A stretch of DNA of 64,000 nucleotides, taken from the sequence record OV876907; one strand, 5' to 3'. Both the position numbers and the translations under genes were made by a program. Of this stretch, positions 1 to 64,000 are shown one piece after another. The DNA comes from Escherichia phage UGJNEcP3. Each line of letters opens with the position of its first letter. Position 1 is the stretch's first letter. Below the pieces are notes generated by a model that was given only the letters and a program-made list of their open reading frames with translations, did no database searches and had not been told where the DNA came from.

Positions 1-1
1 T

Positions 2-976
2 ATTGTTACTTCAAAATTTAGAACGGAAAAAATGTACAACTTTTACAGAACAATAGGTGATGGCGAAGACCAGAACACTATGTATGTATCTTTCGGAAGG
101 GCCCGACCATGGGCCGATAACGAAAACGACCCCGGTTTTGCTCCGCCTTATCCTGTAGATGATTCTGAGGGCGTAGAAGACGTCTGGTCAAACATGATGG
201 GATGCGTTAAGGTTTATAAGAGCATGTTGGATTGTGTTGTTCCTCGCAAAGACTGGGGCGATACCTCTTATCCTAATCCGTTTACTTTCCAGATTGGTGA
301 AATTGTAGTGGCGAACAGCCAGCCGCAAAACCGTACTGATGTCGGTGCCGGGTGGATGGTTTATCGTTGTGTAGATATTCCGGAATCAGGTACATGTTCT
401 ATTTTGTCCCTTGACAATAAAACCGAGTGTATTAAACTTGGTGGTAAATGGACTTCAAACGTACAATCGGTTAAAGCCCCAGCAGGACAAGGCGATACGG
501 AAGGTATGGTTGATACAGGTGATGGATATCTCTGGGAATATTTGTATGAGATTCCACCTGATGTAAGTATTAACCGTTGCACTAATGAATATATCGTGGT
601 TCCATGGCCAGAAGAAATTGCCGAAGACCCAGAACGTTGGGGATACGAGAATAACCTTACTTGGCAGCAAGACGATTATGGATTGATTTATCGTATTAAA
701 GGCAATACCATTCGTTTTAAAGCATTCTTAGATTCAGTTTACTTCCCTGAATTTAGTCTTCCTGGTAACAAAGGATTTAGACAGCTTTCGATAATTTCTA
801 ACCCGTTAGAAGCTAAAGCCCACCCATCCGACCCGATCATTAAAGCCGAAAAAGAGTACTATGATGTTATAGACCTCTCCCGCCATTCAGGTGAAATGAT
901 TTATATGGAAAACCGCCCTCCGGTTATTCGTTCCATGGACCAAACAGAAGAAATTAACATTATCTTCGAATTCTAA
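2..976 (+). CDS. 8: baseplate wedge subunit gp8 (5' end lies upstream of window)
   Basis: Frame open from window start, TAA at 974-976; translation collinear with T4 gp8 (FAPPYP, NRCTNEYIVVPWPEE, GEMIYMENRPP); heads the 8-9-10-11-12 block. Confidence 0.9.
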   Translation: MVTSKFRTEKMYNFYRTIGDGEDQNTMYVSFGRARPWADNENDPGFAPPYPVDDSEGVEDVWSNMMGCVKVYKSMLDCVVPRKDWGDTSYPNPFTFQIGEIVVANSQPQNRTDVGAGWMVYRCVDIPESGTCSILSLDNKTECIKLGGKWTSNVQSVKAPAGQGDTEGMVDTGDGYLWEYLYEIPPDVSINRCTNEYIVVPWPEEIAEDPERWGYENNLTWQQDDYGLIYRIKGNTIRFKAFLDSVYFPEFSLPGNKGFRQLSIISNPLEAKAHPSDPIIKAEKEYYDVIDLSRHSGEMIYMENRPPVIRSMDQTEEINIIFEF

Positions 977-979
977 TAA

Positions 980-993
980 GGGCCGCAAGGCCC
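980..993 (+). terminator. GC-rich GNRA-loop hairpin after gene 8
   Basis: GGGCC-GCAA-GGCCC then TTTCGGGTTT; weak U-tract. Confidence 0.45.
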
Positions 994-1037
994 TTTCGGG
1001 TTTAATAAATACAGTATATCAATAATGAGGCATACCT

Positions 1038-1898
1038 ATGATTAAGCAAACTGGTAAAGAACTAATTGACGTCGGTGAAATTGGTAATGCCAGCACCGGC
1101 GACATTCTTTATGATGGTGGTGTTAAACTGAACACTGACTTAAACAACATCTATAATACTTTCGGCGACCAACGCAAAACTGCTTTAACTGGTGAATTAA
1201 CCGGTCAGAAATTACACGCTACAGGTTATTATCAAAAATTTGGTGATATGGACCAAGCAAGCTCGGTCGATTTAGGCTCTTTGGTGGATATCGATGCTTC
1301 TAGCGGTTCTATCGTGTTAACCACTGTAAAGGGTGCAGTTGGTGAAGGAATTGAGATTATCAACTCTAACGGAAGTATTTCATCTACCAACTATCTTGAA
1401 ATACGTATATTAGATACTTTTGCAAGTCATCCTACTTCAACCCTGCGTATTGTAACACCTTATACCAGAGTTCTTTTATGGTGTGTATCAGATACAAACG
1501 GTGTTGCGGTATGGGATTATTCAATTGAAAGCATGTTTGGTGATAAACGAGTTCCATTAAATAAGACATATAATATATCTTCTGTCGCTCGTGATATTCC
1601 GGTGGTTTATTCAGGTCAGTATTCATTGGTCAAACTTTTAGTTACTGCAGTGAATGCCAACGAAACCATTTACAAAGCTTCAGAATATCTTGTGTTTATC
1701 GATAACCAAGCTAAAAAGATTTATTCCACTGAATACGCAGTTATTAAACGTGGACAAACTTCAGATGATGACGAAATTTATTCTCTAGATTTTAAATTCG
1801 ATACATCAAACTATATTATCGCGACCGCTTCTTCTGTCAATCCTATGAGGCTTGCAATTAAGGTCGTAGAAACCCAAACTATTGGAGTTCCAGTATAA
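1038..1898 (+). CDS. 9: baseplate wedge / long tail fiber connector gp9
   Basis: ORF track; ATG 1038 after GAGG; position and size match T4 gene 9 between 8 and 10. Confidence 0.85.
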   Translation: MIKQTGKELIDVGEIGNASTGDILYDGGVKLNTDLNNIYNTFGDQRKTALTGELTGQKLHATGYYQKFGDMDQASSVDLGSLVDIDASSGSIVLTTVKGAVGEGIEIINSNGSISSTNYLEIRILDTFASHPTSTLRIVTPYTRVLLWCVSDTNGVAVWDYSIESMFGDKRVPLNKTYNISSVARDIPVVYSGQYSLVKLLVTAVNANETIYKASEYLVFIDNQAKKIYSTEYAVIKRGQTSDDDEIYSLDFKFDTSNYIIATASSVNPMRLAIKVVETQTIGVPV

Positions 1899-3709
1899 TG
1901 AAACAAGACTTAAAAGTAGGTTCCGCTGTTGATGACGGGTCCGGTGATTACCTGCGTGCAGGTGGTCTTAAAATTAATAACAACTTCAATGAGCTTTATT
2001 ACCAATTAGGCGACGGCAATAACCCACATGCCGCAGGCGCTTGGAAACAACATTCTACTGAAGACGGTGCTTTGTTGAATGCCGTAATGGGCCATAGCTA
2101 TACCCTTAATACCCAGGGTGGGCGTATTAACGTCCAGCTTCCTAAAGGCTCTCCTGAAGAATATAACTTTGTTATCCGTGTACGTGATGTGTATTCTTCA
2201 TGGCAAGCTAACCCAGTAACCTTAATCCCTGCCACAGGTGATACCATTAAGGGTTCAGCTACTCAAGTTGAAATTGCTCGCAACTTCTCTGACCTTGAAT
2301 TGGTTTATTGTGCGCCTGGTCGTTGGGAATATGTTGAAAATAAGCAAGTAAACCGTATTCCAAATAACGACCTTGCTACCGTAGCAACCAAGCAGTTTAT
2401 TGCTACTGAAGGTCAAACAGATTTTCTAGATGTTTTCCCTGGCCTTTCTTACAACGTAGCAAGTTTAAGCGTTTCGCAACGTGGTAACAATTTGTTCTAC
2501 GGTGTTGATGATATTTTTGATGCTGCTACCGCAGAGTTTGGTTCTCCGGGTGCTCAACCAGGTGAATTGGTTGCCTTGAATGGTAAGGACATCCGTTTAA
2601 AATATCCATGCGAAGCAGGTGATACCGTTATTATCAAATCGTATAATGACGGACTTGCTCAATGGCGCAGTTCTTATAACCGCCGTGATATAACAATCAA
2701 AAGTTCAGAATTGACTAAAGACGTTTCTGTTCCTGGTTCTTCTTTCGTAGGTGATTTGAGTACTTCACATGTTATATCAGCGGCTGATTTGAATATTTCC
2801 GTTAACAGTCCTATCAACCCAAATGCTTGCCAAGTCATGCTTAATAGCACATTACTTCATCAAGCTGGTACTGCTGGCCTTCCTTCGTTTTATTGTGAAG
2901 GTGCCGACGGACGTACTGCTACCGAGTGTTTTAATGCAGGCGGGCAATGGACTCAATCTAAATCAGACTATATTTTTAATTTGACCCCTGAAGATAAGAT
3001 TGAATCCATCGAATTTGGACGTGACTTTGAACATGGTGATATTCTTACGGTAATTTGGTACAATAACGATATCGGCACTACCATGGAAATTGATGAGATT
3101 TTGGATTATACCAATAACATCTATATTTCTAAAGGCCCTTCTATTGATATATCAGGCCAGGTTCGTATCACTGATGTAGATAATCCTTTTGCACCTAACG
3201 TTGAACCTGTCGCCCCATCTAATATTACAATAGATACGGCATCGACATTTTTTGATTTAATTTACCCTATAGGAACCATCTATGAGAACACGGTGAATCC
3301 TAATAACCCTAAAACTTATATGGGCTTTGGTTCATGGAAGCGTTTATCTGATGTGTTCTTGGTAGGTTGGTCTCCTGACGCTAGTTCTTTGTTTAATGCA
3401 AATAATAACGACCTGGATTCAGCGGGTGTTCCACAATCAACTGCAGGTGGGACTGGTGGTGCTCATGTGGCTAATTTGAAATATGAGAATATCCCAGAAC
3501 TTAATACAGATGATAAAGTCCTTATTGCTGATAATGATGGCCCTATTTTTGTAGGTGGATGTTTAGTTGACCCTGATTCGCAAGGACCGGCTTATACAAA
3601 ATATCGTGAAGATAAAGCCAGTATTAATAAGGCTCAAGGGACCACTCCCATCCCGGTTAATACTCTACCACCATACTTAACTGTTCATCGCTGGATGAGG
3701 ATTGCATAA
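1898..3709 (+). CDS. 10: baseplate wedge subunit and tail pin gp10
   Basis: ORF track; ATG overlaps gp9 stop (TAATG); size and position as T4 gene 10. Confidence 0.85.
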   Translation: MKQDLKVGSAVDDGSGDYLRAGGLKINNNFNELYYQLGDGNNPHAAGAWKQHSTEDGALLNAVMGHSYTLNTQGGRINVQLPKGSPEEYNFVIRVRDVYSSWQANPVTLIPATGDTIKGSATQVEIARNFSDLELVYCAPGRWEYVENKQVNRIPNNDLATVATKQFIATEGQTDFLDVFPGLSYNVASLSVSQRGNNLFYGVDDIFDAATAEFGSPGAQPGELVALNGKDIRLKYPCEAGDTVIIKSYNDGLAQWRSSYNRRDITIKSSELTKDVSVPGSSFVGDLSTSHVISAADLNISVNSPINPNACQVMLNSTLLHQAGTAGLPSFYCEGADGRTATECFNAGGQWTQSKSDYIFNLTPEDKIESIEFGRDFEHGDILTVIWYNNDIGTTMEIDEILDYTNNIYISKGPSIDISGQVRITDVDNPFAPNVEPVAPSNITIDTASTFFDLIYPIGTIYENTVNPNNPKTYMGFGSWKRLSDVFLVGWSPDASSLFNANNNDLDSAGVPQSTAGGTGGAHVANLKYENIPELNTDDKVLIADNDGPIFVGGCLVDPDSQGPAYTKYREDKASINKAQGTTPIPVNTLPPYLTVHRWMRIA

Positions 3710-4374
3710 TGACTTTAACTGAAATGAAAAGCGGGTTAAAATCCCGCTTAGCTGACTATTTGGAATTATCTTACACCAGTGACAAGCCCACTGCTGTTGC
3801 TGACCAACGACCTATCGGTGGCCCTTCTGCAAACCAAACCCAGAAGGGTGTTTATTTTCCTACAGTCCAAAGTGCAATAGATGATATTGCATTTAGAACA
3901 GAGCTTCCTGTGAACTCTGTTATTATTACCACAGAAAACAGAGCACCTGGATTTATCCAACAATCTGATAAAATTACATTTACCGGTTCTATTTCTTCAG
4001 GCGGCGAACTTGGCGACCCGGTTATTATTAAAGTGTTTGGACTTCCTGTAGAGGTCTTAGTTGGTGATTCATCTGTATTGGTTGCATCTAAAGTAAATGA
4101 TGTATTTTTAGACGCCATTGCTAATAGCTATATTTTAGCCGAAACGGCTATTGACGCCTTAGACCAATCTACCTTGAATATTAAATACAATGACTATCAG
4201 AATCATATTTTTTCACCATATAAACAATCGGGTTGTACAATTTCCCATACTATAGTCCAGCAGCCAAGGGCCGGATATGGTAAGTGGGAATACTTAGGTA
4301 ACTCTACCCAATCGTTAGCAGGTGGTACAGTTAACGGCACGATTCCTTTATATTACTATAAGAGATTATATTAA
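3709..4374 (+). CDS. 11: baseplate wedge subunit and tail pin gp11
   Basis: ORF track; start overlaps gp10 stop; size and position as T4 gene 11. Confidence 0.85.
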   Translation: MTLTEMKSGLKSRLADYLELSYTSDKPTAVADQRPIGGPSANQTQKGVYFPTVQSAIDDIAFRTELPVNSVIITTENRAPGFIQQSDKITFTGSISSGGELGDPVIIKVFGLPVEVLVGDSSVLVASKVNDVFLDAIANSYILAETAIDALDQSTLNIKYNDYQNHIFSPYKQSGCTISHTIVQQPRAGYGKWEYLGNSTQSLAGGTVNGTIPLYYYKRLY

Positions 4375-5900
4375 TGTCAACAAACACACTAAAACACATT
4401 AGTGATAAATCGGAATTCAAATCATTCGACCCTACTGGGTCGAATTTCCCGCCTGATATTACTAATGTTCAAGAAGCATTGGCAACTATTTCATTAATCG
4501 GCGTCACAGGTAATGTTCCCTCAGCCACAGAAACGTCCCAAGGCATTATTCGTCTTGCCACTACACAAGAAGTAATGGATGGATTGGATGCTTATAGTGC
4601 AGTGACACCGGCAACTTTAAAAGCTCGTTTAGATATTCCTACTCAGGCAACAGAAACTTATGTAGGTATTACCCGTTATGCTACTAACGCTGAAGCCATA
4701 GCAGGCACAGAGCCCCAGGCTGCAATCGTAGCAACTTCTTTGAAAGCGGTAATGGATTATACATTTGAGAACCGTTTATCAACAGAGAACGCCACAGGCG
4801 TTATCAAGATTTCAACTACACCTGCCGCATTAGCTGGTACCGATGATACCACAGCAATGACCCCACTTAAAGTATCTCAGGCAATTGGTGCAGCGACGGC
4901 AGCGTTACCGGTTTATTCTACGGCAACGACTACAAATGAAGGTTTAGTTCGTTTAGCGACCAATGCCGAGGTTGGTAATGGAAGTCTTTCGGTAGGTATT
5001 GCTATTTCTCCAGCCGGATTAGCCACATTAACTTCCACCGAAGCCAGAAGTGGTATTATTAAACTCGCTGGTTGGGATATGGTATCTAATGGTACCGACC
5101 ATACCGCCGCAGTTACACCGGCTTCTTTGTTAGCTCGTACAGGTAATACTGGACGTATTGGGTTGGTTCGTTTATCTACTACGGTAGGTCAAGGTGATGG
5201 TAATACAGCACTGGCTTATAATGCTAACGTTATTTCTACTTCAGGTGGTGAAATATGGGGTACTTTAAACGTTAATGGAGCATTACGTCGTAATGGTGTT
5301 GATGTTGTTACCCATGACCAATTATCAGATAGCGTTCCTGTAGGTACTATTTGCATGTGGGGCGGCAATGAAGGTAATATACCTGGTAAATGGCGTGCTT
5401 GTGTAGGTGGGACTTACACTGGTGGTGCATATTTAAATGCTGTTGGTGGGCGTTGGGGATGGTGGGGTGCTATTCCAGATTTCCGTGGATTATATCCTCG
5501 TGGCGCTAACATGGTTGGTGGATATTCTGAAGGTGAAGTTAACCCACATATTGCTGGTAACCGAGGACAAGACGGTAAAGGTAAGGCCCGTTTAGGCAAT
5601 GGTGTTGGTTCGTTCCCACAATCTTCCGTTCAAGCCCAAGCATTACGTTATCATAAACATGCTGGTGGTTTTGGTGAACATGATAACTATGGCGCTTTTG
5701 GTAACACCGCTAACTCCGGATATGTTGGTACTCGTAAAGGCCTTGACTGGGATAACCGTAGTTATTATACCAACGAAGGTTTTGAGACCACCGATCCTTG
5801 GAACCGTGATGGACATACCACATTGAATAGTGAAGGTCTTATTGCCAACGAAACACGTCCATGGACAATGTCCGTTCTTTTTATTATTAAAGTAGAATAA
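4374..5900 (+). CDS. 12: short tail fiber gp12
   Basis: ORF track; Thr/Ala/Gly-rich repetitive fibre-like N-terminal half and Gly/Trp-rich C-terminal head; position after gene 11. Confidence 0.85.
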   Translation: MSTNTLKHISDKSEFKSFDPTGSNFPPDITNVQEALATISLIGVTGNVPSATETSQGIIRLATTQEVMDGLDAYSAVTPATLKARLDIPTQATETYVGITRYATNAEAIAGTEPQAAIVATSLKAVMDYTFENRLSTENATGVIKISTTPAALAGTDDTTAMTPLKVSQAIGAATAALPVYSTATTTNEGLVRLATNAEVGNGSLSVGIAISPAGLATLTSTEARSGIIKLAGWDMVSNGTDHTAAVTPASLLARTGNTGRIGLVRLSTTVGQGDGNTALAYNANVISTSGGEIWGTLNVNGALRRNGVDVVTHDQLSDSVPVGTICMWGGNEGNIPGKWRACVGGTYTGGAYLNAVGGRWGWWGAIPDFRGLYPRGANMVGGYSEGEVNPHIAGNRGQDGKGKARLGNGVGSFPQSSVQAQALRYHKHAGGFGEHDNYGAFGNTANSGYVGTRKGLDWDNRSYYTNEGFETTDPWNRDGHTTLNSEGLIANETRPWTMSVLFIIKVE

Positions 5901-5909
5901 GGGTAAAAA

Positions 5910-7499
5910 ATGATTAACAAATTGGAACTTAGTGAGTTACCATTTGTTGACGGCGTACCTGATGCTCCTCAAAAGCGTATCCAATGGATACGCGAGGGTG
6001 ATTGTATGTCTGCAGCAAAAACAAAATACGGCAATGAAGGTAATTTGAACGCTGCTGCTTTAGGAGTTCAGAAAAACGTTGAAGCTCTTGATGCGAATGA
6101 TTTGAAAACCGCAGATAAAGTTAACGAACTGGTAGAAAACGTTAATAATATCAATGATGCCTTAGAAATGGCTACGGATATTTCCGCCATCCAACAAATT
6201 GAGAAAAACCGTGTTGATATCGTAGAGCTTAAGAGAGTAGAAGGCGAAACCACTGTCGGGCTAAACAATTTAACCATAAATTTAGACCACCTAAAAGAAG
6301 ACGTTGGTTACCATGACCCTTTACAAGACGGCCCGTATTTAACTGTACGTGAAAATATTGTTCTTCTTAAAACCGAAATAGGTCATTATGAAAACCAGGA
6401 TATAAATGGTAATCCGTTGCCTCCTGGTGAAACCAGTGAAGCCACCGGTATGAAACGACGCATCATTGATAATACCACTCAATTGGTCGACCATCGTCTT
6501 CGCATTGATACCCTTGAAAGGAATTATGAAGATTCTGACGTCGGGCAACTAGGTATTAAATTAAATGAAATTCGTGCTGAATTAGGTCCTCATTCCGATA
6601 CGGTAGGTAAACAACAGGCTTATACCCGAATTTCTGTATTAGAAACGGCTGCAATTAATTTCAATACATCTATCGACGAAATTAAGGCTGATATTGATTT
6701 CTCCGGTATGCCTATAAAGGACCGAGTAACTACTTTAGAAAGCAAAACTCTTACCCTAGAAAATTCGGTCACCGTTGATTTAAAACCTCGTGTAACATCA
6801 ATTGAAACCCAAATAGGTTCTGAATCAACTCCTACTTCTATTAATGGACGTTTAAGCGGTCTTCGTACTGATGTAAATGACCTTAAAACCATAGTGGGTG
6901 TTAGTTCAAGTGATGGCTTACGTTTCCAAGTTACTGATATCAACCGCCGTTTAGGTAGTGAAGTATCTCCGGCAGCTGGGACCATTAATAAGCGTTTAAA
7001 TGACGTTATTATCCAAGCAAACCAATCTACTTCATCTATCCAGGATATTCAAGTAGAAATTGGAAATAACCAATCCGGTATTAAGGGTACTTTACTTAAA
7101 CTCACCAATAAGGTTGACGGGACAAACCCTAACGGTACTACTGTAGAAGAACGTGGTCTTATTAACGCGGTTACTTCTTTAGAAACCCAGATGTTAGGTA
7201 AGTTGAATGATGCCCCTTCCGATGGTAAGCTTTATGCTCGTCGTAATGCTACGTGGACCGAAGTTCCTAACGTTTCTACTGAAATAGGGACCGTTAAAGC
7301 TGATTTAGTTGTTACCGATGGTAATGTAGCAGCTTTAACTTCTAGAGTTACTACAGCAGAAGATAAAATCACTGCATTAGAAACTGAACTTGCTAAACGT
7401 CCGCCGGTGGCTCCAGTTGCTGATGGACTTCCGTATGTTCTGGTTGATAATGCGTGGGTGCTATTGTCAGATTTTGTGACTTTAAACCCGGGACCATAA
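5910..7499 (+). CDS. wac: fibritin (whisker/neck fibre) Wac
   Basis: ORF track; long coiled-coil-like repetitive sequence; position between 12 and 13; followed by terminator hairpin. Confidence 0.85.
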   Translation: MINKLELSELPFVDGVPDAPQKRIQWIREGDCMSAAKTKYGNEGNLNAAALGVQKNVEALDANDLKTADKVNELVENVNNINDALEMATDISAIQQIEKNRVDIVELKRVEGETTVGLNNLTINLDHLKEDVGYHDPLQDGPYLTVRENIVLLKTEIGHYENQDINGNPLPPGETSEATGMKRRIIDNTTQLVDHRLRIDTLERNYEDSDVGQLGIKLNEIRAELGPHSDTVGKQQAYTRISVLETAAINFNTSIDEIKADIDFSGMPIKDRVTTLESKTLTLENSVTVDLKPRVTSIETQIGSESTPTSINGRLSGLRTDVNDLKTIVGVSSSDGLRFQVTDINRRLGSEVSPAAGTINKRLNDVIIQANQSTSSIQDIQVEIGNNQSGIKGTLLKLTNKVDGTNPNGTTVEERGLINAVTSLETQMLGKLNDAPSDGKLYARRNATWTEVPNVSTEIGTVKADLVVTDGNVAALTSRVTTAEDKITALETELAKRPPVAPVADGLPYVLVDNAWVLLSDFVTLNPGP

Positions 7500-7500
7500 T

Positions 7501-7522
7501 AAAAGGGCTTCGGCCCTTTTTT
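7501..7522 (+). terminator. intrinsic terminator after wac (UUCG tetraloop)
   Basis: AAAA-GGGC-TTCG-GCCC-TTTTTT. Confidence 0.7.
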
Positions 7523-7524
7523 GC

Positions 7525-7532
7525 TATAAATA
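7525..7532 (+). promoter_or_regulatory. T4-type late promoter TATAAATA (gene 13)
   Basis: Exact TATAAATA about 20 nt upstream of gp13 ATG, just after the wac terminator. Confidence 0.6.
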
Positions 7533-7553
7533 CGGTTATTAGAGGAATAAACC

Positions 7554-8489
7554 ATGGCAAGTGAATCATATAACCCTAAGCAACTCAAGGACGCAATCCT
7601 GCGCCGCCTGGGTGCACCGATTACGAATATTGAAGTAACTACAGACCAAGTATACGATTGCATCCAGCGCGCCCTGGAGCTCTACGGTGAGTATCATTAT
7701 AACGGCTATAACAAAGGTTATCAGGCTTTTTATATAGGCCATGATGACGAAGAAAAATTCCGTAACGGCGTATTTGACCTTAAAGGCCGTAATATATTTG
7801 CGGTAACACAAATTTTGAGAACTAATGTAGGTTCTTTAACATCTATGGATGGGCAAGCGACTTATCCGTGGTTTACTGATTTTGTATTAGGCTTGGCCGG
7901 TATTAATGGTGGTCTTGGAACTTCTTGTAACAGCTTTGGACCTAATGCCTTTGGTGCTGACCTTGGTTATTTTACACAATTAATGCAATATCGTTCTATG
8001 ATGCAGGACCTTTTGGTTCCATTGCCTGATTATTGGTATAACGATGCCACCGAACAATTGAAAGTAATGGGTAACTTTGTTAAAGGCGATTTTATTGTAA
8101 TTGAAGTTTATACTCGCTCTTTTAATGGGGTTGATTCTATGGTAGGAAATACAGCAGGGTATGGTTATGCTTCAGGCGGTTGTGATGAAAATGAATGGAG
8201 CCCTGGAGCTATTTGGGATAACCCTGCACGTCGTATTTCGGGTATGAGAGCAGGTGAAGACCTTGGTTTGCAAGATGGTTCGTATAATAACCGTTGGGTC
8301 AAAGATTACGCCACGGCATTGGTTAAAGAAGTCAATGGTAATATTTTGGCCAAACACCAAGGCATGCAACTTGCAGGTGGAACCACTGTAGATGGTATTC
8401 GATTGATTGAAGAAGCTCGTTTAGAAAAAGAACGTCTTCGCGAAGAATTAGATTTACTCGACCCACCAACACCTATTTTAATTGGATAA
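7554..8489 (+). CDS. 13: neck protein gp13
   Basis: ORF track; TATAAATA late promoter about 20 nt upstream, GAGG RBS; position as T4 gene 13. Confidence 0.85.
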
Positions 8490-8491
8490 TT

Positions 8492-9265
8492 ATGGCCACT
8501 TTCGATTCGAGTTTATTTGCCAAGCTGGAAAATAACACCGGCTATGCTAACACGAACGAAACTGAAATAATGAACCCGTTCGTCAACTTCTACAAGCATG
8601 AGAATACCCAAACATTGGCTGATGCTTTAGTTGCTGAGTCTATTCAAATGCGTGGTATTGAGCTTTATTATATACCACGTGAATATGTTAAACCTGACCA
8701 GCTATTTGGCGAAGACCTTCAGAACAAATTTACTAAAGCCTGGAAATTTGCAGGTTATTTGGATTCCTTTGAAGGTTATTCCGGCGACAATACTTATTTC
8801 AGTAAGTTCGGTATGATGGTTAATGATGAAGTAACAATCACAATTAACCCTAACCTTTTTAAACATCAATGCAATGGCACTGAACCTGTTTCAGGTGATT
8901 TGATTTATTTCCCAATGGACAACAGCCTATTCGAAATTAACTGGGTACAACCTTACGACCCATTCTATCAAGTAGGAGCTAACGTCCAGCGGCGCATCAC
9001 CGCTACCAAGTTCATTTACAATGGTGAAGAACTTCGCCCTGAATTACAGAGAAATGAAGGTATTAATATCCCTGAGTTTAGTGAGCTTGATTTAATGCCT
9101 GTTAAGAATATCGACGGATTGGCTGATATCTCTGACATTCAATACGAAGAGGTCAATGAGATTAATGCTGAAGCGGCTGAATTCGTACATCCTTATGTTG
9201 TAATTAATGGACGAGGAGAGGATGCTCCTCCTACAGCATTTGATGATGCTTTTTTAGATGATTAA
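8492..9265 (+). CDS. 14: neck protein gp14
   Basis: ORF track; immediately follows gene 13; size as T4 gene 14. Confidence 0.85.
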
Positions 9266-9272
9266 ATAATAC

Positions 9273-9291
9273 ATGGCGCATGGTGCGCCAT
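9273..9291 (+). promoter_or_regulatory. stem-loop spanning the first ATG upstream of gene 15
   Basis: 8-bp stem (ATGGCGCA / TGCGCCAT) with 3-nt loop immediately 5' of the AGGAGG RBS. Confidence 0.4.
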
Positions 9292-9303
9292 TTAGGAGGT
9301 TTG

Positions 9304-10166
9304 ATGTTTGGACATTGGTATAATAGTTCGCTACGTCGCTATATTGTTTTGATGGGTGATTTATTTTCCCATGTTCAAGTAGCACGTCAAAGAGAAGATA
9401 CGGGGCTTAAATTTATTAAAGTTCCTATTACGTATGCTTCTAAAGAAAGATTTATGGCAAATTTGGGTAAATGGACGGCAGTACAGAATATTCCAAACCC
9501 TAATATGTCTCCTAAAGAACGAGCTGAACAAAAAGCTAAAGTGGAAACAGTTCTTCCACGTATGAACCTTCAAATGGTTGATATGCTTTATAACTCACAA
9601 TACAAAACGGCTCTTCAGAACAGAACACAAATTCAATTTGAGAATGGTGACCCGAGAAAACGAGTTAGCCAATATTCTCCTACTCCAGTAAAAATGATTT
9701 TCGAACTGGGTATTTACACTAGAACCCAAGATGATATGTTCCAAATTGTGGAACAGATTATGCCTTATTTCCAACCTCATTTTAATACTACAATTACCGA
9801 ACTCTATACAAACGAGATTAAATTTGACCGTGATATTCGTATTGTGTTCCAGTCTATTGCAATGGACGAACAATTAGAAGGTGATACCACTTCTCGTCGT
9901 CGTTTAGAATGGTCCATGATGTTTGAGGTTAACGGGTGGTTATATCCTCCAGTTAAAGAAATGGAAGGCGAAATTAAAACCATTTATCTTGATTTCTTTG
10001 CTAACTCAAAGGAACTCGCTCCTGAAGGTAATTTCGAATCGGTTGATAGCGAAGTGGTTCCTAGAGGCGTAGAACAAGCAGAATGGGATGGAAGTTCCGT
10101 TCAAACATATTCACAAGATATTCCAGTGCCTGTCGAGCCAGCGCCTCCAGCACCAAGGAGAAACCC

Positions 10167-10170
<4 letters not shown>
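9304..10170 (+). CDS. 15: tail sheath stabilizer / tail completion gp15
   Basis: Second in-frame ATG (9304) chosen: preceded by AGGAGG and matches T4 gp15 N-terminus (MFG..YNSS); track start 9280 sits inside a hairpin without RBS. Confidence 0.85.
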
Positions 10171-12480
<2,310 letters not shown>

Positions 12481-12509
12481 ACAATAAAGCATAACCAAGA
12501 GGATTCAAA

Positions 12510-14492
12510 ATGGCTTTATTATCACCGGGCATTGAGCTCAAAGAAACGTCCGTACAGAGTACTGTCGTTCGTAACGCAACGGGTCGTGCAGCGCTGGTTG
12601 GTAAATTCCAGTGGGGCCCTGCTTTCCAGGTAACTCAGATTACTAATGAAGTTGAACTGGTCGACTTATTTGGAGGTCCTAATAACGAAGTTGCTGATTA
12701 CTTCATGTCGGGTATGAACTTCCTCCAGTATGGTAACGACCTTCGTACTGTTCGTGTTGTTAACCGTGAATTCGCTAAAAACGCGTCTCCGGTAGCAGGT
12801 AACGTCCAAACCACTATTACTACTGCAGGTTCTAACTATGCGGTAGGCGATAAAATTAATATCAAATATAACCAGACTGTTGTTGAATCTGAAGGTCGTG
12901 TAACTTCGGTTGATACCGACGGTAAAATTATGTCGGTGTTTATTCCTACCGGTAAGATTATTTCTTATGCTCGTTCTGTCAACCAATATCCAGACCTTGG
13001 CCCTGCGTGGACGGCCGAAGTAACTTCTGCCTCTTCAGGTGTTTCTGGTACTATTACTGTCGGTAAAATCGTAACCGATTCTGGTATTCTGTTGACTGAA
13101 GCAGAGAACAGTGAAGAAGCTATTACTTCCCTGGAATTCCAAGCATCTCTTAAACAGTTTGCTATGCCGGGCGTAGTTGCTCTTTATCCTGGTGAAATTG
13201 GCAGCACCTTAGAAGTTGAAATTGTTTCTAAAGCAGCTTATGATGCCGGTTCTACTAAAATGTTGGATATTTATCCAAATGGTGGTTCCCGTGCTTCTAT
13301 TGCCAAGGCAGTATTTAACTACGGCCCACAAACAGATGACCAATATGCAATTATTGTTCGTCGTGACGGTGCTATCGTAGAATCCGTCGTACTTTCTACC
13401 AAAGAAGGTGAAAAAGACGTTTATGGTAATAACATTTATCTCGATGACTATTTCGCTAAAGGCACTTCCAACTATATTTTTGCTACCTCTTTGAATTGGC
13501 CTAAAGGCTTCAGTGGTATCATTAATCTGATGGGCGGTGTTTCTGCTAACGATAAAGTTACTGCAGGTGATTTGATGCAGGGTTGGGATTTGTTTGCCGA
13601 TCGTGAAGCACTCCATATTAACCTTTTGATTGCCGGTGCTGTTGCCGGTGAAGGTGATGAAGTTGCTTCTACCGTCCAGAAACACGTGGTGAGCATCGCT
13701 GATGAACGTCAGGATTGCTTGGCATTTATTTCTCCTCCTAAAGGACTGTTGGTTAACGTTCCGTTGACTCGTGCAGTAGATAATCTTATCGACTGGCGTA
13801 CCGGTGCAGGTACTTTCGATGCCAACAACATGAACATTAGCACCACTTATGCTGCTATTGATGGTAACTATAAATATCAGTATGACAAATATAATGACGT
13901 AAACCGTTGGGTGCCTCTGGCCGCTGATATGGCTGGTTTGTGTGCACGTACTGATGATGTTTCTCAGCCTTGGATGTCTCCGGCGGGTTATAACCGTGGC
14001 CAGATTCTTAACGTTCTGAAATTGGCAATTGAACCACGTCAAGCTCAACGTGACCGCATGTACCAAGAAGCTATTAACCCAGTTGTTGGTTTTGCTGGTG
14101 GCGATGGTTTCGTATTGTTTGGTGATAAGACTGCAACTAAAGTTCCATCTCCGATGGACCACATTAACGTTCGCCGTCTGTTCAACATGCTTAAGAAAAA
14201 TATCGGTGATGCCTCTAAATATAAACTGTTTGAATTGAACGACAGCTTCACTCGTTCAAGCTTCCGTATGGAAGTTTCTCAGTACTTAGATGGTATTAAG
14301 GCACTTGGTGGGATTTATGAAGGACGTGTGGTTTGTGATACTACGGTGAACACCCCTGCGGTTATCGACCGTAACGAGTTTATTGCTAATATATACATCA
14401 AACCGGCGAGATCGATAAATTATATCACTCTTAATTTCGTGGCTACTTCTACCGGTGCAGATTTTGACGAGTTGATTGGACCACTAGTTTAA
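12510..14492 (+). CDS. 18: tail sheath protein gp18
   Basis: ORF track; TATAAATA at 12473-12480 upstream; size and position as T4 gene 18. Confidence 0.92.
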   Translation: MALLSPGIELKETSVQSTVVRNATGRAALVGKFQWGPAFQVTQITNEVELVDLFGGPNNEVADYFMSGMNFLQYGNDLRTVRVVNREFAKNASPVAGNVQTTITTAGSNYAVGDKINIKYNQTVVESEGRVTSVDTDGKIMSVFIPTGKIISYARSVNQYPDLGPAWTAEVTSASSGVSGTITVGKIVTDSGILLTEAENSEEAITSLEFQASLKQFAMPGVVALYPGEIGSTLEVEIVSKAAYDAGSTKMLDIYPNGGSRASIAKAVFNYGPQTDDQYAIIVRRDGAIVESVVLSTKEGEKDVYGNNIYLDDYFAKGTSNYIFATSLNWPKGFSGIINLMGGVSANDKVTAGDLMQGWDLFADREALHINLLIAGAVAGEGDEVASTVQKHVVSIADERQDCLAFISPPKGLLVNVPLTRAVDNLIDWRTGAGTFDANNMNISTTYAAIDGNYKYQYDKYNDVNRWVPLAADMAGLCARTDDVSQPWMSPAGYNRGQILNVLKLAIEPRQAQRDRMYQEAINPVVGFAGGDGFVLFGDKTATKVPSPMDHINVRRLFNMLKKNIGDASKYKLFELNDSFTRSSFRMEVSQYLDGIKALGGIYEGRVVCDTTVNTPAVIDRNEFIANIYIKPARSINYITLNFVATSTGADFDELIGPLV

Positions 14493-14522
14493 GTTTACTT
14501 GCTCTAAGCTTTATGGTATAAT
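14493..14522 (+). promoter_or_regulatory. early-type promoter GTTTACT-N17-TATAAT driving the HNH gene
   Basis: GTTTAC right after gp18 stop, 17-nt spacer, perfect TATAAT; hairpin and AAGGA RBS follow. Confidence 0.55.
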
Positions 14523-14544
14523 GCGCGTATACACAATACGCGCA
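14522..14544 (+). promoter_or_regulatory. stem-loop in the HNH gene leader
   Basis: Perfect 9-bp stem TGCGCGTAT / ATACGCGCA with ACACA loop, between promoter -10 and RBS. Confidence 0.45.
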
Positions 14545-14556
14545 AGGATTTCTAAA

Positions 14557-15177
14557 GTGATTATTACTAAATTTGTTGATGTAAAAATAAATACTAACAA
14601 TTACAGTTATTTCTTAGACTTAGGGTATGAGTTGGAACCTCTAGGAGCACCGAAGCATGGGCATAAGTGCCAAACTATTCGAGCAAAAGTTTCTGATTTA
14701 AAGGATGGTTCTAATAAAGAAGTTCAATGTATCTGCGATAAATGTGGCACAGAATTCAAACAAAGGATTGCTAGAAATACCGATGTATGTTATCCTTGTA
14801 GGCGTCATGAAGCTCTTATAGGTAACACCCACGGTAAAGCTAATAAAGGTAAAACTCTACCTCATATGCAAGGTGAAAACCATCCAAGATGGAACCCTAA
14901 TAAATCTGAATACTTTGCTTATGCAGCAAAGGTCAGAGCTGTTACTTATGCTTGTAAAGACGAGTGGATGGCTTGGGAAAATGCCGATAAAATAGGGCTA
15001 TGTGGAGTTGAAGGTGCTTACCAATTAGACCATAAGGTTTCAGTAGCTTATGGGTTCTATAACCATATCCCGGCAGAGATAATTGGACAATTATCAAATT
15101 TAGAAATAATCACTTGGGAATCCAATAGAGCTAAAAGTAAGTCTAGTTCAATAGACTTATGGGACTTACTATCCTAA
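14557..15177 (+). CDS. free-standing HNH endonuclease (putative homing endonuclease)
   Basis: Zn-ribbon CxxC...CxxC then HNH-like LDHKVS...NL...NRAK; no T4 gene at this position; GTG 14557 follows AAGGA; ATG 14521 lies inside a hairpin so start is uncertain. Confidence 0.65.
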   Translation: MIITKFVDVKINTNNYSYFLDLGYELEPLGAPKHGHKCQTIRAKVSDLKDGSNKEVQCICDKCGTEFKQRIARNTDVCYPCRRHEALIGNTHGKANKGKTLPHMQGENHPRWNPNKSEYFAYAAKVRAVTYACKDEWMAWENADKIGLCGVEGAYQLDHKVSVAYGFYNHIPAEIIGQLSNLEIITWESNRAKSKSSSIDLWDLLS

Positions 15178-15324
15178 ATAAATTATATTATTAGTATAAT
15201 CTATTATCCCAGGCTGTAATATAAAGAACCTAAAACCATTATACCATGTGTTTGGTTACAGCGTACATCACGTAGAATTGCGCCTGGGATTGATTATTCT
15301 CTTGGAATATGATTTATCAACTGT

Positions 15325-15332
15325 TATAAATA
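15325..15332 (+). promoter_or_regulatory. T4-type late promoter TATAAATA (gene 19)
   Basis: Exact TATAAATA upstream of gp19; an 8-bp hairpin (15346-15366) lies between it and the RBS. Confidence 0.55.
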
Positions 15333-15384
15333 AATTAATCAGAACGTTCCTGGTGTGTCCAGGAACTGACTTAAGAGGCATCCC

Positions 15385-15876
15385 ATGGAGTTGACAGATA
15401 TCACTCGTGCGTTTGAGTCAGGTGACTTTGCACGCCCTAACCTTTTCGAAGTGGAAATTCCATTTCTCGGTAAAAACTTTAGCTTTAAATGTAAAGCAGC
15501 ACCTATGCCAGCAGGCATTGTAGAAAAAGTACCGGTTGGCTACATGAACCGTAAAATTAACGTAGCTGGTGACCGTACGTTTGATGATTGGACCATTACC
15601 ATTTATAACGATGATGCTCATGACACCCGTCAGGCAATTGTTGATTGGCAGAATCTCTGTCATGGTATGACCAATGAAATCACCGGTGCAGCACCTGCAG
15701 AATATAAGAAACAAGCAGTAGTTCGCCAGTTCCATCGTGACGGCAAGACTGTGACCAAAGAAGTTACAATTTACGGCTTATGGCCTACTAACGTTGGTGA
15801 AGTCCAGATGGATTGGGACAGCAACAACGAGGTAGAAACTTTCGAATCTACGTTCGCTATCGATTGGTGGGAATGA
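15385..15876 (+). CDS. 19: tail tube protein gp19
   Basis: ORF track; AAGAGG RBS; TATAAATA at 15325-15332; size and position as T4 gene 19. Confidence 0.9.
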   Translation: MELTDITRAFESGDFARPNLFEVEIPFLGKNFSFKCKAAPMPAGIVEKVPVGYMNRKINVAGDRTFDDWTITIYNDDAHDTRQAIVDWQNLCHGMTNEITGAAPAEYKKQAVVRQFHRDGKTVTKEVTIYGLWPTNVGEVQMDWDSNNEVETFESTFAIDWWE

Positions 15877-15877
15877 G

Positions 15878-15885
15878 TATAAATA
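15878..15885 (+). promoter_or_regulatory. T4-type late promoter TATAAATA (gene 20)
   Basis: Exact TATAAATA directly after gp19 stop. Confidence 0.55.
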
Positions 15886-15894
15886 GAATTATCA

Positions 15895-15910
15895 AGGAGC
15901 TTCGGCTCCT
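15895..15910 (+). terminator. UUCG hairpin between gene 19 and gene 20 (no clear U-tract)
   Basis: AGGAGC-TTCG-GCTCCT; lies downstream of the gene 20 late promoter box, so may be a leader structure. Confidence 0.35.
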
Positions 15911-15933
15911 TATCCCATTCATCGGAGACTCTA

Positions 15934-17508
15934 ATGGCAAACTTTAATACAATATTAAGTTTTCTTAAGCCATGGGCTAATGAAGACGAAAAAGAATATA
16001 AACAACAAATTAATAACAATTTAGAGTCTGTCACCGCACCTAAGCTTGATGATGGCGCTCGCGAAATTGAGACACAAGAGCAAAATATTCCTTATAATGC
16101 TCTTATGCAACAGATGTTTGGTAGTAATGAGCCTGAAGTTAAAAATACCAGGGAACTTATTGATACCTACCGTAATTTAATGAACAACTATGAAGTCGAC
16201 AACGCCGTACAGGAAATTGTGTCTGACGCTATTGTCTATGAGGATGATAAAGAAGTAGTTGCATTGAATTTAGACGGGACAGAATTTAGTCAAGCAATTA
16301 AAGATAAAATCTTGGCCGAATTCAGTGAAGTTTTAAACCTTTTAAATTTCCAACGTAAAGGCACTGACCATTTCCAACGATGGTATGTTGACTCAAGAAT
16401 TTTCTTTCATAAAATTATAAACCCTAAAAAAATGAAAGACGGCGTACAAGAGCTTCGTCGCTTAGACCCACGCCAAGTCCAATATATTCGTGAAATCGTT
16501 ACACGTATGGAAGATGGCGTTAAAGTTGTAGACGGATATCGCGAGTTTTTCGTTTATGATACAGGCCATGAAAGTTATTGCGCTGATGGACGCATTTATT
16601 CAGCCGGGACTAAAGTTAAAATTCCTCGTGCTGCAGTGGTTTATGCACATTCTGGATTATTGGATTGTTGTGGTAAAAACATCATTGGCTATTTGCAACG
16701 TGCTATTAAGCCTGCAAACCAGCTTAAATTGATGGAAGACGCAATGGTCATTTACCGTATTACCCGTGCTCCCGACCGTCGTGTGTTTTATATCGATACC
16801 GGTAATATGCCTTCACGTAAGGCCGCAGCACAAATGCAACATATCATGAACACGATGAAAAACCGTGTGGTGTATGATGCTTCGACAGGTAAAATTAAAA
16901 ACCAACAACACAATATGTCCATGACTGAAGACTATTGGTTGCAACGTCGTGACGGTAAAGCGGTAACAGAAGTTGATACAATGCCAGGTGCTACTGGTAT
17001 GAGTGATATGGATGACGTTCTTTATTTCCGCACAGCACTTTATCGTGCGCTGCGTGTTCCTGAATCACGTATCCCTAGCGAGTCTAATTCCGGTGTTATG
17101 TTTGATGCCGGTACAGCTATAACTCGTGACGAATTAAAATTCTCTAAATGGATTCGTCAACTACAAAACAAATTTGAAGAAATTTTCCTAGACCCGTTAA
17201 AAACAAACCTCATTCTTAAAAAGATTATTACAGAAGATGAGTGGGAAAAGGAAATAAATAATATTAAAGTTACGTTTAACCGTGATAGCTATTTCAGTGA
17301 AATGAAAGATGCTGAAATCATGGAACGCAGAATCAATATGCTAACGATGGCTGAACCATTTATTGGTAAGTACATTTCACATCAAACGGCTATGAAAGAT
17401 TTCCTCCAAATGACTGACGAAGAAATTAATCAAGAAGCTAAGCAAATTGAAGAAGAGTCTAAAGAGGCTCGTTTCCAAAACCCAGATGAAGAAGAAGAGG
17501 ATTTCTAA
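15934..17508 (+). CDS. 20: portal vertex protein gp20
   Basis: ORF track; TATAAATA at 15878-15885; size and position as T4 gene 20. Confidence 0.92.
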
Positions 17509-17762
17509 TGGAAGATTTAATCGAAGCTATTAAATCAAACGACCTCGTAGCAGTTCGTAAAGCAGCAGGCCCGCTTATCGAATCTCGAGTAGCCGCTTTG
17601 ATTGAAGCCCGTAAAGCAGAAATTGCTCGCTCCGTTATGATTGAAGGCGAAGAAGCTGACGAAGATGACGAAGACGAAGATGACAAAAAATCCGATAAAG
17701 CAGATAAGAAAGACAAAAAAGAATCTGACGATGCGGATGATGACGACGAGGACGACGAATAA
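17508..17762 (+). CDS. 67: prohead core protein gp67
   Basis: ORF track; small protein with strongly acidic Asp/Glu C-terminal tail; overlapping start/stop in the 20-67-68-21 cluster. Confidence 0.8.
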
Positions 17763-18190
17763 TGTTCCTTATCCCTGATGATTACGAATTAACTCTAGAA
17801 AGCGTAGAGGCCAAAATTCCAGAAGCACAGGGACGTTTTGCTGCTCTTTCTGAAGCGCTCGAGAAAAGCGATATAAATAATCTTGTAGAGAACATGATTG
17901 CTGAAGGCGATATCGAATGTGCTATCGCTCTTGGTTCTTTAAATGAATCAATGGCTCTTAACGAATTTATCGTTAAACACGTTTCCTCTAAAGGTGTGCT
18001 TACTCGTACTAAAGATATTAAAACCCGTCAGCGTAACGCATTCCAAACGACGGGTTTATCTAAAGCAAAGCGCCGTCAGATTGCTCGCAAAGCATCTAAA
18101 ACCAAACGTGCTAATCCATCTACTCAAGTACGTGCCGAACGTAAGCGTAAGAAAGCCCGTTCTAAACGTAAAGCTTTTGGACTTAACTAA
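17762..18190 (+). CDS. 68: prohead core protein gp68
   Basis: ORF track; basic C-terminus; position between 67 and 21. Confidence 0.8.
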
Positions 18191-18825
18191 TGAAACCTGA
18201 ATTGCTCATCGAACATTGGGGACAACCAGGTGAAATTATCAATGGGGTTCCTATGTTGGAATCTCATGATGGAAAAGATTCTGGACTTGCCCCAGGCCTT
18301 TATATAGAAGGCATTTTCATGCAAGCAGAGGTAGTTAACCGTAATAAACGCCTTTACCCAAAACCTATTTTGGAAAAAGCCGTTGCCAACTACATGGCGG
18401 AACAAGTTGCTACTAAACAAGCTTTAGGAGAATTAAACCATCCACCTCGTGCTAACGTTGACCCTATGCAAGCTGCTATCATTATTGAAGATATGTGGTG
18501 GAAAGGTAATGATGTTTATGGACGTGCACGTATCATCGAAGGTGACCATGGCCCTGGTGATAAACTAGCCGCAAATATCCGAGCTGGCTGGGTTCCTGGT
18601 GTTAGTTCTCGTGGTCTAGGTTCTTTAACCGAAACCAACAAAGGATATAAGCGTGTAAACGAAGGTTATAAATTAACCGTCGGTGTTGATGCAGTATGGG
18701 GTCCATCTGCTCCTGATGCTTATGTAACTCCTAAACAAATTACAGAATCACAAACGGTAGATACCGATACCAGTGCCGATGACGCCTTTATGGCTCTCGC
18801 AGAGGCCATGAAAAAAGCGTTATAA
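18190..18825 (+). CDS. 21: prohead core scaffold protein and protease gp21
   Basis: ORF track; size and position as T4 gene 21. Confidence 0.88.
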   Translation: MKPELLIEHWGQPGEIINGVPMLESHDGKDSGLAPGLYIEGIFMQAEVVNRNKRLYPKPILEKAVANYMAEQVATKQALGELNHPPRANVDPMQAAIIIEDMWWKGNDVYGRARIIEGDHGPGDKLAANIRAGWVPGVSSRGLGSLTETNKGYKRVNEGYKLTVGVDAVWGPSAPDAYVTPKQITESQTVDTDTSADDAFMALAEAMKKAL

Positions 18826-18828
18826 ATA
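18821..18828 (+). promoter_or_regulatory. T4-type late promoter TATAAATA (gene 22)
   Basis: Exact TATAAATA overlapping gp21 stop, 27 nt upstream of gp22 ATG. Confidence 0.55.
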
Positions 18829-18855
18829 TTATTATCTAAACAACAGGACTACAAA

Positions 18856-19671
18856 ATGCTTAAAGAACAACTGATCGCCGAAGCACAGAATATTGATGCT
18901 TCCGTTGCTCTTGACAGTATTTTCGAATCAGTTAATATTTCTCCGGAAGCAAAAGAAACTTTCGGCACTGTATTCGAAGCTACCGTCAAGCAACACGCCG
19001 TGAAACTGGCTGAATCTCACATCGCTAAAATCGCTGAAAAAGCGGAAGAAGAAGTCGAGAAAAATAAAGAAGAAGCTGAAGAAAAAGCTGATAAGAAAAT
19101 CCAAGAAGCTGCCGGTCGTTTCCTTGACCACGTTGCTAAAGAATGGATGGCTGAAAACCAGCTGGCTGTTGATAAAGGTATTAAAGCCGAACTGTTCGAA
19201 TCCATGTTGATGGGTATGAAAGAACTGTTTGTTGAACACAATGTGGTTGTTCCAGAAGAAGCAGTAGATGTTGTTGCTGAAATGGAAGAAGAACTCCAAG
19301 AGCAGAAAGATGAAACCGCCCGTCTGTTCGAAGAAGTTGGTAAGCGCGATGCGTATATTAATTACGTACAGCGTGAAGTTGCTGTTACGGAAGCAACTAA
19401 AGACCTGACCGAATCTCAAAAAGAAAAAGTCAGTTCTCTGGTAGAAGGCATGGATTATTCCGATGCATTCGGTAAAAAAATTGGCGCTATTGTTGAAATG
19501 GTTAAAGGTCAGTCTGACGTTGAAAACCCAATCACCGAAGCCGCTATAAATAAAAATGTAGACGATGCTGCGGCACTGAATTACATTTCAGAAGCAGTTG
19601 AAGAAAAAGGCGCTAAGCCTACCCTGTCCTTCGCGGACCTGTCTGCAATCGCAGCATCACGAATTTCTTAA
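18856..19671 (+). CDS. 22: prohead core scaffold protein gp22
   Basis: ORF track; Glu/Lys/Ala-rich coiled-coil-like sequence; TATAAATA at 18821-18828. Confidence 0.88.
   Translation: MLKEQLIAEAQNIDASVALDSIFESVNISPEAKETFGTVFEATVKQHAVKLAESHIAKIAEKAEEEVEKNKEEAEEKADKKIQEAAGRFLDHVAKEWMAENQLAVDKGIKAELFESMLMGMKELFVEHNVVVPEEAVDVVAEMEEELQEQKDETARLFEEVGKRDAYINYVQREVAVTEATKDLTESQKEKVSSLVEGMDYSDAFGKKIGAIVEMVKGQSDVENPITEAAINKNVDDAAALNYISEAVEEKGAKPTLSFADLSAIAASRIS
19545..19552 (+). promoter_or_regulatory. candidate late promoter TATAAATA inside gene 22 (possible gene 23 promoter)
   Basis: Exact TATAAATA about 140 nt upstream of gp23 ATG; no consensus box in the short 22-23 spacer. Confidence 0.3.
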
Positions 19672-19692
19672 TTTAATAAGGTTATACAACAC

Positions 19693-21252
19693 ATGAAAAA
19701 GAATGCATTAGTTCAAAAATGGTCCGCTCTGCTGGAAAACGAAGCCCTTCCTGAAATCGTGGGTGCTTCTAAACAAGCTATCATCGCTAAAATTTTCGAA
19801 AACCAGGAACAAGACATCCTGACTGCCCCGGAATACCGTGATGAAAAAATCTCTGAAGCATTTGGTTCTTTCCTGACCGAAGCTGAAATTGGTGGTGACC
19901 ACGGTTATGATGCTACCAATATCGCAGCTGGCCAGACTTCTGGTGCTGTAACTCAGATTGGGCCGGCAGTAATGGGTATGGTTCGTCGTGCTATTCCTCA
20001 TCTGATTGCTTTTGATATTTGTGGTGTTCAGCCTCTGAATAACCCTACCGGCCAGGTATTTGCCCTTCGTGCAGTTTATGGTAAAGACCCTATCGCTGCT
20101 GGCGCTAAAGAAGCTTTCCATCCGATGTATTCTCCGGACTCTATGTTCTCTGGTCAGGGTGCTGCTGAATCTTTCGAAGCACTGGCTGCAAGCAAAGTTC
20201 TGGAAGTTGGTAAAATTTATTCTCACTTCTTCGAAGCTACCGGTGCTGCACACTTCCAGGCTGTTGAAGTTGTAACCGTTGATGCTGCTGCTACCGATGC
20301 CGCTAAACTGGATGCTGCTGTTACCGCTTTGATTGAAGCAGGTAAGTTGGCTGAATTGGCTGAAGGTATGGCTACTTCTATCGCTGAACTCCAGGAAGGC
20401 TTTAACGGTTCTACCGATAACCCGTGGAACGAAATGGGCTTCCGCATCGACAAACAAGTTATCGAAGCTAAATCCCGTCAGCTGAAAGCAAGCTACTCTA
20501 TCGAACTGGCACAGGACCTTCGTGCAGTACACGGTATGGATGCAGATGCTGAACTGTCTGGTATCCTTGCTACTGAAATTATGCTCGAAATCAACCGTGA
20601 AGTTATCGATTGGATTAACTACTCTGCACAGGTTGGTAAATCTGGTATGACCAACACCGTTGGCGCTAAAGCTGGTGTGTTTGACTTCCAGGACCCGATT
20701 GATATCCGTGGTGCTCGTTGGGCCGGTGAGAGCTTTAAAGCCCTTCTGTTCCAGATTGATAAAGAAGCAGCCGAAATCGCTCGTCAGACCGGTCGTGGTG
20801 CTGGTAACTTCATCATCGCTTCCCGTAACGTAGTTAACGTACTGGCTGCAGTTGATACTTCTGTAAGTTATGCAGCTCAAGGTCTGGGTCAAGGTTTCAA
20901 CGTTGACACAACCAAAGCAGTATTTGCTGGTGTTCTTGGTGGTAAATATCGCGTTTACATCGACCAGTATGCACGTTCCGATTACTTCACCATCGGTTAT
21001 AAAGGCGCTAACGAAATGGACGCAGGTATCTACTACGCTCCGTACGTTGCACTGACCCCGCTGCGTGGTTCCGATCCGAAGAACTTCCAACCGGTAATGG
21101 GCTTCAAAACTCGTTACGGTATCGGTATCAACCCGTTCGCTGACCCGTCTGCACAGGCTCCTACCAAACGTATTCAGAGCGGTATGCCTGACATCGTTAA
21201 CAGCCTTGGTCTGAATGGTTACTTCCGTCGCGTATATGTTAAAGGTATCTAA
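19693..21252 (+). CDS. 23: major capsid protein gp23
   Basis: ORF track; strongly biased codon usage; size and position as T4 gene 23; terminator hairpin downstream. Confidence 0.95.
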   Translation: MKKNALVQKWSALLENEALPEIVGASKQAIIAKIFENQEQDILTAPEYRDEKISEAFGSFLTEAEIGGDHGYDATNIAAGQTSGAVTQIGPAVMGMVRRAIPHLIAFDICGVQPLNNPTGQVFALRAVYGKDPIAAGAKEAFHPMYSPDSMFSGQGAAESFEALAASKVLEVGKIYSHFFEATGAAHFQAVEVVTVDAAATDAAKLDAAVTALIEAGKLAELAEGMATSIAELQEGFNGSTDNPWNEMGFRIDKQVIEAKSRQLKASYSIELAQDLRAVHGMDADAELSGILATEIMLEINREVIDWINYSAQVGKSGMTNTVGAKAGVFDFQDPIDIRGARWAGESFKALLFQIDKEAAEIARQTGRGAGNFIIASRNVVNVLAAVDTSVSYAAQGLGQGFNVDTTKAVFAGVLGGKYRVYIDQYARSDYFTIGYKGANEMDAGIYYAPYVALTPLRGSDPKNFQPVMGFKTRYGIGINPFADPSAQAPTKRIQSGMPDIVNSLGLNGYFRRVYVKGI

Positions 21253-21268
21253 GATATAACCTTATTAT

Positions 21269-21286
21269 GGGAGACCGAAGTCTCCC
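21269..21286. terminator. terminator between gene 23 and the convergent minus-strand gene
   Basis: GGGAGAC-CGAA-GTCTCCC followed by T-rich ATTCTTGTTTCT. Confidence 0.6.
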
Positions 21287-21301
21287 ATTCTTGTTTCTGT
21301 A

Positions 21302-21568
21302 CTATGCAATCTTAACTCGGCGGTTGATGATATCACGGAAGTCGATACGATTTTCTTGGATTTTCAGCCAGTTACCAGATTTGTCTTTGGTATGGGCAGA
21401 GTATTCACCGTTCCACCAGAAGTCAGTTTCATAAGCCAGAGCTTCGTATTTCTTAACCAATGCATTAACTGCATTACCGTTAGGATTGGTACCGAATTTT
21501 TCTACCAGAGCTTTGATGTCTTTGTCAAGGTTAGAAAGCGTGGTACGGATAAAGTTTAATTTGTTCAT
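21302..21568 (-). CDS. hypothetical protein, minus-strand early-type gene between 23 and 24
   Basis: ATG 21568 preceded by GAGGAG and a GTTTACA-N17-TACTATAG promoter; track start 21583 lacks an RBS; not recognised. Confidence 0.6.
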   Translation of the reverse strand: MNKLNFIRTTLSNLDKDIKALVEKFGTNPNGNAVNALVKKYEALAYETDFWWNGEYSAHTKDKSGNWLKIQENRIDFRDIINRRVKIA

Positions 21569-21597
21569 TTTTAATCTCCTCATGTTTTGATAGGTCT

Positions 21598-21627
21598 ATA
21601 GTAACACGACGCTTTTTGTGTGTAAAC
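21598..21627 (-). promoter_or_regulatory. early-type promoter GTTTACA-N17-TACTATAG
   Basis: Upstream of minus-strand gene 21302-21568. Confidence 0.5.
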
Positions 21628-21633
21628 CACTTT

Positions 21634-21641
21634 TATAAATA
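21634..21641 (+). promoter_or_regulatory. T4-type late promoter TATAAATA (gene 24)
   Basis: Exact TATAAATA 29 nt upstream of gp24 ATG. Confidence 0.6.
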
Positions 21642-21670
21642 AAATTATATTCTCAATAAGGAAAATAGCA

Positions 21671-22951
21671 ATGGCTAAAATTAACGACCTTTTAAAAGAG
21701 TCGACCATTACTTCGAGTTCTTCGATTGGTCGTCCAAATTTAGTAGCTTTAACCAGAGCTACGACCAAACTGGTTTATACCGACCTTGTAGCTCAGCAGC
21801 GTACTAACCAACCTTTGGCTGCTCTATATGGTATCAAATATCTTACAGAAAAAGACGAATTATCTTTCCAGACGGGTGCTACTTATTCCGGCGCAGTATC
21901 CGCTAAAGACCGTGCCACTATCCCAGTTTTCACTGCAGGTGCTGTTTATGCTAAAGATGATTTGTTCCAATTTGAAAACGTAGTTTATAAAGCTTTGGTA
22001 GCAACCCCATTTGCCGGTGCTACTGGTGATGAATACGAACAACTTCAAGAAGCTATTGTTAAGTTGACTATCCGTATTATGTCCGAAGCCGCACTGACTG
22101 AGCGTTTTGAAGGCCCTCAGGATGTAGATATTTCTGAAGCTAAATTCATCGTTAATAAATGGAACGCTCCGGTTAAATCCCGTAAGTTGAAGAGTACTGT
22201 TACCGTAGAACTGGCTCAAGACCTCGAAGCAAATGGTTTCGATGCCCCTAATTTCTTAGAAGACCTCCTGGCTACTGAAATGGCTGATGAAATCAACAAA
22301 GATATTCTTCAGTCCCTGGTTACGGTTTCTAAGCGTTATAAAGTTGAAGGTTTGTGTGATGATGGCTTAATTGACCTGAGTTATGCTAACTCACCGGAAG
22401 CTTCTCGCAAGCTTTATGAATTGGTGTGTGAAATGGTTTCTCATATCCAGCGCGCAACCTCTTATACGGCAACTTATGTAGTAGCGAGTACTCGTGTAGC
22501 TGCTGTTCTGGCTGGTTCCGGATGGTTAAGACATACCCCACAGAACGACAAATATCTTTCTGCAAGTGCATACGGATTCCTGGAAAATGGTTTGCCTCTG
22601 TATTGTGATACTAACACGCCGATTGATTATGTTACTGTAGGGGTTAAAGAGGAATTTGGTGGGAAGGAAGCGGTAGGTTCTCTGTTCTATGCACCTTATA
22701 CCGAAGGCCTTGATTTGGCTGACCCTGAACATGTGGGTACGTTTAAAGTGGTCGTTGACCCGGAAAGTTTACAACCTTCCATTGCATTAATGGTTCGTTA
22801 TGCATTGGCTGCCAACCCGTATACAGTTACTGCCGATGATAAACAAGCCCGTATTATTGATGCAACTAATATGGATTTGATGGCGGGACGTTCTGATATG
22901 TCTGTATTGCTTGGTGTGAAACTTCCTAAAGTTTTGACTGAATTAAATTAA
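21671..22951 (+). CDS. 24: capsid vertex protein gp24
   Basis: ORF track; TATAAATA at 21634-21641; size and position as T4 gene 24. Confidence 0.9.
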   Translation: MAKINDLLKESTITSSSSIGRPNLVALTRATTKLVYTDLVAQQRTNQPLAALYGIKYLTEKDELSFQTGATYSGAVSAKDRATIPVFTAGAVYAKDDLFQFENVVYKALVATPFAGATGDEYEQLQEAIVKLTIRIMSEAALTERFEGPQDVDISEAKFIVNKWNAPVKSRKLKSTVTVELAQDLEANGFDAPNFLEDLLATEMADEINKDILQSLVTVSKRYKVEGLCDDGLIDLSYANSPEASRKLYELVCEMVSHIQRATSYTATYVVASTRVAAVLAGSGWLRHTPQNDKYLSASAYGFLENGLPLYCDTNTPIDYVTVGVKEEFGGKEAVGSLFYAPYTEGLDLADPEHVGTFKVVVDPESLQPSIALMVRYALAANPYTVTADDKQARIIDATNMDLMAGRSDMSVLLGVKLPKVLTELN

Positions 22952-22952
22952 C

Positions 22953-22979
22953 AAAAAGGGACCTCACGGTCCCTTTTTT
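22953..22979. terminator. bidirectional intrinsic terminator between gene 24 and rnlB
   Basis: AAAAA-GGGACC-TCAC-GGTCCC-TTTTTT; A-run and T-run on either side. Confidence 0.75.
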
Positions 22980-22982
22980 CAT

Positions 22983-23990
22983 TTATTTGGATACTAGTTC
23001 AATCCATACTGCTCGTAAGGTATCTTTTACGCACTCAACGAGCTGCTTTTTAACTTCAACAGGATTTTCCGCATCAGTTAATTCTAATTCTTCACGGGCA
23101 GCTTCTTCTAAGATATCTTGGACGGTCAAGCCCATTACCTTTCCAAAATCCTTCGGCGTTACTTCACCAATCTTACTGATAACATTGTTAATACGGTTAA
23201 CAGTCACATAATCAGTGAATTGCCACATCAAGTCCATATCATCTTGGGATAAAACCACTGCAACTTTAATAGGCTTATCAGACTTTTTCTTCTCGCTGAA
23301 TTTAGAGTTCTTACATTTAATTGCTACACGATTTCCATTAGGAAGCCAGATCGGAACATCAGGTTTAAGTACAAAGCCTTCAGCCGTAAATACTTTACCT
23401 TCTACCTTAGGAATAAAGTCTGTAGAGTTTGCAATAGTTAAGCCAGCGTTATCTACTGCAAAATTATAATCAGGAACAACAGAATCAAAATCATTAGGAA
23501 GTTTAATAAGGTCTTCAAAGCTACCAGTAGCCAAACATGGCGCAACCTTAAACTTATGGATAATGCAAAAAGCTTCCATCAACGTATCAGTCAGAACAGA
23601 TTCAGTGCCATCTTCCTTAGTAACTCGGATATCGAACACATAAAAGTCTTTATCACCGTAGTCCACATTCTTCTGGATACCTGTCCCAGCGAATTCGCCA
23701 TAAATCTGGTATGACCGGTAATTAATCGATTCAATTAGATGTTGAACGGATTTAATAGAATCAGCATAGTTCTTAAGTACAATTTCATAACCATAGAAAT
23801 CTTCAGCAGGGAGGATAGGGCCAGTGCGCTTGGCGCATGTGACGCAGTCACGTTCTATGATTAAACTAAAGTTGGTTCCATGAATCTTCTCACGTGCTAC
23901 CCATTCACCGCCAGTCAAACCATTAGTACGGAGTTTTTCGATAAACTTACTGTTGTAGTGGTTTTCGAGACTGCTATATTTCTTGAACAT
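22983..23990 (-). CDS. rnlB: RNA ligase 2 (RnlB)
   Basis: ORF track; [21 protein letters not shown]-terminus and nucleotidyltransferase motif EKIHG as in T4 Rnl2; convergent terminator shared with gene 24. Confidence 0.9.
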
Positions 23991-24104
23991 AAATCACCAT
24001 AATAAATATAATTAAATAGAAGAGCTAGTAGTCTTCTGTCACCAAGCCAAATGGTTTAACGGAAGGACCTAGACCCATTATAACACATCTAAATTTAAAG
24101 CATA

Positions 24105-24314
24105 TTACTTTGAACCAGAATGCTCTTTGCGCCGAACCTTGTTGTTCAATCTTTTACGATAAACAACCTTTTCTTTCGCTTTAAATTTGACCTTGGCTTG
24201 TTCTACATCAACCCATGCTTTGGCCATGTCCTTAGCGGTCCCGCCCATTTTTTTAGCAATTTCTATAAAATTCAACCCAGATTCGTGTAAAAAATGTACT
24301 TTAACCTTATCCAT
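24105..24314 (-). CDS. small helix-turn-helix protein, hypothetical
   Basis: ORF track; HTH-like segment GLNFIEIAKKMGGTAKDMAKAW then basic tail, resembling IS-family HTH proteins by eye. Confidence 0.5.
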   Translation of the reverse strand: MDKVKVHFLHESGLNFIEIAKKMGGTAKDMAKAWVDVEQAKVKFKAKEKVVYRKRLNNKVRRKEHSGSK

Positions 24315-24401
24315 AACAATTCTCTCGTTGAGTTGGTAAAACCCATCTTAACATAGAATTTTTAACTTGTAAACAGGAATTTTTGTACTTTAATGCAAAA
24401 T

Positions 24402-24415
24402 GGGCCTTGCGGCCC
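24402..24415 (-). terminator. hairpin terminator downstream of hoc
   Basis: Minus strand GGGCC-GCAA-GGCCC then ATTTTG; same 14-mer as the hairpin after gene 8. Confidence 0.45.
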
Positions 24416-24419
24416 GTAA

Positions 24420-25268
24420 TTAATAAACGTAATCGTATATAATACCAGCTTCTAAAGCGGTGCGATGAATAATTCGACCATTACGAGATTCTTGTACATC
24501 AACCTCTGGATAGTCGGTAATCATTTTTTGAAGTGTGTATCGGTGCAAATAATACGGGCTATCTGGGTCATCGGTTTTCCAGTCTTGCCCTGCAAGAGTC
24601 ATTTTCTGAATTTCATCCATAACCCACCAACCACACCAGATATAAGCTGAATTACGTACTGGCAATGGGTGTACATAAGGCAGTTCACCATCAGGGGTAG
24701 GTGCTACTTTAGCCGTGACTGTTACATTACCGGGTTTTGTGACAGTCGTGGGGTTATAATCAGTCGCTGAAACCACAACAGAAACTTCAATTACCTGGGA
24801 ACCTTCGGTGCTTGTATCGATTGCTAAAGTATCCGTGGTGCCAACTACAGGAGAACCGTCTTTCTTCCAAGAATAGGCAAAAGTAGCTCCACTCGGTGCG
24901 CCGACTACATCCGCTTTAAAAGAAGCTGGAGTGCCTTCCGGAACATTAATTGATTCTGGGGTTAATGTAACAGAAACACCAGACATTGTTTTATTCTGGA
25001 TAGTTAAAGTCGTCTCAGCTTCAGCAGTTTCCGGTTCGCCGTCCGCTGGTGTAGTTGTTGCAACAACTTTAATGGTCTTGCTGCCTGCTGGACCAACAGC
25101 AACATAATCCATTGCAGCAGTCACAGAAGATTGAGGAACACCATCAACGGTCCAGACAAATGATTCGGTACCTTCAGCTGCAGAACCGGAACCGGTCGCA
25201 GTGAAATTGGTTGTTGCTCCAATAACGGCCGTAGCCGCCAAAGGAGAAATATCTACGGTATAAGCCAT
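24420..25268 (-). CDS. hoc: outer capsid decoration protein Hoc
   Basis: ORF track; Thr/Val-rich Ig-like repeats plus C-terminal capsid-binding-like segment (YVHPLPVRNSAYIWCGWW); position next to inh; shorter than T4 Hoc as I recall it. Confidence 0.8.
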   Translation of the reverse strand: MAYTVDISPLAATAVIGATTNFTATGSGSAAEGTESFVWTVDGVPQSSVTAAMDYVAVGPAGSKTIKVVATTTPADGEPETAEAETTLTIQNKTMSGVSVTLTPESINVPEGTPASFKADVVGAPSGATFAYSWKKDGSPVVGTTDTLAIDTSTEGSQVIEVSVVVSATDYNPTTVTKPGNVTVTAKVAPTPDGELPYVHPLPVRNSAYIWCGWWVMDEIQKMTLAGQDWKTDDPDSPYYLHRYTLQKMITDYPEVDVQESRNGRIIHRTALEAGIIYDYVY

Positions 25269-25277
25269 AATAAACCC

Positions 25278-25949
25278 TTATTTTAAAGTGACAAAAGATG
25301 AGTTACGAGTTTCTCGTACTAGAACAGACCCATTACGATTGATGTAATAAATCAAACTGAATAGAGTTTGGTGCGCAGTGGGATGTGGGAAAGCAGTTGG
25401 ACGTTCTTTCCAATCTGGAGTCTCGGCAATCCACTGATAAATCCACCAAGGAACGGTGCAATAACCTGGGTTCTTACCGATAAGCAAAAGATTAGGACTG
25501 AAGTTTTCAGATAAAGAGAATACAGGTTTTTCAGATTCGATAACCTTGGTTACAGCCTCTTTGAATTTCTCTTCGTCAAATGGAACATCCTCTTCAATAA
25601 TCTCTACCTTAGGAAGTTCGGCTACCTCTATTACTTCAACAACTGCCTCAGGGGCATCGAACAACAGGGTTGCTTCTTCTTTAGCTGGTTCTACACCTTC
25701 GATAAAATCGTTATCACCGGTGAGTTCGTCAGCAGCATCAATCAAATCAGAAATAGACAAACCTTCAGTTTCTGGGAGTGGTTCGTCAGCCAAGGCTTTA
25801 AGGCCCTCAGAGATATCGATAATCAAATTATCAAACGAACGGGTTTTCTTAAGTTTTAAACCGAACTGTTCGCCGTATTCGATTAACTTAGCTTTAGCTT
25901 CTTTTTTATCTTCGAGTGCACGAAGCTCTTCAATATATTGAGTATCCAT
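25278..25949 (-). CDS. inh: prohead protease inhibitor Inh
   Basis: ORF track; acidic protein at the T4 inh position between hoc and uvsW; minus-strand TATAAATA upstream. Confidence 0.7.
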   Translation of the reverse strand: MDTQYIEELRALEDKKEAKAKLIEYGEQFGLKLKKTRSFDNLIIDISEGLKALADEPLPETEGLSISDLIDAADELTGDNDFIEGVEPAKEEATLLFDAPEAVVEVIEVAELPKVEIIEEDVPFDEEKFKEAVTKVIESEKPVFSLSENFSPNLLLIGKNPGYCTVPWWIYQWIAETPDWKERPTAFPHPTAHQTLFSLIYYINRNGSVLVRETRNSSFVTLK

Positions 25950-25968
25950 AATTAGTCTCTTGTTGGTG

Positions 25969-25990
25969 TATAAATATAACTATATTTATA
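25969..25990. promoter_or_regulatory. divergent late promoters: TATAAATA for uvsW (plus) and for inh (minus)
   Basis: TATAAATA at 25969-25976 (plus) and its reverse complement at 25983-25990, each about 30 nt from its ATG. Confidence 0.55.
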
Positions 25991-26004
25991 ACTGAGAATT
26001 ACTT

Positions 26005-27501
26005 ATGCAAATTCAAGTACATTTTGATAATTTTAGTCATGTCCGTATTGAATGCGATGAATCCACATTCTACGAACTCAGAGACTATTTTAGCTTTGAA
26101 GCTGATGGATATAAATTCAACCCTAAATTTCGTTATGGGCAATGGGATGGACGTATTCGTCTTCTAGATTATAATCGTAAACTTCCTTATGGATTGGTTC
26201 CTCAAATTAAAAAGTTCGCTGAACAATTTGAATACTCTCTGTGGATTGACCCACGTATTCTTGAACAGGAAGATATTTCTCGTGAGGATTTTGACTCATG
26301 GGTGGCTTCTCAAGAAATTTATTCAGGGTCTACCAAGATTGAGCCTCATTGGTATCAGAATGAAGCCGTATACAACGGCCTGACAAAACGTCGTGCAATT
26401 CTGAATTTGCCTACATCCGCAGGTAAATCATTGATTCAGGCACTCCTAAGTCGATATTACGTTGAGAACTACGAAGGTAAAATCCTTATATTAGTTCCTA
26501 CTACTGCACTTGTCGACCAGATGATTAATGACTTCATCGATTATCGATTGTTCCCTAAAGCAGCAATGCTTGGTATTCGTTCAGGTACTGCTCGTGATTC
26601 GGATGCAATGATTTATGTTTCAACCTACCAAACGGCAATTAAACAACCTAAAGAATGGTTTGCTCAGTTCGGTATGTTTATGAACGACGAATGCCATTTG
26701 GCTACAGGTAAATCTATTTCTACTATCATCGAAGGCCTAACCAACTGTATGTTTAAATTCGGTTTGTCTGGTTCTTTAAAAGATGGTAAAGCTAATTTAA
26801 TGCAATATATGGGTTTGTTTGGTGATGTGTTTAAGCCAGTATCCACCTCCCAGTTAATGGAAGAAGGACAGGTTACTGACCTTAAAATCAACAGTATCTT
26901 CCTTCGATACCCAGACGAATTCACGGTTAAGATGAAAGGTAAAGATTACCAATCAGAAATAAAGGTCATTACTAAGGCTACTCGCCGTAATAAATGGGTT
27001 GCTAATTTAGCTGTTAAACTCGCTAAGAAAGAAGAGAACGTATTCCTGATGTTTAAAAACATCGAGCACGGTAAAACTCTTTTTGAAATGGTTAAAGAGC
27101 AACATAAAGAAGTTTATTACGTATCAGGTGAAGTTAATACCGAAACGCGTAATGCTCTGAAAGTAATGGCGGAAAATGGTAAGGGTATTATTGTTGTGGC
27201 AAGTTATGGTGTGTTCTCTACTGGTATTTCCGTTAAGAACCTTCACCACGTTGTATTTGCTCACGGCGTAAAATCTAAAATCATTGTTCTGCAAACAATT
27301 GGGCGTGTACTCCGTAAGCATGACAGCAAACAGGTGGCCCAAGTCTGGGACCTCGTGGATGATATGGGAGTCCGCCCTAAATCTAAAGATTCTAAAAAGA
27401 AATATGTTCATTTAAATTATTGTCTGAAACACGGATTGGAACGTATTCAACGGTACGCAGACGAGAAATTTAATTATGTCATGAAAGAGGTACAGCTTTG
27501 A
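26005..27501 (+). CDS. uvsW: UvsW DNA/RNA helicase
   Basis: ORF track; helicase motifs PTSAGKS and DECH; TATAAATA at 25969-25976. Confidence 0.9.
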   Translation: MQIQVHFDNFSHVRIECDESTFYELRDYFSFEADGYKFNPKFRYGQWDGRIRLLDYNRKLPYGLVPQIKKFAEQFEYSLWIDPRILEQEDISREDFDSWVASQEIYSGSTKIEPHWYQNEAVYNGLTKRRAILNLPTSAGKSLIQALLSRYYVENYEGKILILVPTTALVDQMINDFIDYRLFPKAAMLGIRSGTARDSDAMIYVSTYQTAIKQPKEWFAQFGMFMNDECHLATGKSISTIIEGLTNCMFKFGLSGSLKDGKANLMQYMGLFGDVFKPVSTSQLMEEGQVTDLKINSIFLRYPDEFTVKMKGKDYQSEIKVITKATRRNKWVANLAVKLAKKEENVFLMFKNIEHGKTLFEMVKEQHKEVYYVSGEVNTETRNALKVMAENGKGIIVVASYGVFSTGISVKNLHHVVFAHGVKSKIIVLQTIGRVLRKHDSKQVAQVWDLVDDMGVRPKSKDSKKKYVHLNYCLKHGLERIQRYADEKFNYVMKEVQL

Positions 27502-28280
27502 ATTATCAGAAAATTTACGATGATTTAATAGAGAATGCTAGGTCCAGAGGATGGACCAAAGCTACTGCACCCTGTAAAATCGAAATTCATCATATTATTC
27601 CTAAGTCGATAGGTGGTTCCGATGACCCTAACAATTTAGTTGCATTGACTATTAGGGAACATATTTTGGGTCATATAATCTTGGCTAAAGCTCAAGGTGG
27701 AAAATTATGGCGTGCTGCATTTGGTATGACATGCGGTAAAAGATTAAATGAGATAAGCTCTAGGTCTATTTCCATTTTAAAAGAAAATGCTTCTAGATTA
27801 ATAAGCGAAGCCATGATTGGTAATACAAACGGCTCTTATGAATGGACCGATGAACGGAGAGAAATACACCGAAAAGCTATGGCTAAAGTTGGATTAACAG
27901 AAGCCAAATTAAAAGCTTTAGAAAAGGCTTGGACCAAAAATAAAGGTTCCAAGCAATCCAAAGAGACCATAGCCAAAAGGTCCAAAGCAATGAAAGGATT
28001 TACCCCTGTTAAAGCCGGAGATTATGAAACGTGTTCAAAAGCTGGCAAAGCCAATAAAGGTGTAAAGAAATCATTTAGGACTGAGGACCATTCTAAAAAT
28101 TGGCAAGCTACTTTGGCTAAGAAATATCCACACTGGTTAATGTACGATGAGCTTAAAGAGCTTTGGATAAATACAGGAAAGCTTAAAGTTGGTAAATTTA
28201 CAAAAGAAGCCATTAAAGCTGGTTATCCTAATGTGCATTACGGTAAAATGGTTACCAAATTTTTCGAGGAAATATTATGA
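27498..28280 (+). CDS. free-standing HNH endonuclease (putative homing endonuclease) inserted between uvsW and uvsW.1
   Basis: Classic HNH motif EIHHIIPKSIGGSDDPNNLVALTIREH; no in-frame ATG near 5' end, so TTG 27498 after GAGG is the likely start, overlapping uvsW stop. Confidence 0.7.
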   Translation: MNYQKIYDDLIENARSRGWTKATAPCKIEIHHIIPKSIGGSDDPNNLVALTIREHILGHIILAKAQGGKLWRAAFGMTCGKRLNEISSRSISILKENASRLISEAMIGNTNGSYEWTDERREIHRKAMAKVGLTEAKLKALEKAWTKNKGSKQSKETIAKRSKAMKGFTPVKAGDYETCSKAGKANKGVKKSFRTEDHSKNWQATLAKKYPHWLMYDELKELWINTGKLKVGKFTKEAIKAGYPNVHYGKMVTKFFEEIL

Positions 28281-28504
28281 AAACCTTTAAAGAAGTTATT
28301 CAAGAAGCATCTATTGAAAGCTTCATGGCTAAAATTGGTTCTTGTCAGACTATGGATGGTCTGAAGGAATTGGAAAAGTATTACAAAACTCGTAGTAAGG
28401 AAGCTGAACTTCGTGATTCGGACGATATTAGCGTGCGTGATGCATTGGCTGGTAAGAGAGCTGAATTGGAGTCGATGGACGACGAGGAAGAGGAAGATTT
28501 CTAA
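28277..28504 (+). CDS. uvsW.1: UvsW.1 small acidic protein
   Basis: ORF track; 75 aa with acidic DDEEEEDF tail; ATGA overlap with upstream stop. Confidence 0.75.
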   Translation: MKTFKEVIQEASIESFMAKIGSCQTMDGLKELEKYYKTRSKEAELRDSDDISVRDALAGKRAELESMDDEEEEDF

Positions 28505-28505
28505 A

Positions 28506-28534
28506 CAAAAAAGGCCCAACCTTTCGGAAGGGCC
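28506..28534 (-). terminator. terminator at the end of the uvsY-side minus-strand unit
   Basis: Minus-strand GC stem with internal loop followed by TTTTTTG; lies between uvsW.1 stop and the small minus-strand ORF. Confidence 0.5.
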
Positions 28535-28563
28535 AATAACCATAAATGGCTATACACACTAGA

Positions 28564-28731
28564 CTAAAGTAGTAATTGGGTTTCGTTCAGCTGTTCTTCA
28601 GTGTTTTCCGTAACCGGCAAGCTTTGAACGTAATTATAACATGAGCCCGGATGAACCGGACCTTTTTCTGTTTCAACAACCAATGCAGCATCGATTGGAG
28701 TTTTACAGACAACACAAATCTTATCTGACAT
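28564..28731 (-). CDS. small CxxC protein (about 55 aa), hypothetical
   Basis: Below ORF-track cutoff; hand translation MSDKICVVCKTPIDAALVVETEKGPVHPGSCYNY...; AAGGAG RBS 6 nt upstream; terminator follows; coordinates approximate. Confidence 0.45.
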   Translation of the reverse strand: MSDKICVVCKTPIDAALVVETEKGPVHPGSCYNYVQSLPVTENTEEQLNETQLLL

Positions 28732-28759
28732 GATTGTCTCCTTAGTTTAACTTACATAT

Positions 28760-28864
28760 CTATTTATTACTTGCTAAAGCGGCATTAATGAATTCTTGGA
28801 GTTTGTCCATCCGATCTTTAGATGGTTTAGGGCATTTATTGATGACTGGTTTACGATAACTCAT
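28760..28864 (-). CDS. very small ORF (about 34 aa), hypothetical
   Basis: Hand translation MSYRKPVINKCPKPSKDRMDKLQEFINAALASNK; ATG overlaps uvsY stop (ATGA), AGGTGA RBS; coordinates approximate. Confidence 0.3.
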   Translation of the reverse strand: MSYRKPVINKCPKPSKDRMDKLQEFINAALASNK

Positions 28865-29298
28865 TTTTCACCTGCTTCAAATTTCCTGAGCTCCAACATA
28901 TTCTTTAGCGAGAACCCTCTAGCTTTTACTGCATCAAGTGCTGAACTACAAAAGTCTTGTAATAAAGCCCAATACTGAATTGATGTGTCGATTTTAATTA
29001 CACTAGAATCCGCAGCCATAACAGTCTTTAATTCAGACTTCTCGTACTGGTCCATACAAACCTCATCACCAGGCTCTCCACGTCCCGTGTAGAAATCTAA
29101 TCGCTTCTTAAGAGAGGTCTTTTTCTGGATTTCTAATCGCATTATCTCTTTCTTACAATTCGTATACAGCCTTAGCCATTTGCTGTGCAGCAAAACGTTG
29201 TTCTGTACTTCATACTGTAAACGAGTCCCATCAATCTTTAAATCCTCGTCTAATGCATCTTGGAATGATTCCAATTTATATTCAATCTCTTTACTCAT
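28861..29298 (-). CDS. uvsY: recombination mediator UvsY
   Basis: Internal ATG 29298 (MSKEIEYKL...) preceded by AGGAAA; collinear with T4 UvsY (TKLQYE, KSE.KTV); track start 29331 rejected. Confidence 0.85.
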   Translation of the reverse strand: MSKEIEYKLESFQDALDEDLKIDGTRLQYEVQNNVLLHSKWLRLYTNCKKEIMRLEIQKKTSLKKRLDFYTGRGEPGDEVCMDQYEKSELKTVMAADSSVIKIDTSIQYWALLQDFCSSALDAVKARGFSLKNMLELRKFEAGEK

Positions 29299-29316
29299 AG
29301 CACGTTTCCTGTTGAA

Positions 29317-29345
29317 TAACCATAGGACCATTATACACTATTAAT
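29317..29345 (-). promoter_or_regulatory. candidate promoter for uvsY (TATAAT -10 with TGCTG upstream)
   Basis: On minus strand: TTGCTG, about 15 nt, then TATAAT, about 20 nt upstream of uvsY ATG; reminiscent of T4 middle promoters; approximate. Confidence 0.3.
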
Positions 29346-29356
29346 TTGAACAGCAA

Positions 29357-29746
29357 TTAACCACTCTGTGAGAGCTGGATTCTAATTTGCTCTAATGTAT
29401 CTGGGTCATCAACTATACTAAACTGAACCGTTACTATAATCGAGTTATCATCGTACACAGGAGTGACACCTACAGCCAAGGCAGAGATTCGAGGCTCGAA
29501 GTTCCGCACTGCGGAAACTATATTACGCTTAATAGTATCCGTGATTAATGGAGTAATATTCTCAAACAATTGGTTACTGATGTCACAACCAAATTCAGGC
29601 ATAAAAGGGCGTGAACCTTTGCGAGTAGTAATAATGCCTAACAAACTATTTTTAACTGCACGAGCACCTGTAGCTTTAGCGACGTCTCTATTCCAAGACG
29701 TCCTCATTTCAGGGTCTAAATCTGAATACATTTTATTGATATTCAT
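29357..29746 (-). CDS. 25: baseplate wedge subunit gp25
   Basis: ORF track; TAATG overlap with gp26; size and position as T4 gene 25. Confidence 0.85.
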   Translation of the reverse strand: MNINKMYSDLDPEMRTSWNRDVAKATGARAVKNSLLGIITTRKGSRPFMPEFGCDISNQLFENITPLITDTIKRNIVSAVRNFEPRISALAVGVTPVYDDNSIIVTVQFSIVDDPDTLEQIRIQLSQSG

Positions 29747-30369
29747 TACATCACCTTAAAGAACTCTTTAAGTCCCTCAATAACGTGGACGGTATGTTCA
29801 CCACATTCACAAGAAATAGGTATAGCCAAAATAGGCTTAGGGGCAACTAGTGCATCATAAACTTCTTTTATGTCTTTTTCTGTTATCACAGAATAAAGGT
29901 CATCAAGTTCCGCATCGCTTAAATCGGAAAGAAAAAGCTTTTCGCCTGCAGAAGTTAAAATATAATCGATACACCCTGCGACCGTCATAGCTCTATTTTT
30001 ATCTTCAAAGAGTTTAGGATATCTGAAAATAATTTTAAAGTTGCCAAAGTCTTTAATAACATCCGGCTCTTTACCTAATGTTGCGCGAGTTAGTGTCATA
30101 GGAACAACCTGTGAGCGACCACAACTACAACTCCACTCACGTTCTATATTCACTTCAGCTAATGAATGGGCCCACAGGTTTATCACCAGGAGCTCAGATT
30201 CTTGCTTGTTTAAATCACGAGCATCTGTGCAATTCGAAATGAGTTCATTGATAAAGGACTCTATTCTGCCTTCTAATTTAGCTTGGAGCAAGTCCTTATA
30301 CTCTCTGAGGGTAAATGCTCTGCATTTTATGGTTTTGTTTTTAATTTTTACGTCAAAAGTATAATTCAT
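29746..30369 (-). CDS. 26: baseplate hub subunit gp26
   Basis: ORF track; AAGGAG RBS; divergent from gene 51 as in T4. Confidence 0.85.
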   Translation of the reverse strand: MNYTFDVKIKNKTIKCRAFTLREYKDLLQAKLEGRIESFINELISNCTDARDLNKQESELLVINLWAHSLAEVNIEREWSCSCGRSQVVPMTLTRATLGKEPDVIKDFGNFKIIFRYPKLFEDKNRAMTVAGCIDYILTSAGEKLFLSDLSDAELDDLYSVITEKDIKEVYDALVAPKPILAIPISCECGEHTVHVIEGLKEFFKVM

Positions 30370-30387
30370 TGTCTTCTCCTTTAAGCT

Positions 30388-30399
30388 TATTTATAAATA
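30388..30399. promoter_or_regulatory. palindromic divergent late promoter TATTTATAAATA (gene 26 minus, gene 51 plus)
   Basis: 12-bp palindrome holding overlapping TATAAATA boxes on both strands between divergent genes 26 and 51. Confidence 0.5.
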
Positions 30400-30419
30400 C
30401 ATCAATAAGAGGACACCCT

Positions 30420-31172
30420 ATGGCTAATATAGTACGTTGTGAAATGCCTGATGGAGTCCACCGATTTAAACCTTTTACAGTAGCTGATTATCGTGATTTT
30501 ATTTTGATTCGAAATGACATGAATAATAAATCACCTGAAGAGCAAAAACAAATTTTAGATGAGTTACTGGAAGAATACTTCGGTGAATATCCTATGTCAT
30601 GGCGTCCGTACATGTTCATTGAACTTTACACGTCATCACTCGGCAAGACTAAAATTCCTATCCGATATACATGTAGCAAGTGTGAAAAGGATAGACAAGT
30701 TTTATTTAATTTGAAACAGACCAAGTTAGATAACCCTACAATCGAAGTGGCAGGCTTGAAGCTAACATTCAAATTTCCGGAAATAGAATATCACGACAAA
30801 TCTGAATTGATTTTGAACACCCTCCAAACCGTAGAAGATGAAAACGGAAAATATAATTGGTCAGACCTTTCTGAAGAGGACCAATTAGCCGTAATAGATG
30901 CTATAGACTTATCCACTTTAGAGGATATAGTTAAACAAACTAGCCCTATTCATTTCGAACTCAAATATGGATGCTGTAATCGTAGAACAATTACGTATAC
31001 CGATATTTTAGAGGTGTTTAAGCTTATAGTCAATCCGGATGAGATATTTTTATTCTACCAAATAAACCATTTACTGGTAAAGAACAATTATTCATTAGAA
31101 AGCATTATGCAGATGATTCCAATCGAACGCGGTATTGCTTTGTCTTTGGTTGAAAAGGACCTTAAGAAATGA
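30420..31172 (+). CDS. 51: baseplate hub assembly catalyst gp51
   Basis: Internal ATG 30420 ([12 protein letters not shown]..., as T4 gp51 MANIIRCELPNG) after AAGAGGA and TATAAATA at 30392-30399. Confidence 0.85.
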
Positions 31173-32338
31173 GTTCAAAAACTATGCAACGTGAAGGCTT
31201 TCCTAATATTAGTATACGCCTTTACGAAGATTATGACGCCTGGTTAGAGCATCGTTTTGTTGAACTAGGCGCGACATTTACTACTCTAACAATGCGAGAT
31301 GGGCTTTACGGTAGTAATGAAGGGTTGCTTCAGTTTTATGATGCAAAGAACCTTCATACTAAAATGGACGGTGAGCAGATTATTCAAATTTCTGTTAAGA
31401 ATGCTAACTCTGAACGTACCCAATCAAGAATTTATGGAAGTAAACACTTTGCTGTAGGAGTGGATTCGAAGGGCGACAATATCATAACAATACAACTCGC
31501 CCCAATCCACTTTTTAGAGAATCTTAAATTTAGTCGTATGTTCTTCCCGAGTGTTCAAGAAACATTAACTGAAATGATTGGTGTTATTTATCAAGACCGC
31601 CCATTACTTGCTCCTCCTTTGAACGGGATAAACGTTTACGTTCCTAATGTTCCTTGGTGCGATTCAATGGACCGTTATATGGAATTTGTACGAGAAGTAG
31701 GTATGGCCGTTGAATCTGATAAATTTGTATTTGTCTGGGAAGATATAGATGGTATTTCTATTATGGACTACGAATTTATGGTTAATCAAGAGCCAATTAA
31801 TTTTGTGGTAGGCGAGCCTCGTTTAATAGGCCAATACGTCCAAGATATGGACACTCCTATCGCATTTGATTTTGAATGGTTAACTAAAGCCAACCAACAT
31901 TCTCGTAAGCCATACGAAAACGCTACTGTATATGCCCACTCTTTCTTAGACAAAAACGCTACCCGAATTACTTTTGGCGACGGGCAAAACAGTATATTGG
32001 TTTCTCGCTCCGGTGGATATTCTGATTATACCTACCGAAACGGATTTGAAGAAGCTGATAGATTAGTTACTATGGCCCAATACGATGGCTATGCCCATTG
32101 TAAGGTATATGGTAACTTTGAACTAACTCCAGGTGATAAGATTAATTTCTATGACCCTAAAAACCAATTCCAATACGATTTTTATGTAGACGAAGTTATT
32201 CATGAAGTGAGTAACAATACATCAATTACAAACCTTTATATGTTTACTAATGGTAAGCCTATTAAGATTGAAGAACCACCGAAGGTTAAAAATGAACTTA
32301 AAACTGATACTCCCGATCAAGAAAATAACGCTGGGTGA
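31169..32338 (+). CDS. 27: baseplate hub subunit gp27
   Basis: ORF track; ATGA overlap with gp51; size and position as T4 gene 27. Confidence 0.88.
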
Positions 32339-32819
32339 CAAAGAGATTTCCATTCCTAAATTGGGTCTTAAACACCAGAAATTGGTTAAAGATGAAAAGG
32401 ACCCTTACAAGGCTCTTCATATATTAATGAATTCCATTTATAAAGGTTTATCCGCGGCAGAGACTGATTTTGCCGCTCTCCACCTTTTAGAATTCAATGG
32501 AAGATTAAAAAGTAAAGTAACCAAAGACGGGTTTACTTATAACTTAAATGACCTTTATATCTGCCAGCGACTTGAATTCCAATTCCAAGGTAAAACATTT
32601 AAATTTAAATCACACGAACCATTTCAAACATTTGGGCCTGTTGATAGTGTATTACAATCCCTTTACCTTGGCGATAATGTACCAGATTTTCTGGATATGC
32701 CTGCCTTTGTTGCTACATGGGCCGACGATATAACTTCTACTATAGCTATCCCTGGTCCTAATGGTCCTATCAAAGGATTGCTTAAAATCATGGATATCTT
32801 AAATGAAGAACGAATCTAA
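32292..32819 (+). CDS. 28: baseplate hub distal subunit gp28
   Basis: Internal ATG 32292 after GAAGG, overlapping the gp27 3' end; position as T4 gene 28. Confidence 0.75.
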
Positions 32820-34539
32820 TCAGAATAGTTTTCGTCGCAATAAACTGATTGAAGAAATGGCTCCTCAGCGTCGTGCTGAGGCGCTAGCCCAAACTCAGAA
32901 CGACGAATTAGGAAATATATCAGATGTTTTATCCGATTCCCAGGCGGCGTCTGAATTGCTCTCTGAAGTTGTTGAGACAAAGTCTAACCAGATTATTAAT
33001 TCTGTAAACCGAGTAGACAAAAGCGTCCAAGATGTTGTCGCTGGAACAGAATTAACGGCCGAAGCTATATCAGAACAAACCCAACAGTCTAAAGCTCTTT
33101 CGGATGCATTAAACGAAAAGATTAATAAGCTTTCTAATATGTTGGAGGCTAAATTTTCTGGTATTTCTATTCCACCGGAAGGGGGTTCATTAAAGGTTAT
33201 TGAAGACTCTATTCCGGAAGAACCTAAGGCCGAAACCCCTAAAGTTCCTGCTGTTGTTGAAGATATTCTTCCACCTGAAGATAATAAACCTGACGCTGAA
33301 TTTATGCCTGAGTCTCCTAAAAATTCAGATGAAGGTAAAGAAGGTGATAAGACTTCTCTTTCCGAGAAAATCGAAGCCCTTACTAAAATAACTGAAAAGG
33401 GATTTAAAGCTTCTATAGGCGTCGCTGATAGAATTTCAGGCATGCTTTTTAAGTATACCATTACCGCTGCCGCTGAAGCTGCTAAACTCGCAGCAGGTTT
33501 AGTCCTTTTAATATTTGGTATAGATGCCATTCGCGTATACTTCCAATATTTCATGGACCAATTTGAGTCAGGGTGGAAAGAATTTAACGATAAGTTTAAA
33601 GAGTGGGGACCATTACTTGAAGGGCTAATGACATGGGCCAAGAATGCTGAAGCCATGTTTAGTGAAGGAAACTGGTTAGGTCTGGCTGAAGCTATTATTC
33701 GTGGTATGGTTAATCTTACCAAAAATATGGCACAACTTTTAATGCTTGGTATTTCTAAGTTGATTTCTGCTATTTTAAGCAAAATACCTGGTATGGGTGA
33801 GTTGGCCGAAAACGTAGAGGCTTCCGCCTTAATGTCGTATCAACAAAATACCGGAGCCACTTTGGACGATGAAGACCAAACTAAAGTGGCCAAGTACCAT
33901 GATAGACGTTCAGCCGAGGCTTTAGAAACAGCCGAGAAAATGAATAAGAAGTATAAGGATAAACCTGAGCTTATAAACCAGGCAGAGAAATACGGTAATC
34001 TTACTAAAGAACAAGCCGACCAATTACGCGCCGGTGGAATTGACACAAGCTTCCGTGACCTCCCTGAAGAAGAACGTTTAGAGTATTTCAAGAAACGTGA
34101 TAAAGCTCAGGCTGATATTATTCGTTTGACACAAACCGCTGATAATATAATGAAGCCTGATTCTAAAGATATCGAAAATGCTAAAGCATTTAAAGCTGAT
34201 ATCGAGAAACAATTGGCTGACCCTATTATGGCTAAAGGTGGAGCACCGAAGGACCTTAATATCCAGCAATTACTCGATAAGATGAATAAATCTTTAGAGA
34301 AATTTAATGAAGCTGAAAAGCCTAAACCTGCTTCTGTAGCGGAATCTCCTGAAAATACCCAGGTTAAAAAGGTTGATGAGCAAATGAGAGCAAAGGAAAA
34401 TGCTAAATATAGTCAGCAAGCTCCAACTCAAATAAATCAGCAAACGAATATCAAGAAAACGAGTAAGACAAGCTATAATATGCCTCCACAGTCCTCTACT
34501 CCTGCTCCTGGTATGCGTCAAGCTACTAAAGTTAATTAG
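32803..34539 (+). CDS. 29: baseplate hub subunit / tail length determinator gp29
   Basis: ORF track; long low-complexity helical protein typical of tape-measure-like gp29. Confidence 0.85.
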   Translation: MKNESNQNSFRRNKLIEEMAPQRRAEALAQTQNDELGNISDVLSDSQAASELLSEVVETKSNQIINSVNRVDKSVQDVVAGTELTAEAISEQTQQSKALSDALNEKINKLSNMLEAKFSGISIPPEGGSLKVIEDSIPEEPKAETPKVPAVVEDILPPEDNKPDAEFMPESPKNSDEGKEGDKTSLSEKIEALTKITEKGFKASIGVADRISGMLFKYTITAAAEAAKLAAGLVLLIFGIDAIRVYFQYFMDQFESGWKEFNDKFKEWGPLLEGLMTWAKNAEAMFSEGNWLGLAEAIIRGMVNLTKNMAQLLMLGISKLISAILSKIPGMGELAENVEASALMSYQQNTGATLDDEDQTKVAKYHDRRSAEALETAEKMNKKYKDKPELINQAEKYGNLTKEQADQLRAGGIDTSFRDLPEEERLEYFKKRDKAQADIIRLTQTADNIMKPDSKDIENAKAFKADIEKQLADPIMAKGGAPKDLNIQQLLDKMNKSLEKFNEAEKPKPASVAESPENTQVKKVDEQMRAKENAKYSQQAPTQINQQTNIKKTSKTSYNMPPQSSTPAPGMRQATKVN

Positions 34540-34547
34540 GATTAATA

Positions 34548-35636
34548 ATGAAAGTAAAAGAACTTGACTTTGATGTAGCCTCCTTGTTTAAAGGAGGTTC
34601 AAAGACCTCCGCAGGTCAATCTAAAACACCACCAATAAAAACCACGGTAACCGCTCAGTACCCAGCTGAGCGTGCTTCAGGTAATGATACCTCAACCGAT
34701 ATGGTATTAAACGACCTCTATAAAAATGGATTGCTTTTTACTGCATATAATTTTAGTTCTCGTGTATCTCCGGATTTGCGTAACGACCGTTCGAGTCAAA
34801 TGACTAAAAAGTTCTCAAAAGCTGCTAGTAAACTTACCGGCAATACCGGAGGATTCAGCGCGGTTAAAAACTTGTTTAGTAATAACTCTAAGGGAGTTAA
34901 ATTTGACAACCAAGCTTTGGCAAATATTTTACTCCCACGTTCTAAATCTGACGTAGATTCAGTGTCGCATAAATTTAATGATGTCGGTGAATCATTAATT
35001 ACTAAAGGTGGCGGTACTGCTACAGGTATTTTAAGTAACGTTGCAAGTACTGCGGTATTTGGTGCATTGGAATCTGTAACTAATGGCGTAATGGCTGATT
35101 CAGGTGAACAGATATACACCACCGCCCGTAGTATGTACGCCGGCCCGGATAACCGTACTAAGGTATTCACTTGGGAAATGACCCCACGAAACGCCCAAGA
35201 CCTTATCCAGATTATTAAAATATACGAAATCTTTAATTACTATTCTTATGGTGAAACCGGCAACTCAGCTTTCGCTGGTGAATTAAAAGAGAAGATTGAT
35301 ACCTGGTATCGTTCTACGTTTAAAAAAGAAGCTATTGACAAGTTTGACGGTAAGCTATTAGGGGAAAGTATTACAAGCTTCCTTTCTAATGTTATTGTGG
35401 TAAGTAACCCGACCATTTGGTATATCCGAAACTTTGGCGATAGTAGTTCATATGATGGTCGTGAAGATATTTTTGGTCCATGCCAAATCCAGAGTATCCG
35501 TTTTGATAAAACCCCTGATGGCCAATTTAATGGATTGGCTATTGCTCCTAACTTACCATCTACGTTTAGTTTAGAAGTTACTTTCCGTGAAATTATTACT
35601 CTGAACCGTGGCTCACTTTATACGGAAGGATTCTAA
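34548..35636 (+). CDS. 48: baseplate tail tube cap gp48
   Basis: ORF track; size and position as T4 gene 48. Confidence 0.85.
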   Translation: MKVKELDFDVASLFKGGSKTSAGQSKTPPIKTTVTAQYPAERASGNDTSTDMVLNDLYKNGLLFTAYNFSSRVSPDLRNDRSSQMTKKFSKAASKLTGNTGGFSAVKNLFSNNSKGVKFDNQALANILLPRSKSDVDSVSHKFNDVGESLITKGGGTATGILSNVASTAVFGALESVTNGVMADSGEQIYTTARSMYAGPDNRTKVFTWEMTPRNAQDLIQIIKIYEIFNYYSYGETGNSAFAGELKEKIDTWYRSTFKKEAIDKFDGKLLGESITSFLSNVIVVSNPTIWYIRNFGDSSSYDGREDIFGPCQIQSIRFDKTPDGQFNGLAIAPNLPSTFSLEVTFREIITLNRGSLYTEGF

Positions 35637-36589
35637 TGTATACTTTACAAGAATTTCAGAACCAGGCAATTAATATTGACCTACAGAGGAATAACCTGTT
35701 TAGTGTAGTATTTGCTACAGTTCCTTCTTCTAAATCCCAGGCGCTCCTCGACCAGTTCGGTGGAGCTTTATTTAACAATATCCCATTGAATACCGATTTG
35801 TTTGGTATTACACAAGGAGAGTTGACCCAAGGTGTTACGACATTAGTGACAGCGGGCACTCAGAAGTTGATTCGTAAGTCAGGCATAAGTAAATATCTGA
35901 TTGGAGCTATGTCATCCAGGGTTGTGCAGAGCTTACTAGGAGAGTTTGAAGTAGGTACATATCTGATGGATTTTTTCAATATGGCCTATCCTACGGCAGG
36001 TCTTTTAGTCCACGCCGTTAAAATCCCGGATAATACTTTGAACTACGAAATGGATTTGAACCATAACTCACCTAACATCAAAATTACTGGAAGGGAATAT
36101 TCCCCATTGGTATTAAGCTTCCGTATGGATTCTGAAGCTGCTAACTACCGTGCTTTTAATGATTGGGTCAATAGTGTCCAAGACCCTATTACACAATTAA
36201 GAGCATTGCCTGAAGATGTTGAAGCTGACATCCAAGTCAACCTTCATTCTCGTAATGGATTGCCACATACAGTAGTAATGCTTAATGGATGTGTTCCTGT
36301 AGGTGTTTCATCGCCGGAATTATCTTATGATGGCGATAACCAGATTGCTTCGTTTGATGTTACATTTGCTTATAGAAGTGTACAGACGGGTGCAGTTGGT
36401 AAACAAGCTGCTTATGAATGGCTGGAAGATAAAGTCCTTAAAGGCGTAGCAGGCATAAGTGAGAGTAACTCATTAAGTTCTTCTGTAGCTAAATTAAGTA
36501 GACTTTCAGGAGCTTCTAGTGGATTGACCGGATTGGTTAATACGTTTGGTGGGCGTGCTATTAATAATGGAATATCGAGGTTGCTATAA
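35636..36589 (+). CDS. 54: baseplate tail tube initiator gp54
   Basis: ORF track; ATG overlaps gp48 stop; size and position as T4 gene 54; strong terminator downstream. Confidence 0.85.
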   Translation: MYTLQEFQNQAINIDLQRNNLFSVVFATVPSSKSQALLDQFGGALFNNIPLNTDLFGITQGELTQGVTTLVTAGTQKLIRKSGISKYLIGAMSSRVVQSLLGEFEVGTYLMDFFNMAYPTAGLLVHAVKIPDNTLNYEMDLNHNSPNIKITGREYSPLVLSFRMDSEAANYRAFNDWVNSVQDPITQLRALPEDVEADIQVNLHSRNGLPHTVVMLNGCVPVGVSSPELSYDGDNQIASFDVTFAYRSVQTGAVGKQAAYEWLEDKVLKGVAGISESNSLSSSVAKLSRLSGASSGLTGLVNTFGGRAINNGISRLL

Positions 36590-36590
36590 C

Positions 36591-36618
36591 AAAAAAAGGA
36601 GAGCGTACGCTCTCCTTT
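36591..36618. terminator. bidirectional terminator between gene 54 and the end of the alt-side minus-strand unit
   Basis: AAAAAAA-GGAGAGCG-TA-CGCTCTCC-TTT; 9-bp stem. Confidence 0.7.
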
Positions 36619-36624
36619 AGGGGT

Positions 36625-36915
36625 TTATTTACGGAACGAAATGAAACCTGCTGTGGTCATTAGTGGTTGCTTTTTAACAAACACCGTGACCGAAATAGGA
36701 GCTTCAGATTCGAGTTGTCCTGTCACTACACCGTTAAAAATGTTTTCGGTTTGTTCTGGATAAGAAAAATTCTCAACAGGTCGGATATCAAACTGTTTGT
36801 CTTCACCAAAAACTCGACGTAATTCATTACCTACGGCACTGTCAAACTCTTCGGAAGCAGGGATAACGTTTTCAACTACCAGTTCTTGACCATTAAAACG
36901 GAATGCAGATTTCAT
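36625..36915 (-). CDS. hypothetical protein downstream of the alt array
   Basis: ORF track; GAGGAG RBS; own GTTTACA-N17-TACTAT promoter whose -35 overlaps the Alt-A stop codon. Confidence 0.6.
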   Translation of the reverse strand: MKSAFRFNGQELVVENVIPASEEFDSAVGNELRRVFGEDKQFDIRPVENFSYPEQTENIFNGVVTGQLESEAPISVTVFVKKQPLMTTAGFISFRK

Positions 36916-36943
36916 AATGTTCTCCTCATGTTTGTGTAAGGTA

Positions 36944-36973
36944 ATAGTACCACATCCTTGTGGTGTTGTAAAC
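36944..36973 (-). promoter_or_regulatory. early-type promoter GTTTACA-N17-TACTAT
   Basis: Upstream of the 36625-36915 gene; -35 overlaps the Alt-A stop codon. Confidence 0.5.
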
Positions 36974-39096
36974 TACATTTTGAATTTATTTGATAAAGAA
37001 GAGATATCCAAAGACGCGGCAAGGATTTCCATAGCTTCATTGCTTTCAGAAATGGATTCACTAATCAAGAACTGACTGAATCCATCCATCAGGCGAACTT
37101 CGCCAGTTTCCATCAAATGGTCACCATCGTAAACAGATTCGCTGAGCTCTGAAGGAGGTGTTACGGTAGCTTCCATAAGGTATTTGTGAGATACTCTATC
37201 ATTCATGGCAAAAGACGCTACTTTATCAACCTTCAACAATAATCCACGCGGAAGGATAATTTCTGCTTCTTCAGCATATTCTGTAAGGTCGCCAGGAGCG
37301 ATAACTTTAACTGCTTCAGCACCTCGAATAACCATACCAATTTCAGCAATTCTATCCGCAGGGCCTTCAGGTGCAATTGGATTACCAAACTCGTCTTCTT
37401 CCCATTCCACCTCTTCGTCATCGACTTCACCCACATCAGATGAACTACCACTAGCCAATTTAAACAACTCATCGGCTGAGGATAAAGAACCTTCATCACC
37501 AACAAAAACTGCTTGGTTGTCGAGGGCCATATAATTTTTACCAAATTCGCCAAAGATGTTAGGCTTTAATGAGGCCGACACAAAGTTCTTAAAGTAAAAT
37601 GTTTTGTTATCGATATTATGACGCAGAATTTTGTATGGTAAATCCTGACCACGATACAAAATAGTACCCTTAGGAAGTTTAATACCCTTAGTAAATGCTG
37701 AGTCTAAATCCTTAATCAATTTAATAGCCGTTGTATTGTTTTCGGATTCAGGTTTACCTAAAAGGAATAAGTTCATAGGAGCATATTCAGCTGCGCAATA
37801 TTCAATAATAGCATTGCTTTCGTCTTTGGTTAAGTCCTTAGGTTTAATGAGCTCACCTGAATAAGCATATGCATCACTAATAGAATCGTTAATTAGTTTA
37901 TAAACGGCTTCCATAGCGAAAGCAATTCGAGAGGCCTTTTCTGAAGGGGAGCCTTTAAAACGAGCGCTCAAGTTATTAACAATTTTCTTAATAATATCCA
38001 GACTATTGGTGGTATTGATTTGCGAAAGGCCACTTAAAAGTCTATCGACTTCTGTATTAAAAAATGCCATATTATTAGAGTAAATTTCAAACCCTTGTTT
38101 ATCTCTATTAGCATAATTTAGTTTAAATTTACTATCAGTCATTAAAGCGTGTGTGAGAGCAATAGTGTATCTAAAGTTGGCAAGGTCCTCGCTCTTAGAT
38201 TTAAACTGAGAAGCCTGGCGCATTTTGGTAATAGCACCTTTTTTAAAGTTCTGACTAATCTGTTCAATACCTTCATTCTCAGGGCCTTCAGCCGTGTGAA
38301 CCGGTACAGAAGCTTCAAACTCGTTATAAACCTGCAATTCTTTAGGGGACAAAGTTTCAGGCTCAGCAGTAGAATACTGCGCGGCCGCTGCCATACGACG
38401 CGAAATCTTAGTACGAGTAATGACAGCCTTATCAGTACGTTTCTCTTCAACTTGTGCAATAGATGCCGCTACGGCTTCTACTTTACTTACGGCCTGGCCG
38501 GTTTTCTTAGAAACATACACTTCGCCAACTTTAGACTCGACTTTAGTATAAAGATTGGCATCAATTTCAGGCATACCCTTGATATCTTCAATATTAGCAC
38601 CACGACGTACTAAAAGAACGTAGGTATGTTTTCCGCTGAATTGGAACATGTGGTCAACAACTTTAAACTTACCACCGGTACGGGCCATAGCCAAACGAGC
38701 TAATACGCGCTGAACGGTAGGGCCTTTACCTTTCATTTTCTTAGTAGGGAAACGGAATAAAACCGCGTCCATTTTAAGTTTGTTTATTTGTTCATATATG
38801 GTATCGAAAATGGTGTTCAGTGTACCGAGTGGATCGGTACCCAAACCACCCTTGAGTTCTGCCGGAGCGCCTTTAGCAGATAAACTCATTAAGATAACAT
38901 GGACGTACTTATCGCCATTTTTAACCATCTTAATAGCGTCGCCTTCAGACGCATAAGATACCATACGCGCTACTAAATTGTCATTACCAGGAGCATGTAC
39001 CGCAAAAATCTGCGGTACGCCTGAGCCAGGTTTAAGATTTGTTACCGGATAGTTTTTAGCGGAATCGCTATCAAAAACTTCGTTTAAATTTTCCAT
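36973..39096 (-). CDS. alt: Alt-like ADP-ribosyltransferase, paralogue A (third in transcription order)
   Basis: N-terminus MENLNEVFDSD...; ART motifs YRGQ / VSASL / EIILPRG in the C-terminal third; central segment unlike the other two copies. Confidence 0.8.
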   Translation of the reverse strand: MENLNEVFDSDSAKNYPVTNLKPGSGVPQIFAVHAPGNDNLVARMVSYASEGDAIKMVKNGDKYVHVILMSLSAKGAPAELKGGLGTDPLGTLNTIFDTIYEQINKLKMDAVLFRFPTKKMKGKGPTVQRVLARLAMARTGGKFKVVDHMFQFSGKHTYVLLVRRGANIEDIKGMPEIDANLYTKVESKVGEVYVSKKTGQAVSKVEAVAASIAQVEEKRTDKAVITRTKISRRMAAAAQYSTAEPETLSPKELQVYNEFEASVPVHTAEGPENEGIEQISQNFKKGAITKMRQASQFKSKSEDLANFRYTIALTHALMTDSKFKLNYANRDKQGFEIYSNNMAFFNTEVDRLLSGLSQINTTNSLDIIKKIVNNLSARFKGSPSEKASRIAFAMEAVYKLINDSISDAYAYSGELIKPKDLTKDESNAIIEYCAAEYAPMNLFLLGKPESENNTTAIKLIKDLDSAFTKGIKLPKGTILYRGQDLPYKILRHNIDNKTFYFKNFVSASLKPNIFGEFGKNYMALDNQAVFVGDEGSLSSADELFKLASGSSSDVGEVDDEEVEWEEDEFGNPIAPEGPADRIAEIGMVIRGAEAVKVIAPGDLTEYAEEAEIILPRGLLLKVDKVASFAMNDRVSHKYLMEATVTPPSELSESVYDGDHLMETGEVRLMDGFSQFLISESISESNEAMEILAASLDISSLSNKFKM

Positions 39097-39099
39097 TAT

Positions 39100-41148
39100 T
39101 TACCCTTGGGTGAATTTTTCTGGGGTTTCGTCAAAATTAATACATGAAGCTAAAATAGGCATTATATCCACCTTGGTCGATTTGACGAATGAATCAAAAG
39201 ACACACGGTTGTCGGTCTCTGTTTCTACGCCTTGGTAAACAACCAATTCGCCGGTTTCCATCAATGCATCACCATCATAGATAACCGCATTTTCTGCTAG
39301 TTGGTCTGTGGTCTGGATATCAGCTTCCAATAATTTGGTGTTGTAGTTTCCTTTATATGAGGCATCTGTAATTTTAGTAATCTTAACAGTAGTTCCACGT
39401 GGAAGAATAACCTCTTGTTCTGTTGGAGAACCTGACAATTCACCGGGCACAATTACGTTAATAGAGTCTGCACCGGAAATTTTCCAACCGATGTTCATCA
39501 TTGTATTTTCGGAACTCGTCAGCATACTTGGAAGAACAATTTCATTATTGCCTTGGAAAGATGTCCCAGCGCGATAGTCCTGATGAACTGCGGCCATTGC
39601 GACGTTTGATACCCAGCCGCCAAAGATAATCGGCTTAAGGGACGTTGATACATAGTTCCTGAAATAAAACAATTTTGAGTGTTTGATTTTATCAAAAGTG
39701 TTAACATTTAAATATTGACCACGCCAAAGTGTAATATCAGGTGGCAATTTATGGCCAATTTCAAATGCCGCATCCATATCATTAATTACTTCAATTACAC
39801 GATAACTATCAATAAATTCTGCATCCTCTTCATAATAATTACCCAACAAATAATTATTAACATCGGTATAATATTGGCCACAATAAGAAGAAATAGCCTC
39901 ACGCTGCCCATACTCAAATCGATTATCGCTATAACTGGCTGTAAAATGCATAACACTTTCTGACGCTTCATTAGCAAAGTCGGTAACAGCAGCACTTATA
40001 CGTTGAGCATACTCTTGTTCCCAAAGCTCTGCTGCATATTCTGCCGCATCCATATTAGGAGGAGCCTCATTCATTTTTCTTTCGATAAATGCAGCTTTGC
40101 GAAGGTTAAGAACCTCTGCACATGATTCGGCAAAAATCTGCATCTGCTTCATACTGCCGACAGGAGCACGTTTAAGTTCACGATGCATACGGTTAAAAAT
40201 TGGGTCAGAGTCTTCGACTCGAATTTCTTCTTTCCAAACACCGTTTGCTCGCATAGCCATATCTGCCGCGCGCATACGCTCCATAGTATTCGTTTCAGAA
40301 GGCTGAATAAAAATTTCCAGTTCTTCATAATCATCGATAAGTTCTGCTGTTGCTGGGGCACTAAATTTTGATGCCTCTGCATCAATCTCATTCCAACCTT
40401 CCGGAACTTCATCTCGAGGAGAATACTGGGCTGCGGCTACAGCACGCCTAGAAATCTTGGTAGTAGTAATAACGGCCTTATCCGTACGTTTTTCTTCGAC
40501 TGCCGCTATACTAGCAGATAGTGCTTCTATTTTGGTTACCGATTGGCCTGTTTTCTTGGATACATAAACCTCACCAACTTTAGACTCAACCTTAGTGTAA
40601 AGGTCTGCATCAATTTCAGGCATACCTTTTATGTCCTCAATATTAGCTTGTTTACGGACCAGTAAAACGTATGTATGTTTGCCTGTAAATTGATACATAT
40701 CATCGACAACTTTAAACTTGCCGCCAGTACGAGCCATCGCCAAACGTGCCAATACACGTTGAACAGTAGGACCCTTACCTTTCATTTTCTTGGTAGGGAA
40801 CCGGAAAAGAACTGCATCCATTTTAAGTTTGTTTACTTGTTCGTATACAGTATCAAAAATGGTATTCAGCGTACCAAGTGGGTCAGAACCTAACCCACCT
40901 TTCAACTCGGCTGGGCTACCCTTAGCAGACAAACTCATCAAAATAACATGAACATATTTGTCACCCGGCTTAACCATTTTAATAGCGTCTCCTTGAGACG
41001 CATAAGATACCATACGAGCAACCAGATTATCATTACCTGGTGCTTGGATAGAGAAAATCTGTGGAATACCGGGACCCGGTTTAAGATTTGTTACTGGATA
41101 GTTTTTAGCGGAATCACTATCAAAAACCTCATTTAAATTTTCCATCAT
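39100..41148 (-). CDS. alt: Alt-like ADP-ribosyltransferase, paralogue B
   Basis: N-terminal about 230 aa near-identical to paralogue A; motifs WRGQ / VSTSL / EVILPRG; start may be the second ATG (41145). Confidence 0.8.
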   Translation of the reverse strand: MMENLNEVFDSDSAKNYPVTNLKPGPGIPQIFSIQAPGNDNLVARMVSYASQGDAIKMVKPGDKYVHVILMSLSAKGSPAELKGGLGSDPLGTLNTIFDTVYEQVNKLKMDAVLFRFPTKKMKGKGPTVQRVLARLAMARTGGKFKVVDDMYQFTGKHTYVLLVRKQANIEDIKGMPEIDADLYTKVESKVGEVYVSKKTGQSVTKIEALSASIAAVEEKRTDKAVITTTKISRRAVAAAQYSPRDEVPEGWNEIDAEASKFSAPATAELIDDYEELEIFIQPSETNTMERMRAADMAMRANGVWKEEIRVEDSDPIFNRMHRELKRAPVGSMKQMQIFAESCAEVLNLRKAAFIERKMNEAPPNMDAAEYAAELWEQEYAQRISAAVTDFANEASESVMHFTASYSDNRFEYGQREAISSYCGQYYTDVNNYLLGNYYEEDAEFIDSYRVIEVINDMDAAFEIGHKLPPDITLWRGQYLNVNTFDKIKHSKLFYFRNYVSTSLKPIIFGGWVSNVAMAAVHQDYRAGTSFQGNNEIVLPSMLTSSENTMMNIGWKISGADSINVIVPGELSGSPTEQEVILPRGTTVKITKITDASYKGNYNTKLLEADIQTTDQLAENAVIYDGDALMETGELVVYQGVETETDNRVSFDSFVKSTKVDIMPILASCINFDETPEKFTQG

Positions 41149-43236
41149 TTACCCTTGGATGAATTTTTCTGGGATGCCATAGAGGTCTATGCATGAAGCC
41201 AAAAGAGACAGTACATCAACCCGTGTAGATTTAACAAATGAATCAAAAGATACAGGGCTTTCGGAAGTATCGAAATCATCTTGATATACGACCAACTCAC
41301 CGGTTTCCATTAGTACGTCACCATCATATACCACAGATTCTTGAAGCTCATCTGATGTCATAACTTCAGCTTGAATAAATTTATTGTTAGACACCGTCCC
41401 GGAACCAGTATTGGCTGATGCATCCACGATTTTATCTATTTTTACAAGTAGCCCGCGTGGTAAAATTATTTCCTTTTCGTTGGCATGCATGCTTAATTGG
41501 CCAGGATAAATCACGTTAACCTTATGAGCGCCACTAATAGCCCAGCCAACATCAACACGGATTTGATCCGGCGCATACATATGTGTACGCACTTGACTAT
41601 CAGAGATGGTAACGCCTTCGTCATTATTATCAATGTTTAATTCTTTTCGAACATCATCGGAAGCAAGACCAATAGCCGCATTCTCTTTAAAGCCACCAAA
41701 AATGATTGGAGCTAATGAGGTTGAAACATAGTTTCTAAAATAGAATACCTTATTTTTAACTAATGCTTCGTAGATAGGCGCGCGCAAAGATTGTGCTCTA
41801 TAAACCATTATTCCTTCAGGTAAACGGTCTCCATTTTTAAAGGCAGAATCCATTCCATCAATAGCACGTTTAACTTCGCTTTCGTCCAAAACTTCATAAA
41901 AGCCTGGTTTATAACGACCAAGAAGGACATTGTTAATATCAATATAAGCTGAAGAGGCGTATTCTCTGATAGCTCGTTTTTCTGCAAGTGTATATTGTTT
42001 AGGGTCTCGAGATGTTGTTATATTAAGAATTTCTCTAGTTGATTCTATAGCGTATGTATACATTATCTTAGACAAGAATGAAGACTTACGTTGTTTCCAT
42101 ACTATTTCACTGTTTTCATTCAATATCTCTTTTTCCAAATGGAAATTGTCTTTTCTATAATCTTCAAACCAATCACTTTTAATAGATTCTGCGATTTCAT
42201 TAGCAACTTCAACAAAGGCAGCTAAAGCTTTAACTGACGTGGTTTTTTCATTTTTAATTTTTTTGACAAATGTTTCTAAAGAAGAGTTAATTTTATCACC
42301 GTAAGAAACTTCATCCGCAAATTTAAATGAATCATCCATAGTATTATAAATTTTAAAATCAATAGCCGTAGCCAACTTATCCTTAGCTGTTTCAGATGAT
42401 AACGATAGTTCAACTTCGGCCGCTTGTGGAATTAATTCTGCCGTAGCAGGCGCACTGAACTCACTAGCAGTTTGCTCGTATTTCTGAAACAATTCACCTT
42501 CATTACGATCTGATTCTAATGACTGGCTTGCTGCAATAGCACGTCGCGAAATCTTAGTCTTGGTTATAACCATTTTATCGGTGCGACGTTCTTCAACCTT
42601 AGCAATACTGCCGGCAATAGCAGTTTCTTTAGTAACCTGCAGGCCTTCTTTTTTAGAAATATAAACTTCACCAACATCAGAATCTACCTTAGTGTATAAT
42701 TCGGAATTAATTCCTGGCATACCCTTAATATCTTCAATGTTAGCTTGTTTACGAACTACTAGGATGTAAGTATGTTTACCGGTAAATTGGTACATAGCCG
42801 GAACTACTTTAAAACGTCCACCTGTTTTCTGTGCTACCAAACGTTGGATAATCCGTTGAACAATAGGCCCTTGACCTTTCATTTTCTTAGTAGGGAAACG
42901 GAACATCACTGCATCCATACGAAGCTTTTTAACTTGGTCATAAACCACATCAAAAATAGTATTAATCGCATCTACGGGAGTAGGGCCAAGGCCACCCTTA
43001 AGTTCGGCTGGAGTACCTTTAGCTGAAAGGCTCATAAGGATAACGTGGGCATATTTATCGCCTAATTTAACTTGTTTAATAGCATCACCTTCAGAAGCGT
43101 AGGATACCATACGCGCTACTAATTGGGATTCTGCATCGCCAATCTTCCAAATCTGAGGTACTTTAAGTTTTGGGTTCAAGTTTACTGTAGGCAGAGTGCC
43201 TTCGGACTCAAACACTTCATTTAATTGTTCGGTCAT
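41149..43236 (-). CDS. alt: Alt-like ADP-ribosyltransferase, paralogue C (first in transcription order)
   Basis: N-terminus MTEQLNEVFESE...; motifs YRAQ / VSTSL / EIILPRG; C-terminal tail shared with paralogue B; AAGAGGAA RBS. Confidence 0.8.
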   Translation of the reverse strand: MTEQLNEVFESEGTLPTVNLNPKLKVPQIWKIGDAESQLVARMVSYASEGDAIKQVKLGDKYAHVILMSLSAKGTPAELKGGLGPTPVDAINTIFDVVYDQVKKLRMDAVMFRFPTKKMKGQGPIVQRIIQRLVAQKTGGRFKVVPAMYQFTGKHTYILVVRKQANIEDIKGMPGINSELYTKVDSDVGEVYISKKEGLQVTKETAIAGSIAKVEERRTDKMVITKTKISRRAIAASQSLESDRNEGELFQKYEQTASEFSAPATAELIPQAAEVELSLSSETAKDKLATAIDFKIYNTMDDSFKFADEVSYGDKINSSLETFVKKIKNEKTTSVKALAAFVEVANEIAESIKSDWFEDYRKDNFHLEKEILNENSEIVWKQRKSSFLSKIMYTYAIESTREILNITTSRDPKQYTLAEKRAIREYASSAYIDINNVLLGRYKPGFYEVLDESEVKRAIDGMDSAFKNGDRLPEGIMVYRAQSLRAPIYEALVKNKVFYFRNYVSTSLAPIIFGGFKENAAIGLASDDVRKELNIDNNDEGVTISDSQVRTHMYAPDQIRVDVGWAISGAHKVNVIYPGQLSMHANEKEIILPRGLLVKIDKIVDASANTGSGTVSNNKFIQAEVMTSDELQESVVYDGDVLMETGELVVYQDDFDTSESPVSFDSFVKSTRVDVLSLLASCIDLYGIPEKFIQG

Positions 43237-43258
43237 AATAATTCCTCTTTAATAACCT

Positions 43259-43266
43259 TATTTATG
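43259..43266 (-). promoter_or_regulatory. near-consensus late promoter (CATAAATA) upstream of the first alt paralogue
   Basis: 7 of 8 match to TATAAATA, about 23 nt upstream of the Alt-C ATG, just after a terminator hairpin. Confidence 0.35.
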
Positions 43267-43272
43267 CCAGAA

Positions 43273-43288
43273 AAGGCCCGAAGGCCTT
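43273..43288 (-). terminator. UUCG hairpin between the small post-ligase ORF and the first alt gene
   Basis: Minus strand AAGGCC-TTCG-GGCCTT then TTTTCT. Confidence 0.45.
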
Positions 43289-43290
43289 TA

Positions 43291-43473
43291 TTAAAGTACT
43301 AACAACGTACGGTACACTTCAAATTTAGGACCCTTTTCATAGCGGTCGAAATTATCTTTGAAATCGGCGAACGCGATTTCATTTTCAAATTCAAGGACAA
43401 TTTGGGACACTGCGGTGGAGACATCGCCACCTTCTTTATATCCAATAACCACGGTTTCTAAATAAACTTTCAT
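43291..43473 (-). CDS. small hypothetical protein between gene 30 and the alt array
   Basis: ATG 1 nt after gene 30 stop (TAAtATG); 60 aa; track start 43572 would overlap gene 30; terminator hairpin follows. Confidence 0.45.
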   Translation of the reverse strand: MKVYLETVVIGYKEGGDVSTAVSQIVLEFENEIAFADFKDNFDRYEKGPKFEVYRTLLVL

Positions 43474-43474
43474 A

Positions 43475-44995
43475 TTATAACCCAGTTTGAGACCAATCAC
43501 CGAATACATCTTCAAATGTATCAGCTTCTGTTTTATCGAAACGCCAACCTTTAATGATAAGTAAGAAAACACCTACAGTATCGGTACGCCCTTTAGAATG
43601 AACCCAACCATTACATTCACAATCAGCGATACGTCCAATCAATTTACCTTCACGTGCTTCCTTCATCAGTCGTTCACGGTCCATATCAGGACGGTCTTCT
43701 AAAGGAATCAATATTTTCTTTTTAGTCTTAAAGTCTTTAGTGTGAGTTGTGTCTTTAAAGCCTGAACCACAGTCACTTGTAATTCGACGACACCGCGATA
43801 CTAACTCAACACCACCAATCTTGTTAGGGTCTTTAGAGTGTTCATAATAACCTACTACTTCTAAAGCGATATCGATTACTTCTTTGAACTTGATAAGATT
43901 CTTAGAACGGCGGTTTTCCCAATAGGAGTCCATGTTCTTAAGGATAATGCCTTCCAGACCTTGGTCGACATATTTCTTATAAACTTCACGAGCTTCTTTA
44001 AGATTATAGACCCATTGGTTTTCAATTGCTTCAACACGAGTTTTACCATGCAATACGACATTATGCCCTACCATATGTTCTAAGGCGGCAAAACGTACGT
44101 CGTATTTCTCGCCTTTAATTTTACCTTCAGAGTACACCACTTCAAGAGGAACATAGTCCCATGCCTGAAGAACCATACCAGCGGCTTCAGTAGCTGAAAT
44201 AGTACCATTCAGGGATTTGTTAGCTAATCCGTTTGAAGTGCTACGGTCTACAGCGAATTCTTTAGCCTTGCTTAGTTCAGGCATGTCTTCTTCAAACATA
44301 CTAAACAAGTCATTAGCTTCAGGTTGCTTAACCACCGGTTCATGGTAAACTAATTCACCATCAATTAATACGCCACCGGGATGTTTCTGACGTGCATCTT
44401 CAGTCATAACCATGAGCTCTTCAGCCAATAGATTAAGCCCTTGATATTCGTTACCGCCACGTGTAAGGAATGTTACGCCGTCGTTACGAACTTCAGCAAA
44501 ACATCGAGCCCCATCAGCTTTTAATTGAGCGAACGCTGGCCATTTAATATTTTTCTTAATCAGAGCTTCGTCATAAGAACTAGCCAACATTTGAGGTTGT
44601 TCAGGGATTAAACCTTTCCAAACCTTGTTAGCAATAGAAATTGATGCGCCACATTCAAGGTCACGCATCATTACGCGACGTAATACCTCAGCGTCCGGAC
44701 CTTTAGCATCAGCAATGATTTGGGCTAGTTCTTCAATAGCCGCATTACCTGTAATCTTACGGGTGGCTAGTGTGAACTCAGCGAAATCAAGAAGGTCTTC
44801 AAGTGTAATCATACCAAAGGATTGAGACGTAAATCCAGGTTCTGGCCACTTTTTAATGCCGTAATTCAGACGACGGGTATAGGCCATACGATAAACACGT
44901 TTCAGAAGCTCATTGTCCTTTTCACGAGCAATAATAGCTTCTTTAGCTTTAGTAGAATCAATAGCAGCAATTTCGTTTAAAATATCTAAAATCAT
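43475..44995 (-). CDS. 30: ATP-dependent DNA ligase gp30
   Basis: ORF track; MILDILNEIA N-terminus and adenylation motif KADGARC collinear with T4 DNA ligase. Confidence 0.93.
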   Translation of the reverse strand: MILDILNEIAAIDSTKAKEAIIAREKDNELLKRVYRMAYTRRLNYGIKKWPEPGFTSQSFGMITLEDLLDFAEFTLATRKITGNAAIEELAQIIADAKGPDAEVLRRVMMRDLECGASISIANKVWKGLIPEQPQMLASSYDEALIKKNIKWPAFAQLKADGARCFAEVRNDGVTFLTRGGNEYQGLNLLAEELMVMTEDARQKHPGGVLIDGELVYHEPVVKQPEANDLFSMFEEDMPELSKAKEFAVDRSTSNGLANKSLNGTISATEAAGMVLQAWDYVPLEVVYSEGKIKGEKYDVRFAALEHMVGHNVVLHGKTRVEAIENQWVYNLKEAREVYKKYVDQGLEGIILKNMDSYWENRRSKNLIKFKEVIDIALEVVGYYEHSKDPNKIGGVELVSRCRRITSDCGSGFKDTTHTKDFKTKKKILIPLEDRPDMDRERLMKEAREGKLIGRIADCECNGWVHSKGRTDTVGVFLLIIKGWRFDKTEADTFEDVFGDWSQTGL

Positions 44996-45255
44996 TTTAC
45001 CGTCCTTACAGTTTGTGTACTTCTATTATAAGCTACTTCATCTAAAAGCTCATTTAAAGTTTTGTGATACGATATAATACGCTTATCTTTAATATCGTAT
45101 TCAGTAACATACATAAATCCACGCCGAACACATTGGATAAAGATATCTTCATCTTTGGCTTGGAAATATACAGGGTTCAATCGAAGGAATTGTCTAACGT
45201 TTCCATAATCATGGGATTTAGGGGTCCCATCAGTAATTGTATGAACAACAAACAT
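44992..45255 (-). CDS. hypothetical protein (30.x cluster)
   Basis: ATG 45255 in TAAtATG arrangement with upstream stop; track start at 45279 is TTG; 3' end overlaps gene 30 start. Confidence 0.55.
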   Translation of the reverse strand: MFVVHTITDGTPKSHDYGNVRQFLRLNPVYFQAKDEDIFIQCVRRGFMYVTEYDIKDKRIISYHKTLNELLDEVAYNRSTQTVRTVK

Positions 45256-45256
45256 A

Positions 45257-45895
45257 TTAACCTCGTGCAACCCATTCAACAGCCGTATTATTACGAAGGG
45301 ATTCTATAGCTGCAATATCGTCCCATGAATTAACCTTTACTGCCAAATTGGGTTTAAAGTCGCGTTCACCACGGGCTAACCAATAAACTTGGATATCCAT
45401 GAGAACATTAGATGCAGCATCACAGTGGTGGGCCAAATCATCAACATAAAACTTAATATGTTTGCCATACGTATTTTTAGCTCTTATGAACAGGTCTTCT
45501 TTTGATTCTGAATGACCACACATCAGAATCTCTTTGAATGCGCCAGGGAACAAAGCATTCAAATTGAATTGTCTATTCAGCAGAGCATCAATTGAGTCGC
45601 CTAGCGCAGTCACGGCTACAAAATCGAAGTCTTTTTTGAGCTTGTTGATGTGTTTTAATGCGTCCATGTAAGGAGACAGATAACGAATGAAATCTGACTG
45701 GTTATATTTCTCAATTAAACGAGCGCCTAATTCATTATCACAATTAAACAGCTCGCCAGGAGATAAGAAACGTTCGTCCTGAATCATATTCAAAATATGT
45801 TCTAAAGGCAAATTATATTTCTGTGCGAAATAAGGCAAGCCGGACTGCCAACTTAAACATACTCCATCGATATCTGTTAAGATAACTGGTTTCAT
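45257..45895 (-). CDS. HAD-superfamily hydrolase (nucleotidase/phosphatase-like)
   Basis: N-terminal HAD motif I ILTDIDGV; further acidic motif YVDD; ATGA overlap with upstream gene. Confidence 0.6.
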   Translation of the reverse strand: MKPVILTDIDGVCLSWQSGLPYFAQKYNLPLEHILNMIQDERFLSPGELFNCDNELGARLIEKYNQSDFIRYLSPYMDALKHINKLKKDFDFVAVTALGDSIDALLNRQFNLNALFPGAFKEILMCGHSESKEDLFIRAKNTYGKHIKFYVDDLAHHCDAASNVLMDIQVYWLARGERDFKPNLAVKVNSWDDIAAIESLRNNTAVEWVARG

Positions 45896-46350
45896 AATAA
45901 ATCTCTCAATTTGTTTAGGATGTCGATAAACTCTTTTTCAGTTAGTATTGTATCACATTCTGTAAGGTGGCTCGCCGTTGAATGCTTTAAAACCTTACCT
46001 TTAGTGGCTTGTAAAGCTTCTCGGAATCCTTTGTTCTGGAGCGCTGCTTCAAAATATGCACTTGTATACAACTCTTTCCATGATTCAGAGTATCTTGAAA
46101 AGGGAACTCCCATCCAAAAGAGGGTCCCACGGTCTTGAGCTCTTGCATAAGTTCGTCCAGCTTGCATTGCGGCCAATCCGGAGAGGCTAAATATACGTTT
46201 TTGTTGTTCATGATTTCTCACCTTACATCCTTGGAGGAATCCTTCGAGTCCACCAAATTGGATACTATCCATAACGAAAGGCCATTTAGCAAAGTTACTT
46301 AATGCACATGATGGCCATGGGAAATTACTTCTTATCTCTAACTCAGACAT
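45892..46350 (-). CDS. NADAR / YbiA-like (DUF1768) domain protein
   Basis: Segments LSNFAKWPF and LSGLAAMQAGR resemble E. coli YbiA FSNFAAWPI and SSPMVAARMGR as recalled from memory; start taken at ATG 46350 (track start is GTG 46359). Confidence 0.55.
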   Translation of the reverse strand: MSELEIRSNFPWPSCALSNFAKWPFVMDSIQFGGLEGFLQGCKVRNHEQQKRIFSLSGLAAMQAGRTYARAQDRGTLFWMGVPFSRYSESWKELYTSAYFEAALQNKGFREALQATKGKVLKHSTASHLTECDTILTEKEFIDILNKLRDLL

Positions 46351-46555
46351 CTTTAACACTTATAATGTCAACATCAGCCCAATGGCCATAAGCAGGTAGA
46401 CGGTCTGCAATGGATAAACCGCCATCATATTTCAACATTTTAATTGTTTTAGTATACGGTTCAACATTTCGGGCCCATGGACTTACATCAGTCACACGAT
46501 ACGTAACTTCAACCATTTCTGTACCCAACAATTTCTGAATTAATTTCTTAAACAT
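46343..46555 (-). CDS. hypothetical protein (30.x cluster)
   Basis: ORF track; TAAcATG coupling with upstream gene. Confidence 0.5.
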   Translation of the reverse strand: MFKKLIQKLLGTEMVEVTYRVTDVSPWARNVEPYTKTIKMLKYDGGLSIADRLPAYGHWADVDIISVKDV

Positions 46556-46556
46556 G

Positions 46557-46751
46557 TTATCCTCGACGGAGCATTTTAATTAATGAAAGCTCTTCAGCCA
46601 TACGTACATCTTCAGTACCATCTACCCATAAAACTGCATAGGCTTCTTTAATTACTTTACCGTTAATTTTAAAAGCAGGTAACACCTTAGAAATCATTCC
46701 TGGGATACCTATACCTTTTAGCTGAACGGTTTGAGATAAGAATAAATGCAT
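46557..46751 (-). CDS. hypothetical protein (30.x cluster)
   Basis: ORF track; TAATG overlap with upstream gene. Confidence 0.5.
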   Translation of the reverse strand: MHLFLSQTVQLKGIGIPGMISKVLPAFKINGKVIKEAYAVLWVDGTEDVRMAEELSLIKMLRRG

Positions 46752-47038
46752 TAGAACCTCATCTGAAATCCATGTGATTTAACATTACCACCGTAGATGT
46801 CAGAAGTATTGACTTCGCGGGCAGCGCTAGGGTCGATATTAATATCATGGTTGAGCTTAGTGATTGCTAGGGTGTCACGACCATTAACTGTACGGAATTC
46901 TACCGGACAAACCACATCAGCATAAGCCTTAATGGATTCGCGAGTAGGCTGTTTGTCAGCAGGAACATCTTTACCTGCCTTAGAGAAAACAACTTCACAG
47001 AAATTTTTACGAGTATCGAAATAAGTGGTCATAAACAT
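46751..47038 (-). CDS. hypothetical protein (30.x cluster)
   Basis: Start moved to ATG 47038 (MFMTTYFD) after GAGGAAAA; track ATG 47071 is inside a GC hairpin. Confidence 0.5.
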   Translation of the reverse strand: MFMTTYFDTRKNFCEVVFSKAGKDVPADKQPTRESIKAYADVVCPVEFRTVNGRDTLAITKLNHDINIDPSAAREVNTSDIYGGNVKSHGFQMRF

Positions 47039-47079
47039 AATATTTTCCTCAATGGAGGCCGAAGCCTCCATTTTTAAGA

Positions 47080-47445
47080 TTAGATATCAAATTCGTTAAG
47101 AACTACATCAAAGATTGCTTCCAGGTGTTCAGGTTTAGCACGGTTGCTCAGGATGTGACGAATCCAAGTTTTAACCAGAAGCTTACGATTATCGCCGTTC
47201 CAGCAAGGATGGGTACCTAAATCACGTTGACGGAAATCGTCATCTAAAGCGATTTTAAAAGTAGAACCTTCCATAGTGATTGAAACCGTAATACCATTTT
47301 CAAAGCGCATGTAAACGTAGTTAGGAGTCATGCACTGTTCGATTTCACACACTGTACCGTTTTCGTGTTTCCACAGGCAAATAACTTCGGAAGAACCAGC
47401 GATACCGTTAGAAACATATTTACGTTCGAAGTTGATGTAGTTCAT
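47080..47445 (-). CDS. hypothetical protein with duplicated promoter-leader (copy 1)
   Basis: ORF track; GGAGAA RBS; leader about 45 nt near-identical to that of the 47519-47851 gene. Confidence 0.6.
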   Translation of the reverse strand: MNYINFERKYVSNGIAGSSEVICLWKHENGTVCEIEQCMTPNYVYMRFENGITVSITMEGSTFKIALDDDFRQRDLGTHPCWNGDNRKLLVKTWIRHILSNRAKPEHLEAIFDVVLNEFDI

Positions 47446-47485
47446 TTTATTCTCCAGTTTGTTTTCGTATTATTTGGTACAGGTC

Positions 47486-47514
47486 TATAATAACACAACC
47501 TGTACCAAAGTAAA
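47486..47514 (-). promoter_or_regulatory. early-type promoter TTTACT-N17-TATTAT within duplicated leader (copy 1)
   Basis: Upstream of 47080-47445; 10-bp inverted repeat TTGGTACAGG / CCTGTACCAA flanks the -10. Confidence 0.45.
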
Positions 47515-47518
47515 ACAT

Positions 47519-47851
47519 TTATTTCACAACATTCCAATTTTTCATATCAAGTTTACCAACTTTTTTCATCTGAGCAATCAGACGTTCAGCACGTTTGCGG
47601 GCATTAACATAATAGAATTCACCAATTTCGTTTTCTTCAATACGGCCGGTAATTACAGTTTTCAGTTCATAAATCCAACCTGTAAAGAAGTTATGAAGCT
47701 CGATGGTAAAGGTGAAATCGGTACCCATACCTTCTGTTGTTTCAACTTCGATGATATCACCTTCAACTGCAGTCAGGACCCACATGGTTTCTTGATATTC
47801 ACCGTTGAAACATTTAGCTTTAACAGATGCATTCAGGTTTACAGTTTTCAT
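47519..47851 (-). CDS. hypothetical protein with duplicated promoter-leader (copy 2)
   Basis: ORF track; GGAGAA RBS; TGTACA-N16-TACTATAG promoter; shares an EG..T.F..I.L motif region with the neighbouring gene. Confidence 0.6.
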   Translation of the reverse strand: MKTVNLNASVKAKCFNGEYQETMWVLTAVEGDIIEVETTEGMGTDFTFTIELHNFFTGWIYELKTVITGRIEENEIGEFYYVNARKRAERLIAQMKKVGKLDMKNWNVVK

Positions 47852-47892
47852 TTTATTCTCCGGTTTGTTTTCGTATTATTTGGTACATGTCT

Positions 47893-47920
47893 ATAGTATC
47901 ATGCCTACCGGAGATGTACA
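47893..47920 (-). promoter_or_regulatory. early-type promoter TGTACA-N16-TACTATAG within duplicated leader (copy 2)
   Basis: Upstream of 47519-47851; downstream 45 nt near-identical to copy 1. Confidence 0.45.
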
Positions 47921-47949
47921 CCCTTTTTTTAAGATTTAGAAACAAAAAT

Positions 47950-47967
47950 GGGACTCCGAAGAGTCCC
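47950..47967 (-). terminator. intrinsic terminator after the small basic ORF (UUCG tetraloop)
   Basis: Minus strand GGGACTC-TTCG-GAGTCCC then ATTTTTGTT. Confidence 0.6.
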
Positions 47968-47972
47968 ATAAC

Positions 47973-48134
47973 TTATACAATCACTTTACCGAAGCAAGCA
48001 GCATCTGCACGCAATACTGCACGAGCACGAGCTTGAAGCTTATCAACTACCTGATTGATACGCTTGTTAGACGCACGCTTGTAACCAGCGCGTTTAGAGG
48101 TACCGTCAACTACTTTAACTTCTTTCTTAGCCAT
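47973..48134 (-). CDS. small basic protein (about 53 aa), hypothetical
   Basis: Below track cutoff; hand translation MAKKEVKVVDGTSKRAGYKRASNKRINQVVDKLQARARAVLRADAACFGKVIV; highly-expressed-style codons; UUCG terminator follows; coordinates approximate. Confidence 0.4.
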   Translation of the reverse strand: MAKKEVKVVDGTSKRAGYKRASNKRINQVVDKLQARARAVLRADAACFGKVIV

Positions 48135-48392
48135 TTTTAAATCTCTTAAATTAGGATGCAGGACTTATTGGCGTTGCCTGCGCAAGCCCTCAAGGGAACA
48201 TAGGTTTTGGATATTTAACGACAGGATAACCATAAACCTCGTCATCATACCAACCACGACTTAGACAGATAACCTTTTTCTGACGCGTGATAGTACAAAA
48301 TACATTCAAGAGGTACACCGTAAAACTGCCGGGGTCTTAAAACTATAATGATTCGCAAATCATTAATCAGACAGTTCGACGGCTCCTCGATT

Positions 48393-48641
48393 TTACTTCA
48401 GGGTAATAATAAAATGACGTACTGCTTTACGAGCTGCTGAAGCCAAAGGCTTAGCATATTTCAGTTCATCTTTTGCTTCCAGTTCAGCCGCCAGTGTGGC
48501 CTGTGCTGGGTTCAGATGTTTGAAATAACGCAGGATTTCCAGTGCTTCGGCTTCAACATCAATAGATGCGCCGTAGTTTTCATGACCGTTGTTCCAAGCG
48601 TTGCGTTGCAGTTCAAGAGCGTGATTCAGTTGTTTGTTCAT
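48393..48641 (-). CDS. rIII: lysis inhibition accessory protein RIII
   Basis: ORF track; 82 aa, matching T4 rIII in size and position between 31 and the 30.x cluster. Confidence 0.7.
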   Translation of the reverse strand: MNKQLNHALELQRNAWNNGHENYGASIDVEAEALEILRYFKHLNPAQATLAAELEAKDELKYAKPLASAARKAVRHFIITLK

Positions 48642-48779
48642 TTTAGTTTCTCAATTCGAGATAAAGATTGGTGGACACGTTCTTCTGAATTTCACTTCCT
48701 TTCGGCAAGTCTCTCAGTTGTAGTCCACCGCTTAGGATTCTCCGGTTAACTAACTAGTCCGGCAGCCAATCCATATTAT

Positions 48780-48787
48780 TATTTATA
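48780..48787 (-). promoter_or_regulatory. candidate late promoter TATAAATA (rIII, long leader)
   Basis: Reverse complement of TATAAATA abutting gp31 stop; about 139 nt upstream of rIII ATG. Confidence 0.3.
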
Positions 48788-49111
48788 TCACTTATAAAGA
48801 CACGGAATTGCCTTGTAGTGACAAGTAACGAATTTTTGTTTAATTTCTTTAGGTTGTTTAATACCCAATGCAACCAACGGATGAGGCACGTTAGCAATCT
48901 TACCAACAGGAAGTGGAGTCAAATCGCCTACTTCACAAAAATCTTCAGGGACATCAGGTCCTACAGAATAAATTTCACAAAGTTCAGGGATTTCACCTTG
49001 ATGAAGTTTGCCAATAACGATACCAGATGCAGTAGTTTCTTCATCACCAGCTTGTTTTGGTTCGGAAACGAGAATAACATATTCTCCGACCGCTTTAATA
49101 GGAAGTTCCAT
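48788..49111 (-). CDS. 31: co-chaperonin gp31 (GroES analogue)
   Basis: ORF track; collinear with T4 gp31 ([25 protein letters not shown]). Confidence 0.92.
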
Positions 49112-49169
49112 ATTTAATCCATATTGTTTTGTTGATAGATTAATAATAACACGCTATTCTTAAAGCATA

Positions 49170-49469
49170 TTACAGGACAAGCAGAGTTTCAGTCTGGAGC
49201 CCGTTAATAGAAATCAGTTTATCGAAACGGAACGAGCGCCAGTCATTAACCTTGGTATCAAATACACGAATATAATTAACCGGTTCTTTATTAGCTTCTG
49301 GGCCAGGTGCTTGAATTTCTTTATACGGGAGGAGGTCCAGGTCGCGAGTACAAGTCATACGACGAACGCTACCATCCGTCTTTTCAAACAGAACTTCGTG
49401 AAAGCCTACAGACAAGATAGTCTTGACTTTTTCACGGAGCCGAATAGTTTCTTGTTCAGTTAAAATCAT
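49170..49469 (-). CDS. hypothetical protein (31.x position)
   Basis: ORF track; ATG confirmed. Confidence 0.5.
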   Translation of the reverse strand: MILTEQETIRLREKVKTILSVGFHEVLFEKTDGSVRRMTCTRDLDLLPYKEIQAPGPEANKEPVNYIRVFDTKVNDWRSFRFDKLISINGLQTETLLVL

Positions 49470-49471
49470 AA

Positions 49472-49705
49472 TTATTCCAGGATAGTTTTAATAGTGGTTG
49501 CATTACGCTCTTTTAGAGCTCTTAATAGGCTATGGCAATTATCAAGAATAGGTACTGTTTTGTAATTCATGTTGGCATAAACCCACTCGGATTTATAGTA
49601 CGATTTCCATCGAGAGAAAAAGTACTTTTTGTATTCTACTGAATAGGCTACTAAGCTTTCACCTTTTGAGTTCAGACCTGAAAACTTAACTAGTCGAAAT
49701 TTCAT
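49472..49705 (-). CDS. hypothetical protein (31.x position)
   Basis: ORF track. Confidence 0.5.
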   Translation of the reverse strand: MKFRLVKFSGLNSKGESLVAYSVEYKKYFFSRWKSYYKSEWVYANMNYKTVPILDNCHSLLRALKERNATTIKTILE

Positions 49706-50250
49706 TATTCACCACAATAGTTTTGAATTGATTCCCAGTTCAGAGAACGGAGGCCAGTACGGTTATACTGGATAACTTCAATGCCTGATTCGCGGAGGAT
49801 ATCATCCCATCCTTCAGGATTTCGGTCATAGAGTTCAGCATAAACCAGCGTTTTAATTCCGGACTGCGCAATAGACTTAGCACAATCTGCACACGGGGAC
49901 AGTGTCACATACATCGTAGCGCCGTCAATAGAACTTCCTGTACGAGCTGCGAACAGGATAGCATTCAGTTCGGCATGGATTTCATTTTTGGATGACCATG
50001 CGGCATGAGCCATACGATGTTCTTTAAGAAGAATCGATTTATGGGTCATTCGTGCTGGGTCATACACAACACGAGTCCAGTCCTGTTCCACAGCGTGGTC
50101 ACAACAGTTAACACCGCCGGATGGTGAACCGTTATACCCTGTAGAAATAATGCGGCCATTCTTTTCAATAACCGCGCCTACTTTCCATGAACAACATTTT
50201 GATTCCTGAGAAATCAGATAGGCAATCTGAAGATATGTGCTTGCTTTCAT
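49705..50250 (-). CDS. cd: dCMP deaminase
   Basis: ORF track; cytidine/dCMP deaminase zinc motifs HAE and PCADC. Confidence 0.9.
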   Translation of the reverse strand: MKASTYLQIAYLISQESKCCSWKVGAVIEKNGRIISTGYNGSPSGGVNCCDHAVEQDWTRVVYDPARMTHKSILLKEHRMAHAAWSSKNEIHAELNAILFAARTGSSIDGATMYVTLSPCADCAKSIAQSGIKTLVYAELYDRNPEGWDDILRESGIEVIQYNRTGLRSLNWESIQNYCGE

Positions 50251-50480
50251 TCTACGTACACTCGCTGCGCTTCGACCAGACCATCAGAACCAAGTTTTAA
50301 CTGGGTAATCTGGTCCCCATCTTTAGGGTTGACAATCACCAGCACTGCCCGTGGTGTTTCCTGGATTACTCGCAGAGTTGCATCAGGAAAACGTACAGAA
50401 ACCTTATTAATCAGGGCCTGAGCAAATTCTTTAACTTTAACTTGGAACTGCTCTACAGTAATAGGTTGTTCGCTCAGCAT
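50247..50480 (-). CDS. hypothetical protein (cd.x cluster)
   Basis: ORF track; ATGA overlap with cd. Confidence 0.5.
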   Translation of the reverse strand: MLSEQPITVEQFQVKVKEFAQALINKVSVRFPDATLRVIQETPRAVLVIVNPKDGDQITQLKLGSDGLVEAQRVYVE

Positions 50481-51034
50481 TAGATGGTCTCCAACTTAAG
50501 TTGTTTGGTAGTGGTAGCTTGGGTAACGTCGCCTTTAACAATATAACACACTTGTTGGAACGAACTGGTCAAAAGCTCTTCGGCTTGTCGATCGGCTTGT
50601 TCCTTTGTGTTATGGCGAGAATGAACTTCAATCTTACCATTTTTAACAATAAGCACTTTCCAATCGGCTGTAGCTTTTACTGGCTTAGGTTCGTCATTTT
50701 CAGGAATACTTACCGATACCAGTGGACGTACTACTTCAATAAAGTATTCGAATTCATGGCCAAAAAAGCCTGATGAATTAAAAAGAACACTATTTGCATC
50801 ATCAGGATTGCCTGTGAGTTTGCTCGGGTCCACAAACATCATCTCGTCATATACACGAATTCGGCTTACGCGTTCGCGCCCATTATGGTAATCAATTTCA
50901 ACTTCAAATGGGTTCATACCTACATACTTGGCAAAAGCTGTATTGAGGCCATAAGAGCCGTTATTAGTGAATTTGTTTTTAGTGTATTCACTAATGAACT
51001 TGTAAAACTTACGCTCTTCAAAGAACTTACTCAT
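50480..51034 (-). CDS. hypothetical protein (cd.x cluster)
   Basis: ORF track; GAGGAA RBS; GTTTACT-N17-TATGAT promoter upstream. Confidence 0.55.
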   Translation of the reverse strand: MSKFFEERKFYKFISEYTKNKFTNNGSYGLNTAFAKYVGMNPFEVEIDYHNGRERVSRIRVYDEMMFVDPSKLTGNPDDANSVLFNSSGFFGHEFEYFIEVVRPLVSVSIPENDEPKPVKATADWKVLIVKNGKIEVHSRHNTKEQADRQAEELLTSSFQQVCYIVKGDVTQATTTKQLKLETI

Positions 51035-51064
51035 TTCGATTTCCTCATTTGTTTCGGTAAGGTC

Positions 51065-51093
51065 ATCATATCACCGTCCTTGGTGAAAGTAAA
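51065..51093 (-). promoter_or_regulatory. early-type promoter GTTTACT-N17-TATGAT
   Basis: Upstream of 50480-51034. Confidence 0.45.
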
Positions 51094-51102
51094 CACCTTT
51101 TT

Positions 51103-51381
51103 TTAAATTGCTTCGACAACCACCGTTTGTTTCTGGAAGTCCATTTTGCATGAAATAGCCAAAATGTGGTTATCAATTTTAAATGGAACGATTGCAAATG
51201 CTGCACCTGGCGTGAGTTGAACAGTGATTGCATCAACTGCATCAGGGAACATGATTTCCAGAATAGCAGACAAACGACCATGCACCTTTAGTTCAGTCGA
51301 CACGTCGACGGGTTCGTATAGGTAATCAGATACAATCTGACTAAAAATGGTTTTAACAATTTCAGAATAAGTAGGGAACAT
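51103..51381 (-). CDS. hypothetical protein (cd.x cluster)
   Basis: ORF track; GAGGT RBS. Confidence 0.5.
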   Translation of the reverse strand: MFPTYSEIVKTIFSQIVSDYLYEPVDVSTELKVHGRLSAILEIMFPDAVDAITVQLTPGAAFAIVPFKIDNHILAISCKMDFQKQTVVVEAI

Positions 51382-51388
51382 AATTACC

Positions 51389-51604
51389 TCAGTGTACTGT
51401 ATGGACCTTCACGTTAACAATAAACCGGTCAACGACTTCAGTCAGAGGAACGAACTCAACATAGTACTCGCCTTTGTAACGTTCATTGAGGTCATTACGA
51501 AGGGCCGCTAGTGAGTTAATGAGGGTAGGAGACATATTCTGACCTACCAGTTTCTGAAGCTCTTTATAAGCTTCTTCTTCAACTTCATGGTGTTTGTTAT
51601 ACAT
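51389..51604 (-). CDS. hypothetical protein (cd.x cluster)
   Basis: Start placed at internal ATG (MYNKHH...) overlapping the stop of the 51597-51794 ORF; track start 51709 would be nested in that ORF. Confidence 0.4.
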   Translation of the reverse strand: MYNKHHEVEEEAYKELQKLVGQNMSPTLINSLAALRNDLNERYKGEYYVEFVPLTEVVDRFIVNVKVHTVH

Positions 51605-51793
51605 AGTGTTCTTCCAAGAAGGCAAGGAGTTCAGGAGCGGATTTAAAAATACCACCATCGACCTTGTCTTCATCTTTATAGTCCATAACATCCAGGCCAA
51701 TACGTCCATCAGTTAAAGGCCATACGCCGAAGAAAAAGCATTTACGTTTTTCAATTTCTTCGATTGTACGAAAAATCTTTTCGATATTATTCA

Positions 51794-51794
<1 letters not shown>
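51597..51794 (-). CDS. hypothetical protein (cd.x cluster)
   Basis: ORF track; start overlaps pseT stop. Confidence 0.45.
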
Positions 51795-53012
<1,218 letters not shown>

Positions 53013-53016
<4 letters not shown>

Positions 53017-53495
53017 ACACCAAGCTCCTTATAAAGTTCTTCGCGACAGGTTTTCAGAAGTTTACCACTTTCATATGCTGATTTTTCATCAACATCACCT
53101 AAAGCCACAGCTTGCTGCATCTGGCCGTGGCGTTTAGCTGCGTATTCAAAACTTTTTACTAGCTCACGAATACGTTCTTTTTCATTGTACTCTTCAATGA
53201 ATTCAGGGTATTCCCAAACAGGTCGCATCATACGATACCACTGTTGGATGGTAATATAATTACTTCCGTTCAAATTAATAATCTGTGAAGGCTCAATAGA
53301 CCCTGGAGCATAAAAAGTTACCTGTCTTACTACATCAATACCGTCCACAATAGCCCAAGCAAAATCGAAAGTTGCCTTCTTTTCAATAGGAGTGCTTGCA
53401 CAGGACCCTAGTTTAAGGAGCTTTTGTAATACAGGAGATTTAATACTTGAAATGTATTCTGGCTTAGCCACAAAACTGTTATCACGTAATGTCAT
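53013..53495 (-). CDS. hypothetical protein (pseT.x cluster)
   Basis: Start at internal ATG 53495 (MTLRDNSF) after GAGGAAA; track start 53531 falls inside the promoter -10. Confidence 0.5.
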
Positions 53496-53529
53496 AATAA
53501 TTTCCTCAATTTTTATAATCCGTAGGAGC

Positions 53530-53559
53530 ATTATACTCTGCTCCCAAGAGTTTGTAAAC
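53530..53559 (-). promoter_or_regulatory. early-type promoter GTTTACA-N17-TATAAT
   Basis: Upstream of 53013-53495; perfect -10. Confidence 0.5.
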
Positions 53560-53659
53560 TACTTTCCGAAAAGACCTTGGACACATAAAGTGGCCGCAAT
53601 TCCAAAACAAAAACAGAATGCACCAAATCTAACAATACCCCAACCAAGACTACACTCAA

Positions 53660-53950
53660 TCATTTGCACTTCTCCTCTTTCAGCCCGGAACGATAATAAC
53701 ATACCATAGATTTCTGGTCTTGTACATATCTTTTTACGTCATTCAACCAAATACGATGTTCTTGGGAATCTTCAAATGGCATTCCAACCCAGGCCTTACC
53801 ATCGATAACCTTAACCTGCCATTTAACCGAATGTTCGGCAATAGGTTGCGGCCATGAAGGGTGGAGTTGTTGTTTAGGCACTACAGGAACATCCTGGGCA
53901 CACCCAACTAACAAGCCAATAGATAACATTACTGCAGACAATTTAATCAT
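53660..53950 (-). CDS. pseT.2: o-spanin-like outer-membrane lipoprotein
   Basis: Signal peptide with lipobox LLVGC; small; directly downstream of the i-spanin-like gene. Confidence 0.65.
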   Translation of the reverse strand: MIKLSAVMLSIGLLVGCAQDVPVVPKQQLHPSWPQPIAEHSVKWQVKVIDGKAWVGMPFEDSQEHRIWLNDVKRYVQDQKSMVCYYRSGLKEEKCK

Positions 53951-54300
53951 TCTGTGATGCTCCTGAAGTCTTTGGCAAAGGAATCGAAGGACTTGTTGAT
54001 TTGTTTTTCGACCAATCCTGGCTTACTTGCCACCACGTGCGCCTTCTTCGAATCTTTACGGAGCTTTTCATTTTCTACCTTAATTTTATCCATTCGGGCA
54101 TTCATTTCAGTAGTACGGAATTCAATATCTGAGTATTGGCCACGAAGGTCATCAACAGCTTCAGCGTTCTGTTTAGCCGTTTGCTGGGTTGTTTTAAGTT
54201 CTTCAGTTAATGTATCAATACGGCTTGATTGATATGAAATCAGACCATAAGCACCTACTGCAAGAGCTCCGGCTAAAAGGTAAATACTTAATTTAGACAT
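53947..54300 (-). CDS. pseT.3: i-spanin-like membrane protein
   Basis: N-terminal transmembrane helix IYLLAGALAVGAYGLI then charged coiled-coil-like region. Confidence 0.65.
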   Translation of the reverse strand: MSKLSIYLLAGALAVGAYGLISYQSSRIDTLTEELKTTQQTAKQNAEAVDDLRGQYSDIEFRTTEMNARMDKIKVENEKLRKDSKKAHVVASKPGLVEKQINKSFDSFAKDFRSITE

Positions 54301-54788
54301 TTGGTAATAATCTCGATGATATCATCACGTGACAGGGAATTAATAAGAACCGTTTTAGGGTTTTCACACTGAATTTTATACGTTTCAAACATAAAACATA
54401 ATTCTTCAGCGGTATGGTAAGGACTTGAAATGCCGAGGCGATTAAACTTGTCGCTTAATGGGTCGCAAATCAAATAGAAAGTGATTCCTGAGATTTTAAC
54501 ATTAGGCTGACTGATATTAATGAACACCTCGGCATCATACTTAGAAAGGTTGTTTTGGAGAAACTCTACCATAGAGTTAACAGCTTCAGGCATGGCTTCA
54601 CGCTTTTCTTCTGCATAACGGGTAGAGTATTCTTTTTGCTTGATTTTCTTTTTAGCATTTTTAGCTAAAGTAACACGAAGATCGGTCAGGTAACCTACTG
54701 CACGGGAACCTTTAAAAACTTGGATACCGTCAGTAGAATCACCAAAAGCTTTAACAACCATTTCGTTAGTAATCATTTGCATATTCAT
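54288..54788 (-). CDS. alc: Alc-like protein (host transcription shutoff on cytosine DNA)
   Basis: ORF track; call rests on size and conserved position between pseT.3 and rnlA. Confidence 0.6.
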   Translation of the reverse strand: MNMQMITNEMVVKAFGDSTDGIQVFKGSRAVGYLTDLRVTLAKNAKKKIKQKEYSTRYAEEKREAMPEAVNSMVEFLQNNLSKYDAEVFINISQPNVKISGITFYLICDPLSDKFNRLGISSPYHTAEELCFMFETYKIQCENPKTVLINSLSRDDIIEIITKCLN

Positions 54789-54817
54789 TTTGTTTTCTCC
54801 TCATTAGTTGGTAGGTC

Positions 54818-54847
54818 TATACTAACACATCATGAGGAGATGTAAAC
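54818..54847 (-). promoter_or_regulatory. early-type promoter GTTTACA with weaker -10 (upstream of alc)
   Basis: GTTTACA with AGTATA or TAGTAT at the 16-17 nt position. Confidence 0.4.
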
Positions 54848-55995
54848 TACTCTATCACAATTTCTTTCAAATATTTTTCAGGGATTTGGGCCTTATGATT
54901 TTTCAAGAACACAGAGTTAATCTGGTCTACGACCGTATCATAATTAATGCCGCCCACGTACGCCTGCATAAGAATAGAGAACAACCCTGGGAAGTCCTTA
55001 AGGATTAATTGACCTGTAACGGCGTAGTCCTTACGGTCCCGGCCCTTGAGCTGAGAATATGCTGCTTCTAACAAAGCCAGTGATTGTTCTAAGTAATCTA
55101 AATGGATACGTTCAAAGGCATCGATTTTCTCGATAGCAAACGAATCCGTACTGAACAGACCACGAAGGTCATCAGTTCCGCCAGCCACTACAACTTCAAA
55201 CAAACGTTCGTTATTGTTAATGGAATCTTTGGTATGATGTAGTGCACTGTACCATGCAGTTTTGAGTTTAAAGAACGTACCATCTTTCAGTACAAAGATA
55301 AAACCTTCAATAGCCTCTTGTTTACGAATGTTTTCTACGAAATCACCCTCGGTGAGGTCATAGCTTTCAACCAAATGCTTACGCAGGGCGCCGTCCTTAA
55401 ACAATTCCGCATACGGAATATATTCACCCGTTTCATTATTACGAACGTTCAACAGGATAAGGTTTGTTTCTTGGTAAGCCAGCACTATACGGTTGGTAGG
55501 TGCAACATATTCAAGGTTACAGGTGTACCCGGCTTTGGTGATTTCTTCCAGTCGAGCAGCAAAAGCCTCGTTCTCAGGGAGACGAAGGAAACGTAAAGAA
55601 TCATGCACCATTGACGAATGGATAGAGCCTTTAGATTTAACAGAAAGATACTGTCGGTCCATGAATGTAGAAATCAGAGAACCGTCTTCCTTAGCCATAA
55701 CCAAGTCAATATTTTCTGGTGACAAATCTAGACCGATGGTCAACGGGTTTTCATCGAGATTAAAGAACTTTTGCATAGGACGAGCCGCGATACGTACAGG
55801 ACCGTTCTCGTCCATTTCAAACATAATGCCTCGGCACTCTAGGGCGCCGTCTTCCAACCAATCACTGTACGATGCATAGTTATAACTAAAGATGCGATAG
55901 TTGACTCCTAGCGCACTCTGGAAGTCTTTAAAGAAGAACTTAGATTTAGTTGAGTTTTTAACCAAAGTCATCAAGTTATCATATAATTCAATCAT
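54847..55995 (-). CDS. rnlA: RNA ligase 1 (RnlA)
   Basis: ORF track; collinear with T4 Rnl1 (YRIFSYNYASYSDW, adenylation lysine motif KEDGS). Confidence 0.9.
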   Translation of the reverse strand: MIELYDNLMTLVKNSTKSKFFFKDFQSALGVNYRIFSYNYASYSDWLEDGALECRGIMFEMDENGPVRIAARPMQKFFNLDENPLTIGLDLSPENIDLVMAKEDGSLISTFMDRQYLSVKSKGSIHSSMVHDSLRFLRLPENEAFAARLEEITKAGYTCNLEYVAPTNRIVLAYQETNLILLNVRNNETGEYIPYAELFKDGALRKHLVESYDLTEGDFVENIRKQEAIEGFIFVLKDGTFFKLKTAWYSALHHTKDSINNNERLFEVVVAGGTDDLRGLFSTDSFAIEKIDAFERIHLDYLEQSLALLEAAYSQLKGRDRKDYAVTGQLILKDFPGLFSILMQAYVGGINYDTVVDQINSVFLKNHKAQIPEKYLKEIVIE

Positions 55996-55999
55996 TGCT

Positions 56000-56413
56000 T
56001 TATCCTTTTAATCGGTGTTGGGTATTCCAAGGTGGATTAAATTTCTTTATGAACATTGGCTCTTCAAGAGACATGGTCTCAACTGACATAGTTCCAAGTT
56101 CGTTAGTCATCGACAGATTAAAGCACTGCCGTGCATAGAACTCCACCTTTTTACCTGCCATTAATGCTTCATGAATCAGAATGGACTTAGTCGAATCTGA
56201 CGTTTGGTCCTTACGATTAATAGCGGTTCGGTAGTAGTTGATGCGCTTACGAAGATTTTTAGTCTTCCCGATGTAGACTAGTATATCATCGACCGCTATA
56301 GCATATATGACATTTTGTTTATTTGGTACTGTGAGCGGAGCTATGGTGGCGTCATCTTGGAGTTCTAGGGTGACGTACTTGATAAAGCTAAATTCGTCTG
56401 CGATTTCTTTCAT
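56000..56413 (-). CDS. denA: endonuclease II (GIY-YIG family)
   Basis: Start at internal ATG 56413 (MKEIADEFSFIKY...); GIY-YIG-like VIYAIA...LVYIGKTKNLRKRINYYR collinear with T4 EndoII. Confidence 0.85.
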   Translation of the reverse strand: MKEIADEFSFIKYVTLELQDDATIAPLTVPNKQNVIYAIAVDDILVYIGKTKNLRKRINYYRTAINRKDQTSDSTKSILIHEALMAGKKVEFYARQCFNLSMTNELGTMSVETMSLEEPMFIKKFNPPWNTQHRLKG

Positions 56414-56440
56414 AGCAATAAGGGCCCGAAGCCCCATTCC

Positions 56441-57649
56441 TTAAAAATATTTCTTGTACGATGCCATTACTTTTTCATCAACATCGTTATCAATTTGTGC
56501 TACAAGGTAAGAACTGATTTCCACTTCCTGAGGAGCAGCCTGTACAGAATCAGAGTTCAGGTATTCGCGAATCCAAGGATATGGGTGGCGAGTAGGGGCA
56601 TCAGTAATAGGACACGGTAAGCCACATTGCTTCATACGAGAAACTGTCAGGTAATCGACAAAAGCACCCATGTTCTGAGTATTTAATCCAGGGCAAGTAC
56701 CATCTTTGAACAGGTGAGCAGCCCATTCTTTTTCTTGACGGTTAACTTCCATGAAAATATCAACTGCTTCTTGTTCACACTCTTGAGCAATTTTAACCCA
56801 TTCGTCACCGTCAGTACCAAGTTGGAGTTGACGAATAATGTACTGAGTACCTTTAAGGTGAAGCTGTTCATCACGTGCAATGAACTTCATAATCTTAGCA
56901 TTACCTTCCATGATTTCCATGTTTTTATGGAAGTTAAAGGTGCATGCGAAAGATACATAAAAACGAATAGCTTCCAATGCGTTGATTACATGAAGGCAAA
57001 GGTAAAGGGATTTCATTAGCTCACGCTTCCAATACATCTCATGCTCAATAGCATCTTCAATATCGTCTTCGTCTGCATTAATTTCTTTTTGGTATTCGAT
57101 ATCAGCTTTAGCATTCTGCCAATAGCGAGTTTTCTCAATAACGTCGTCGTAATAACGACCAATAGATTCAGCACGTTTCATAATAGCGTCATCTAACAGA
57201 ATTTCATCAAATACCTTTGATGGGTCTGTATAGAGGTTACGCATGATATGGGTATATGAACGAGAGTGAATAGTCTCACTAAAGGTCCATGTAGCCACCC
57301 ATGTATCAAGGCTAGGGTCTGAAATCAAGGCTTGAAGTGCAGCAGAAGGAGCACGTCCTTGGATACTATCCAGAAGTGATTGATACTTCAGGTTATTGGT
57401 AAAAATATTTTGTTGGAATTGTGGAAGCTTATTAAATTGAGCAGCATCCATCATCAAGTTGACTTCTTCTGGACGCCAGAAAAAACTCAACTGCTTTTCA
57501 CAAAGCTCTTCGAATACTTTATGACGTTGGATATCATAACGAGCAATACCCAATCCTGAACCAAAGAACATCGGTTCGGCTAAAACATCAACTGGGGTGG
57601 TATTAAAAACTGTAGACATGTTATTCTCATTTGTTAGTGACTCATCCAT
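56441..57649 (-). CDS. nrdB: ribonucleotide reductase small subunit
   Basis: ORF track; single uninterrupted ORF (no intron); di-iron radical protein-like motifs. Confidence 0.9.
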   Translation of the reverse strand: MDESLTNENNMSTVFNTTPVDVLAEPMFFGSGLGIARYDIQRHKVFEELCEKQLSFFWRPEEVNLMMDAAQFNKLPQFQQNIFTNNLKYQSLLDSIQGRAPSAALQALISDPSLDTWVATWTFSETIHSRSYTHIMRNLYTDPSKVFDEILLDDAIMKRAESIGRYYDDVIEKTRYWQNAKADIEYQKEINADEDDIEDAIEHEMYWKRELMKSLYLCLHVINALEAIRFYVSFACTFNFHKNMEIMEGNAKIMKFIARDEQLHLKGTQYIIRQLQLGTDGDEWVKIAQECEQEAVDIFMEVNRQEKEWAAHLFKDGTCPGLNTQNMGAFVDYLTVSRMKQCGLPCPITDAPTRHPYPWIREYLNSDSVQAAPQEVEISSYLVAQIDNDVDEKVMASYKKYF

Positions 57650-57672
57650 GAGTCAATTATAATCAGATTTTA

Positions 57673-59928
57673 TTAAAGCTTACAAGCTGCACAATCGTCG
57701 GCTTTAGGAGTTTCGATTTCATAGTCATCAGTACCAGAGCCATCACGGGTATTATGATAGTAAAGGTTCTTACCACCGTAGTACCAGAAATACAGCAGGT
57801 CATCAAGCATTACCGACATCGGAACTTTTCCTTTTGGAAAAATCTGTGGGTCATAATATGTATTAGCTGATGCCGATTGACACACCCATTTCAACGCTAT
57901 TGCCACTTGGGTAAGATAAGGTTTATTACCTTTCTTAGCGAGGCTCCAAGCGTAATCGTAGAGTCCTTGGTTATGTTCTACATTAGGAACTACCTGACGG
58001 AAGTTACCTTCTTTAGATTCTTTAATACTTACCGGACCGCGCGGAGGTTCGATACCGTTTGTAGAGTTGGAAACCTGGCTGCTTGACTCGCATGGCATAA
58101 GTGCTGATAATGTGCTATTACGGATGCCATGTTTAGCCAGGTCTTCCCGCAACGACGACCAGTCACAAACGTAGTTCGGAGCTGCGATTTGGTCAATTTT
58201 TTTATTGTACCAGTCGATAGGAAGCTCGCCTCGAGACCAACGAGTGTCTGAATAATACTCGCAAGGTCCTTTTTCTTCGGCCAACTTGATTGATGCTCGG
58301 ATAAGTCCATACTGTAATCTCTCAAACAGTTCGTGAGTTAAATCGTTTGCGTCTTCATAAGAAGCAAAGTTGCTTGCCAACCAAGCGGCGTAGTTCGTAA
58401 CACCAACACCCAGGTTACGACGTTTCTTAGCCTTCAGAGCTTCAGGAACAGGATAATCTTGGTAGTCTAACAAGTTATCAAGTGCACGGACTTGTACTTC
58501 AGCGAGCTCGTTAATTTTGTCTTGGTCTTGCCAATCAAAGTTATCTAACACAAATGCAGACAGCGTACACAATCCAATTTCAGCGTCCGGACTATTCACA
58601 TCAGTAGTCGGGATAGCAATTTCACAACACAAGTTGCTCTGGCGAATAGGAGCTTTCTCACGAATAAATGGTGTGAAGTTATTAGTGTTATCAACGAATT
58701 GAGGATAAATTCGTGCAGTGCCTGAACGTTCGGTCATGAACAATTCAAAGAGGTCACGTGCTTTAATACGTTTCTTACGAATACTAGGGTCTTTTTCTGC
58801 GGCTTCATACAATTCACGGAAACGGTCTTGGTCTTCGAAATAAGAATAGTAAAGCTCACCACCCATTTCATGAGGACTAAACAACGTGATGTAATCATTT
58901 TTACCGAAACGTTCCATCATAAGGTCGTTCATCTGGATTCCGTAGTCCATATGGCGAATACGGTTCTCATCGACACCTTTGTTGTTTTTCAGAACGAGCA
59001 GATTTTCAACTTCCAAATGCCAAATAGGATAATAAGCAGTAGCAGCGCCGCCACGGATTCCACCTTGTGAACATGATTTAACAGCAGTCTGGAAATGTTT
59101 CCAGAATGGAATAACGCCGGTATGTTTGACTTCACCCATGCCAATACGAGAACCTTCAGCACGAATCATACCAACGTTGATACCAATACCTGCTCGTTTA
59201 GAAATGTATTCAATTATTGAGTTAGCAGTTTTGTTAATAGATTTCAGCGAGTCGCCTGCTTCAATAACCACACAAGAACTAAATTGACGGGTTGGGGTAC
59301 GTGCTCCAGCCATAATAGGAGTAGGCAACGAAACCTGACGAGTACTTACGGCATCATAAAAACGAATAATATGTGCTAAACGATTACCTGGCTCGTCTTG
59401 GTGTAAGGCCATACCAATACACATGATAGCGAACTGAGGAGTTTCGTAGATTTTACCGGTTGTTTTATCTTTAACCAGATATTTCTCTTTCAGCTGCATT
59501 GCACCGGCATAAGTCAATTCGAAATCGCGTTCATGCTTGATATGAGATTCTAAGAAAGTAATTTCTTCTGCAGAATATCGAGATAACAATTCAGGGTCAT
59601 ATTTACCTTCGTTAACACAATAGGAAATATGGTCGATAAAACTGCGTGGTTCAAACTGCCCATAAACTTCTTTACGCAGTGCAAACATCAATTCTTTTGC
59701 CGCTACGTACTGGTAATCAGGTTCTTCAACTGAAATAAGGTTAGCCGCAACTTTAACAGTTAGATTCTGGATATCTTTGGTAGTCATACCATCACGAAGG
59801 TGGGGTTTAATTTCTTCGTATAATTCATAGGGGTCGATTTGGGTTCCTTCACATCCCCAAGTCAGAACTTTAATAATTTTTTGTGCGTCAAAATCTTGGG
59901 ATACACCACTACTCTTTTGTACTTGCAT
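57673..59928 (-). CDS. nrdA: ribonucleotide reductase large subunit
   Basis: ORF track; 751 aa with N-terminal ATP-cone-like region and C-terminal CxxC tail. Confidence 0.92.
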   Translation of the reverse strand: MQVQKSSGVSQDFDAQKIIKVLTWGCEGTQIDPYELYEEIKPHLRDGMTTKDIQNLTVKVAANLISVEEPDYQYVAAKELMFALRKEVYGQFEPRSFIDHISYCVNEGKYDPELLSRYSAEEITFLESHIKHERDFELTYAGAMQLKEKYLVKDKTTGKIYETPQFAIMCIGMALHQDEPGNRLAHIIRFYDAVSTRQVSLPTPIMAGARTPTRQFSSCVVIEAGDSLKSINKTANSIIEYISKRAGIGINVGMIRAEGSRIGMGEVKHTGVIPFWKHFQTAVKSCSQGGIRGGAATAYYPIWHLEVENLLVLKNNKGVDENRIRHMDYGIQMNDLMMERFGKNDYITLFSPHEMGGELYYSYFEDQDRFRELYEAAEKDPSIRKKRIKARDLFELFMTERSGTARIYPQFVDNTNNFTPFIREKAPIRQSNLCCEIAIPTTDVNSPDAEIGLCTLSAFVLDNFDWQDQDKINELAEVQVRALDNLLDYQDYPVPEALKAKKRRNLGVGVTNYAAWLASNFASYEDANDLTHELFERLQYGLIRASIKLAEEKGPCEYYSDTRWSRGELPIDWYNKKIDQIAAPNYVCDWSSLREDLAKHGIRNSTLSALMPCESSSQVSNSTNGIEPPRGPVSIKESKEGNFRQVVPNVEHNQGLYDYAWSLAKKGNKPYLTQVAIALKWVCQSASANTYYDPQIFPKGKVPMSVMLDDLLYFWYYGGKNLYYHNTRDGSGTDDYEIETPKADDCAACKL

Positions 59929-60056
59929 AATTTCCTCAATATGTTAGGTTCTACAATTATTCTATCATAGAACCTGTTAAGCATGGACTGATATTTATAG
60001 AATGAAATTCAGTCCGACCATAATAACCAAAAACAGAGTACAGATTATTTGAATTT

Positions 60057-61507
<1,451 letters not shown>

Positions 61508-61840
61508 TTAACTGCATTTTTTAATTGCGGTAAAATCTTTGCGAATATCAAGAACCAATTTGTAAAGATGTTTAATGGTATCAGTATCAAAATAAGCGAC
61601 GGCACAACGTGATTGGCGAATATCTTCTAATGAATATTTGCTTTCGCTAGACCCATATCCAATGATACCACTAATGCACTTGTCATTAAGCGTATATTTC
61701 TGTGGGCCATCAATATTATTTTTAGGATAGATGTAAAGGCTCCAATCAAATTTTTGTTCAAGCGTATTAACCTTAACTTCAAGAATCAGTTCAGGATGTG
61801 GATCATCTTTGGCAAAGCAAGTGTATTCAGTAAGCATTAT
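61508..61840 (-). CDS. hypothetical protein (frd.x cluster)
   Basis: Start at internal ATG 61840 (MLTEYTCFAKDD) after GAGGAAAA; track start 61978 overlaps the upstream ORF. Confidence 0.5.
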   Translation of the reverse strand: MMLTEYTCFAKDDPHPELILEVKVNTLEQKFDWSLYIYPKNNIDGPQKYTLNDKCISGIIGYGSSESKYSLEDIRQSRCAVAYFDTDTIKHLYKLVLDIRKDFTAIKKCS

Positions 61841-61847
61841 ATTTTCC

Positions 61848-62087
61848 TCACGCTTTCTTAGCGACTTTCCAGTCAGCTTTAAATTGGCCGACATCAGAGT
61901 GGTGAATCCAGAAACCAGATGAGCTACCATCTTCATAAAGAGGACACCCGTCGCACTCATCTTTCCAACCCATTTCACACAAAGCTTGTTCGGCTTTTTC
62001 TAAAGCTTCCGGATTGTTACCCTGGATTGTGAAGTACCATTTGCCTTTAACTTCAGAATCGTTGATTGATTCTCGTTGTAATTTCAT
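61848..62087 (-). CDS. hypothetical protein (frd.x cluster)
   Basis: Start at ATG 62087 (MKLQRESIND) after AAGGAG; GTTTACA-N17-TACTATAG promoter upstream. Confidence 0.55.
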   Translation of the reverse strand: MKLQRESINDSEVKGKWYFTIQGNNPEALEKAEQALCEMGWKDECDGCPLYEDGSSSGFWIHHSDVGQFKADWKVAKKA

Positions 62088-62112
62088 TTTATTCTCCTTA
62101 GTTGGTAAGGCT

Positions 62113-62142
62113 ATAGTATCACTACCATAGCCTGGTGTAAAC
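62113..62142 (-). promoter_or_regulatory. early-type promoter GTTTACA-N17-TACTATAG
   Basis: Upstream of 61848-62087. Confidence 0.5.
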
Positions 62143-62144
62143 AC

Positions 62145-62372
62145 TTATTTTTGAATTAAGCCCATATAAAATTTAGTGTCTTCCGGGTGCATACCGTCAC
62201 AATACTCGACAGCCATAAAGCGGGTAAGGTCTTCAAGAGGACCCTGGACTTCAATTTGCATACTACAGAATTGAGTATCTTTAATATGGGTCATAACTAA
62301 AGAAGGATAACGATTACGGATAACTTCGTAAGTGTATTCAAAATCAACGATATCAATATTAACCTTAGCCAT
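62145..62372 (-). CDS. hypothetical protein (frd.x cluster)
   Basis: Start at ATG 62372 (MAKVNIDIV) after GAGGAAAA; promoter TTTACA-N16-TACTATAG upstream. Confidence 0.55.
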
Positions 62373-62404
62373 TTTATTTTCCTCACTCATTAGTTGATAG
62401 GTCT

Positions 62405-62433
62405 ATAGTATCATGTCTACAGACCTTGTAAAC
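62405..62433 (-). promoter_or_regulatory. early-type promoter GTTTACA-N16-TACTATAG
   Basis: Upstream of 62145-62372. Confidence 0.5.
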
Positions 62434-62434
62434 A

Positions 62435-62695
62435 CTATTTTTGAATTTTATCGAGCCATTTACCAAGTTTAATCATTTCTTTGGTAGCTTTTTCCATACT
62501 TCTGAATTTAACCAGTAAAGGTTGTGCATCAACACCCATAACCAAAGTGGTTACAAGACTATGCTCGCCTACAAGCCATAACGAATACGTTTGAATATCG
62601 AGCCCGTAATTTCTGTCTTTATGGACTCGTACACCCATCACTTCAAATTTCTCACTGGCTTTTTCTACTGCATCCAGGAAATCGTCTTTAGTCAT
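62435..62695 (-). CDS. hypothetical protein (frd.x cluster)
   Basis: Start at ATG 62695 in TAAtATG arrangement with upstream stop. Confidence 0.5.
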   Translation of the reverse strand: MTKDDFLDAVEKASEKFEVMGVRVHKDRNYGLDIQTYSLWLVGEHSLVTTLVMGVDAQPLLVKFRSMEKATKEMIKLGKWLDKIQK

Positions 62696-62696
62696 A

Positions 62697-63086
62697 TTAG
62701 GCCTTAAAAGTTTTTTGCAAAAGTTCAATGATTTGGTCAACGTTCTGTTCGGTGACAATGCAATGGATTTGGGTCACGCCGGCCTTAGCAATAGGCTCAT
62801 CGATTTCTTTATCTTCCACAACATATTCACGGAAGCAATAGAACTCGTCTTCATGCAACTCAAAATAATTTGGCACCAACCCAACTGCATTATAAATCTC
62901 GCCGTTAGCGCATTCGATTTCAGTCACAAATTTGTCGCCATCCATAGTCAACATATCCTTTACTTCAAACCAACCACCGTTGTCTTGGATAAGGTCGACC
63001 ATGCTTTTATTATTTTCATATTCGTCCATTTCAATAAAGTCTTTAATGCATTCAGGACGAAGTTCATAAGTTTTACCGATTTCCAT
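62697..63086 (-). CDS. hypothetical acidic protein (first gene downstream of 32)
   Basis: ORF track; GAGGAAA RBS; promoter TTTACA-N16-TACTATAG and the gene 32 terminator upstream. Confidence 0.6.
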   Translation of the reverse strand: MEIGKTYELRPECIKDFIEMDEYENNKSMVDLIQDNGGWFEVKDMLTMDGDKFVTEIECANGEIYNAVGLVPNYFELHEDEFYCFREYVVEDKEIDEPIAKAGVTQIHCIVTEQNVDQIIELLQKTFKA

Positions 63087-63115
63087 TTTTATTTCCTCAT
63101 GTAGTGGATAGGCCT

Positions 63116-63144
63116 ATAGTATCACGTTTAAAGGCTTTGTAAAC
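63116..63144 (-). promoter_or_regulatory. early-type promoter GTTTACA-N16-TACTATAG
   Basis: Upstream of 62697-63086, just downstream of the gene 32 terminator. Confidence 0.5.
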
Positions 63145-63155
63145 CATTAAATACC

Positions 63156-63180
63156 AAAAAGGGAAGACCGAAGTCTTCCC
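63156..63180 (-). terminator. intrinsic terminator downstream of gene 32 (UUCG tetraloop)
   Basis: Minus strand GGGAAGAC-TTCG-GTCTTCCC then TTTTTGG. Confidence 0.7.
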
Positions 63181-63196
63181 ATTATAAATCAATAAC

Positions 63197-64000
63197 TTAT
63201 AGACCAGCTAACAGGTCGTCCAGACCATCGTCATCAGAAGGACTTACTGATGGTTCAGGAGTGGTGGAACGAGCTGGCGTAGATGGTTTAGAGTCGTATG
63301 CATCGAGGTCTGCACTGAATGCGTCCAGGTCATCACCAATCTTATCAGCAGCTGCAGAAGCTTTAGCGGCAGCACCACCAAGAGCAGCAGTACCAACAAC
63401 TTTCTTAAACTTGGCTTCGTTAGTTTCAAACGATTTGAATTCGAGCAGTTTAGAAAGGTCGTGCATTTCTTCCATCAATTTAGCTTGGTAAGCTTCATCA
63501 TTGATGTTAGGAATTTCAGACTGACCCATGAATTTGGAATCGTCGTAGTTTTTGAAGTCGCCAACTTTCTTAGATTTCAGTACGAAGTTAGCACCATCAA
63601 ACGGACATGTTACATCAACCGGCACTTCACCAATATCGGTATCAACTTCAACCATTTGGTTGATTTTATCCATAATTTTCTGACCGAAACGGAATTTAAA
63701 CACTTTACCTTCGTTAGCAGGCACTGCACTATCCTTAATAACAAGGATGTTAGCCCAGAAGGAAGTTTTACGTTTCATCAGTTTGTATTCAGCGTTGTTT
63801 GTATTAAACGTATCGTTCTGGTTCATGTATTTACATACAGGACATGAATCGAAATCGCCGTGAGTAGACGTACAGTTTTCAATGTACCATTGACCATTTT
63901 TCTTAAAGCCGTGGTTAACGAGCTTAATGAATGGAGATGGATTTTCTTCGTTTTTCGAAGGTAGGAAACGAATTACCGCAGTACCAACACCATTGTCGTC
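63197..64000 (-). CDS. 32: single-stranded DNA-binding protein gp32 (5' end outside window)
   Basis: Frame stays open to window end on minus strand; collinear with T4 gp32 ([19 protein letters not shown], zinc-site DSCPVC, acidic C-terminus). Confidence 0.92.

What the first reader, a model, noticed from the sequence alone, without database searches (positions are those of the whole stretch)
14493..15177. Self-contained HNH endonuclease module inserted between tail sheath and tail tube genes
T4 has no gene between 18 and 19. Here a roughly 200-aa ORF with a zinc-ribbon and an HNH-like motif (LDHKVS...NL...NRAK) sits there. It has its own early-type promoter (GTTTACT-N17-TATAAT) directly after the gene 18 stop, then a perfect 9-bp hairpin and an AAGGA RBS. 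A likely start is GTG 14557, since ATG 14521 lies inside the hairpin. This looks like a free-standing homing endonuclease gene placed inside a late operon.
Basis: partly seen in the sequence, partly recalled or inferred. Interest (0 to 1): 0.55.

Follow-up and report, generated by a model that had tools for sequence, protein, structure and literature searches.

The report
Mobile nuclease gene between tail genes
A 707-bp selfish cassette encoding an HNH-type homing nuclease sits right after the tail-sheath gene of this T4-like phage, which is ordinary for such phages, except that its mRNA start site is locked by pairing with a segment about 540 bases downstream.

Summary
The window is a JS98-like Dhakavirus, identical over the query to phage UGJNEcP4. 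A 707-bp insert (14493-15199) follows the gene 18 stop codon. T4, JS98, IME08 and WG01 lack it.

Homologues occur in 247 of about 1599 T4-like phage records. All 17 loci inspected lie between genes 18 and 19. PSD9 differs from its insert-free relative WG01 by 29 almost entirely silent changes in the last 118 nt of gene 18, against 3 in 2300 nt downstream. This looks like a co-conversion tract. Free-standing homing endonuclease is the best reading.

One result is new. A roughly 33-bp helix (-35 kcal/mol) pairs the ribosome-binding site, GTG and first eight codons (14546-14580) with codons 178-189 (15090-15123). It is present in 13 of 13 enterobacterial-type alleles and shows compensatory changes and suppressed synonymous variation. 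It probably throttles translation.

Nuclease activity, target site, promoter class and the function of the helix are all untested.

The parts
14375..14492 (+). 3' end of tail-sheath gene 18. This is the recombination (co-conversion) tract that travels with the insert.
   Evidence: PSD9 (insert+) differs from WG01 (insert-, same species) at 29 positions within 14375-14489, with only 1 amino-acid change. Most of the rest of gene 18 shows 0-1 differences per 100 nt. UP19 differs from JS98 at 20 positions within 14408-14489 with no amino-acid change.
14493..15199 (+). The 707-bp insert. It is absent from IME08, JS98, WG01 and ABTNLsp5. It is bounded by an imperfect 9-nt direct repeat, CTAGTTTAA at 14484-14492 and TTAGTATAA at 15191-15199.
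   Evidence: Megablast gives 63% query coverage in two pieces for insert-free relatives, with matched spans of 1901 and 1194 nt. Junctions were read directly. GC content is 36.0%, against 43.4% for gene 18 and 44.1% for gene 19.
14493..14522 (+). Sigma-70-type promoter-like site: GTTTAC (14493-14498), TGg (14514-16) and TATAAT (14517-14522).
   Evidence: The scan gives 10 of 12 matches plus TGn. The same arrangement (G/C)TTTAC-N18-TATAAT directly follows the gene 18 stop in EnC07, DCP80 and DK-13. phi1_146043 has TTGTAC...TACAAT in the same position. It is absent in S16, Thanatos-2 and PST. Activity and class are untested.
14522..14544 (+). Perfect 9-bp hairpin with a 5-nt loop, between the -10 element and the ribosome-binding site.
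   Evidence: Seen in folding and in the repeat search. A hairpin at the same position but with a different sequence is present in every lineage read: GCACGTAC/GTACGTGC, TTGCACATA/TATGTGCAA, GGGCC/GGCCC and GGGGC/GCCCC.
14544..14548 (+). Shine-Dalgarno sequence AAGGA, 8 nt upstream of the GTG.
   Evidence: Read directly. It is conserved in homologous loci.
14557..15177 (+). Homing-endonuclease ORF of 206 aa, from the GTG start to TAA.
14719..14817 (+). Zinc ribbon of treble-clef type, residues 55-87, with C60, C63, C78 and C81.
   Evidence: The four cysteines are nearly invariant. DUF4379 matches weakly in 17 of 42 members. The AlphaFold model shows strands 55-59 and 66-70 and helix 79-87.
14902..15174 (+). 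C-terminal nuclease domain, residues 116-206. The beta-beta-alpha core is residues 155-193 (15019-15135), with D158-H159 (15028-15033), N181 (15097-15099) and N190 (15124-15126).
14546..14580 (+). 5' arm of the long-distance helix: GGA of the Shine-Dalgarno sequence, the spacer, the GTG and the first 8 codons.
   Evidence: The MFE structure of the whole mRNA contains this helix in three transcript contexts. Duplex energy is -34.9 kcal/mol and mean pair probability is 0.84.
15090..15123 (+). 3' arm of the long-distance helix: codons 178-189 (QLSNLEIITWES), which include the N181 strand of the nuclease motif.
15200..15384 (+). Native 18-19 intergenic region, retained downstream of the insert. 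It contains TATAAATA (15325-15332), read as the late promoter for gene 19.
   Evidence: The region is almost invariant in Dhakaviruses with and without the insert. TATAAATA was read directly. Its identification as a late promoter is from my own knowledge of the T4 late-promoter consensus.

Best explanation
Window 14493-15199 is a mobile cassette that landed exactly behind the stop codon of tail-sheath gene 18 of a JS98-like phage. It leaves gp18 unchanged and keeps the native gene 19 leader and late promoter downstream.

The cassette encodes a 206-aa two-module enzyme. The N-terminal part is a small beta/alpha unit plus a four-cysteine zinc ribbon, followed by a Gly/Lys/Asn-rich linker. I infer that this part reads the DNA site. 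The C-terminal part is a beta-beta-alpha-metal (HNH-type) nuclease with the D-H...N...N variant of the motif. I infer that it nicks or cuts.

The inferred mechanism is as follows. In a cell co-infected with a related phage that lacks the cassette, the enzyme breaks that phage's DNA at or near the 18/19 junction. Recombinational repair then copies the cassette, together with about 80-120 nt of the donor's gene 18 end, into the recipient. This is intronless homing.

Expression looks tightly limited. The cassette has a sigma-70-type promoter of its own, whose predicted start point falls inside a 9-bp hairpin. It also has a roughly 33-bp long-distance helix that pairs the ribosome-binding site, the GTG and the first eight codons with codons 178-189. 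I infer that initiation is possible mainly on nascent RNA, before the downstream arm is made, or while ribosomes keep that arm unwound.

What is shown: the anatomy, the conservation, the predicted fold, the presence/absence pattern, the flanking recombination tracts, and the covariation of the helix. What is inferred: nuclease activity, the target site, the direction of transfer, the promoter class, and the regulatory effect of the helix.
For: Insertion polymorphism.
- The insert is present in UGJNEcP4, PSD9 and QL01, with a chimeric allele in UP19. It is absent in IME08, JS98, JS10, WG01 and others.
- A second, independent junction exists in T4's own genus. In PST the cassette replaces 9 nt directly after the gene 18 stop, and the downstream sequence is identical to T4.
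- The family is in 247 records against 1599 with gp19. All 17 loci inspected lie between genes 18 and 19.

Flanking recombination tracts.
- PSD9 and WG01 differ at 29 sites in 14375-14489 with 1 amino-acid change. Downstream they differ at 3 sites in 2300 nt.
- UP19 and JS98 differ at 20 sites in 14408-14489.

Nuclease assignment.
- D158, H159, N181 and N190 are invariant.
- The predicted topology is strand 155-159, strand 182-186, helix 187-193.
- hhalign places H159 on Cas9 H840 and on ColE9 H103.
- A relative with the same C-terminal domain carries NUMOD3.

Modularity.
- UP19 and the window are 28% identical over residues 13-102 but 89% over residues 136-206.

Long-distance helix.
- Searches show it in 13 of 13 alleles, with pair probability 0.72-1.00.
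- Covariation: 7 cells with changes on both sides, against 1.7+-1.1 in shuffles (0 of 500). 86.5% of cells are paired, against at most 47% when the partner is slid.
- Identical-codon use is 79% and 87% in the two arms against 49.5% elsewhere.

Precedent.
- RNA structures that sequester the ribosome-binding site of T4 homing endonucleases, and hairpins just upstream of it, are described in PMC2988022.
Against: - No curated HNH profile matches the protein. HNH_4 matches only 2 of 42 members, at about E 1e-3.
- The flanking tract shows linkage between insert and haplotype, not the direction of transfer. IME08, which lacks the insert, carries almost the same gene 18 end.
- No cleavage site can be named.
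- The count of promoter-like sites in the region is at chance level.
- The covariation rests on about three independent events among related sequences.
- Distant alleles (vB_EcoM_005, Acj61, Melin, IMG/VR contigs) lack the helix.
Confidence: 0.75

Rival explanations
1. It is a resident accessory nuclease rather than a homing element. On this reading it is an early-expressed enzyme that attacks competitor-phage or host DNA, or counters a defence system. It would be kept at this locus and spread by ordinary recombination, not by self-promoted gene conversion.
For: A sigma-70-type promoter would allow expression before the late genes. By contrast, T4's endonuclease-specific promoters are middle or late, never early (PMC2988022). 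The family is old and diverse at this locus, with 30-100% identity. The flanking tracts do not show direction.
Against: The site-specific, sporadic occupancy directly after the gene 18 stop in several genera, together with mosaic boundaries that abut the insert, is the pattern expected of homing. PADLOC gives no hit. The cassette sits among late structural genes. Marker exclusion is itself a consequence of homing endonucleases (PMC2988022), so the two readings overlap.
Confidence: 0.12
2. It is a terminase-associated HNH protein that assists DNA packaging, as in HK97-like cos phages. On this reading its place in the terminase-sheath-tube-portal block is functional.
For: The two best structural matches are 4h9d (Gme HNH) and 5h0o (phage GVE2 HNH). 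From my own knowledge these small HNH proteins are linked to phage terminases. The gene lies 2 kb from the gp17 terminase gene and 0.8 kb from the gp20 portal gene.
Against: It is absent from T4, JS98, IME08 and about 85% of T4-like records, so it cannot be required for packaging. It is not adjacent to the terminase genes. The T4 record annotates gp17 itself as having nuclease activity.
Confidence: 0.03
3. The protein is a catalytically dead DNA-binding relic, or a regulator, and the cassette is a decaying remnant of a former mobile element.
For: There is no curated HNH profile hit. The last motif position is Asn rather than His. Many phage homing endonuclease genes are defective, for example T4 mobA and I-TevIII.
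Against: The ORF is intact in all alleles examined. The D-H, N and N positions are invariant across 42 diverged members and across a 4616-cluster domain family. From my own knowledge the H-N-N variant is active in Cas9. Recent transfer is indicated by 98.5-100% identical alleles in different Dhakavirus species.
Confidence: 0.05
4. The complementarity between 14546-14580 and 15090-15123 is maintained at the DNA level, for example by templated correction within a quasi-palindrome or as a recombination site. On this reading it has no role in translation.
For: DCP80 differs from DK-13 by three adjacent changes on each arm that stay perfectly complementary. A templated event could produce these at once.
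Against: The arms are about 510 nt apart. The helix covers exactly the ribosome-binding site and start codon. It dominates the predicted mRNA ensemble in 13 of 13 alleles. Synonymous sites in both arms are constrained. Separate single-step and double changes also keep the pairing.
Confidence: 0.15

Closest known systems
Free-standing HNH homing endonuclease genes of T-even phages (T4 mobA-mobE; MobE and MobA characterised)
   Same: Each is an intergenic cassette between conserved phage genes, in the same orientation as its neighbours. Each is sporadic among close relatives and is associated with co-conversion of flanking sequence. All use HNH-type chemistry, and expression is damped by RNA structure (PMC2988022).
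   Different: There is no detectable sequence relationship: hhalign of the family against T4 MobE gives 0.08% probability. MobE has an N-terminal Pfam HNH domain (residues 21-44), and the review describes mob genes as an HNH domain followed by a C-terminal DNA-binding region. Here the order is reversed, with the zinc ribbon first and the nuclease last. The 18/19 site is not used by any T4 element. This cassette has a sigma-70-type promoter, whereas T4's endonuclease-specific promoters are middle or late.
I-TevIII (phage RB3 nrdB intron HNH endonuclease with zinc fingers) and I-TevI (modular catalytic domain, linker, zinc finger, DNA-binding domain)
   Same: The design is modular: a small nuclease domain is joined to zinc-containing DNA-binding modules (PMC2988022). 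The domain swap seen in UP19 fits this beads-on-a-string idea.
   Different: Those enzymes are intron-encoded. No sequence similarity was tested or found here. I-TevI is a GIY-YIG enzyme.
Ribosome-binding-site hairpins of I-TevI, I-TevII, I-TevIII, segB and Aeh1 mobE, and the seg43(25) hairpin just upstream of the ribosome-binding site
   Same: RNA structure limits translation of a phage homing endonuclease. A promoter is placed so that its transcripts lack part of the inhibitory structure. The 9-bp hairpin here abuts the ribosome-binding site without covering it, as described for seg43(25).
   Different: The known cases are local hairpins. Here the main sequestering element is a helix between the initiation region and coding sequence about 540 nt downstream. 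I found no description of such an arrangement for a homing endonuclease in the searchable library.
Long-distance fold-back control of toxic or dosage-limited genes: hok mRNA 5'-3' pairing and the MS2 maturation-gene long-distance interaction (from my own knowledge, not tested here)
   Same: A distant complementary segment closes the initiation region, so that translation depends on the kinetics of folding or on processing.
   Different: These are unrelated systems. Here the partner lies inside the same ORF, in the codons for the catalytic motif. No processing step is known.
Small phage and prophage HNH endonucleases 4h9d (Geobacter Gme HNH) and 5h0o (phage GVE2 HNH); Cas9-type HNH domains (Pfam HNH_4)
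   Same: These are the best structural matches. The D-H...N...N spacing resembles Cas9, with 9 residues between the two Asn. HNH_4 is the only HNH profile that touches any family member.

Membership tests
HNH / beta-beta-alpha-metal nuclease superfamily | A beta-hairpin followed by a helix, forming the metal site | tested here: met
HNH / beta-beta-alpha-metal nuclease superfamily | A conserved general-base His at the end of strand 1 (often preceded by Asp), a structural Asn, and a His or Asn metal ligand in the helix | tested here: met
   D158-H159, N181 and N190 are invariant in 42 members and in the 27-sequence domain alignment. hhalign aligns H159 with Cas9 H840 and ColE9 H103.
HNH / beta-beta-alpha-metal nuclease superfamily | A significant match to a curated HNH sequence profile (Pfam PF01844, PF13395 and others) | tested here: not met
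   There is no HNH hit for the window protein at E<=1. HNH_4 matches only 2 of 42 members, with best E 9.5e-4 and no curated cut-off shown. PHROG 5104 is 'unknown function'.
HNH / beta-beta-alpha-metal nuclease superfamily | Divalent-metal-dependent DNA nicking or cleavage | not testable with these tools
   This needs an enzyme assay.
Free-standing homing endonuclease genes of T4-like phages (functional class) | An intergenic cassette between conserved genes, present or absent among close relatives at one precise site | tested here: met
   Searches (Dhakavirus; T4 versus PST), and 11 with 27 (247 of about 1599 records).
Free-standing homing endonuclease genes of T4-like phages (functional class) | Co-conversion of flanking sequence with the element | tested here: met
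   Mosaic tracts end at the insert in two genetic backgrounds: PSD9 versus WG01 and UP19 versus JS98. The direction of transfer is not shown.
Free-standing homing endonuclease genes of T4-like phages (functional class) | Site-specific cleavage of the element-free allele and preferential inheritance in mixed infection | not testable with these tools
   This needs a cleavage assay and phage crosses.
T4 Mob family (MobA-E) | An N-terminal HNH domain recognised by Pfam, followed by a C-terminal DNA-binding region, with sequence similarity to Mob proteins | tested here: not met
   MobE has Pfam HNH at residues 21-44. hhalign of A2 against MobE gives 0.08% probability. The domain order here is reversed. 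Only MobE was compared.
Terminase-associated HNH proteins (HK97 gp74 type) | Encoded next to the terminase genes and required for packaging across the phage group | tested here: not met
   The gene lies between the sheath and tube genes. It is absent from most T4-like phages, including T4. The structural resemblance to 4h9d and 5h0o is the only link.
RNA structures that sequester the initiation region of phage homing-endonuclease mRNAs | A stable, conserved pairing that covers the ribosome-binding site and/or start codon | tested here: met
   14546-14580 pairs with 15090-15123 at -34.9 kcal/mol in the MFE of the whole mRNA. Pair probability is 0.72-1.00 in 13 of 13 alleles. Covariation and slid-partner controls support it, as does synonymous-site constraint. 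The effect on translation was not tested.

The most novel reading that the evidence does not exclude
The cassette belongs to a large, uncurated clade of D-H...N...N nucleases. The C-terminal domain matches 4616 cluster representatives, and no Pfam model covers it. One lineage of this clade has specialised in the gene 18/19 junction across the T4-like phage family (Straboviridae). That lineage appears to re-target by swapping its N-terminal zinc-ribbon module.

Its enterobacterial branch has also evolved a fold-back translational lock. A roughly 540-nt long-distance helix joins the initiation region to the codons of its own catalytic motif. This would restrict synthesis of the nuclease to a short co-transcriptional burst. 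Such a control principle is known for hok-type toxins and RNA-phage genes but has not been described for homing endonucleases.
Probability: 0.4. Interest if true: 0.6.

Novelty: new variant of a known kind. Interest (0 to 1): 0.45.

Why it matters
Homing endonuclease genes are the main known agents of localised gene conversion and marker exclusion among T4-like phages. Phages of the JS98 group were reported to have none (Table 5 of PMC2993671). This locus shows a recent invasion of a therapy-relevant phage group, inside the structural module.

It also defines a widespread nuclease family that annotation pipelines mostly call 'hypothetical'. It offers natural pairs for direct homing experiments, PSD9 with WG01 and PST with T4.

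The conserved long-distance helix would be a compact, testable example of how a selfish nuclease keeps its dose low inside a highly expressed late operon. It could also explain why these genes keep a GTG start and unusual codon conservation.

If the enzyme proves site-specific, the swappable N-terminal module is of interest for engineering phage genomes.

Tried and rejected
- Curated profile searches gave no usable family. Pfam, NCBIfam and PADLOC returned nothing, and PHROGs returned only PHROG 5104, 'unknown function'.
- Sequence searches of the PDB returned only zinc-ribbon proteins. With the C-terminal profile they returned leucine-rich-repeat proteins that match 'IGQLSNLEIITWESNR'. I treat these as spurious because the scores come from many repeats.
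- Foldseek against the PDB was non-significant. Cas9 HNH domains ranked 3-5 at E about 1.
- hhalign against single HNH sequences aligned the motif correctly but with low probability.
- hhalign against T4 MobE found nothing.
- Rfam found no known RNA family in 14300-15500.
- A MotA-box reading of the promoter was considered. CTTGCTCTA lies 10 bp from the -10 element, outside the 12+-1 bp rule given in PMC2988021. The promoter class is left open.
- The upstream ATG 14521 was rejected as the start. It overlaps the -10 element and the hairpin, has no ribosome-binding site, and its 12-residue extension is not conserved.
- The 'conserved structural-module component' reading was rejected on the distribution.
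- Literature searches for a description of this gene ('19.1', 'between tail sheath and tail tube') or of long-range control of a homing endonuclease found nothing relevant. Subscription journals are not covered.
Full report
**What is there.**
The window matches Escherichia phage UGJNEcP4 at 100% over the 1901-bp query. It belongs to the JS98-like genus Dhakavirus. The local gene order is:
- terminase gp17, 10642-12477;
- tail sheath gp18, 12510-14492;
- the ORF in question;
- tail tube gp19, 15385-15876;
- portal gp20, 15934-17508.

- GTTTAC at 14493-14498, directly after the TAA of gene 18;
- TGg-TATAAT at 14514-14522;
- a perfect 9-bp hairpin at 14522-14544;
- AAGGA at 14544-14548;
- GTG at 14557;
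- the stop codon at 15175-15177.

GTG 14557 is the start. PHROG 5104 aligns from that residue. Two GenBank records annotate the 621-bp CDS. All homologues begin (M/V)II(T/S)K. T4 itself has a 116-bp gene-free interval between genes 18 and 19.

**It is an insertion.**
Most Dhakavirus records match the query in two pieces and lack 707 bp. These include IME08, JS98, JS10, WG01 and MX01. Only UGJNEcP4, PSD9 and QL01 carry the same insert. UP19 carries a chimeric version.

The junctions read as follows:
- insert-free genomes: ...GGACCTTTAGTATAA|TCTATTATCCCAGGC;
- the window: ...GGACCACTAGTTTAA|GTTTAC...[insert]...ATTATTAGTATAA|TCTATTATCCCAGGC.

The cassette therefore sits exactly behind the gene 18 stop codon. 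It is flanked by an imperfect 9-nt repeat, and the gp18 protein is unchanged.

The same is true in T4's own genus. In Yersinia phage PST a 43%-identical allele replaces 9 nt immediately after the gene 18 stop. The downstream leader is identical to T4's.

The insert has 36% GC, against 43-44% for genes 18 and 19.

**Distribution.**
Homologues with 30-100% identity occur in 247 phage records. gp19 homologues occur in 1599 records. All 17 loci I opened have the gene between genes 18 and 19. They come from Karamvirus, Gaprivervirus, Gelderlandvirus, Tequatrovirus, Hadassahvirus, Dhakavirus and from Klebsiella, Serratia, Erwinia, Citrobacter and Shewanella phages with no genus given.

Within Dhakavirus there are at least three very different alleles:
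- the window type;
- the UP19 chimera;
- a 35% allele in vB_EcoM_005, inserted at the other end of the intergenic region, just before gene 19.

A review of T4-related genomes listed JS98 and JS10 as having no homing endonuclease genes (PMC2993671). This rules out a conserved structural component.

**Flanking tracts.**
PSD9 and WG01 are assigned to the same species.
- In gene 18 they are identical over the first 800 nt.
- They differ in a central variable patch.
- They then differ at 29 positions within 14375-14489, directly abutting the insert, with a single amino-acid change.
- In 2300 nt downstream they differ at 3 positions.

UP19 and JS98 show the same picture, with 20 silent differences within 14408-14489.

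This is what co-conversion during homing leaves behind (PMC2988022). By itself it shows linkage, not direction. IME08, which has no insert, carries nearly the same gene 18 end as the window and differs only at 14375, 14483, 14484 and 14489 in this stretch.

The asymmetry of the tracts suggests that any cleavage site lies in the last roughly 120 nt of gene 18 or across the stop codon. This is inference.

**What the protein is.**
Forty-two family members share invariant W112, D158, H159, N181, L182, N190 and K193. C60, C63, C78 and C81 are nearly invariant.

No curated profile recognises the protein as HNH. The weak signals are DUF4379, a treble-clef zinc finger, in 17 of 42 members, and HNH_4 in 2 of 42.

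The AlphaFold models are confident: pLDDT 92.2 for the whole protein, and 90.6 with pTM 0.79 for residues 103-206. They place D158-H159 at the end of a strand, N181 before the next strand and N190 in the following helix.

The probabilities were low.

I conclude that the C-terminal domain is a divergent member of the HNH / beta-beta-alpha-metal superfamily of the H-N-N type. The fold and motif features are met and the curated-profile feature is not.

The domain family is large, with 4616 cluster representatives at E<=1e-3. Some relatives join it to NUMOD3 modules, a hallmark of homing endonucleases, or to DUF7487.

It is not a T4 Mob protein. MobE has its Pfam HNH domain at the N-terminus and shows no profile similarity. 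The domain order here is reversed relative to the description of mob genes.

The UP19 allele is 28% identical to the window protein over residues 13-102 but 89% identical over residues 136-206. This fits a swappable DNA-recognition module joined to a conserved catalytic module.

**Expression signals.**
The promoter-like site scores 10 of 12 with TGn. Its arrangement, directly after the gene 18 stop, recurs in EnC07, phi1_146043, DCP80 and DK-13. It does not recur in S16, Thanatos-2 or PST, which have only a GC-rich tetraloop hairpin there.

T4 early promoters are described as UP/-35/TGn/-10 promoters. MotA boxes lie 12+-1 bp from the -10 element (PMC2988021). Here a MotA-box-like CTTGCTCTA lies 10 bp away. 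Early versus middle class cannot be decided from sequence.

In T4, endonuclease-specific promoters are middle or late, never early (PMC2988022). A true early promoter would therefore be a difference.

A hairpin is present at the same position in every lineage, with a different sequence in each. A start point about 7 nt after the -10 element would fall inside its 5' arm. In that case only read-through transcripts from gene 18 would form the hairpin. This is inference. It parallels the promoter-within-structure logic of I-TevI and the seg43(25) hairpin.

Gene 19 keeps its own TATAAATA at 15325-15332 downstream of the insert.

The repeat search reported a 31-nt inverted repeat between 14550-14580 and 15090-15120.

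- Folding. Folding the whole mRNA in three transcript contexts puts 14546-14580 in one helix with 15090-15123. The first arm is the GGA of the ribosome-binding site, the spacer, the GTG and eight codons. The second arm is codons 178-189, QLSNLEIITWES. The helix has about 33 pairs, and the two arms folded as a duplex give -34.9 kcal/mol.
- Position. In 9 of 10 lineages first examined, the best complement of the start region lies at the same ORF position. Shuffles of the start region gave at most 21 of 31 matches, against 26 observed in the window.
- Prevalence. Thirteen of 13 enterobacterial-type alleles have the helix, with mean pair probability 0.72-1.00 and duplex energies of -19 to -38 kcal/mol. 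The Melin, Acj61 and vB_EcoM_005 alleles lack it, and the distant IMG/VR alleles show no such complementarity.
- Compensatory changes:
  - ATT/GAA becomes ATC/GAG, synonymous on both sides, in phi1_146043, S16 and Thanatos-2.
  - DK-13 ATT-TCT/AGA-AAT becomes DCP80 ATA-GAT/ATC-TAT, three adjacent double changes that alter both peptides.
  - COW86c has an A.A mismatch that a Glu-to-Val codon change in EnC07 turns into a pair.
- Counting on the alignment:
  - 86.5% of cells are paired, against at most 47% when the partner is slid by 1-3 columns.
  - Three pairs and 7 cells have changes on both sides, against 1.7+-1.1 cells in shuffles (0 of 500).
  - The number of independent events is small, about three.
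- Synonymous sites. Pairs of sequences with the same amino acid use the same codon in 79% and 87% of cases in the two arms. The figure is 49.5% in the rest of the ORF, 46% in the catalytic core outside the arm, and 53% in the conserved GENHPRWNPNK stretch.

I read this as selection on RNA pairing that closes the initiation region. The likely effect is that ribosomes can load only before the downstream arm is transcribed, or while that arm is being translated. This would keep the nuclease dose low, especially on abundant late read-through transcripts. There the 9-bp hairpin and the long helix lie one nucleotide apart and leave no single-stranded ribosome-binding site.

The effect on translation is not shown. 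A DNA-level origin of the complementarity remains a minor rival.

Local hairpins that sequester the ribosome-binding site are known for T4 homing endonucleases. I found no report of a long-range version, in a library that does not cover subscription journals.

**Verdict.**
The element is a free-standing HNH-type homing endonuclease cassette of a family that is widespread, uncurated and, as far as I could find, uncharacterised. It uses the gene 18/19 junction of T4-like phages.

As a homing endonuclease it is an ordinary kind of thing for these phages. The reversed architecture, the own sigma-70-type promoter and above all the covarying long-distance lock on its start site make it a new variant worth a modest follow-up.

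Noticed in passing
window 15195-15300: The native 18-19 intergenic region folds into a long stem (ATCCCAGGC at 15206-15214 with GCCTGGGAT at 15282-15290, plus inner helices). The z-score is -3.7 and 0 of 200 shuffles fold as well. It is almost invariant in Dhakaviruses with and without the insert, more conserved than the flanking coding sequence. Its function is unknown and Rfam has no match.
   Followed up: partly
window 15346-15366: An 8-bp hairpin (GTTCCTGG/CCAGGAAC) lies between the TATAAATA at 15325-15332 and the gene 19 ribosome-binding site. It is conserved in all Dhakaviruses aligned. The scan scores it as terminator-like only on the minus strand.
   Followed up: no
L012 4942-5523 (QL01) and L018 2447-3028 (vB_EcoM_005): Some Dhakaviruses carry a second mobile-looking ORF between genes 19 and 20. 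One record annotates it 'HNH endonuclease'. Its sequence and weak Pfam hits (SegE_GIY-YIG, NUMOD3) point to a seg-like GIY-YIG enzyme instead. The window has no insert at that site (15877-15933).
   Followed up: partly
L018 1019-1887 (vB_EcoM_005): A 35%-identical allele of the same family is inserted at the other end of the intergenic region, 3 nt before gene 19. It is preceded by its own hairpin and a TATAAATA late-promoter-like box. It lacks the long-distance helix. This looks like an independent invasion with different expression signals.
   Followed up: partly
L013 3557-4162 (UP19): This is a chimeric allele. The N-terminal half is of another type (28% identity) and the C-terminal 70 residues are nearly identical to the window (89%). 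The published annotation starts the CDS 63 nt too late relative to the conserved GTG.
   Followed up: yes
window 12900-13800 (middle of gene 18): This is a mosaic, hypervariable patch in the tail-sheath gene. It shows 6-25 differences per 100-200 nt even between phages that are otherwise nearly identical (window versus PSD9, PSD9 versus WG01). It is unrelated to the insert.
   Followed up: no
window 15076-15135 (residues 174-193): The peptide IIGQLSNLEIITWESNR mimics one leucine-rich-repeat unit. It draws spurious multi-repeat hits to Leptospira LRR proteins in sequence searches of the PDB. This is a trap for automated annotation.
   Followed up: yes
GenBank MG010123.1 9098-9709 (hit H100): A 32-kb record named Staphylococcus phage SAJK-IND carries a 59%-identical copy of this T4-like-phage gene. 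The record may be misassigned or contaminated.
   Followed up: no
proteins P0244, P0246 and P0247 (relatives of the C-terminal domain): Longer relatives combine the same nuclease domain with Pfam DUF7487, a family of unknown function. This may help to annotate that family as nuclease-associated.
   Followed up: no

Follow-up and report, generated by a model that had tools for sequence, protein, structure and literature searches.

The structured spacer between the tail-sheath gene 18 and the tail-tube gene 19, at positions 15178–15384 of the window (the whole 64,000-nt stretch of Escherichia phage UGJNEcP3 analyzed here, record OV876907), is an ordinary, genus-wide control region of a T4-like phage. 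Sequence reading identifies within it a late promoter matching the consensus, and folding identifies two helices, both stable; the whole is an element of an ordinary kind in a variant arrangement. We consider it fairly probable (roughly 0.6) that 15178–15384 represents the native gene 18–19 intercistronic control region of Dhakavirus, with a mobile ORF inserted upstream, exactly at the gene 18 stop. On this reading the structured spacer is a resident regulatory region beside which a mobile gene landed, not the footprint of that gene, and it is therefore unfit as evidence about homing.

The spacer is found throughout the genus, with or without the insertion. UGJNEcP4 (Dhakavirus) is 100% identical to the window, 50 Dhakavirus records carry the spacer at 94–100% identity (45 of them full-length), and about 40 records lacking the inserted ORF have the same spacer at 94–99% identity. 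In insert-free IME08, JS98 and about 40 others, a 185-bp spacer lies directly 3′ of the gene 18 stop, and the IME08 and JS98 alignments run without a break from this stop through to gene 19. The earlier note had suggested a remnant of the endonuclease insertion and proposed aligning the 18–19 junction of insert-free relatives as a check; the same spacer was found there, contradicting the suggestion for 15200–15384 and leaving it to stand only for 15178–15199. We counted 26 variable sites in the spacer (190 nt), including eight in one patch and five from one loop inversion, compared with 39 in the last 187 nt of gene 18 and 31, nearly all at third codon positions, in the first 300 nt of gene 19. 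With a single hypervariable patch set aside, the spacer evolves more slowly than the synonymous sites of its flanking genes. This patch (15297–15304, assigned to neither strand; eight adjacent variable columns, several haplotypes) provides an internal yardstick for unconstrained drift within the spacer, against which the neighboring 15305–15353 shows no variation at all in 16 genomes. An Rfam cmscan of 14400–15500 at E ≤ 10 yielded nothing beyond chance matches below threshold, and ARAGORN detected no tRNA or tmRNA in the same interval. Scanning metagenomes with gp19 brought up no spacer of the Dhakavirus type (best gp19, 94%) and so added no diversity within the genus. Our literature search found no description of the gene 18–19 spacer, nor of gp19.1-type genes as homing endonucleases.

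The insertion-related part of the interval, 15178–15199, comprises the tail of the inserted cassette and the 9-nt TTAGTATAA. The cassette (14493–15190, plus strand) is missing from about 40 Dhakaviruses besides IME08 and JS98, and carries an early promoter identified by promoter scan (TTTACT-17-TATAAT with TG, 14494–14522), a stem-loop (GCGCGTAT/ATACGCGC, 14523–14543), a Shine-Dalgarno sequence (AAGGA), a 206-aa ORF (14557–15177) and an A/T-rich tail, all on the plus strand. To its left, the present gene 18 end CTAGTTTAA (14484–14492, plus strand) forms the left copy of a 9-nt duplication and aligns with TTAGTATAA, the gene 18 terminus of insert-free phages. To its right, TTAGTATAA itself (TTA GTA TAA, 15191–15199, plus strand) is, by alignment with insert-free phages, a relic of the original last two codons and stop, and is the only real insertion scar within 15178–15384. 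The ORF belongs to PHROG 5104, annotated there as ‘unknown function’, and resembles T6 gp19.1. It had no Pfam, NCBIfam or PDB sequence match, and depositors attached a ‘homing’ or ‘HNH endonuclease’ label to a few of the 240 records of its homologues. The label ‘HNH gene’ given to it previously thus finds agreement in a DH...NL...N motif seen by eye, which alone suggests an HNH nuclease, but not in these searches. Several candidate features around the junction were rejected. A plus-strand sigma-70 promoter across the gene 18 stop of insert-free phages (TTGAYG-N18-TATAAT) has its −35 in freely varying synonymous sites, and its copy here is split by the insert. A 48-aa GTG ORF (15248–15394) and a 59-aa minus-strand ORF (15339–15518), both overlapping the promoter, the hairpin and the gene 19 start, were rejected as coding, as was a 32-aa ORF annotated in the spacer by CLB_P2 alone.

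The gene 19 late promoter is a T4-type TATAAATA box (15325–15332, plus strand), invariant in all Dhakavirus spacers, unchanged in 16 genomes and located 52 nt upstream of the gene 19 ATG (15385–15387). It is one of 12 plus-strand TATAAATA boxes in the window, others of which precede genes 18 and 20. Because the T4 late-promoter box sits at −13 to −6, the gene 19 transcript is predicted to start near 15338. Between this promoter and the Shine-Dalgarno sequence (AAGAGG, 15374–15379, plus strand), direct reading recovered the 8-bp hairpin at the positions reported for it, with GTTCCTGG (15346–15353) pairing with CCAGGAAC (15359–15366) around the 5-nt loop TGTGT. This hairpin (H2, 15346–15366, plus strand), spanning roughly +9 to +29 in the late transcript of gene 19, folds at −13.6 kcal/mol (z = −2.8), and an 8-bp hairpin with a loop of at most 10 nt appears in 4% of dinucleotide shuffles. 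Its stem is invariant in 16 genomes, with variation in the loop alone. The homologue in Tegunavirus (Yersinia phage) has the TATAAATAAATTAA leader in common, and its arms, GGTTCCTGG/CTAGGAATC, contain G·U pairs that keep it paired only on the sense RNA (−17.9 on the plus strand versus −6.4 on the minus strand). The hairpins of L032 and L033 resemble that of Tegunavirus in strand behavior, and a comparison of L036 with L038 reveals a compensatory U-A to C-G exchange. An intrinsic terminator at H2 on the plus strand was rejected, since UGACUUAAGAGG follows the stem directly on its 3′ side with no U tract; the terminator scan reported H2 on the minus strand only, with a marginal tail GUUCUGAUUA.

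H2 is most likely an RNA-level stabilizer or insulator of the gene 19 mRNA. In late infection, gp55-directed RNA polymerase would start at about 15338 and yield a gene 19 mRNA that has H2 near the 5′ end and leaves the ribosome site accessible. H2 would then hinder 5′-end-dependent RNase attack on the promoter-proximal transcript, and on read-through RNA from gene 18 or the cassette early promoter it would serve as a barrier or 3′-end protector. Stabilizer stem-loops near the 5′ end are known from the E. coli ompA leader and the T4 gene 32 leader, where an abundant mRNA likewise has a stable stem-loop close to its 5′ end and an unobstructed RBS. H2 differs from these in that about 8 unpaired nt precede it in the predicted late mRNA, longer than is ideal for blocking 5′-end sensing by 5′ stabilizers in E. 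coli. Additionally, Bp7, IME540 and phage 005 are without H2 and yet express gene 19 behind an inserted ORF, so H2 is dispensable in the inserted-ORF context.

The second structured element, H1 (15206–15290, plus strand), is an 85-nt domain composed of a closing helix and two small enclosed hairpins (15234–38/15253–57 and 15261–64/15270–73). Direct reading confirmed the location claimed for its long-range inverted repeat, in which TCCCAGGC (15207–15214) pairs with GCCTGGGA (15282–15289); a repeat search extended it to 9 bp of 100% complementarity (15206–14/15282–90), and folding added five pairs past a bulged T15215 (15216–20/15277–81). The earlier note had also called for a folding check, which returned stable structure for both H1 (z = −3.0) and H2. 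The H1 stretch 15200–15296 folds at −26.4 kcal/mol, equally on either strand, and the whole interval 15178–15400 at −56.5 kcal/mol (z = −3.0). The outermost A/U helix (15178–89/15306–17) is built on insert-derived sequence and so cannot form in insert-free phages. Since 39% of dinucleotide shuffles of the 207-nt interval contain an inverted repeat of 8 bp or more, whatever the distance between its arms, the long-range repeat is by itself unremarkable. Two or more such repeats occur in 9% of shuffles, and four CCWGG sites, one per arm, in 0 of 2000. Among 16 Dhakavirus sequences, the H1 stem has four substitutions, all G·U or G-C on the plus-strand RNA, and three of its pairs are broken in some. 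These 16 sequences showed no double-sided covariation, in an alignment too conserved for it and with uninformative shuffle controls; conservation alone is therefore no proof of RNA structure. Stem-enclosed counterparts of H1 fold at z = −3.9 in Gaprivervirus and z = −4.8 in Marfavirus, where the hairpin carries a ‘terminator’ annotation in PhiKpNIH-6. By energy, the strand preference of H1 is equal in Dhakavirus, minus in Gaprivervirus and plus in Marfavirus, and its tail is U-rich in one haplotype only. The only plus-strand ATG ORF inside H1, of nine codons, was rejected as coding because it is not conserved in Gaprivervirus or Marfavirus.

Comparison with other T4-like phages places both helices in a widespread module. 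Across 110 distinct gene 18–19 spacers, the median folding z is −2.2, and nearly all T4-like phages of enterobacteria, Aeromonas and Vibrio have a hairpin of −10 to −17 kcal/mol ending 14–28 nt before the gene 19 ATG. The T4 18–19 module occupies the same locus with the same parts, namely one stable hairpin following the gene 18 stop and another by the late promoter, then the Shine-Dalgarno sequence and gene 19. These parts are found in T4, Mosigvirus, Jiaodavirus, Mosugukvirus, Roskildevirus, and Aeromonas and Vibrio phages. Over about 110 spacers, a hairpin plus late-promoter module before the tail tube gene proves nearly universal in T4-like phages. The arrangement differs in Dhakavirus, Tegunavirus and Gaprivervirus, with the promoter at −60 and the hairpin downstream in the leader; in the other phages the promoter starts right at the end of the hairpin. 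This permuted order in three genera offers a natural experiment on hairpin function. H2 would be the local version of the gene 19 promoter hairpin of nearly all T4-like phages, permuted to downstream of the promoter. H1 would be an enlarged form of the hairpin known after the gene 18 stop across nearly all of them, presumed to act in 3′-end protection or attenuation of gene 18 RNA; unlike in the T4 module, this first hairpin is expanded in Dhakavirus to the 85-nt multi-branched domain.

The interior of H1 also contains, on the opposite strand, a middle-type promoter look-alike (15266 to 15238, minus strand) consisting of a MotA-like box, TGn and −10. The MotA-like box GTACGCTGTA (15266 to 15257) matches 7 of 10 consensus positions, and a 13-nt spacer that includes TGG as TGn (15246–44) separates it from a −10 TATAAT (15243 to 15238) invariant in Dhakavirus, Gaprivervirus and Marfavirus. 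The resulting layout, GCT-N16-TGGTATAAT, is the geometry of the window's own uvsY and rnlB promoters. On the minus strand of the window, GCT-N16-TATAAT was observed four times versus 0.4 expected, with no other spacing enriched, and the other three sites precede uvsY, rnlB and a 506-aa gene. Two of these three are counterparts of T4 PuvsY and PrnlB, known T4 middle promoters (Table 1, PMC2988021). The sequence after the −10, TATAATGGTTTTAGG, is similar to TATAATGGTCCTATGG (uvsY) and TATAATGGGTCTAGG (rnlB), with the common pattern TATAATGG-T/C-rich-TA-G, and the uvsY promoter of the window likewise has GCTGT. The T4 MotA box, (a/t)(a/t)(a/t)TGCTTtA, lies 12±1 bp upstream of the −10; MotA tolerates deviations in the box, while the −10 must be excellent (PMC2988021). 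Dhakavirus has no polymorphisms in the −10, TGn or GCTGTA, and both boxes are equally spaced in the three genera, with TATGCTTTTA as the Gaprivervirus MotA-like box, although the intervening 16 nt are unrelated. VR26 keeps a 36-nt core without the stems. An early-promoter reading of the element was rejected, as it is without the TTTACA −35 of this phage's early promoters. Transcription is predicted to start near 15231 on the minus strand and to run antisense into the inserted ORF and gene 18. With motA and asiA annotated in JS98 (type Dhakavirus), these sequence features give a MotA/sigma-70 middle-type promoter a reasonable chance of being functional, at odds that we put slightly below even.

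If active, the antisense promoter would be insulated by the H1 stem from transcription in both directions. An alternative is that H1 is primarily a stem-loop-enclosed, PeSL-like MotA/sigma-70 antisense promoter cassette, producing a non-coding anti-late RNA against gene 18 or priming replication as in T4 oriF/oriG, and a sense hairpin only secondarily. Enrichment of the promoter geometry, including at the uvsY and rnlB counterparts, argues for this alternative, as do the spacing kept in three genera, the VR26 core kept without stems, the MotA and AsiA encoded by JS98, and the overlap of stem-loop and −10 that typifies the PeSL (promoter-early stem-loop) cassettes of T4-type phages (PMC2839356). 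PeSLs resemble H1 in their intergenic position, in the physical union of a sigma-70-type promoter and a stem-loop either overlapping the −10 box or flanking it, and in their link with gene insertion and deletion (Arbiol et al. 2010, PMC2839356). However, the 5′ end of the inserted cassette (14494–14556) is what fits the PeSL layout well (PMC2839356), whereas the H1 look-alike lacks a TTTACA-type −35 by promoter scan and has no minus-strand ORF or gene downstream. Also unlike PeSLs, H1 lies in a conserved late module and not in a hyperplastic region, points against its flanking genes, and encloses the whole promoter in its stem. With T4 MotA middle promoters, including PuvsY (oriF) and P34i (oriG), H1 shares a perfect −10, TGn and a GCT box 13 nt upstream, and its putative promoter would, like P34i, sit among late genes with no gene to itself (PMC2988021, PMC3016281). 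Against the cassette alternative, the Dhakavirus MotA box is degenerate, reading CGCTG in place of TGCTT, TGn is missing from every Gaprivervirus copy and the majority of those in Marfavirus, and the 32 nt past the predicted start, at 34% GC versus 40% for the window, are no more than modestly A+T-rich and contain no clear unwinding element. T4 itself is without a middle promoter at the gene 18–19 locus (PMC2988021). On balance we regard the promoter-cassette alternative as unlikely, if worth keeping in mind, and the more specific proposal that H1 is a conserved, stem-insulated ‘orphan’ middle promoter within the cluster of late tail genes in Dhakavirus, Gaprivervirus and Marfavirus as less likely still. 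An orphan promoter would fire early or in the middle period against the direction of genes 18–19; its product would be an anti-late antisense RNA, damping premature or read-through tail sheath expression and also covering the inserted nuclease-like gene, or an R-loop primer for an oriG-like origin. If true, this would provide a defined source of the long-described, poorly mapped anti-late transcription or, alternatively, a new candidate origin, in a genus employed in phage therapy.

The native control-region reading was further weighed against explanations in which the helices mask translation, do nothing or stem from the inserted gene. Hairpin control of the RBS has several T4 precedents in e, soc and I-TevI, which likewise place a hairpin near a late promoter and RBS (PMC3014915), and the position of H2 between promoter and RBS invites an operator controlling ribosome access to gene 19 in the same way. 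The previously proposed leader structure affecting gene 19 translation holds insofar as H2 lies within the late-mRNA leader. Translational masking is unsupported, because the Shine-Dalgarno sequence (15374–79) and the AUG (15385) are both outside H2 and left unpaired in the leader fold, and there is no conserved anti-SD partner: the only upstream anti-SD-like stretch, CUCUU (15299–303), falls in the hypervariable patch and is missing from half of the genus. Additional pairing near the SD and AUG amounts to one weak 5-bp helix (about −3 kcal/mol), with z = −0.8 for the whole leader. Opposite to the design of T4 e and I-TevI, where the promoter lies within the 5′ arm, the late promoter here is upstream of both arms, so that early and late RNAs would fold alike with no early/late discrimination. 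We consider such an operator very improbable, and no more probable that the inverted repeats are functionless, as chance palindromes or recombination by-products in an A/T-rich spacer. The shuffle frequency of 8-bp repeats, the lack of double-sided covariation within the genus and the dispensability of H2 in Bp7-type phages would suit functionless repeats. However, the H2 stem stays constant in 16 genomes while the neighboring 8-nt patch is saturated with changes, the spacer's substitution density is well under that of flanking-gene synonymous sites, and hairpins reappear at these positions from genus to genus, their stems differing in sequence and showing changes that are compensatory or give G·U pairs. 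Only marginally less remote is a view of the spacer as the scar left by the inserted nuclease-like gene, or as the recognition site of that gene. The insertion-derived 15178–15199, with its 9-nt duplication of the gene 18 end, speaks for it, but about 40 genomes without the insert carry a 15200–15384 of the same kind. Insert-bearing and insert-free spacers differ no more than insert-free phages do among themselves, indicating that, for the window-type insert, neither H1 nor H2 has undergone recoding of the immunity type. The gene 18–19 junction is nonetheless clearly an insertion hot spot for the PHROG 5104 family, whose ORFs occupy two different insertion points among Dhakaviruses and are also present in other genera. 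In phages of the second insertion type, and in insert-free ABTNLS3, gene 19 has five to nine synonymous differences within its first 45 nt, which leave the protein unchanged, and only one in the next 75 nt. The earlier note had also suggested a target-site region; this dense recoding of the first gene 19 codons (15388–15420, plus strand) would locate a recognition site there, beside the hairpin, and not in the long-range repeat, making the gene 19 start a candidate nuclease recognition or immunity site.

The window is 100% identical to Escherichia phage UGJNEcP4 (Straboviridae, Tevenvirinae, Dhakavirus) and carries, on the plus strand, gene 17 (10642-12477), gene 18 for the tail sheath (12510-14492), a 206-aa ORF (14557-15177), gene 19 for the tail tube (15385-15876) and gene 20 (15934 onward). 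Sequence comparison indicates that the non-coding stretch ahead of gene 19 (15178-15384) is native and conserved, a compound control region whose general kind is known and whose arrangement is a variant one. The earlier note had offered three readings of it: a remnant of endonuclease insertion, a target-site region or a leader structure affecting gene 19 translation. The remnant reading is refuted by the outcome named there as refuting, since insert-free Dhakaviruses carry the same spacer. In IME08, JS98 and about 40 more insert-free records, a 185-bp spacer begins directly 3' of the gene 18 stop codon and aligns base for base with 15200-15384. The insert itself extends over ~14493-15190, between two imperfectly matching 9-nt copies of the gene 18 terminus (CTAGTTTAA, 14484-92; TTAGTATAA, 15191-99). 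Because the right-hand copy is the original gene 18 end, no more than the initial ~22 nt of the interval are related to the insertion.

Direct reading of the sequence confirmed both previously noted inverted repeats at their exact positions. The long-range repeat measured 9 bp in a repeat search (15206-14 / 15282-90) and gained five further pairs beyond one bulged base on folding, closing an 85-nt domain (H1, 15206-15290); the second repeat (H2, 15346-66) forms a stem of 8 bp around a TGTGT loop. An inverted repeat of 8 bp, at whatever distance, arose in 39% of shuffles of 207 A/T-rich bases and is unremarkable by chance; a short-loop hairpin of the H2 kind arose in 4% and is uncommon. Folding z was about -3 each for H1, H2 and the whole interval. 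Four CCWGG (Dcm / EcoRII) sites, seen in 0 of 2000 shuffles, occupy all four helix arms (15209, 15283, 15349, 15359), a density of 4 in 207 nt vs 1.6 per kb across the window; CCWGG is also frequent in same-locus hairpins of other genera. Cross-pairing of 5 bp between H1 and H2 arms is possible.

Among 14 Dhakavirus genomes, we counted 26 variable sites in the 190-nt spacer, 39 in the 3'-terminal 187 nt of gene 18 and 31, almost all third-codon positions, in the 5'-terminal 300 nt of gene 19. Eight of the 26 fall in one hypervariable patch (15297-15304) and five reflect a single event, inversion of the H2 loop from TGTGT to ACACA in ABTNLS3; 15305-15353 is invariant. Since the patch shows local unconstrained drift, the rest of the spacer is under purifying selection. 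In 16 spacers that are near-identical elsewhere, the 8-nt patch occurs as at least four haplotypes, one holding an anti-SD-like CUCUU.

The 206-aa ORF had no sequence match in Pfam, NCBIfam or PDB and belongs to PHROG 5104 ('unknown function'); its homologues in 240 phage records are mostly labelled hypothetical, a few homing or HNH endonuclease, and the VR7 copy is annotated as similar to T6 gp19.1. A DH...NL...N motif visible by eye makes it a plausible candidate HNH nuclease. Mobility of the family is clear from four features: presence/absence polymorphism of the insert within Dhakavirus, a diverged allele in UP19, a second insertion point, and insertions at the gene 18-19 junction in other genera (VR26 and the relatives L035 and L039). 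At the second point, 15324|15325, Bp7, IME540 and phage 005 (relatives' sequences L005, 1640-2400, L006 and L014) carry a 223-227-aa paralogue of PHROG 5104, whose insert brings a hairpin (GTCGCAGG/CCTGCGAC) and a TATAAATA box of its own in place of the native late promoter and H2; gene 19 then begins 3-37 nt past the inserted ORF stop. Overall, gp19.1-type ORFs occupy the junction at differing points in several genera (VR7, L180 1-145; VR26, L027 814-1497; L035; L039), and in PM2 and Bp7 an HNH endonuclease is annotated between genes 19 and 20. Tail-gene junctions are recurrent landing sites. The cassette 5' end (14494-14556) contains a strong early promoter of its own, found by promoter scan (TTTACT-17-TATAAT with TG, as TGgTATAAT), then a stem-loop (GCGCGTAT-ACACA-ATACGCGC), an SD and a GTG start, the same layout as in PeSL cassettes, where an early promoter and stem-loop precede the SD (PMC2839356). 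Since the ACACA loop and the H2 loop (UGUGU) are complementary, the two could conceivably make contact in read-through RNA.

As for a target site, no recoding of the spacer distinguished insert-bearing from insert-free phages. Gene 19, by contrast, is recoded at its start in Bp7, IME540, phage 005 and ABTNLS3, the last of them insert-free: 5-9 synonymous changes fall within its opening 45 nt, vs one change in the 75 nt that follow; the recoded stretch (15388-15420; L177 1195-1240 in ABTNLS3) adjoins H2. Clustered synonymous recoding usually marks a nuclease site that has been immunised, and the pattern suggests the gene 19 start as a candidate recognition site. The exact H2 loop inversion in ABTNLS3 is consistent with a template switch at the palindrome or with repair of a break there.

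The window plus strand has 12 TATAAATA boxes, including the one at 15325-32 and others ahead of genes 18 and 20. The T4 late box sits at -13 to -6 relative to the transcript start, so gene 19 late transcription is predicted to start near 15338 and H2 to span roughly +9 to +29. The proposed leader position therefore holds, and the proposed translational control does not: the SD (15374-79) and AUG (15385) are unpaired in the fold, which makes masking by leader hairpins of the T4 e / I-TevI type (PMC3014915) inapplicable. Dhakavirus shares the TATAAATAAATTAA leader with Yersinia Tegunavirus phages (fHe-Yen9-01, TG1), whose hairpin (GGTTCCTGG/CTAGGAATC) keeps pairing via G·U pairs and has a folding energy of -17.9 kcal/mol on the sense strand vs -6.4 on the opposite strand. 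Two other relatives (L032, L033) show the same strand preference, and a further pair (L036 vs L038) differs by a compensatory change, from U-A to C-G. Given the G·U pairing, strand energies and compensatory change, H2-type hairpins are selected as sense-strand RNA. Folding z had a median of -2.2 over 110 distinct gene 18-19 spacers, and in nearly all enterobacterial, Aeromonas and Vibrio T4-like phages a hairpin of -10 to -17 kcal/mol ends 14-28 nt upstream of the gene 19 ATG. The late promoter usually starts at the hairpin end, whereas in Dhakavirus, Tegunavirus and Gaprivervirus it lies at -60 with the hairpin inside the leader; by this cross-genus comparison a structured spacer is the rule and Dhakavirus a permuted variant. 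We infer that H2 probably acts as an RNA stabiliser or insulator, though Bp7-type phages do without it.

In other T4-like phages the gene 18 stop is followed by a simple G+C-rich hairpin, whose position H1 fills here. Four Dhakavirus helix substitutions all keep plus-strand pairing (UA to UG twice, CG to UG, GU to GC); occasional breaks affect three pairs. Double-sided covariation within the genus was sought and not found, and folding energies did not discriminate between strands. The motif at its centre, CCATTATAC(C/A)(A/G)TG, recurs at the same position in Gaprivervirus (VR20, VR25, VR7, SP18) and Marfavirus (Marfa, F48, PhiKpNIH-6), also inside long stems but of unrelated sequence; the Marfavirus hairpin is annotated as a terminator. 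Its distribution is patchy, as it is absent from PM2-, IT22-, T4- and Jiaodavirus-type spacers.

The one spacer feature worth testing is a putative antisense middle-type promoter inside this stem. On the minus strand the motif reads TGGTATAAT, and GCT stands exactly 16 nt upstream of it in each of the three genera, the 16 nt in between being unrelated from genus to genus. GCT-N16-TATAAT occurs four times on the window minus strand vs 0.4 expected, with no enrichment of other GCT-TATAAT spacings in the window; the three sites outside H1 lie directly upstream of uvsY (TTGCTGTTC...TATAATGGTCCTATGG), rnlB (ATGCTTTAA...TATAATGGGTCTAGG) and a 506-aa gene. In T4, PuvsY and PrnlB are MotA-dependent middle promoters, and no middle promoter lies between genes 18 and 19 (PMC2988021). 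The H1 element (15266 to 15238), GTACGCTGTA-N13-TATAATGGTTTTAGG, matches 7/10 of the MotA-box consensus at an allowed spacing and has a perfect -10 plus TGn; MotA-box deviations are tolerated, but the -10 must be excellent (PMC2988021). Dhakavirus shows no polymorphism in its -10, TGn or GCTGTA, JS98 encodes MotA and AsiA, and VR26 keeps a 36-nt core of promoter size while lacking the stem around it. Against function, no minus-strand gene lies downstream, TGn is unconserved outside Dhakavirus, and the look-alike has no clear A+T-rich unwinding element. We regard a functional antisense promoter in H1 as putative, with the odds slightly against it, and its making anti-late RNA or serving as an origin as unlikely. 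A 317-aa open frame downstream of it, antisense within gene 18 (13209-14162, minus strand), is probably a codon-bias artefact. Elsewhere on the minus strand, 29330-29360 and 24077-24105 are clear counterparts of T4 PuvsY, the oriF promoter in T4, and PrnlB; they share a TATAATGG start region, and a 4-bp inverted repeat flanks the -10 of each (ATAG/CTAT and TAGA/TCTA).

Follow-up and report, generated by a model that had tools for sequence, protein, structure and literature searches.

What is a short gene with an early-type promoter doing, on the opposite strand, inside the late capsid gene block of a T-even phage? The question is posed by an 88-aa open reading frame (ORF) between genes 23 and 24 in the 64,000-nt stretch of Escherichia phage UGJNEcP3 DNA (record OV876907) that we call the window. 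A preliminary description had noticed the ORF, its ribosome-binding site and its promoter, and had considered the product unrecognised.

A small protein-coding gene between genes 23 and 24

Judged by its sequence, the window comes from a JS98/JS10-like T-even phage of the genus Dhakavirus. A 501-bp query around the ORF matched 99 phage records, with Escherichia phage UGJNEcP4 as the top match (99.2%), followed by KIT01, AnYang, MX01, JS10 and JS98, and the annotated records that match the window are classified as Straboviridae, Tevenvirinae, genus Dhakavirus. The local gene order is 21, 22 and 23 on the plus strand, the 88-aa ORF on the minus strand, 24 on the plus strand, and then rnlB (22983-23990), a 69-aa ORF and a hoc-like gene, all on the minus strand. 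As described before, the ORF is convergent with gene 23 (major capsid protein; 19693..21252, plus strand), divergent from gene 24 (capsid vertex protein; 21671..22951, plus strand) and opposite to the surrounding late head-gene block. Gene 24 is a single copy in the window; it is duplicated in tandem (24a, 24b) in JS10, VR7, IME341 and two metagenomic relatives, as a comparison with loci L001 (4471-7037), L004 (1-2395), L010, L013 and L015 showed. Another small unit of early type lies at 24105-24374 on the minus strand, between rnlB and the hoc-like gene, where GTTTACA-N17-TAAGAT (24374-24345, minus strand) is found 30 nt 5' of the 69-aa ORF (24105-24314, minus strand).

The 88-aa ORF occupies 21302..21568 on the minus strand, stop codon included. 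It specifies a protein of 10.3 kDa with a pI of 9.5, orthologous to JS98ORF173c and EpJS10_0170 and belonging to PHROG 6003. The GAGGAG ribosome-binding site reported for it is indeed present, at 21576..21581 on the minus strand and 7 nt 5' of the ATG at 21568, and GGAG is kept at the same place in homologous loci. The longest mechanically defined ORF has five extra codons and begins at an ATG at 21583, within this Shine-Dalgarno sequence. Since every aligned homologue starts with M-N/T/K-K, the start at 21568 and the length of 88 aa are the correct ones. The 93-aa product from the ATG at 21583 is annotated in several GenBank records (Bp7, IME08, AnYang and IME540).

Many ORFs of such length occur in the AT-rich DNA of the window, and 88 aa is by itself within chance. 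The homologues are 87-93 aa long and align end to end at identities down to 28%, with M1, K3, F6, N30-G31-N32, A45 and Q71 invariant across the alignment. When the window, JS10 and KAW3E185 were compared, 5-12 synonymous differences stood against 1-3 non-synonymous ones, with pN/pS of 0.05-0.07. An AlphaFold2 model computed with the homologue alignment reached a mean pLDDT of 93.8 and a pTM of 0.79. The conservation, the low pN/pS and the confident fold establish the 88-aa ORF as a genuine coding gene kept under purifying selection. One could still take it for the decayed remnant of a known gene, or for an ORF that arose by chance and codes for nothing, as the sole family that recognises it is an uncharacterised PHROG. 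Against this, besides the pN/pS and the model, all 19 homologues match PHROG 6003 from end to end or almost so; the window protein scores E = 1e-48, its residues 1-88 covering positions 1-88 of the 90-position profile. No resemblance was seen to SegD, to gp23 or gp24, or to a Pfam family. We find such an origin hardly credible, and the degenerate fragment that had been named as a possible refutation is effectively ruled out by the conservation data. The G+C content of the ORF (~39-40%) is close to that of nearby rnlB, and nothing in its base composition looks foreign.

Many T4-like phages already have the gene in their annotation, under the label hypothetical protein. UGJNEcP4 encodes the same protein as the window (100% identity) and JS10 one that is 98.9% identical, and family members by annotation are JS98ORF173c, EpJS10_0170 (JS10), VR7ORF190c and RB69ORF188c/189c; the VR7 copy is annotated as 'similar to JS98 ORF173c' and the PhAPEC2 copy as 'similar to RB69ORF188c'. 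Compared with this PHROG 6003 family, the window ORF has the identical slot, strand, promoter and hairpin, and no difference was seen. NCBI and UniRef names in four clusters are all 'hypothetical' or 'uncharacterized', and our literature search found no paper that names the family. The impression that the protein is not recognised thus holds in the sense that databases assign it no function and that PHROG 6003 is its only meaningful match.

The remote-homology and structure searches suggested in the preliminary description led to the same point. Scans of the window protein against Pfam, NCBIfam and PADLOC gave nothing meaningful, and with all 19 homologues as queries Pfam and PHROG yielded only noise apart from PHROG 6003. 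A GIY-YIG catalytic domain was sought in the 88-aa protein without a Pfam match at E up to 10, and comparison with known anti-defence and defence proteins, by sequence and by fold, brought up no characterised inhibitor or defence component. A profile search of PDB sequences returned de novo helical proteins at best (E >= 0.12), Foldseek against the PDB gave no match at E < 1, the BFVD search returned the family itself alone, and a search of IMG/VR with the non-T4 clade brought up no relatives. When the profile was run against 1.84 billion representative proteins, the true members that it recovered fell into only about six clusters. Two long repeat proteins (P0025 and P0026) and a chimeric 160-aa protein (P0023) from that search were rejected as artefacts. 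Overall, this is a small family confined to phages, with a fold for which no informative neighbour turned up.

The predicted fold itself is simple, with a helix at 3-25, a second at 31-48, a beta-hairpin at 52-61 and 67-71, and a C-terminal helix at 77-87. Most of the invariant residues belong to the cores of the helices or to the NGN turn. No Cys, His, Asp or Glu is conserved across the family, the window protein is cysteine-free, and the pI lies between 9.2 and 10.1 in 18 of the 19 members.

An early-type promoter next to a late one

The preliminary description had proposed a GTTTACA-N17 promoter for the ORF. It is present upstream of the ORF, carries the early-class motif and has a TG-extended -10: GTTTACA at 21627-21621, a 17-nt spacer and TACTAT at 21603-21598 form a predicted early-type sigma-70 promoter (21598..21627, minus strand), from which transcription is predicted to start near 21591. 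The window has 10 matches to the motif GTTTAC-N16-18-TANNAT where 0.91 would be expected, and none of 100 shuffles had as many. Nine of the ten matches are on the minus strand, each 14-34 nt 5' of a minus-strand ORF start. For the 88-aa ORF this distance is 29 nt, and the geometry is that of eight other minus-strand units of the window. All the features by which a T4-type early unit can be told from its sequence (-35, spacer, extended -10, A/T-rich upstream region, distance to the start) were found.

The late promoter of gene 24, TATAAATA, lies at 21634..21641 on the plus strand, 29 nt 5' of the gene 24 ATG at 21671. It had been placed a few nucleotides from the early -35, and we measured 6 nt. 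On the ORF's own strand no late promoter was found. The complement of the gene 24 late promoter is A/T-rich and adjoins the early -35 on its 5' side, and it may therefore double as an UP element.

We aligned the region from the ORF start to gene 24 in seven lineages, among them Dhakavirus, Gaprivervirus, Mosigvirus, two metagenomic lineages and the region upstream of segD in T4. Three elements are kept throughout: the late promoter, (G)TTTACA and TG-n-TA(c/t)TAT, with a spacer of fixed length and free sequence. Conserved -35 and -10 elements around a variable spacer look like the footprint of a functional promoter.

The T4 sequence in this alignment deserves attention. Upstream of segD, T4 carries ATTTACA-N17-TATTAT (NC_000866 107233-107322; 3734-3823 of locus L009), aligned to window positions 21569-21670. 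The T4 segD unit shares with the window ORF the intergenic slot, the strand opposite to genes 23 and 24, and homologues of both the TTTACA-N17-TAnnAT element beside the late promoter of gene 24 and the terminator hairpin, but it differs in its cargo, an unrelated 223-aa GIY-YIG homing endonuclease in place of an 88-aa helical protein. A 2010 review likewise puts segD on the other strand from genes 23 and 24 (PMC2988022). The preliminary description's term 'same-strand' for segD is therefore mistaken if direction with the late genes was meant, and correct if direction with the 88-aa ORF was meant. The same review states that a segD promoter could not be identified and that segD transcripts are perhaps vanishingly rare (PMC2988022). 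The supplement of a time-resolved T4 omics study lists segD as early RNA and middle protein, with the protein detected (PMC9697503). By homology, this class assignment is the only experimental evidence that the promoter of the slot fires early. RB69, Mosigvirus, Dhakavirus and T4-like phages do not appear in the main text of the PhageExpressionAtlas paper. The alignment also suggests that T4 segD, long described without a promoter, follows a conserved early promoter.

Because of the promoter sequence and the analogy with T4 segD, the ORF is probably transcribed early. The earlier characterisation of an early-type gene within a late capsid gene block is thus borne out, in that promoter sequence and minus-strand placement agree.

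At the other end of the ORF, the convergent stop codons of gene 23 (21252) and the ORF (21302) flank a 9-bp G+C-rich hairpin (21267..21288). This hairpin had been called a shared terminator, at 21269-21286. For gene 23 it is a canonical intrinsic terminator, with a T-rich tail on the plus strand (gene 23 sense). That tail is found on the plus strand only; the ORF strand carries a stable C(UUCG)G followed by AAUAAGG, without a U-tract, and an intrinsic terminator with U-tracts on both strands is not what the sequence presents. Since the T-rich tail is restricted to the gene 23 sense, termination of the early transcript at this hairpin is not assured. The hairpin loop is inverted between close relatives: the ORF strand reads UUCG in the window, whereas in JS10, MX01 and Mosigvirus it reads CGAA and the gene 23 strand has the UUCG. 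An Rfam scan of 20500-24500 never reached a gathering score.

These two ends of the unit raise the possibility that its transcription matters more than its protein. Read-through of the hairpin, plausible without a U-tract on the ORF strand, would cover the 3' end of gene 23 with antisense ('anti-late') RNA; or else polymerase at the early promoter, whose -35 is so close to the late promoter, would occlude the latter and tune capsid expression. That the promoter module is kept even in T4, with a different cargo, fits either version. On the other hand, the amino-acid sequence is under strong purifying selection, the fold is confidently predicted and conserved, and the early promoter is absent in T2 and most Tequatroviruses. 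For these reasons an effect of this kind could be a side effect rather than the main function, and as the main function we hold both the antisense and the occlusion version to be unlikely.

Distribution of the gene and its link with a SegD-family endonuclease

By tblastn the gene is present in 233 phage records, with identities of 89-100% in Dhakavirus, ~64% in Gaprivervirus and ~33% in Mosigvirus. In the loci inspected from these genera it always separates gene 23 from gene 24 and runs opposite to them, an arrangement found also in two metagenomic T4-like lineages (57% and 28% identity). A 43%-identical copy in ABPH49, a phage labelled Vequintavirinae, and a 38%-identical copy in a 62-kb contig (L012) lie amid co-directional small ORFs, with no head genes in the loci fetched (2.5 kb / 4 kb each side).

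By contrast, the gene was not found in Tequatrovirus, T4 and T2 included. In T2 and most Tequatroviruses the 23/24 slot is empty, only ~80 nt long, and leaves no space between the terminator of gene 23 and the late promoter of gene 24 (the T2 spacer, from MH751506, is at 463-545 of locus L017). No early promoter was found in these empty slots, and the early promoter travels with the cargo rather than belonging to the backbone. T4 and ~50 records have segD in the slot instead. In the RB69 reference record (NC_004928 109291-109531) the gene is split into ORF189c and ORF188c by two frameshifts, which are either real decay in a laboratory strain or old sequencing errors. The split corresponds to two single-base indels relative to PhAPEC2 (7292-7532 of locus L018). 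Truncated copies occur in some other phages. Given the absence from Tequatrovirus, the frameshifts in RB69 and the truncations elsewhere, the gene is accessory and dispensable.

The phrase 'lineage-specific accessory content' from the preliminary description is therefore half right. Its accessory part agrees with the presence and absence of the gene in related phages. The gene is not lineage-specific, as it keeps the same slot and orientation in three genera as well as in metagenomic lineages, and it also occurs in a non-Tevenvirinae phage within a block of small genes. In the same way, T4 does carry segD at this position, but segD is not a simple alternative, because some Dhakavirus and Mosigvirus genomes carry both. 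The 23/24 spacer seems to be a site of plasticity that can be empty or can hold this gene, segD or both.

Genomes that carry both genes show a close physical link. In Mosigvirus KAW3E185, a 219-aa homologue of T4 SegD (58% identity) begins 3 nt past the ORF stop, and in the alleles that carry it the endonuclease ATG at this distance has no Shine-Dalgarno sequence of its own. Dhakavirus IME341 has the ORF and the endonuclease in the same arrangement. The cassette lies at 2400-3500 of locus L003 in KAW3E185 and at 2597-3538 of locus L015 in IME341. The ORF-plus-endonuclease cassette is covered to at least 80% in 38 records, and most carriers of the ORF, the window included, have no endonuclease.

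A sliding comparison suggests how this distribution arose. KAW3E185 and Mosigvirus PhAPEC2 are 99-100% identical throughout genes 23 and 24, but only 41-69% identical from the gene 24 promoter region through the ORF. The promoter region and ORF of KAW3E185 are instead ~94-98% identical to those of the Dhakavirus window (96-98% when scored in blocks of 100 columns), with 15 differences in the 267-nt ORF. From these sequences, the cassette appears to have moved a Dhakavirus-type allele into a Mosigvirus backbone. The last six codons of the ORF (21302..21319, minus strand) correspond to the insertion junction of the SegD-family gene in other phages. Within these 18 nt, both endonuclease-carrying alleles, on two different backbones, have eight identical substitutions, none of which is present in the endonuclease-free alleles of the window, JS10 and MX01. 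Such substitutions are what would be expected at a homing junction, either as an alteration of the target site or as the edge of mobile DNA. In the simplest reading, a SegD-family endonuclease would have inserted behind the gene in a Dhakavirus and then homed into a Mosigvirus, co-converting promoter and ORF. The window allele is free of the endonuclease and presumably cleavable.

Is the ORF, then, no more than a partner or landing pad of the endonuclease, a part of a mobile element without an independent role for the phage? It could supply the promoter and translational coupling for the endonuclease, as the 3-nt distance and the missing Shine-Dalgarno sequence would suggest, or it could hold the cleavage site, in line with the eight shared substitutions; the joint transfer of the two genes between genera agrees with both. 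Nevertheless, most copies stand without an endonuclease, which contradicts a reading as an endonuclease element only, and in these carriers the ORF is under purifying selection. T4 carries segD without the ORF, the homologues in non-T4 contexts have no nuclease neighbour, and the status of a homing site is compatible with a function of the ORF's own. We think it improbable that the ORF is merely a part of such an element, be it as promoter, coupling device or cleavage site.

Proposed function and comparison with known systems

The gene belongs to the small early accessory genes of T-even phages. Our favoured reading, which we consider fairly probable, is a dispensable accessory gene in a one-gene early unit, whose product is a stoichiometric binder of a negatively charged partner. 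We are highly confident that the gene is real, early and accessory, and have little confidence in the class of the target. Since homology gives no function, we infer the mechanism and target from the anatomy of the gene: an early-type promoter, small size, basic charge, the lack of conserved Cys, His, Asp or Glu, invariants confined to the helix core and the NGN turn, dispensability, and a patchy, horizontally exchanged distribution. A basic pI is weak evidence for the target class, because it is common among small phage proteins.

In this mechanism, host sigma-70 RNA polymerase would transcribe the ORF in the first minutes of infection from GTTTACA-N17-TGnTACTAT. The mRNA would have a ~23-nt 5' leader with a strong Shine-Dalgarno sequence, and would end in, or read through, the stable UUCG hairpin. 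The product would be a 10-kDa basic, cysteine-free and non-enzymatic protein of two long helices, a beta-hairpin and a C-terminal helix, binding stoichiometrically to a negatively charged host protein, host defence component or nucleic acid. Small early proteins of T-even phages that take over the host or counter its defences act in this manner, binding and redirecting their targets. The gene would spread also by hitch-hiking with the SegD-family endonuclease right after its stop codon.

Instead, the protein could have a role connected with the head, since homologues as distant as 28% identity strictly keep their place beside genes 23 and 24. The protein would then act on gp23 or gp24, as a helper of assembly or folding or as a regulator of vertex formation, and such a role would explain its lasting 23/24 position in Dhakavirus, Gaprivervirus, Mosigvirus and the two metagenomic lineages in spite of identities as low as 28-33%. 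Against such a role, the gene lies on the opposite strand behind an early-type promoter, and no late promoter was found on its own strand. In addition, T4 and T2 make the same kind of head without the gene, the RB69 copy is frameshifted, and the homologues of ABPH49 and the L012 contig had no head genes in the loci fetched. The T4 internal proteins IPI and IPII are similar to the 88-aa protein in size and in location among head genes, but they belong to PHROGs 4363 and 7857 rather than 6003. The N-terminus of the 88-aa protein is MNKLNFIRTT, and the MKTYQEFIAE-type capsid-targeting sequence is absent; neither a capsid-targeting N-terminus with a gp21 cleavage site nor homology to IPI, IPII or IPIII was found. 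Taken together, we see little likelihood of a head-morphogenesis accessory. Mosigvirus members weakly match PHROG 8765, 'internal virion protein' (E = 0.0015-0.05); this lead was rejected, as hhalign gave probabilities of 0.1% to IPI and 2% to IPII.

A more specific form of the host-directed reading is tentative and, in our view, rather doubtful: an early counter-defence or host-takeover factor of new fold that binds a host target and is a passenger of a SegD-family endonuclease, with the endonuclease site overlapping its last codons. Possibly, such a factor would pre-empt a defence triggered later by capsid proteins. If this form were true, homing endonucleases would be vehicles that swap accessory, possibly host-range, genes across genera.

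Returning to the favoured reading of a small early binder, the family is of interest since small early T-even genes are a proven source of host-takeover and anti-defence functions. At least three genera of coliphages that serve in phage therapy have kept it, and it has a confidently predicted fold without a structural neighbour. Current understanding is unchanged unless a target or a phenotype is found. The most useful by-products are the putative conserved early promoter common to this gene and T4 segD and the apparent hitch-hiking with an endonuclease across genera, a clear-cut case from nature in which the accessory allele next to a homing endonuclease, promoter included, has been taken along.

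Among the closest known systems are AsiA, Arn and Dmd, small early host-takeover or counter-defence proteins of T-even phages. They are ~60-110 aa long, have an early-type promoter, are dispensable and patchy between genera, and lack enzymatic motifs. A recent example of a small early protein of this host-takeover type is Emp of Mosigvirus AV110 (bioRxiv 10.64898/2026.09.14.751387). In the early-protein screen described there for Mosigvirus, candidates were picked by T4 homology, and the PHROG 6003 family was thus outside it (bioRxiv 10.64898/2026.09.14.751387). The 88-aa protein is like AsiA, Arn, Dmd and Emp in size, early-type promoter, dispensability, patchiness and non-enzymatic character, but has no sequence or fold similarity to them. 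It also differs from them in its location: genes of the AsiA, Arn, Dmd and Emp type are usually found in early-gene clusters, whereas the 88-aa ORF sits inside the late head-gene block.

Follow-up and report, generated by a model that had tools for sequence, protein, structure and literature searches.

Putative T4-Type Early Promoters of Escherichia Phage UGJNEcP3, Many With Built-In Hairpins

Introduction

The early promoters (Pe) of phage T4, of which there are ∼39, are composed of UP, −35, TGn, and −10 elements, with additional consensus regions (PMC2988021). In T4-like phages, GTTTAC occupies positions −36 to −31, and positions −3 to −1 are C-rich (PMC1524935); the RegB consensus is GG*AGRAYARAA (PMC3014915).

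The PeSL elements of phages RB49 and phi1 (Arbiol et al., 2010; PMC2839356) resemble the cassettes described here in several respects: a strong early promoter is combined with a stem-loop (mostly between the boxes or overlapping the −10) and with a Shine-Dalgarno (SD) sequence and ATG at the 3′ end, the elements are concentrated in accessory-gene regions, there is evidence of recombination between cassettes, and the stems contain G-T pairs. In contrast, PeSL promoters are of the plain sigma70-consensus rather than the GTTTAC type, and their stems are typically polyG/polyC, one of which was shown to terminate transcription (PMC2839356). The stems predicted in this study are heterogeneous and lack a U tract. 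The T-even elements have been termed analogues, not homologues, of PeSL (PMC2839356).

Promoters placed inside a hairpin, with the 3′ arm over the SD, are described for T4 e, soc, 49, and I-TevI and for Aeh1 mobE (cited in PMC3014915). The CT-rich anti-SD insulators of sigma54 promoters are short promoter motifs upstream of the start site, which pair with the downstream SD and silence read-through expression (bioRxiv 10.1101/086108). Here, we compare these systems with a recurrent motif family in a 64,000-nucleotide window of UGJNEcP3 (OV876907), a T4 relative of the Dhakavirus/JS10 type.

A Recurrent Promoter Family

An initial annotation had proposed at least ten sites in which GTTTACA is followed 16–17 nt later by a −10-like element, and this family is real. 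Using an iterative two-block PWM, with a threshold of ∼0.2 hits per shuffled genome, 12 members were identified in the window, 11 of which are on the minus strand within 21598–63144 (Table 1). The variants GTTTACT, GTGTACA, TATAAT, TATTAT, and TATGAT all belong to genuine members, and the spacing first given, counted from the 7-mer, equals 17–18 nt between hexamers. There are 47 sites genome-wide (∼0.2 expected), 46 of them on the early-gene (minus) strand; the −10 is intergenic in 42 of the 47, located 30–50 nt ahead of an ATG, in a genome of which 5.9% is intergenic. The pattern GTTTACA-N15-18-TACTATAG has four exact matches (0.00 expected), and GTTTAC-N18-TAnnnT occurs nine times (0.89 expected). 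An unbiased repeat search returned the promoter family as the largest direct-repeat family (D1/D2). A generic sigma70 consensus scan found no enrichment in the promoter regions (38 found vs. 55 expected; 57 vs. 55), so the promoter evidence rests on the family-specific pattern and not on a plain sigma70 match.

The shared order of motifs is an A-rich UP element, GTTTAC(A/T), 17–18 nt, TGn, TACTAT, ..CCTATCAA.., and a ribosome site of the GGAG type in agreement with the RegB consensus (matching sequence here, GGAGAATAAAA). Among members in the window, 31–47 nt separate the −10 from the start codon, with the ribosome binding site noted earlier, a GGAG/GAGG SD, in between.

Table 1. Predicted elements of the putative early promoter cassettes and adjacent terminators in the window.
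Feature	Position	Strand	−35	−10	Predicted +1	Context and sequence features
Cassette (PWM score 44.2)	63087..63164	minus	GTTTAC 63144-63139	TACTAT 63121-63116	63109	Before ORF 62697-63086 (frd.2-like); UP-like A/T stretch; TGa; SD GAGGA; no embedded hairpin
Intrinsic terminator	63161..63180	minus				GGGAAGAC-TTCG-GTCTTCCC then T run; 16 nt upstream of −35 at 63144
Cassette (PWM score 50.5)	62373..62453	minus	62433-62428	TACTAT 62410-62405	62398	Before ORF 62145-62372 (frd.3-like); hairpin AGGUCUGUAG/CUAUAGACCU encloses TGn and part of −10
Cassette	62088..62162	minus	62142-62137	TACTAT 62118-62113	62106	Before ORF 61848-62087 (frd.1-like); 11-bp hairpin AGGCUAUGGUA-GUGA-UACUAUAGCCU; SD GGAGAATAAAATG fits RegB consensus (PMC3014915)
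Cassette	54789..54867	minus	54847-54842 (overlaps rnlA stop codon)	TAGTAT 54824-54819	54812	Before alc-like ORF 54288-54788; spacer TCTCCTCAT is perfect complement of ATGAGGAGA at SD
Cassette, TATAAT sub-class	53496..53579	minus	53559-53554	TATAAT 53535-53530	53523	Stem GGGAGC/GCUCC brackets −10; true start codon likely 53495 (annotated 53531 falls inside −10)
Cassette	51035..51114	minus	GTTTACT 51094-51089	TATGAT 51070-51065	51058	Before ORF 50480-51034; positional orthologue of T4 Pe133295
Intrinsic terminator	47948..47969	minus				ATGGGACTC-TTCG-GAGTCCCAT then T run; upstream of promoter 47921
Cassette	47852..47941	minus	GTGTAC 47921-47916	TACTAT 47898-47893	47886	Before ORF 47519-47851 (30.8-like); spacer UCUCCGGU pairs with ACCGGAGA at SD
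Cassette	47446..47535	minus	TTTTAC 47515-47510	TATTAT 47492-47487	47480	Before ORF 47080-47445 (30.7-like); 12-bp inverted repeat TTTGGTACAGGT/ACCTGTACCAAA brackets −10; same hairpin at T4 129918
Cassette	36916..36993	minus	36973-36968 (overlaps Alt stop codon)	TACTAT 36949-36944	36937	Before alt.-3-like ORF 36625-36915 (DUF5498)
Terminator	36618-36595					Closes alt.-3-like unit
Terminator	24415-24402					GGGCC-GCAA-GGCCC; upstream of cassette 24315..24394
Cassette	24315..24394	minus	24374-24369	TAAGAT 24350-24345	24338	Before 24.3-like ORF 24105-24314 (DUF2774)
Cassette	21569..21647	minus	21627-21622	TACTAT 21603-21598	21591	Before ORF 21302-21568; between genes 23 and 24, the position of the T4 segD promoter
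Cassette (weakest, PWM score 20.5)	14481..14559	plus	14493-14498	TATAAT 14517-14522	∼14529	Between tail sheath and tail tube genes, before ORF phrog_5104 (start likely GTG 14557); hairpin GCGCGTAT..ATACGCGC at 5′ end of transcript
Exact GTTTACA-N15-18-TACTATAG sites	21596-21627, 62111-62142, 62403-62433, 63114-63144	minus

The distribution is more restricted than first described, when the family was said to precede nearly every minus-strand accessory gene and a plus-strand HNH gene. Members occur at just 11 of the ∼24 minus-strand genes with a preceding gap of at least 25 nt, and in the remaining gaps there are motifs resembling a MotA box, late TATAAATA motifs, or no detectable element. The HNH ORF (27498-28280; Pfam HNH) has no such element upstream; the sole plus-strand member lies outside 21598–63144, ahead of an uncharacterized ORF. 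The motifs in some neighboring gaps, along with the MotA, AsiA, gp55, and gp33 encoded by the phage, would be compatible with middle (MotA/AsiA-dependent) or late (gp55) promoters instead of early ones, but this is highly improbable: the family members have a sigma70-type −35 GTTTAC at 17–18 nt rather than a MotA box (TGCTT) centered at −30, none contains TATAAATA, and the MotA-like and late motifs occur in other gaps.

Comparison With T4 Early Promoters

The likeness to T4 early promoters suggested at the outset is backed by the architecture, strand, and position of the sites and by direct comparison with T4; on these grounds, the family very probably comprises T4-type early (Pe) promoters. 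An identical procedure recovered 37 sites in T4, where the PWM was seeded from that of this phage and may be biased toward similar sites. For the T4 site with its −35 at 133331, the seventh base after the −10 is 133295, and the T4 RefSeq name is “Pe133295.” Positional orthology with T4 Pe sites was found at alt.-3, 30.7, 30.8, cd.3, alc, frd.3, and the 23/24 gap.

The design of the sites is identical in the two phages, with an A-rich UP region, −35 GTTTAC(A/T), TGn (37 of 43 sites here and 31 of 35 in T4), −10 TAnnnT, most commonly TACTAT (22/43 and 16/35), and a downstream ..CTATCAA.. block. Both sets are on the early strand, 30–50 nt ahead of early ORFs, and have GGAG-type RegB-consensus ribosome sites and embedded inverted repeats. 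They differ in the spacer between hexamers (mostly 17 nt here, at 24 of 43 sites, and almost always 18 nt in T4, at 33 of 35), in the discriminator (AGACC here, ACAAC in T4), in the preference for G two bases after the −10 (58% vs. 26% in T4), and in the sense-strand (G.U) bias of the hairpins, which is not measurable here. The matching machinery is also encoded, including three Alt-like genes, ModA/B-like genes, RegB, MotA, and AsiA.

The initial annotation further suggested that the conserved sequence extending beyond the −10 could be a recognition element specific to the phage. Downstream conservation does exist, although the AG that follows TACTAT shows only moderate conservation (A 47%, G 58%) and the strongest conservation is in CCTA, at approximately −3 to +1. 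The extension is not specific to this phage, since T4 early promoters share TACTAT and the ..CTATCAAC.. block; a 68-nt consensus cassette matches >1000 T4-like phage records, including T4. The extension is explained in part by hairpin complementarity with the spacer, as CTATAG(A/G)CC pairs with GG(T/C)CTATAG, and in part by ordinary sigma70 initiation preferences. It is improbable that the block from −6 to ∼+10 (AGACCTATCAAC) is instead the binding site of a phage-encoded factor, e.g., for early-promoter shut-off, and not a feature of RNA polymerase or the leader. While conservation of the block in both genera exceeds what the −10 requires, and how T4 early promoters are shut off is described as unknown (PMC2988021; PMC3014915), much of the block varies in step with the spacer, and its most conserved bases (C−3, C−2, T−1, A+1) are in line with the usual preferences at start sites; enrichment of C at −3 to −1 had already been noted in T4-like phages (PMC1524935).

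Embedded Hairpins

In both this phage and T4, comparison with chimeras shows that the untranscribed half of each promoter has specific complementarity to the downstream half of the same promoter. Folding energies for own and chimeric pairs are −13.9 vs. −10.9 kcal/mol here (z = −8.2; 0/10000 permutations) and −15.4 vs. −10.4 in T4 (z = −10.7), and perfect complementary runs of at least 8 nt occur in 9 of 46 own pairs vs. 2% of cross pairs. Many distinct, covarying stems are present across the promoters. About half of the promoters are PeSL-like, in that the untranscribed spacer, sometimes with part of the −10, is complementary to the promoter's own discriminator/+1 region; in a subset, the partner is the promoter's own SD. 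Because one arm is untranscribed from the local start, the hairpin can form only in RNA reading through from an upstream promoter, which it would most likely attenuate or mark, and we consider the chances of an action on read-through RNA to be about even. No U tract follows the hairpins, so they are not canonical intrinsic terminators. Where a canonical terminator lies upstream, excess hairpin stability is near zero in this phage (−0.35 vs. −3.60 kcal/mol, p = 0.03), with the same direction in T4 (p = 0.12).

An alternative explanation is that the untranscribed spacer carries a CT-rich anti-SD sequence, which in RNA reading through from upstream pairs with the SD of the gene, so that only locally started transcripts are translated and exposed to RegB, as an early-promoter analogue of T4 e/soc/49/I-TevI and of the sigma54 insulators that provide precedent (bioRxiv 10.1101/086108). 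Perfect 8–11 nt complements between spacer and SD region, with covarying flanks, occur at 7 of 46 promoters vs. 2% of cross pairs; CT-rich tetramers occur in 30% of spacers vs. 9% of background; and at alc, the promoters of both phages have spacer–SD pairing, through different sequences. At 54847 and 47921, the probability that the SD is unpaired is 0.80–0.88 in the local transcript (0.80 at 54847) and 0.00 in read-through RNA, such that, as in the T4 genes, the long RNA is predicted to be untranslatable and the short one translatable. However, the family as a whole does not behave in this way: for read-through RNA, the mean probability of an unpaired SD is 0.36 here and 0.38 in T4, the same as for chimeras (0.35), for upstream halves that were shuffled (0.36/0.37), and for upstream sequence taken at random from the genome (0.35/0.39). 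Hairpins that pair the spacer with the −6 to −1 region leave the SD free (0.91–0.97). Insulation as a family-wide property is therefore not supported, and it applies to at most a subset of promoters; as an account of the hairpins it is unlikely. The known T4 cases of RBS sequestration involve late or middle internal promoters and delay expression, whereas the internal promoter here would be early and the pairing is confined to some sites. The sigma54 insulators differ in sigma factor and organism, and in that the effect here does not exceed shuffled controls family-wide.

It is also possible, though we hold it only tentatively, that the ∼70–100 nt of conservation is kept mainly as recombination homology that shuffles accessory genes, as in the PeSL model, with the inverted repeats acting in the DNA, as sites of recombination or processing. 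For RB49/phi1, mini-circles are reported as well as recombination between cassettes of this kind (PMC2839356). One exchange between cassettes was observed: in the mosaic promoter of ABTNLsp5, a 17-nt stretch of spacer comes from a neighboring cassette; the hairpin is lost and the phage is viable, and the hairpin is thus dispensable at that site. In addition, the 5′-UTRs at 47441-47495 and 47847-47901 share 93% identity over 55 nt (D5), the T4 denV promoter (65413) belongs to the Dhakavirus type, and, according to the T4 RefSeq record, one such promoter hairpin had at one time been reported with its loop inverted. On the other hand, the indel breakpoints between JS10 and this phage (frd-32 region, ∼61834-61841 and 63072-63090) lie at the edges of genes or at start codons rather than in promoter cores, and the stems do not belong to the GGGG/CCCC type for which a role as protein target has been proposed. 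Strand bias in T4 suggests RNA rather than DNA, with 29 of 35 sites more stable in sense and internal mismatches of G.U 9 vs. A.C 1. Folding in this phage has no sense/antisense asymmetry, which favors the recombination model, and its mismatches are G.U 3 vs. A.C 2, so selection at the RNA level rather than the DNA level is not established here. This model addresses what maintains the long conservation, and not promoter status.

Implications for Early Transcription

The promoter family is real but ordinary, save for the hairpins built into many of its members. By homology, we infer early timing, start sites, and strength. Immediately after DNA injection, host sigma70 RNA polymerase, unmodified or ADP-ribosylated by Alt, would bind four promoter elements: the A-rich UP (via the alpha-CTD), the −35 G-TTTACA, the extended −10 TGn, and the −10 TAnnnT (mostly TACTAT), with a −35/−10 spacing of 16–17 nt in the sigma70 frame. 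Transcription would probably start at the A seven nt past the −10 (..CCT-A-TCAA..), and produce a short conserved leader ending in a GGAG-type SD. Because this SD fits the RegB/S1 cleavage consensus, the message may be inactivated a few minutes later.

Identification of the Promoter Family

The window segment 61000–64000 is 100% identical to phage UGJNEcP4 (OV877765.1; Straboviridae, Tevenvirinae, Dhakavirus) and 91–93% identical to JS10-type phages. This record is annotated with the T4 gene order, running from the baseplate and head genes to alt, 30, 31, cd, pseT, alc, rnlA, nrd, td, and frd, and with the early genes on the minus strand; record positions equal window positions plus 87101. In the window, the composite motif GTTTACA-N15-18-TACTATAG has four matches, all on the minus strand (0.00 expected), and both TACTATAG by itself (7 vs. 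2.0 expected) and GTTTAC-N18-TAnnnT (9 vs. 0.89 expected) are overrepresented, while GTTTACA by itself is not enriched (15 vs. 13.8 expected). A generic sigma70 consensus scan showed no enrichment and was uninformative, and Rfam at gathering thresholds gave no hit across the window.

An iterative two-block position weight matrix (PWM) was run on the full 170,590-bp genome, with one block covering the -35 and 12 upstream bases, the other covering the -10 together with 5 bases before it and 12 after it, a permitted hexamer spacer of 16–19 nt, and a threshold that yielded two hits in total over ten Markov-shuffled genomes. It converged on 47 sites genome-wide, 46 of them on the minus strand. The promoter sequence at record position 54 recurs at 170517 (record ends 1–75 and about 170480–170590); the ends of the deposited linear record OV877765.1 thus overlap over a short stretch, which makes one promoter count twice. 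The -10 element is intergenic in 42 of the 47 sites (intergenic sequence makes up 5.9% of the genome) and typically lies 30–50 nt upstream of the annotated ATG. The window holds twelve of the sites: eleven minus-strand sites and a weaker one on the plus strand (Table). The largest family from an unbiased direct-repeat search (D1, D2) consists of the same promoter sites, independently of the PWM. The motif family reported in the initial annotation is thus real, and the range and variants listed there fit the eleven minus-strand sites.

Table. Promoters and other features of the window. Promoters are named by the window position at which the -35 begins; stems are given as upstream arm/downstream arm.
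Feature	Strand	Window position	Description
Promoter	-	63144	PWM site
Promoter	-	62433	PWM site; type 1 hairpin, AGGUCUGUAG/CUAUAGACCU
Promoter	-	62142	PWM site; type 1 hairpin, AGGCUAUGGUA-GUGA-UACUAUAGCCU
Promoter	-	54847	PWM site; type 2 hairpin, TCTCCTCAT/ATGAGGAGA
Promoter	-	53559	PWM site; type 1 hairpin, GGGAGC/GCUCC
Promoter	-	51094	PWM site
Promoter	-	47921	PWM site; type 2 hairpin, TCTCCGGT/ACCGGAGA
Promoter	-	47515	PWM site; type 1 hairpin, TTTGGTACAGGT/ACCTGTACCAAA
Promoter	-	36973	PWM site
Promoter	-	24374	PWM site
Promoter	-	21627	PWM site
Promoter	+	14493	Weaker PWM site
phrog_5104 ORF	+	14493–15177	Range given with its promoter, 14493; ORF of unknown function, inserted between tail sheath and tail tube genes
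Hairpin after major capsid gene		21267–21288	GGGAGAC-CGAA-GTCTCCC
Bidirectional terminator		22953–22978	Loop CACG/GTGA
uvsW helicase gene, two parts	+	26005–27501, 28277–28504	Split by HNH ORF (region 26005–28504)
HNH ORF	+	27498–28280	Pfam HNH; phrog homing endonuclease
Three tandem Alt-like genes	-	36973–43236	707, 682, and 695 aa
Direct repeat (D5), two copies		47441–47495, 47847–47901	55 nt, 93% identical; -10 to start codon
ORF	-	53013–53531	Annotated start inside -10 of promoter 53559
Gaps with candidate middle promoters	-	22983–24104, 49112–49169, 57620–57672, 59929–60056	MotA-like motif; gaps without early promoter

Promoter Architecture

The consensus built on 43 curated sites reads aaaaAa..GTTTACA - spacer - caTGa - TACTAT - (a)(g)(a)CCTAtcaA - about 10–25 nt - GAGGAGA..ATG, in which the A/T-rich aaaaAa.. 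directly upstream of GTTTAC resembles an UP element. In all 43 sites the -10 hexamer has the form TAnnnT, with T, A, and T at positions 1, 2, and 6; TACTAT is the commonest version (22 sites), followed by TATAAT (9) and TATTAT (5). The -35 is GTTTAC(A/T) in 36 of the 43 sites, with T (not G) at -33, and the remaining ones are off by one of the six bases (GTATAC, GTGTAC, TTTTAC, GTTTAT) or, in the case of ATGTAC, by two. An extended -10 TG is present at -15/-14 in 37/43 sites, and the hexamer spacer measures 17 nt in 24 of the 43 sites and 18 nt in the other 19, equivalent to 16–17 nt in the sigma70 frame (TTTACA). In T4-like phages, a -35 GTTTAC at -36 to -31 and a C-rich stretch from -3 to -1 have been described (PMC1524935), and T4 early promoters have been termed “über” UP/-35/TGn/-10 promoters with additional consensus regions (PMC2988021).

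The AG that follows TACTAT, which had been proposed as part of a phage-specific extension of the -10, is moderately conserved (A 47%, G 58%), but the strongest downstream conservation lies at C, C, T, and A at about -3 to +1 (77–81%, 72%). According to Haugen et al. in 2006, a G two bases after the -10 reportedly makes the optimal contact with sigma region 1.2. Preferences at the start site and in the discriminator account for part of the extension and hairpin complementarity for another part; the extension is a feature common to Tevenvirinae rather than specific to this phage.

Several ribosome sites read GGAGAATAAAATG, which fits the published RegB/S1 cleavage consensus, GG*AGRAYARAA (PMC3014915); regB is encoded by the phage, and the GGAGAATAAAA sites are candidate RegB cleavage sites. 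Canonical terminators with UUCG or GCAA loops stand directly upstream of promoters 63144, 47921, and 24374, and another such terminator closes the one-gene unit of promoter 36973. Four promoters with a TATAAT -10 (window 53559; record positions 8767, 43130, and 70478) form a sub-family in which the stems bracket the -10 in four covarying versions (GGGAGC/GCTCC, GGGACC/GGTCC, GAGGAC/GTCCTC, and AGAGCC/GGCTCT) and the downstream motif TA(C/T)GGATTATAA is held in common; T4 has one counterpart, at 7215 (motB).

Comparison With T4

The same PWM procedure applied to T4 (NC_000866) located 37 sites (36 on the minus strand) that have the same architecture: a UP region and GTTTAC likewise, TGn in 31/35 sites, TACTAT as the commonest -10 (16/35), and a downstream block, ..cTATCAAc.., common to both phages. 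The proposed analogy to T4 early promoters is therefore right. The T4 set can be anchored by one site, which has its -35 at 133331 and the seventh base after its -10 at 133295; a RefSeq note names this promoter “Pe133295.” By this match, the sites that the PWM found in T4 are curated early promoters; for the phage studied here, it supports the A of ..CCT-A-TCAA.. as the transcription start. At least seven of the eleven window sites are positional orthologs of T4 sites (23/24 gap, alt.-3, 30.7, 30.8, cd.3, alc, and frd.3). Matches to the 68-nt consensus cassette were found in over 1000 records of T4-like phages; the match in T4 lies between ipII and denV. The differences are of flavor only: the spacer is mostly 18 nt in T4 but mostly 17 nt here, and the discriminator is ACAAC in T4 but AGACC here. 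The motif family is thus the early-promoter set of a T4-type phage, a well known kind, and the promoter itself is textbook T4 biology. As early promoters, the sites would be active right after infection, before any phage protein is made, would start transcription about 7 nt behind the -10, and would be stimulated by Alt.

One T4 promoter, located ahead of denV (-35 at 65413), belongs to the Dhakavirus type, having a 17-nt spacer and TACTATAGACCTATCAAC. Its spacer sequence TCTCCTGTAG is complementary to CTACAGGAGA at the Shine-Dalgarno (SD), and this promoter is near-identical to one in UGJNEcP4, at record position 59313; the likeness suggests that a whole cassette was laterally exchanged between genera. 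The phage also carries three tandem genes for Alt-like RNA polymerase ADP-ribosyltransferases, where T4 has one alt gene plus fragments.

Genes With and Without a Family Member

The initial annotation placed a promoter in front of nearly every independently transcribed accessory gene of the minus strand, but only 11 of the approximately 24 minus-strand genes with a preceding gap of at least 25 nt carry one. MotA-box-like motifs (nGCTTnA-N11-13-TAnnnT) occur upstream of rnlB, gene 31, nrdB, and nrdA, the late motif TATAAATA occurs in the gaps of inh and gp26, and the remaining member-less gaps have no detectable promoter motif. A middle- or late-promoter identity for the family itself was rejected on motif grounds; the MotA box (a/t)(a/t)(a/t)TGCTT(t/c)A, centered at -30 in place of the -35, is found in no family member.

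A promoter had also been assigned to the plus-strand HNH gene, but a search upstream of this ORF found no family element. The TTG start of the ORF overlaps the uvsW stop codon, and the gene, which has no promoter to itself, probably depends on read-through or translational coupling for its expression. On the plus strand, an early-type promoter is carried only by the phrog_5104 ORF.

The early-promoter map corrects at least two annotated start codons, which lie inside -10 elements (53531 and 14521). For the ORF downstream of promoter 53559 (-10 and start, TATAATG), the true start is likely ATG 53495, which has GAGGA in front of it. For the phrog_5104 ORF, the listed ATG 14521 is part of TATA-ATG; as the profile aligns only from residue 13 onward, GTG 14557, behind AAGGA, is the probable start. 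An 8-bp hairpin, GCGCGTAT/ATACGCGC, lies at the predicted 5′ end of this transcript.

Hairpins Embedded in the Promoters

Read site by site, the spacer is often complementary to the promoter’s own sequence downstream of the -10, and helices of at least seven positions occur in 21/43 sites. In type 1 hairpins, the spacer pairs with -6 to -1 and often also with part of the -10; in type 2, the spacer just behind the -35 pairs with the SD region, as also seen elsewhere in the genome (TCTCCTGTAG/CTACAGGAGA and ATCTCCATTA/TAATGGAGAT). The longest perfect complement between spacer and downstream sequence averages 5.85 within promoters versus 4.66 across promoters (0/5000 permutations), and perfect runs of at least 8 nt are found in 9/46 own pairs versus 2% of cross pairs. 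Compared with chimeras, in which the upstream half of one promoter is joined to the downstream half of another, the native sequences have a lower folding energy both in this phage (-13.9 vs. -10.9 kcal/mol, z = -8.2) and in T4 (-15.4 vs. -10.4 kcal/mol, z = -10.7), with 0/10000 permutations in each.

At 29/35 T4 sites, folding is more stable for the sense strand than for the antisense, and internal helix mismatches in T4 comprise nine G.U and one A.C; this strand bias and G.U excess indicate selection at the RNA level. The strand-asymmetry test, which distinguishes RNA- from DNA-level hairpins, was null in this phage, where G.U and A.C number 3 and 2. Excess hairpin stability in this phage is -0.35 kcal/mol at promoters with a canonical terminator within 70 nt upstream versus -3.60 at the others (p = 0.03), and the T4 comparison runs in the same direction (-1.76 vs. 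-5.63, p = 0.12). This anti-correlation with upstream terminators fits a role on read-through RNA, that is, on transcripts entering from an upstream promoter. Transcripts begun at the promoter itself cannot form the hairpin because its 5′ arm lies upstream of the start site, and, as no U tract follows the stems, the hairpins are not predicted to be intrinsic terminators.

The hairpins could be imagined to insulate translation across the family by sequestering the SD in read-through RNA. The predicted mean probability that the SD is unpaired indeed falls from 0.63 in the local transcript to 0.36 in read-through RNA, but the latter is no different with chimeras (0.35), shuffled upstream halves (0.36), or random genomic upstream sequence (0.35), so family-wide insulation is not supported and was rejected; the accessibility pattern in T4 is the same. 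For a subset of sites, SD insulation is plausible from the folding predictions: promoters 54847 and 47921 have a probability of 0.00 in read-through RNA, perfect complements of at least 8 nt between spacer and SD region occur in 7/46 sites versus 2% of cross pairs, and CT-rich tetramers occur in 30% of spacers versus 9% of background. Type 1 hairpins have the opposite effect, leaving the SD free (0.91–0.97).

A tentative and somewhat doubtful reading is that, in T4-type phages, the untranscribed half of the promoter has been selected to pair, in read-through RNA, with its own downstream half, so that every such gene would yield two RNA isoforms whose fates differ. Transcripts initiated locally would be open, translatable, and cleavable by RegB, whereas in read-through RNA the hairpin would attenuate or stabilize the transcript and, in a subset, block the ribosome site; the hairpins would then substitute for terminators wherever none is present.

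Relation to Promoter-Early Stem-Loop Cassettes

Promoter-early stem-loop (PeSL) cassettes were described in RB49/phi1 by Arbiol et al. (PMC2839356), with stem-loops mostly between the boxes or overlapping the -10, and both terminator activity of one stem-loop and recombination between cassettes were demonstrated. The same work notes weaker analogs in T-even phages, built on T4 early promoters, as well as sequences resembling PeSLs in JS98 (PMC2839356). The present family likewise has a stem-loop adjoining or overlapping an early promoter, but PeSLs combine a sigma70-consensus promoter with polyG/polyC stems (GGGG...CCCC), whereas the family here has a -35 of the GTTTAC type and stems of varied sequence (AGGTCT, GGGTA, GGTACAGG, TCTCCTCAT, and others). 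The family appears to fit the PeSL description functionally but does not do so by sequence.

One clear cassette exchange was found, in Salmonella phage ABTNLsp5, where promoter B (the ortholog of 62433) has flanks of its own type (96–100% identity) and a -35-plus-spacer block 100% identical to the type of the neighboring promoter 63144 (C); this mosaic removes the hairpin of the 62433-type promoter. The two copies of the direct repeat D5 are the 5′-UTRs of promoters 47515 and 47921, which lead into two small genes (30.7-like and 30.8-like) lying next to each other, and the spacers of these promoters differ, each complementing its own variant bases (CCTG/CAGG at 47515; CCGGAGA/TCTCCGG at 47921). 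According to the T4 RefSeq note, an earlier report gave the 14-nt loop of Pe133295 as its inverted complement, which is consistent with flanking inverted repeats. Relative to JS10, indel breakpoints in the frd-32 region lie at gene boundaries, none in promoter cores.

A separate loop difference concerns the hairpin after the major capsid gene. The window differs from OV877765.1 only in four bases, 21276–21279, where the loop is CGAA in the window and TTCG in the record, and is thus reverse-complemented. The other strong terminators of the window have own-strand 4-nt loops of TTCG, GCAA, or GTAC, apart from the bidirectional one, and the record’s version would put a UUCG loop into the transcripts of gene 23. 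Inversion of the loop, an assembly variant, and an edit are all possible causes.

Implications

The public Dhakavirus record carries no regulatory annotation, and these results supply a usable early-promoter map, which predicts the accessory genes that form independent immediate-early units; the three Alt-like genes bear on early-promoter stimulation in Dhakavirus. The only part of wider interest is the finding, quantified in two genera, that the two sides of the -10 of an early promoter are specifically complementary to each other. Promoters 54847, 47921, 47515, and 62142 are candidates for telling read-through from local transcripts apart, and this self-complementarity extends the PeSL idea to promoters of the T-even type.
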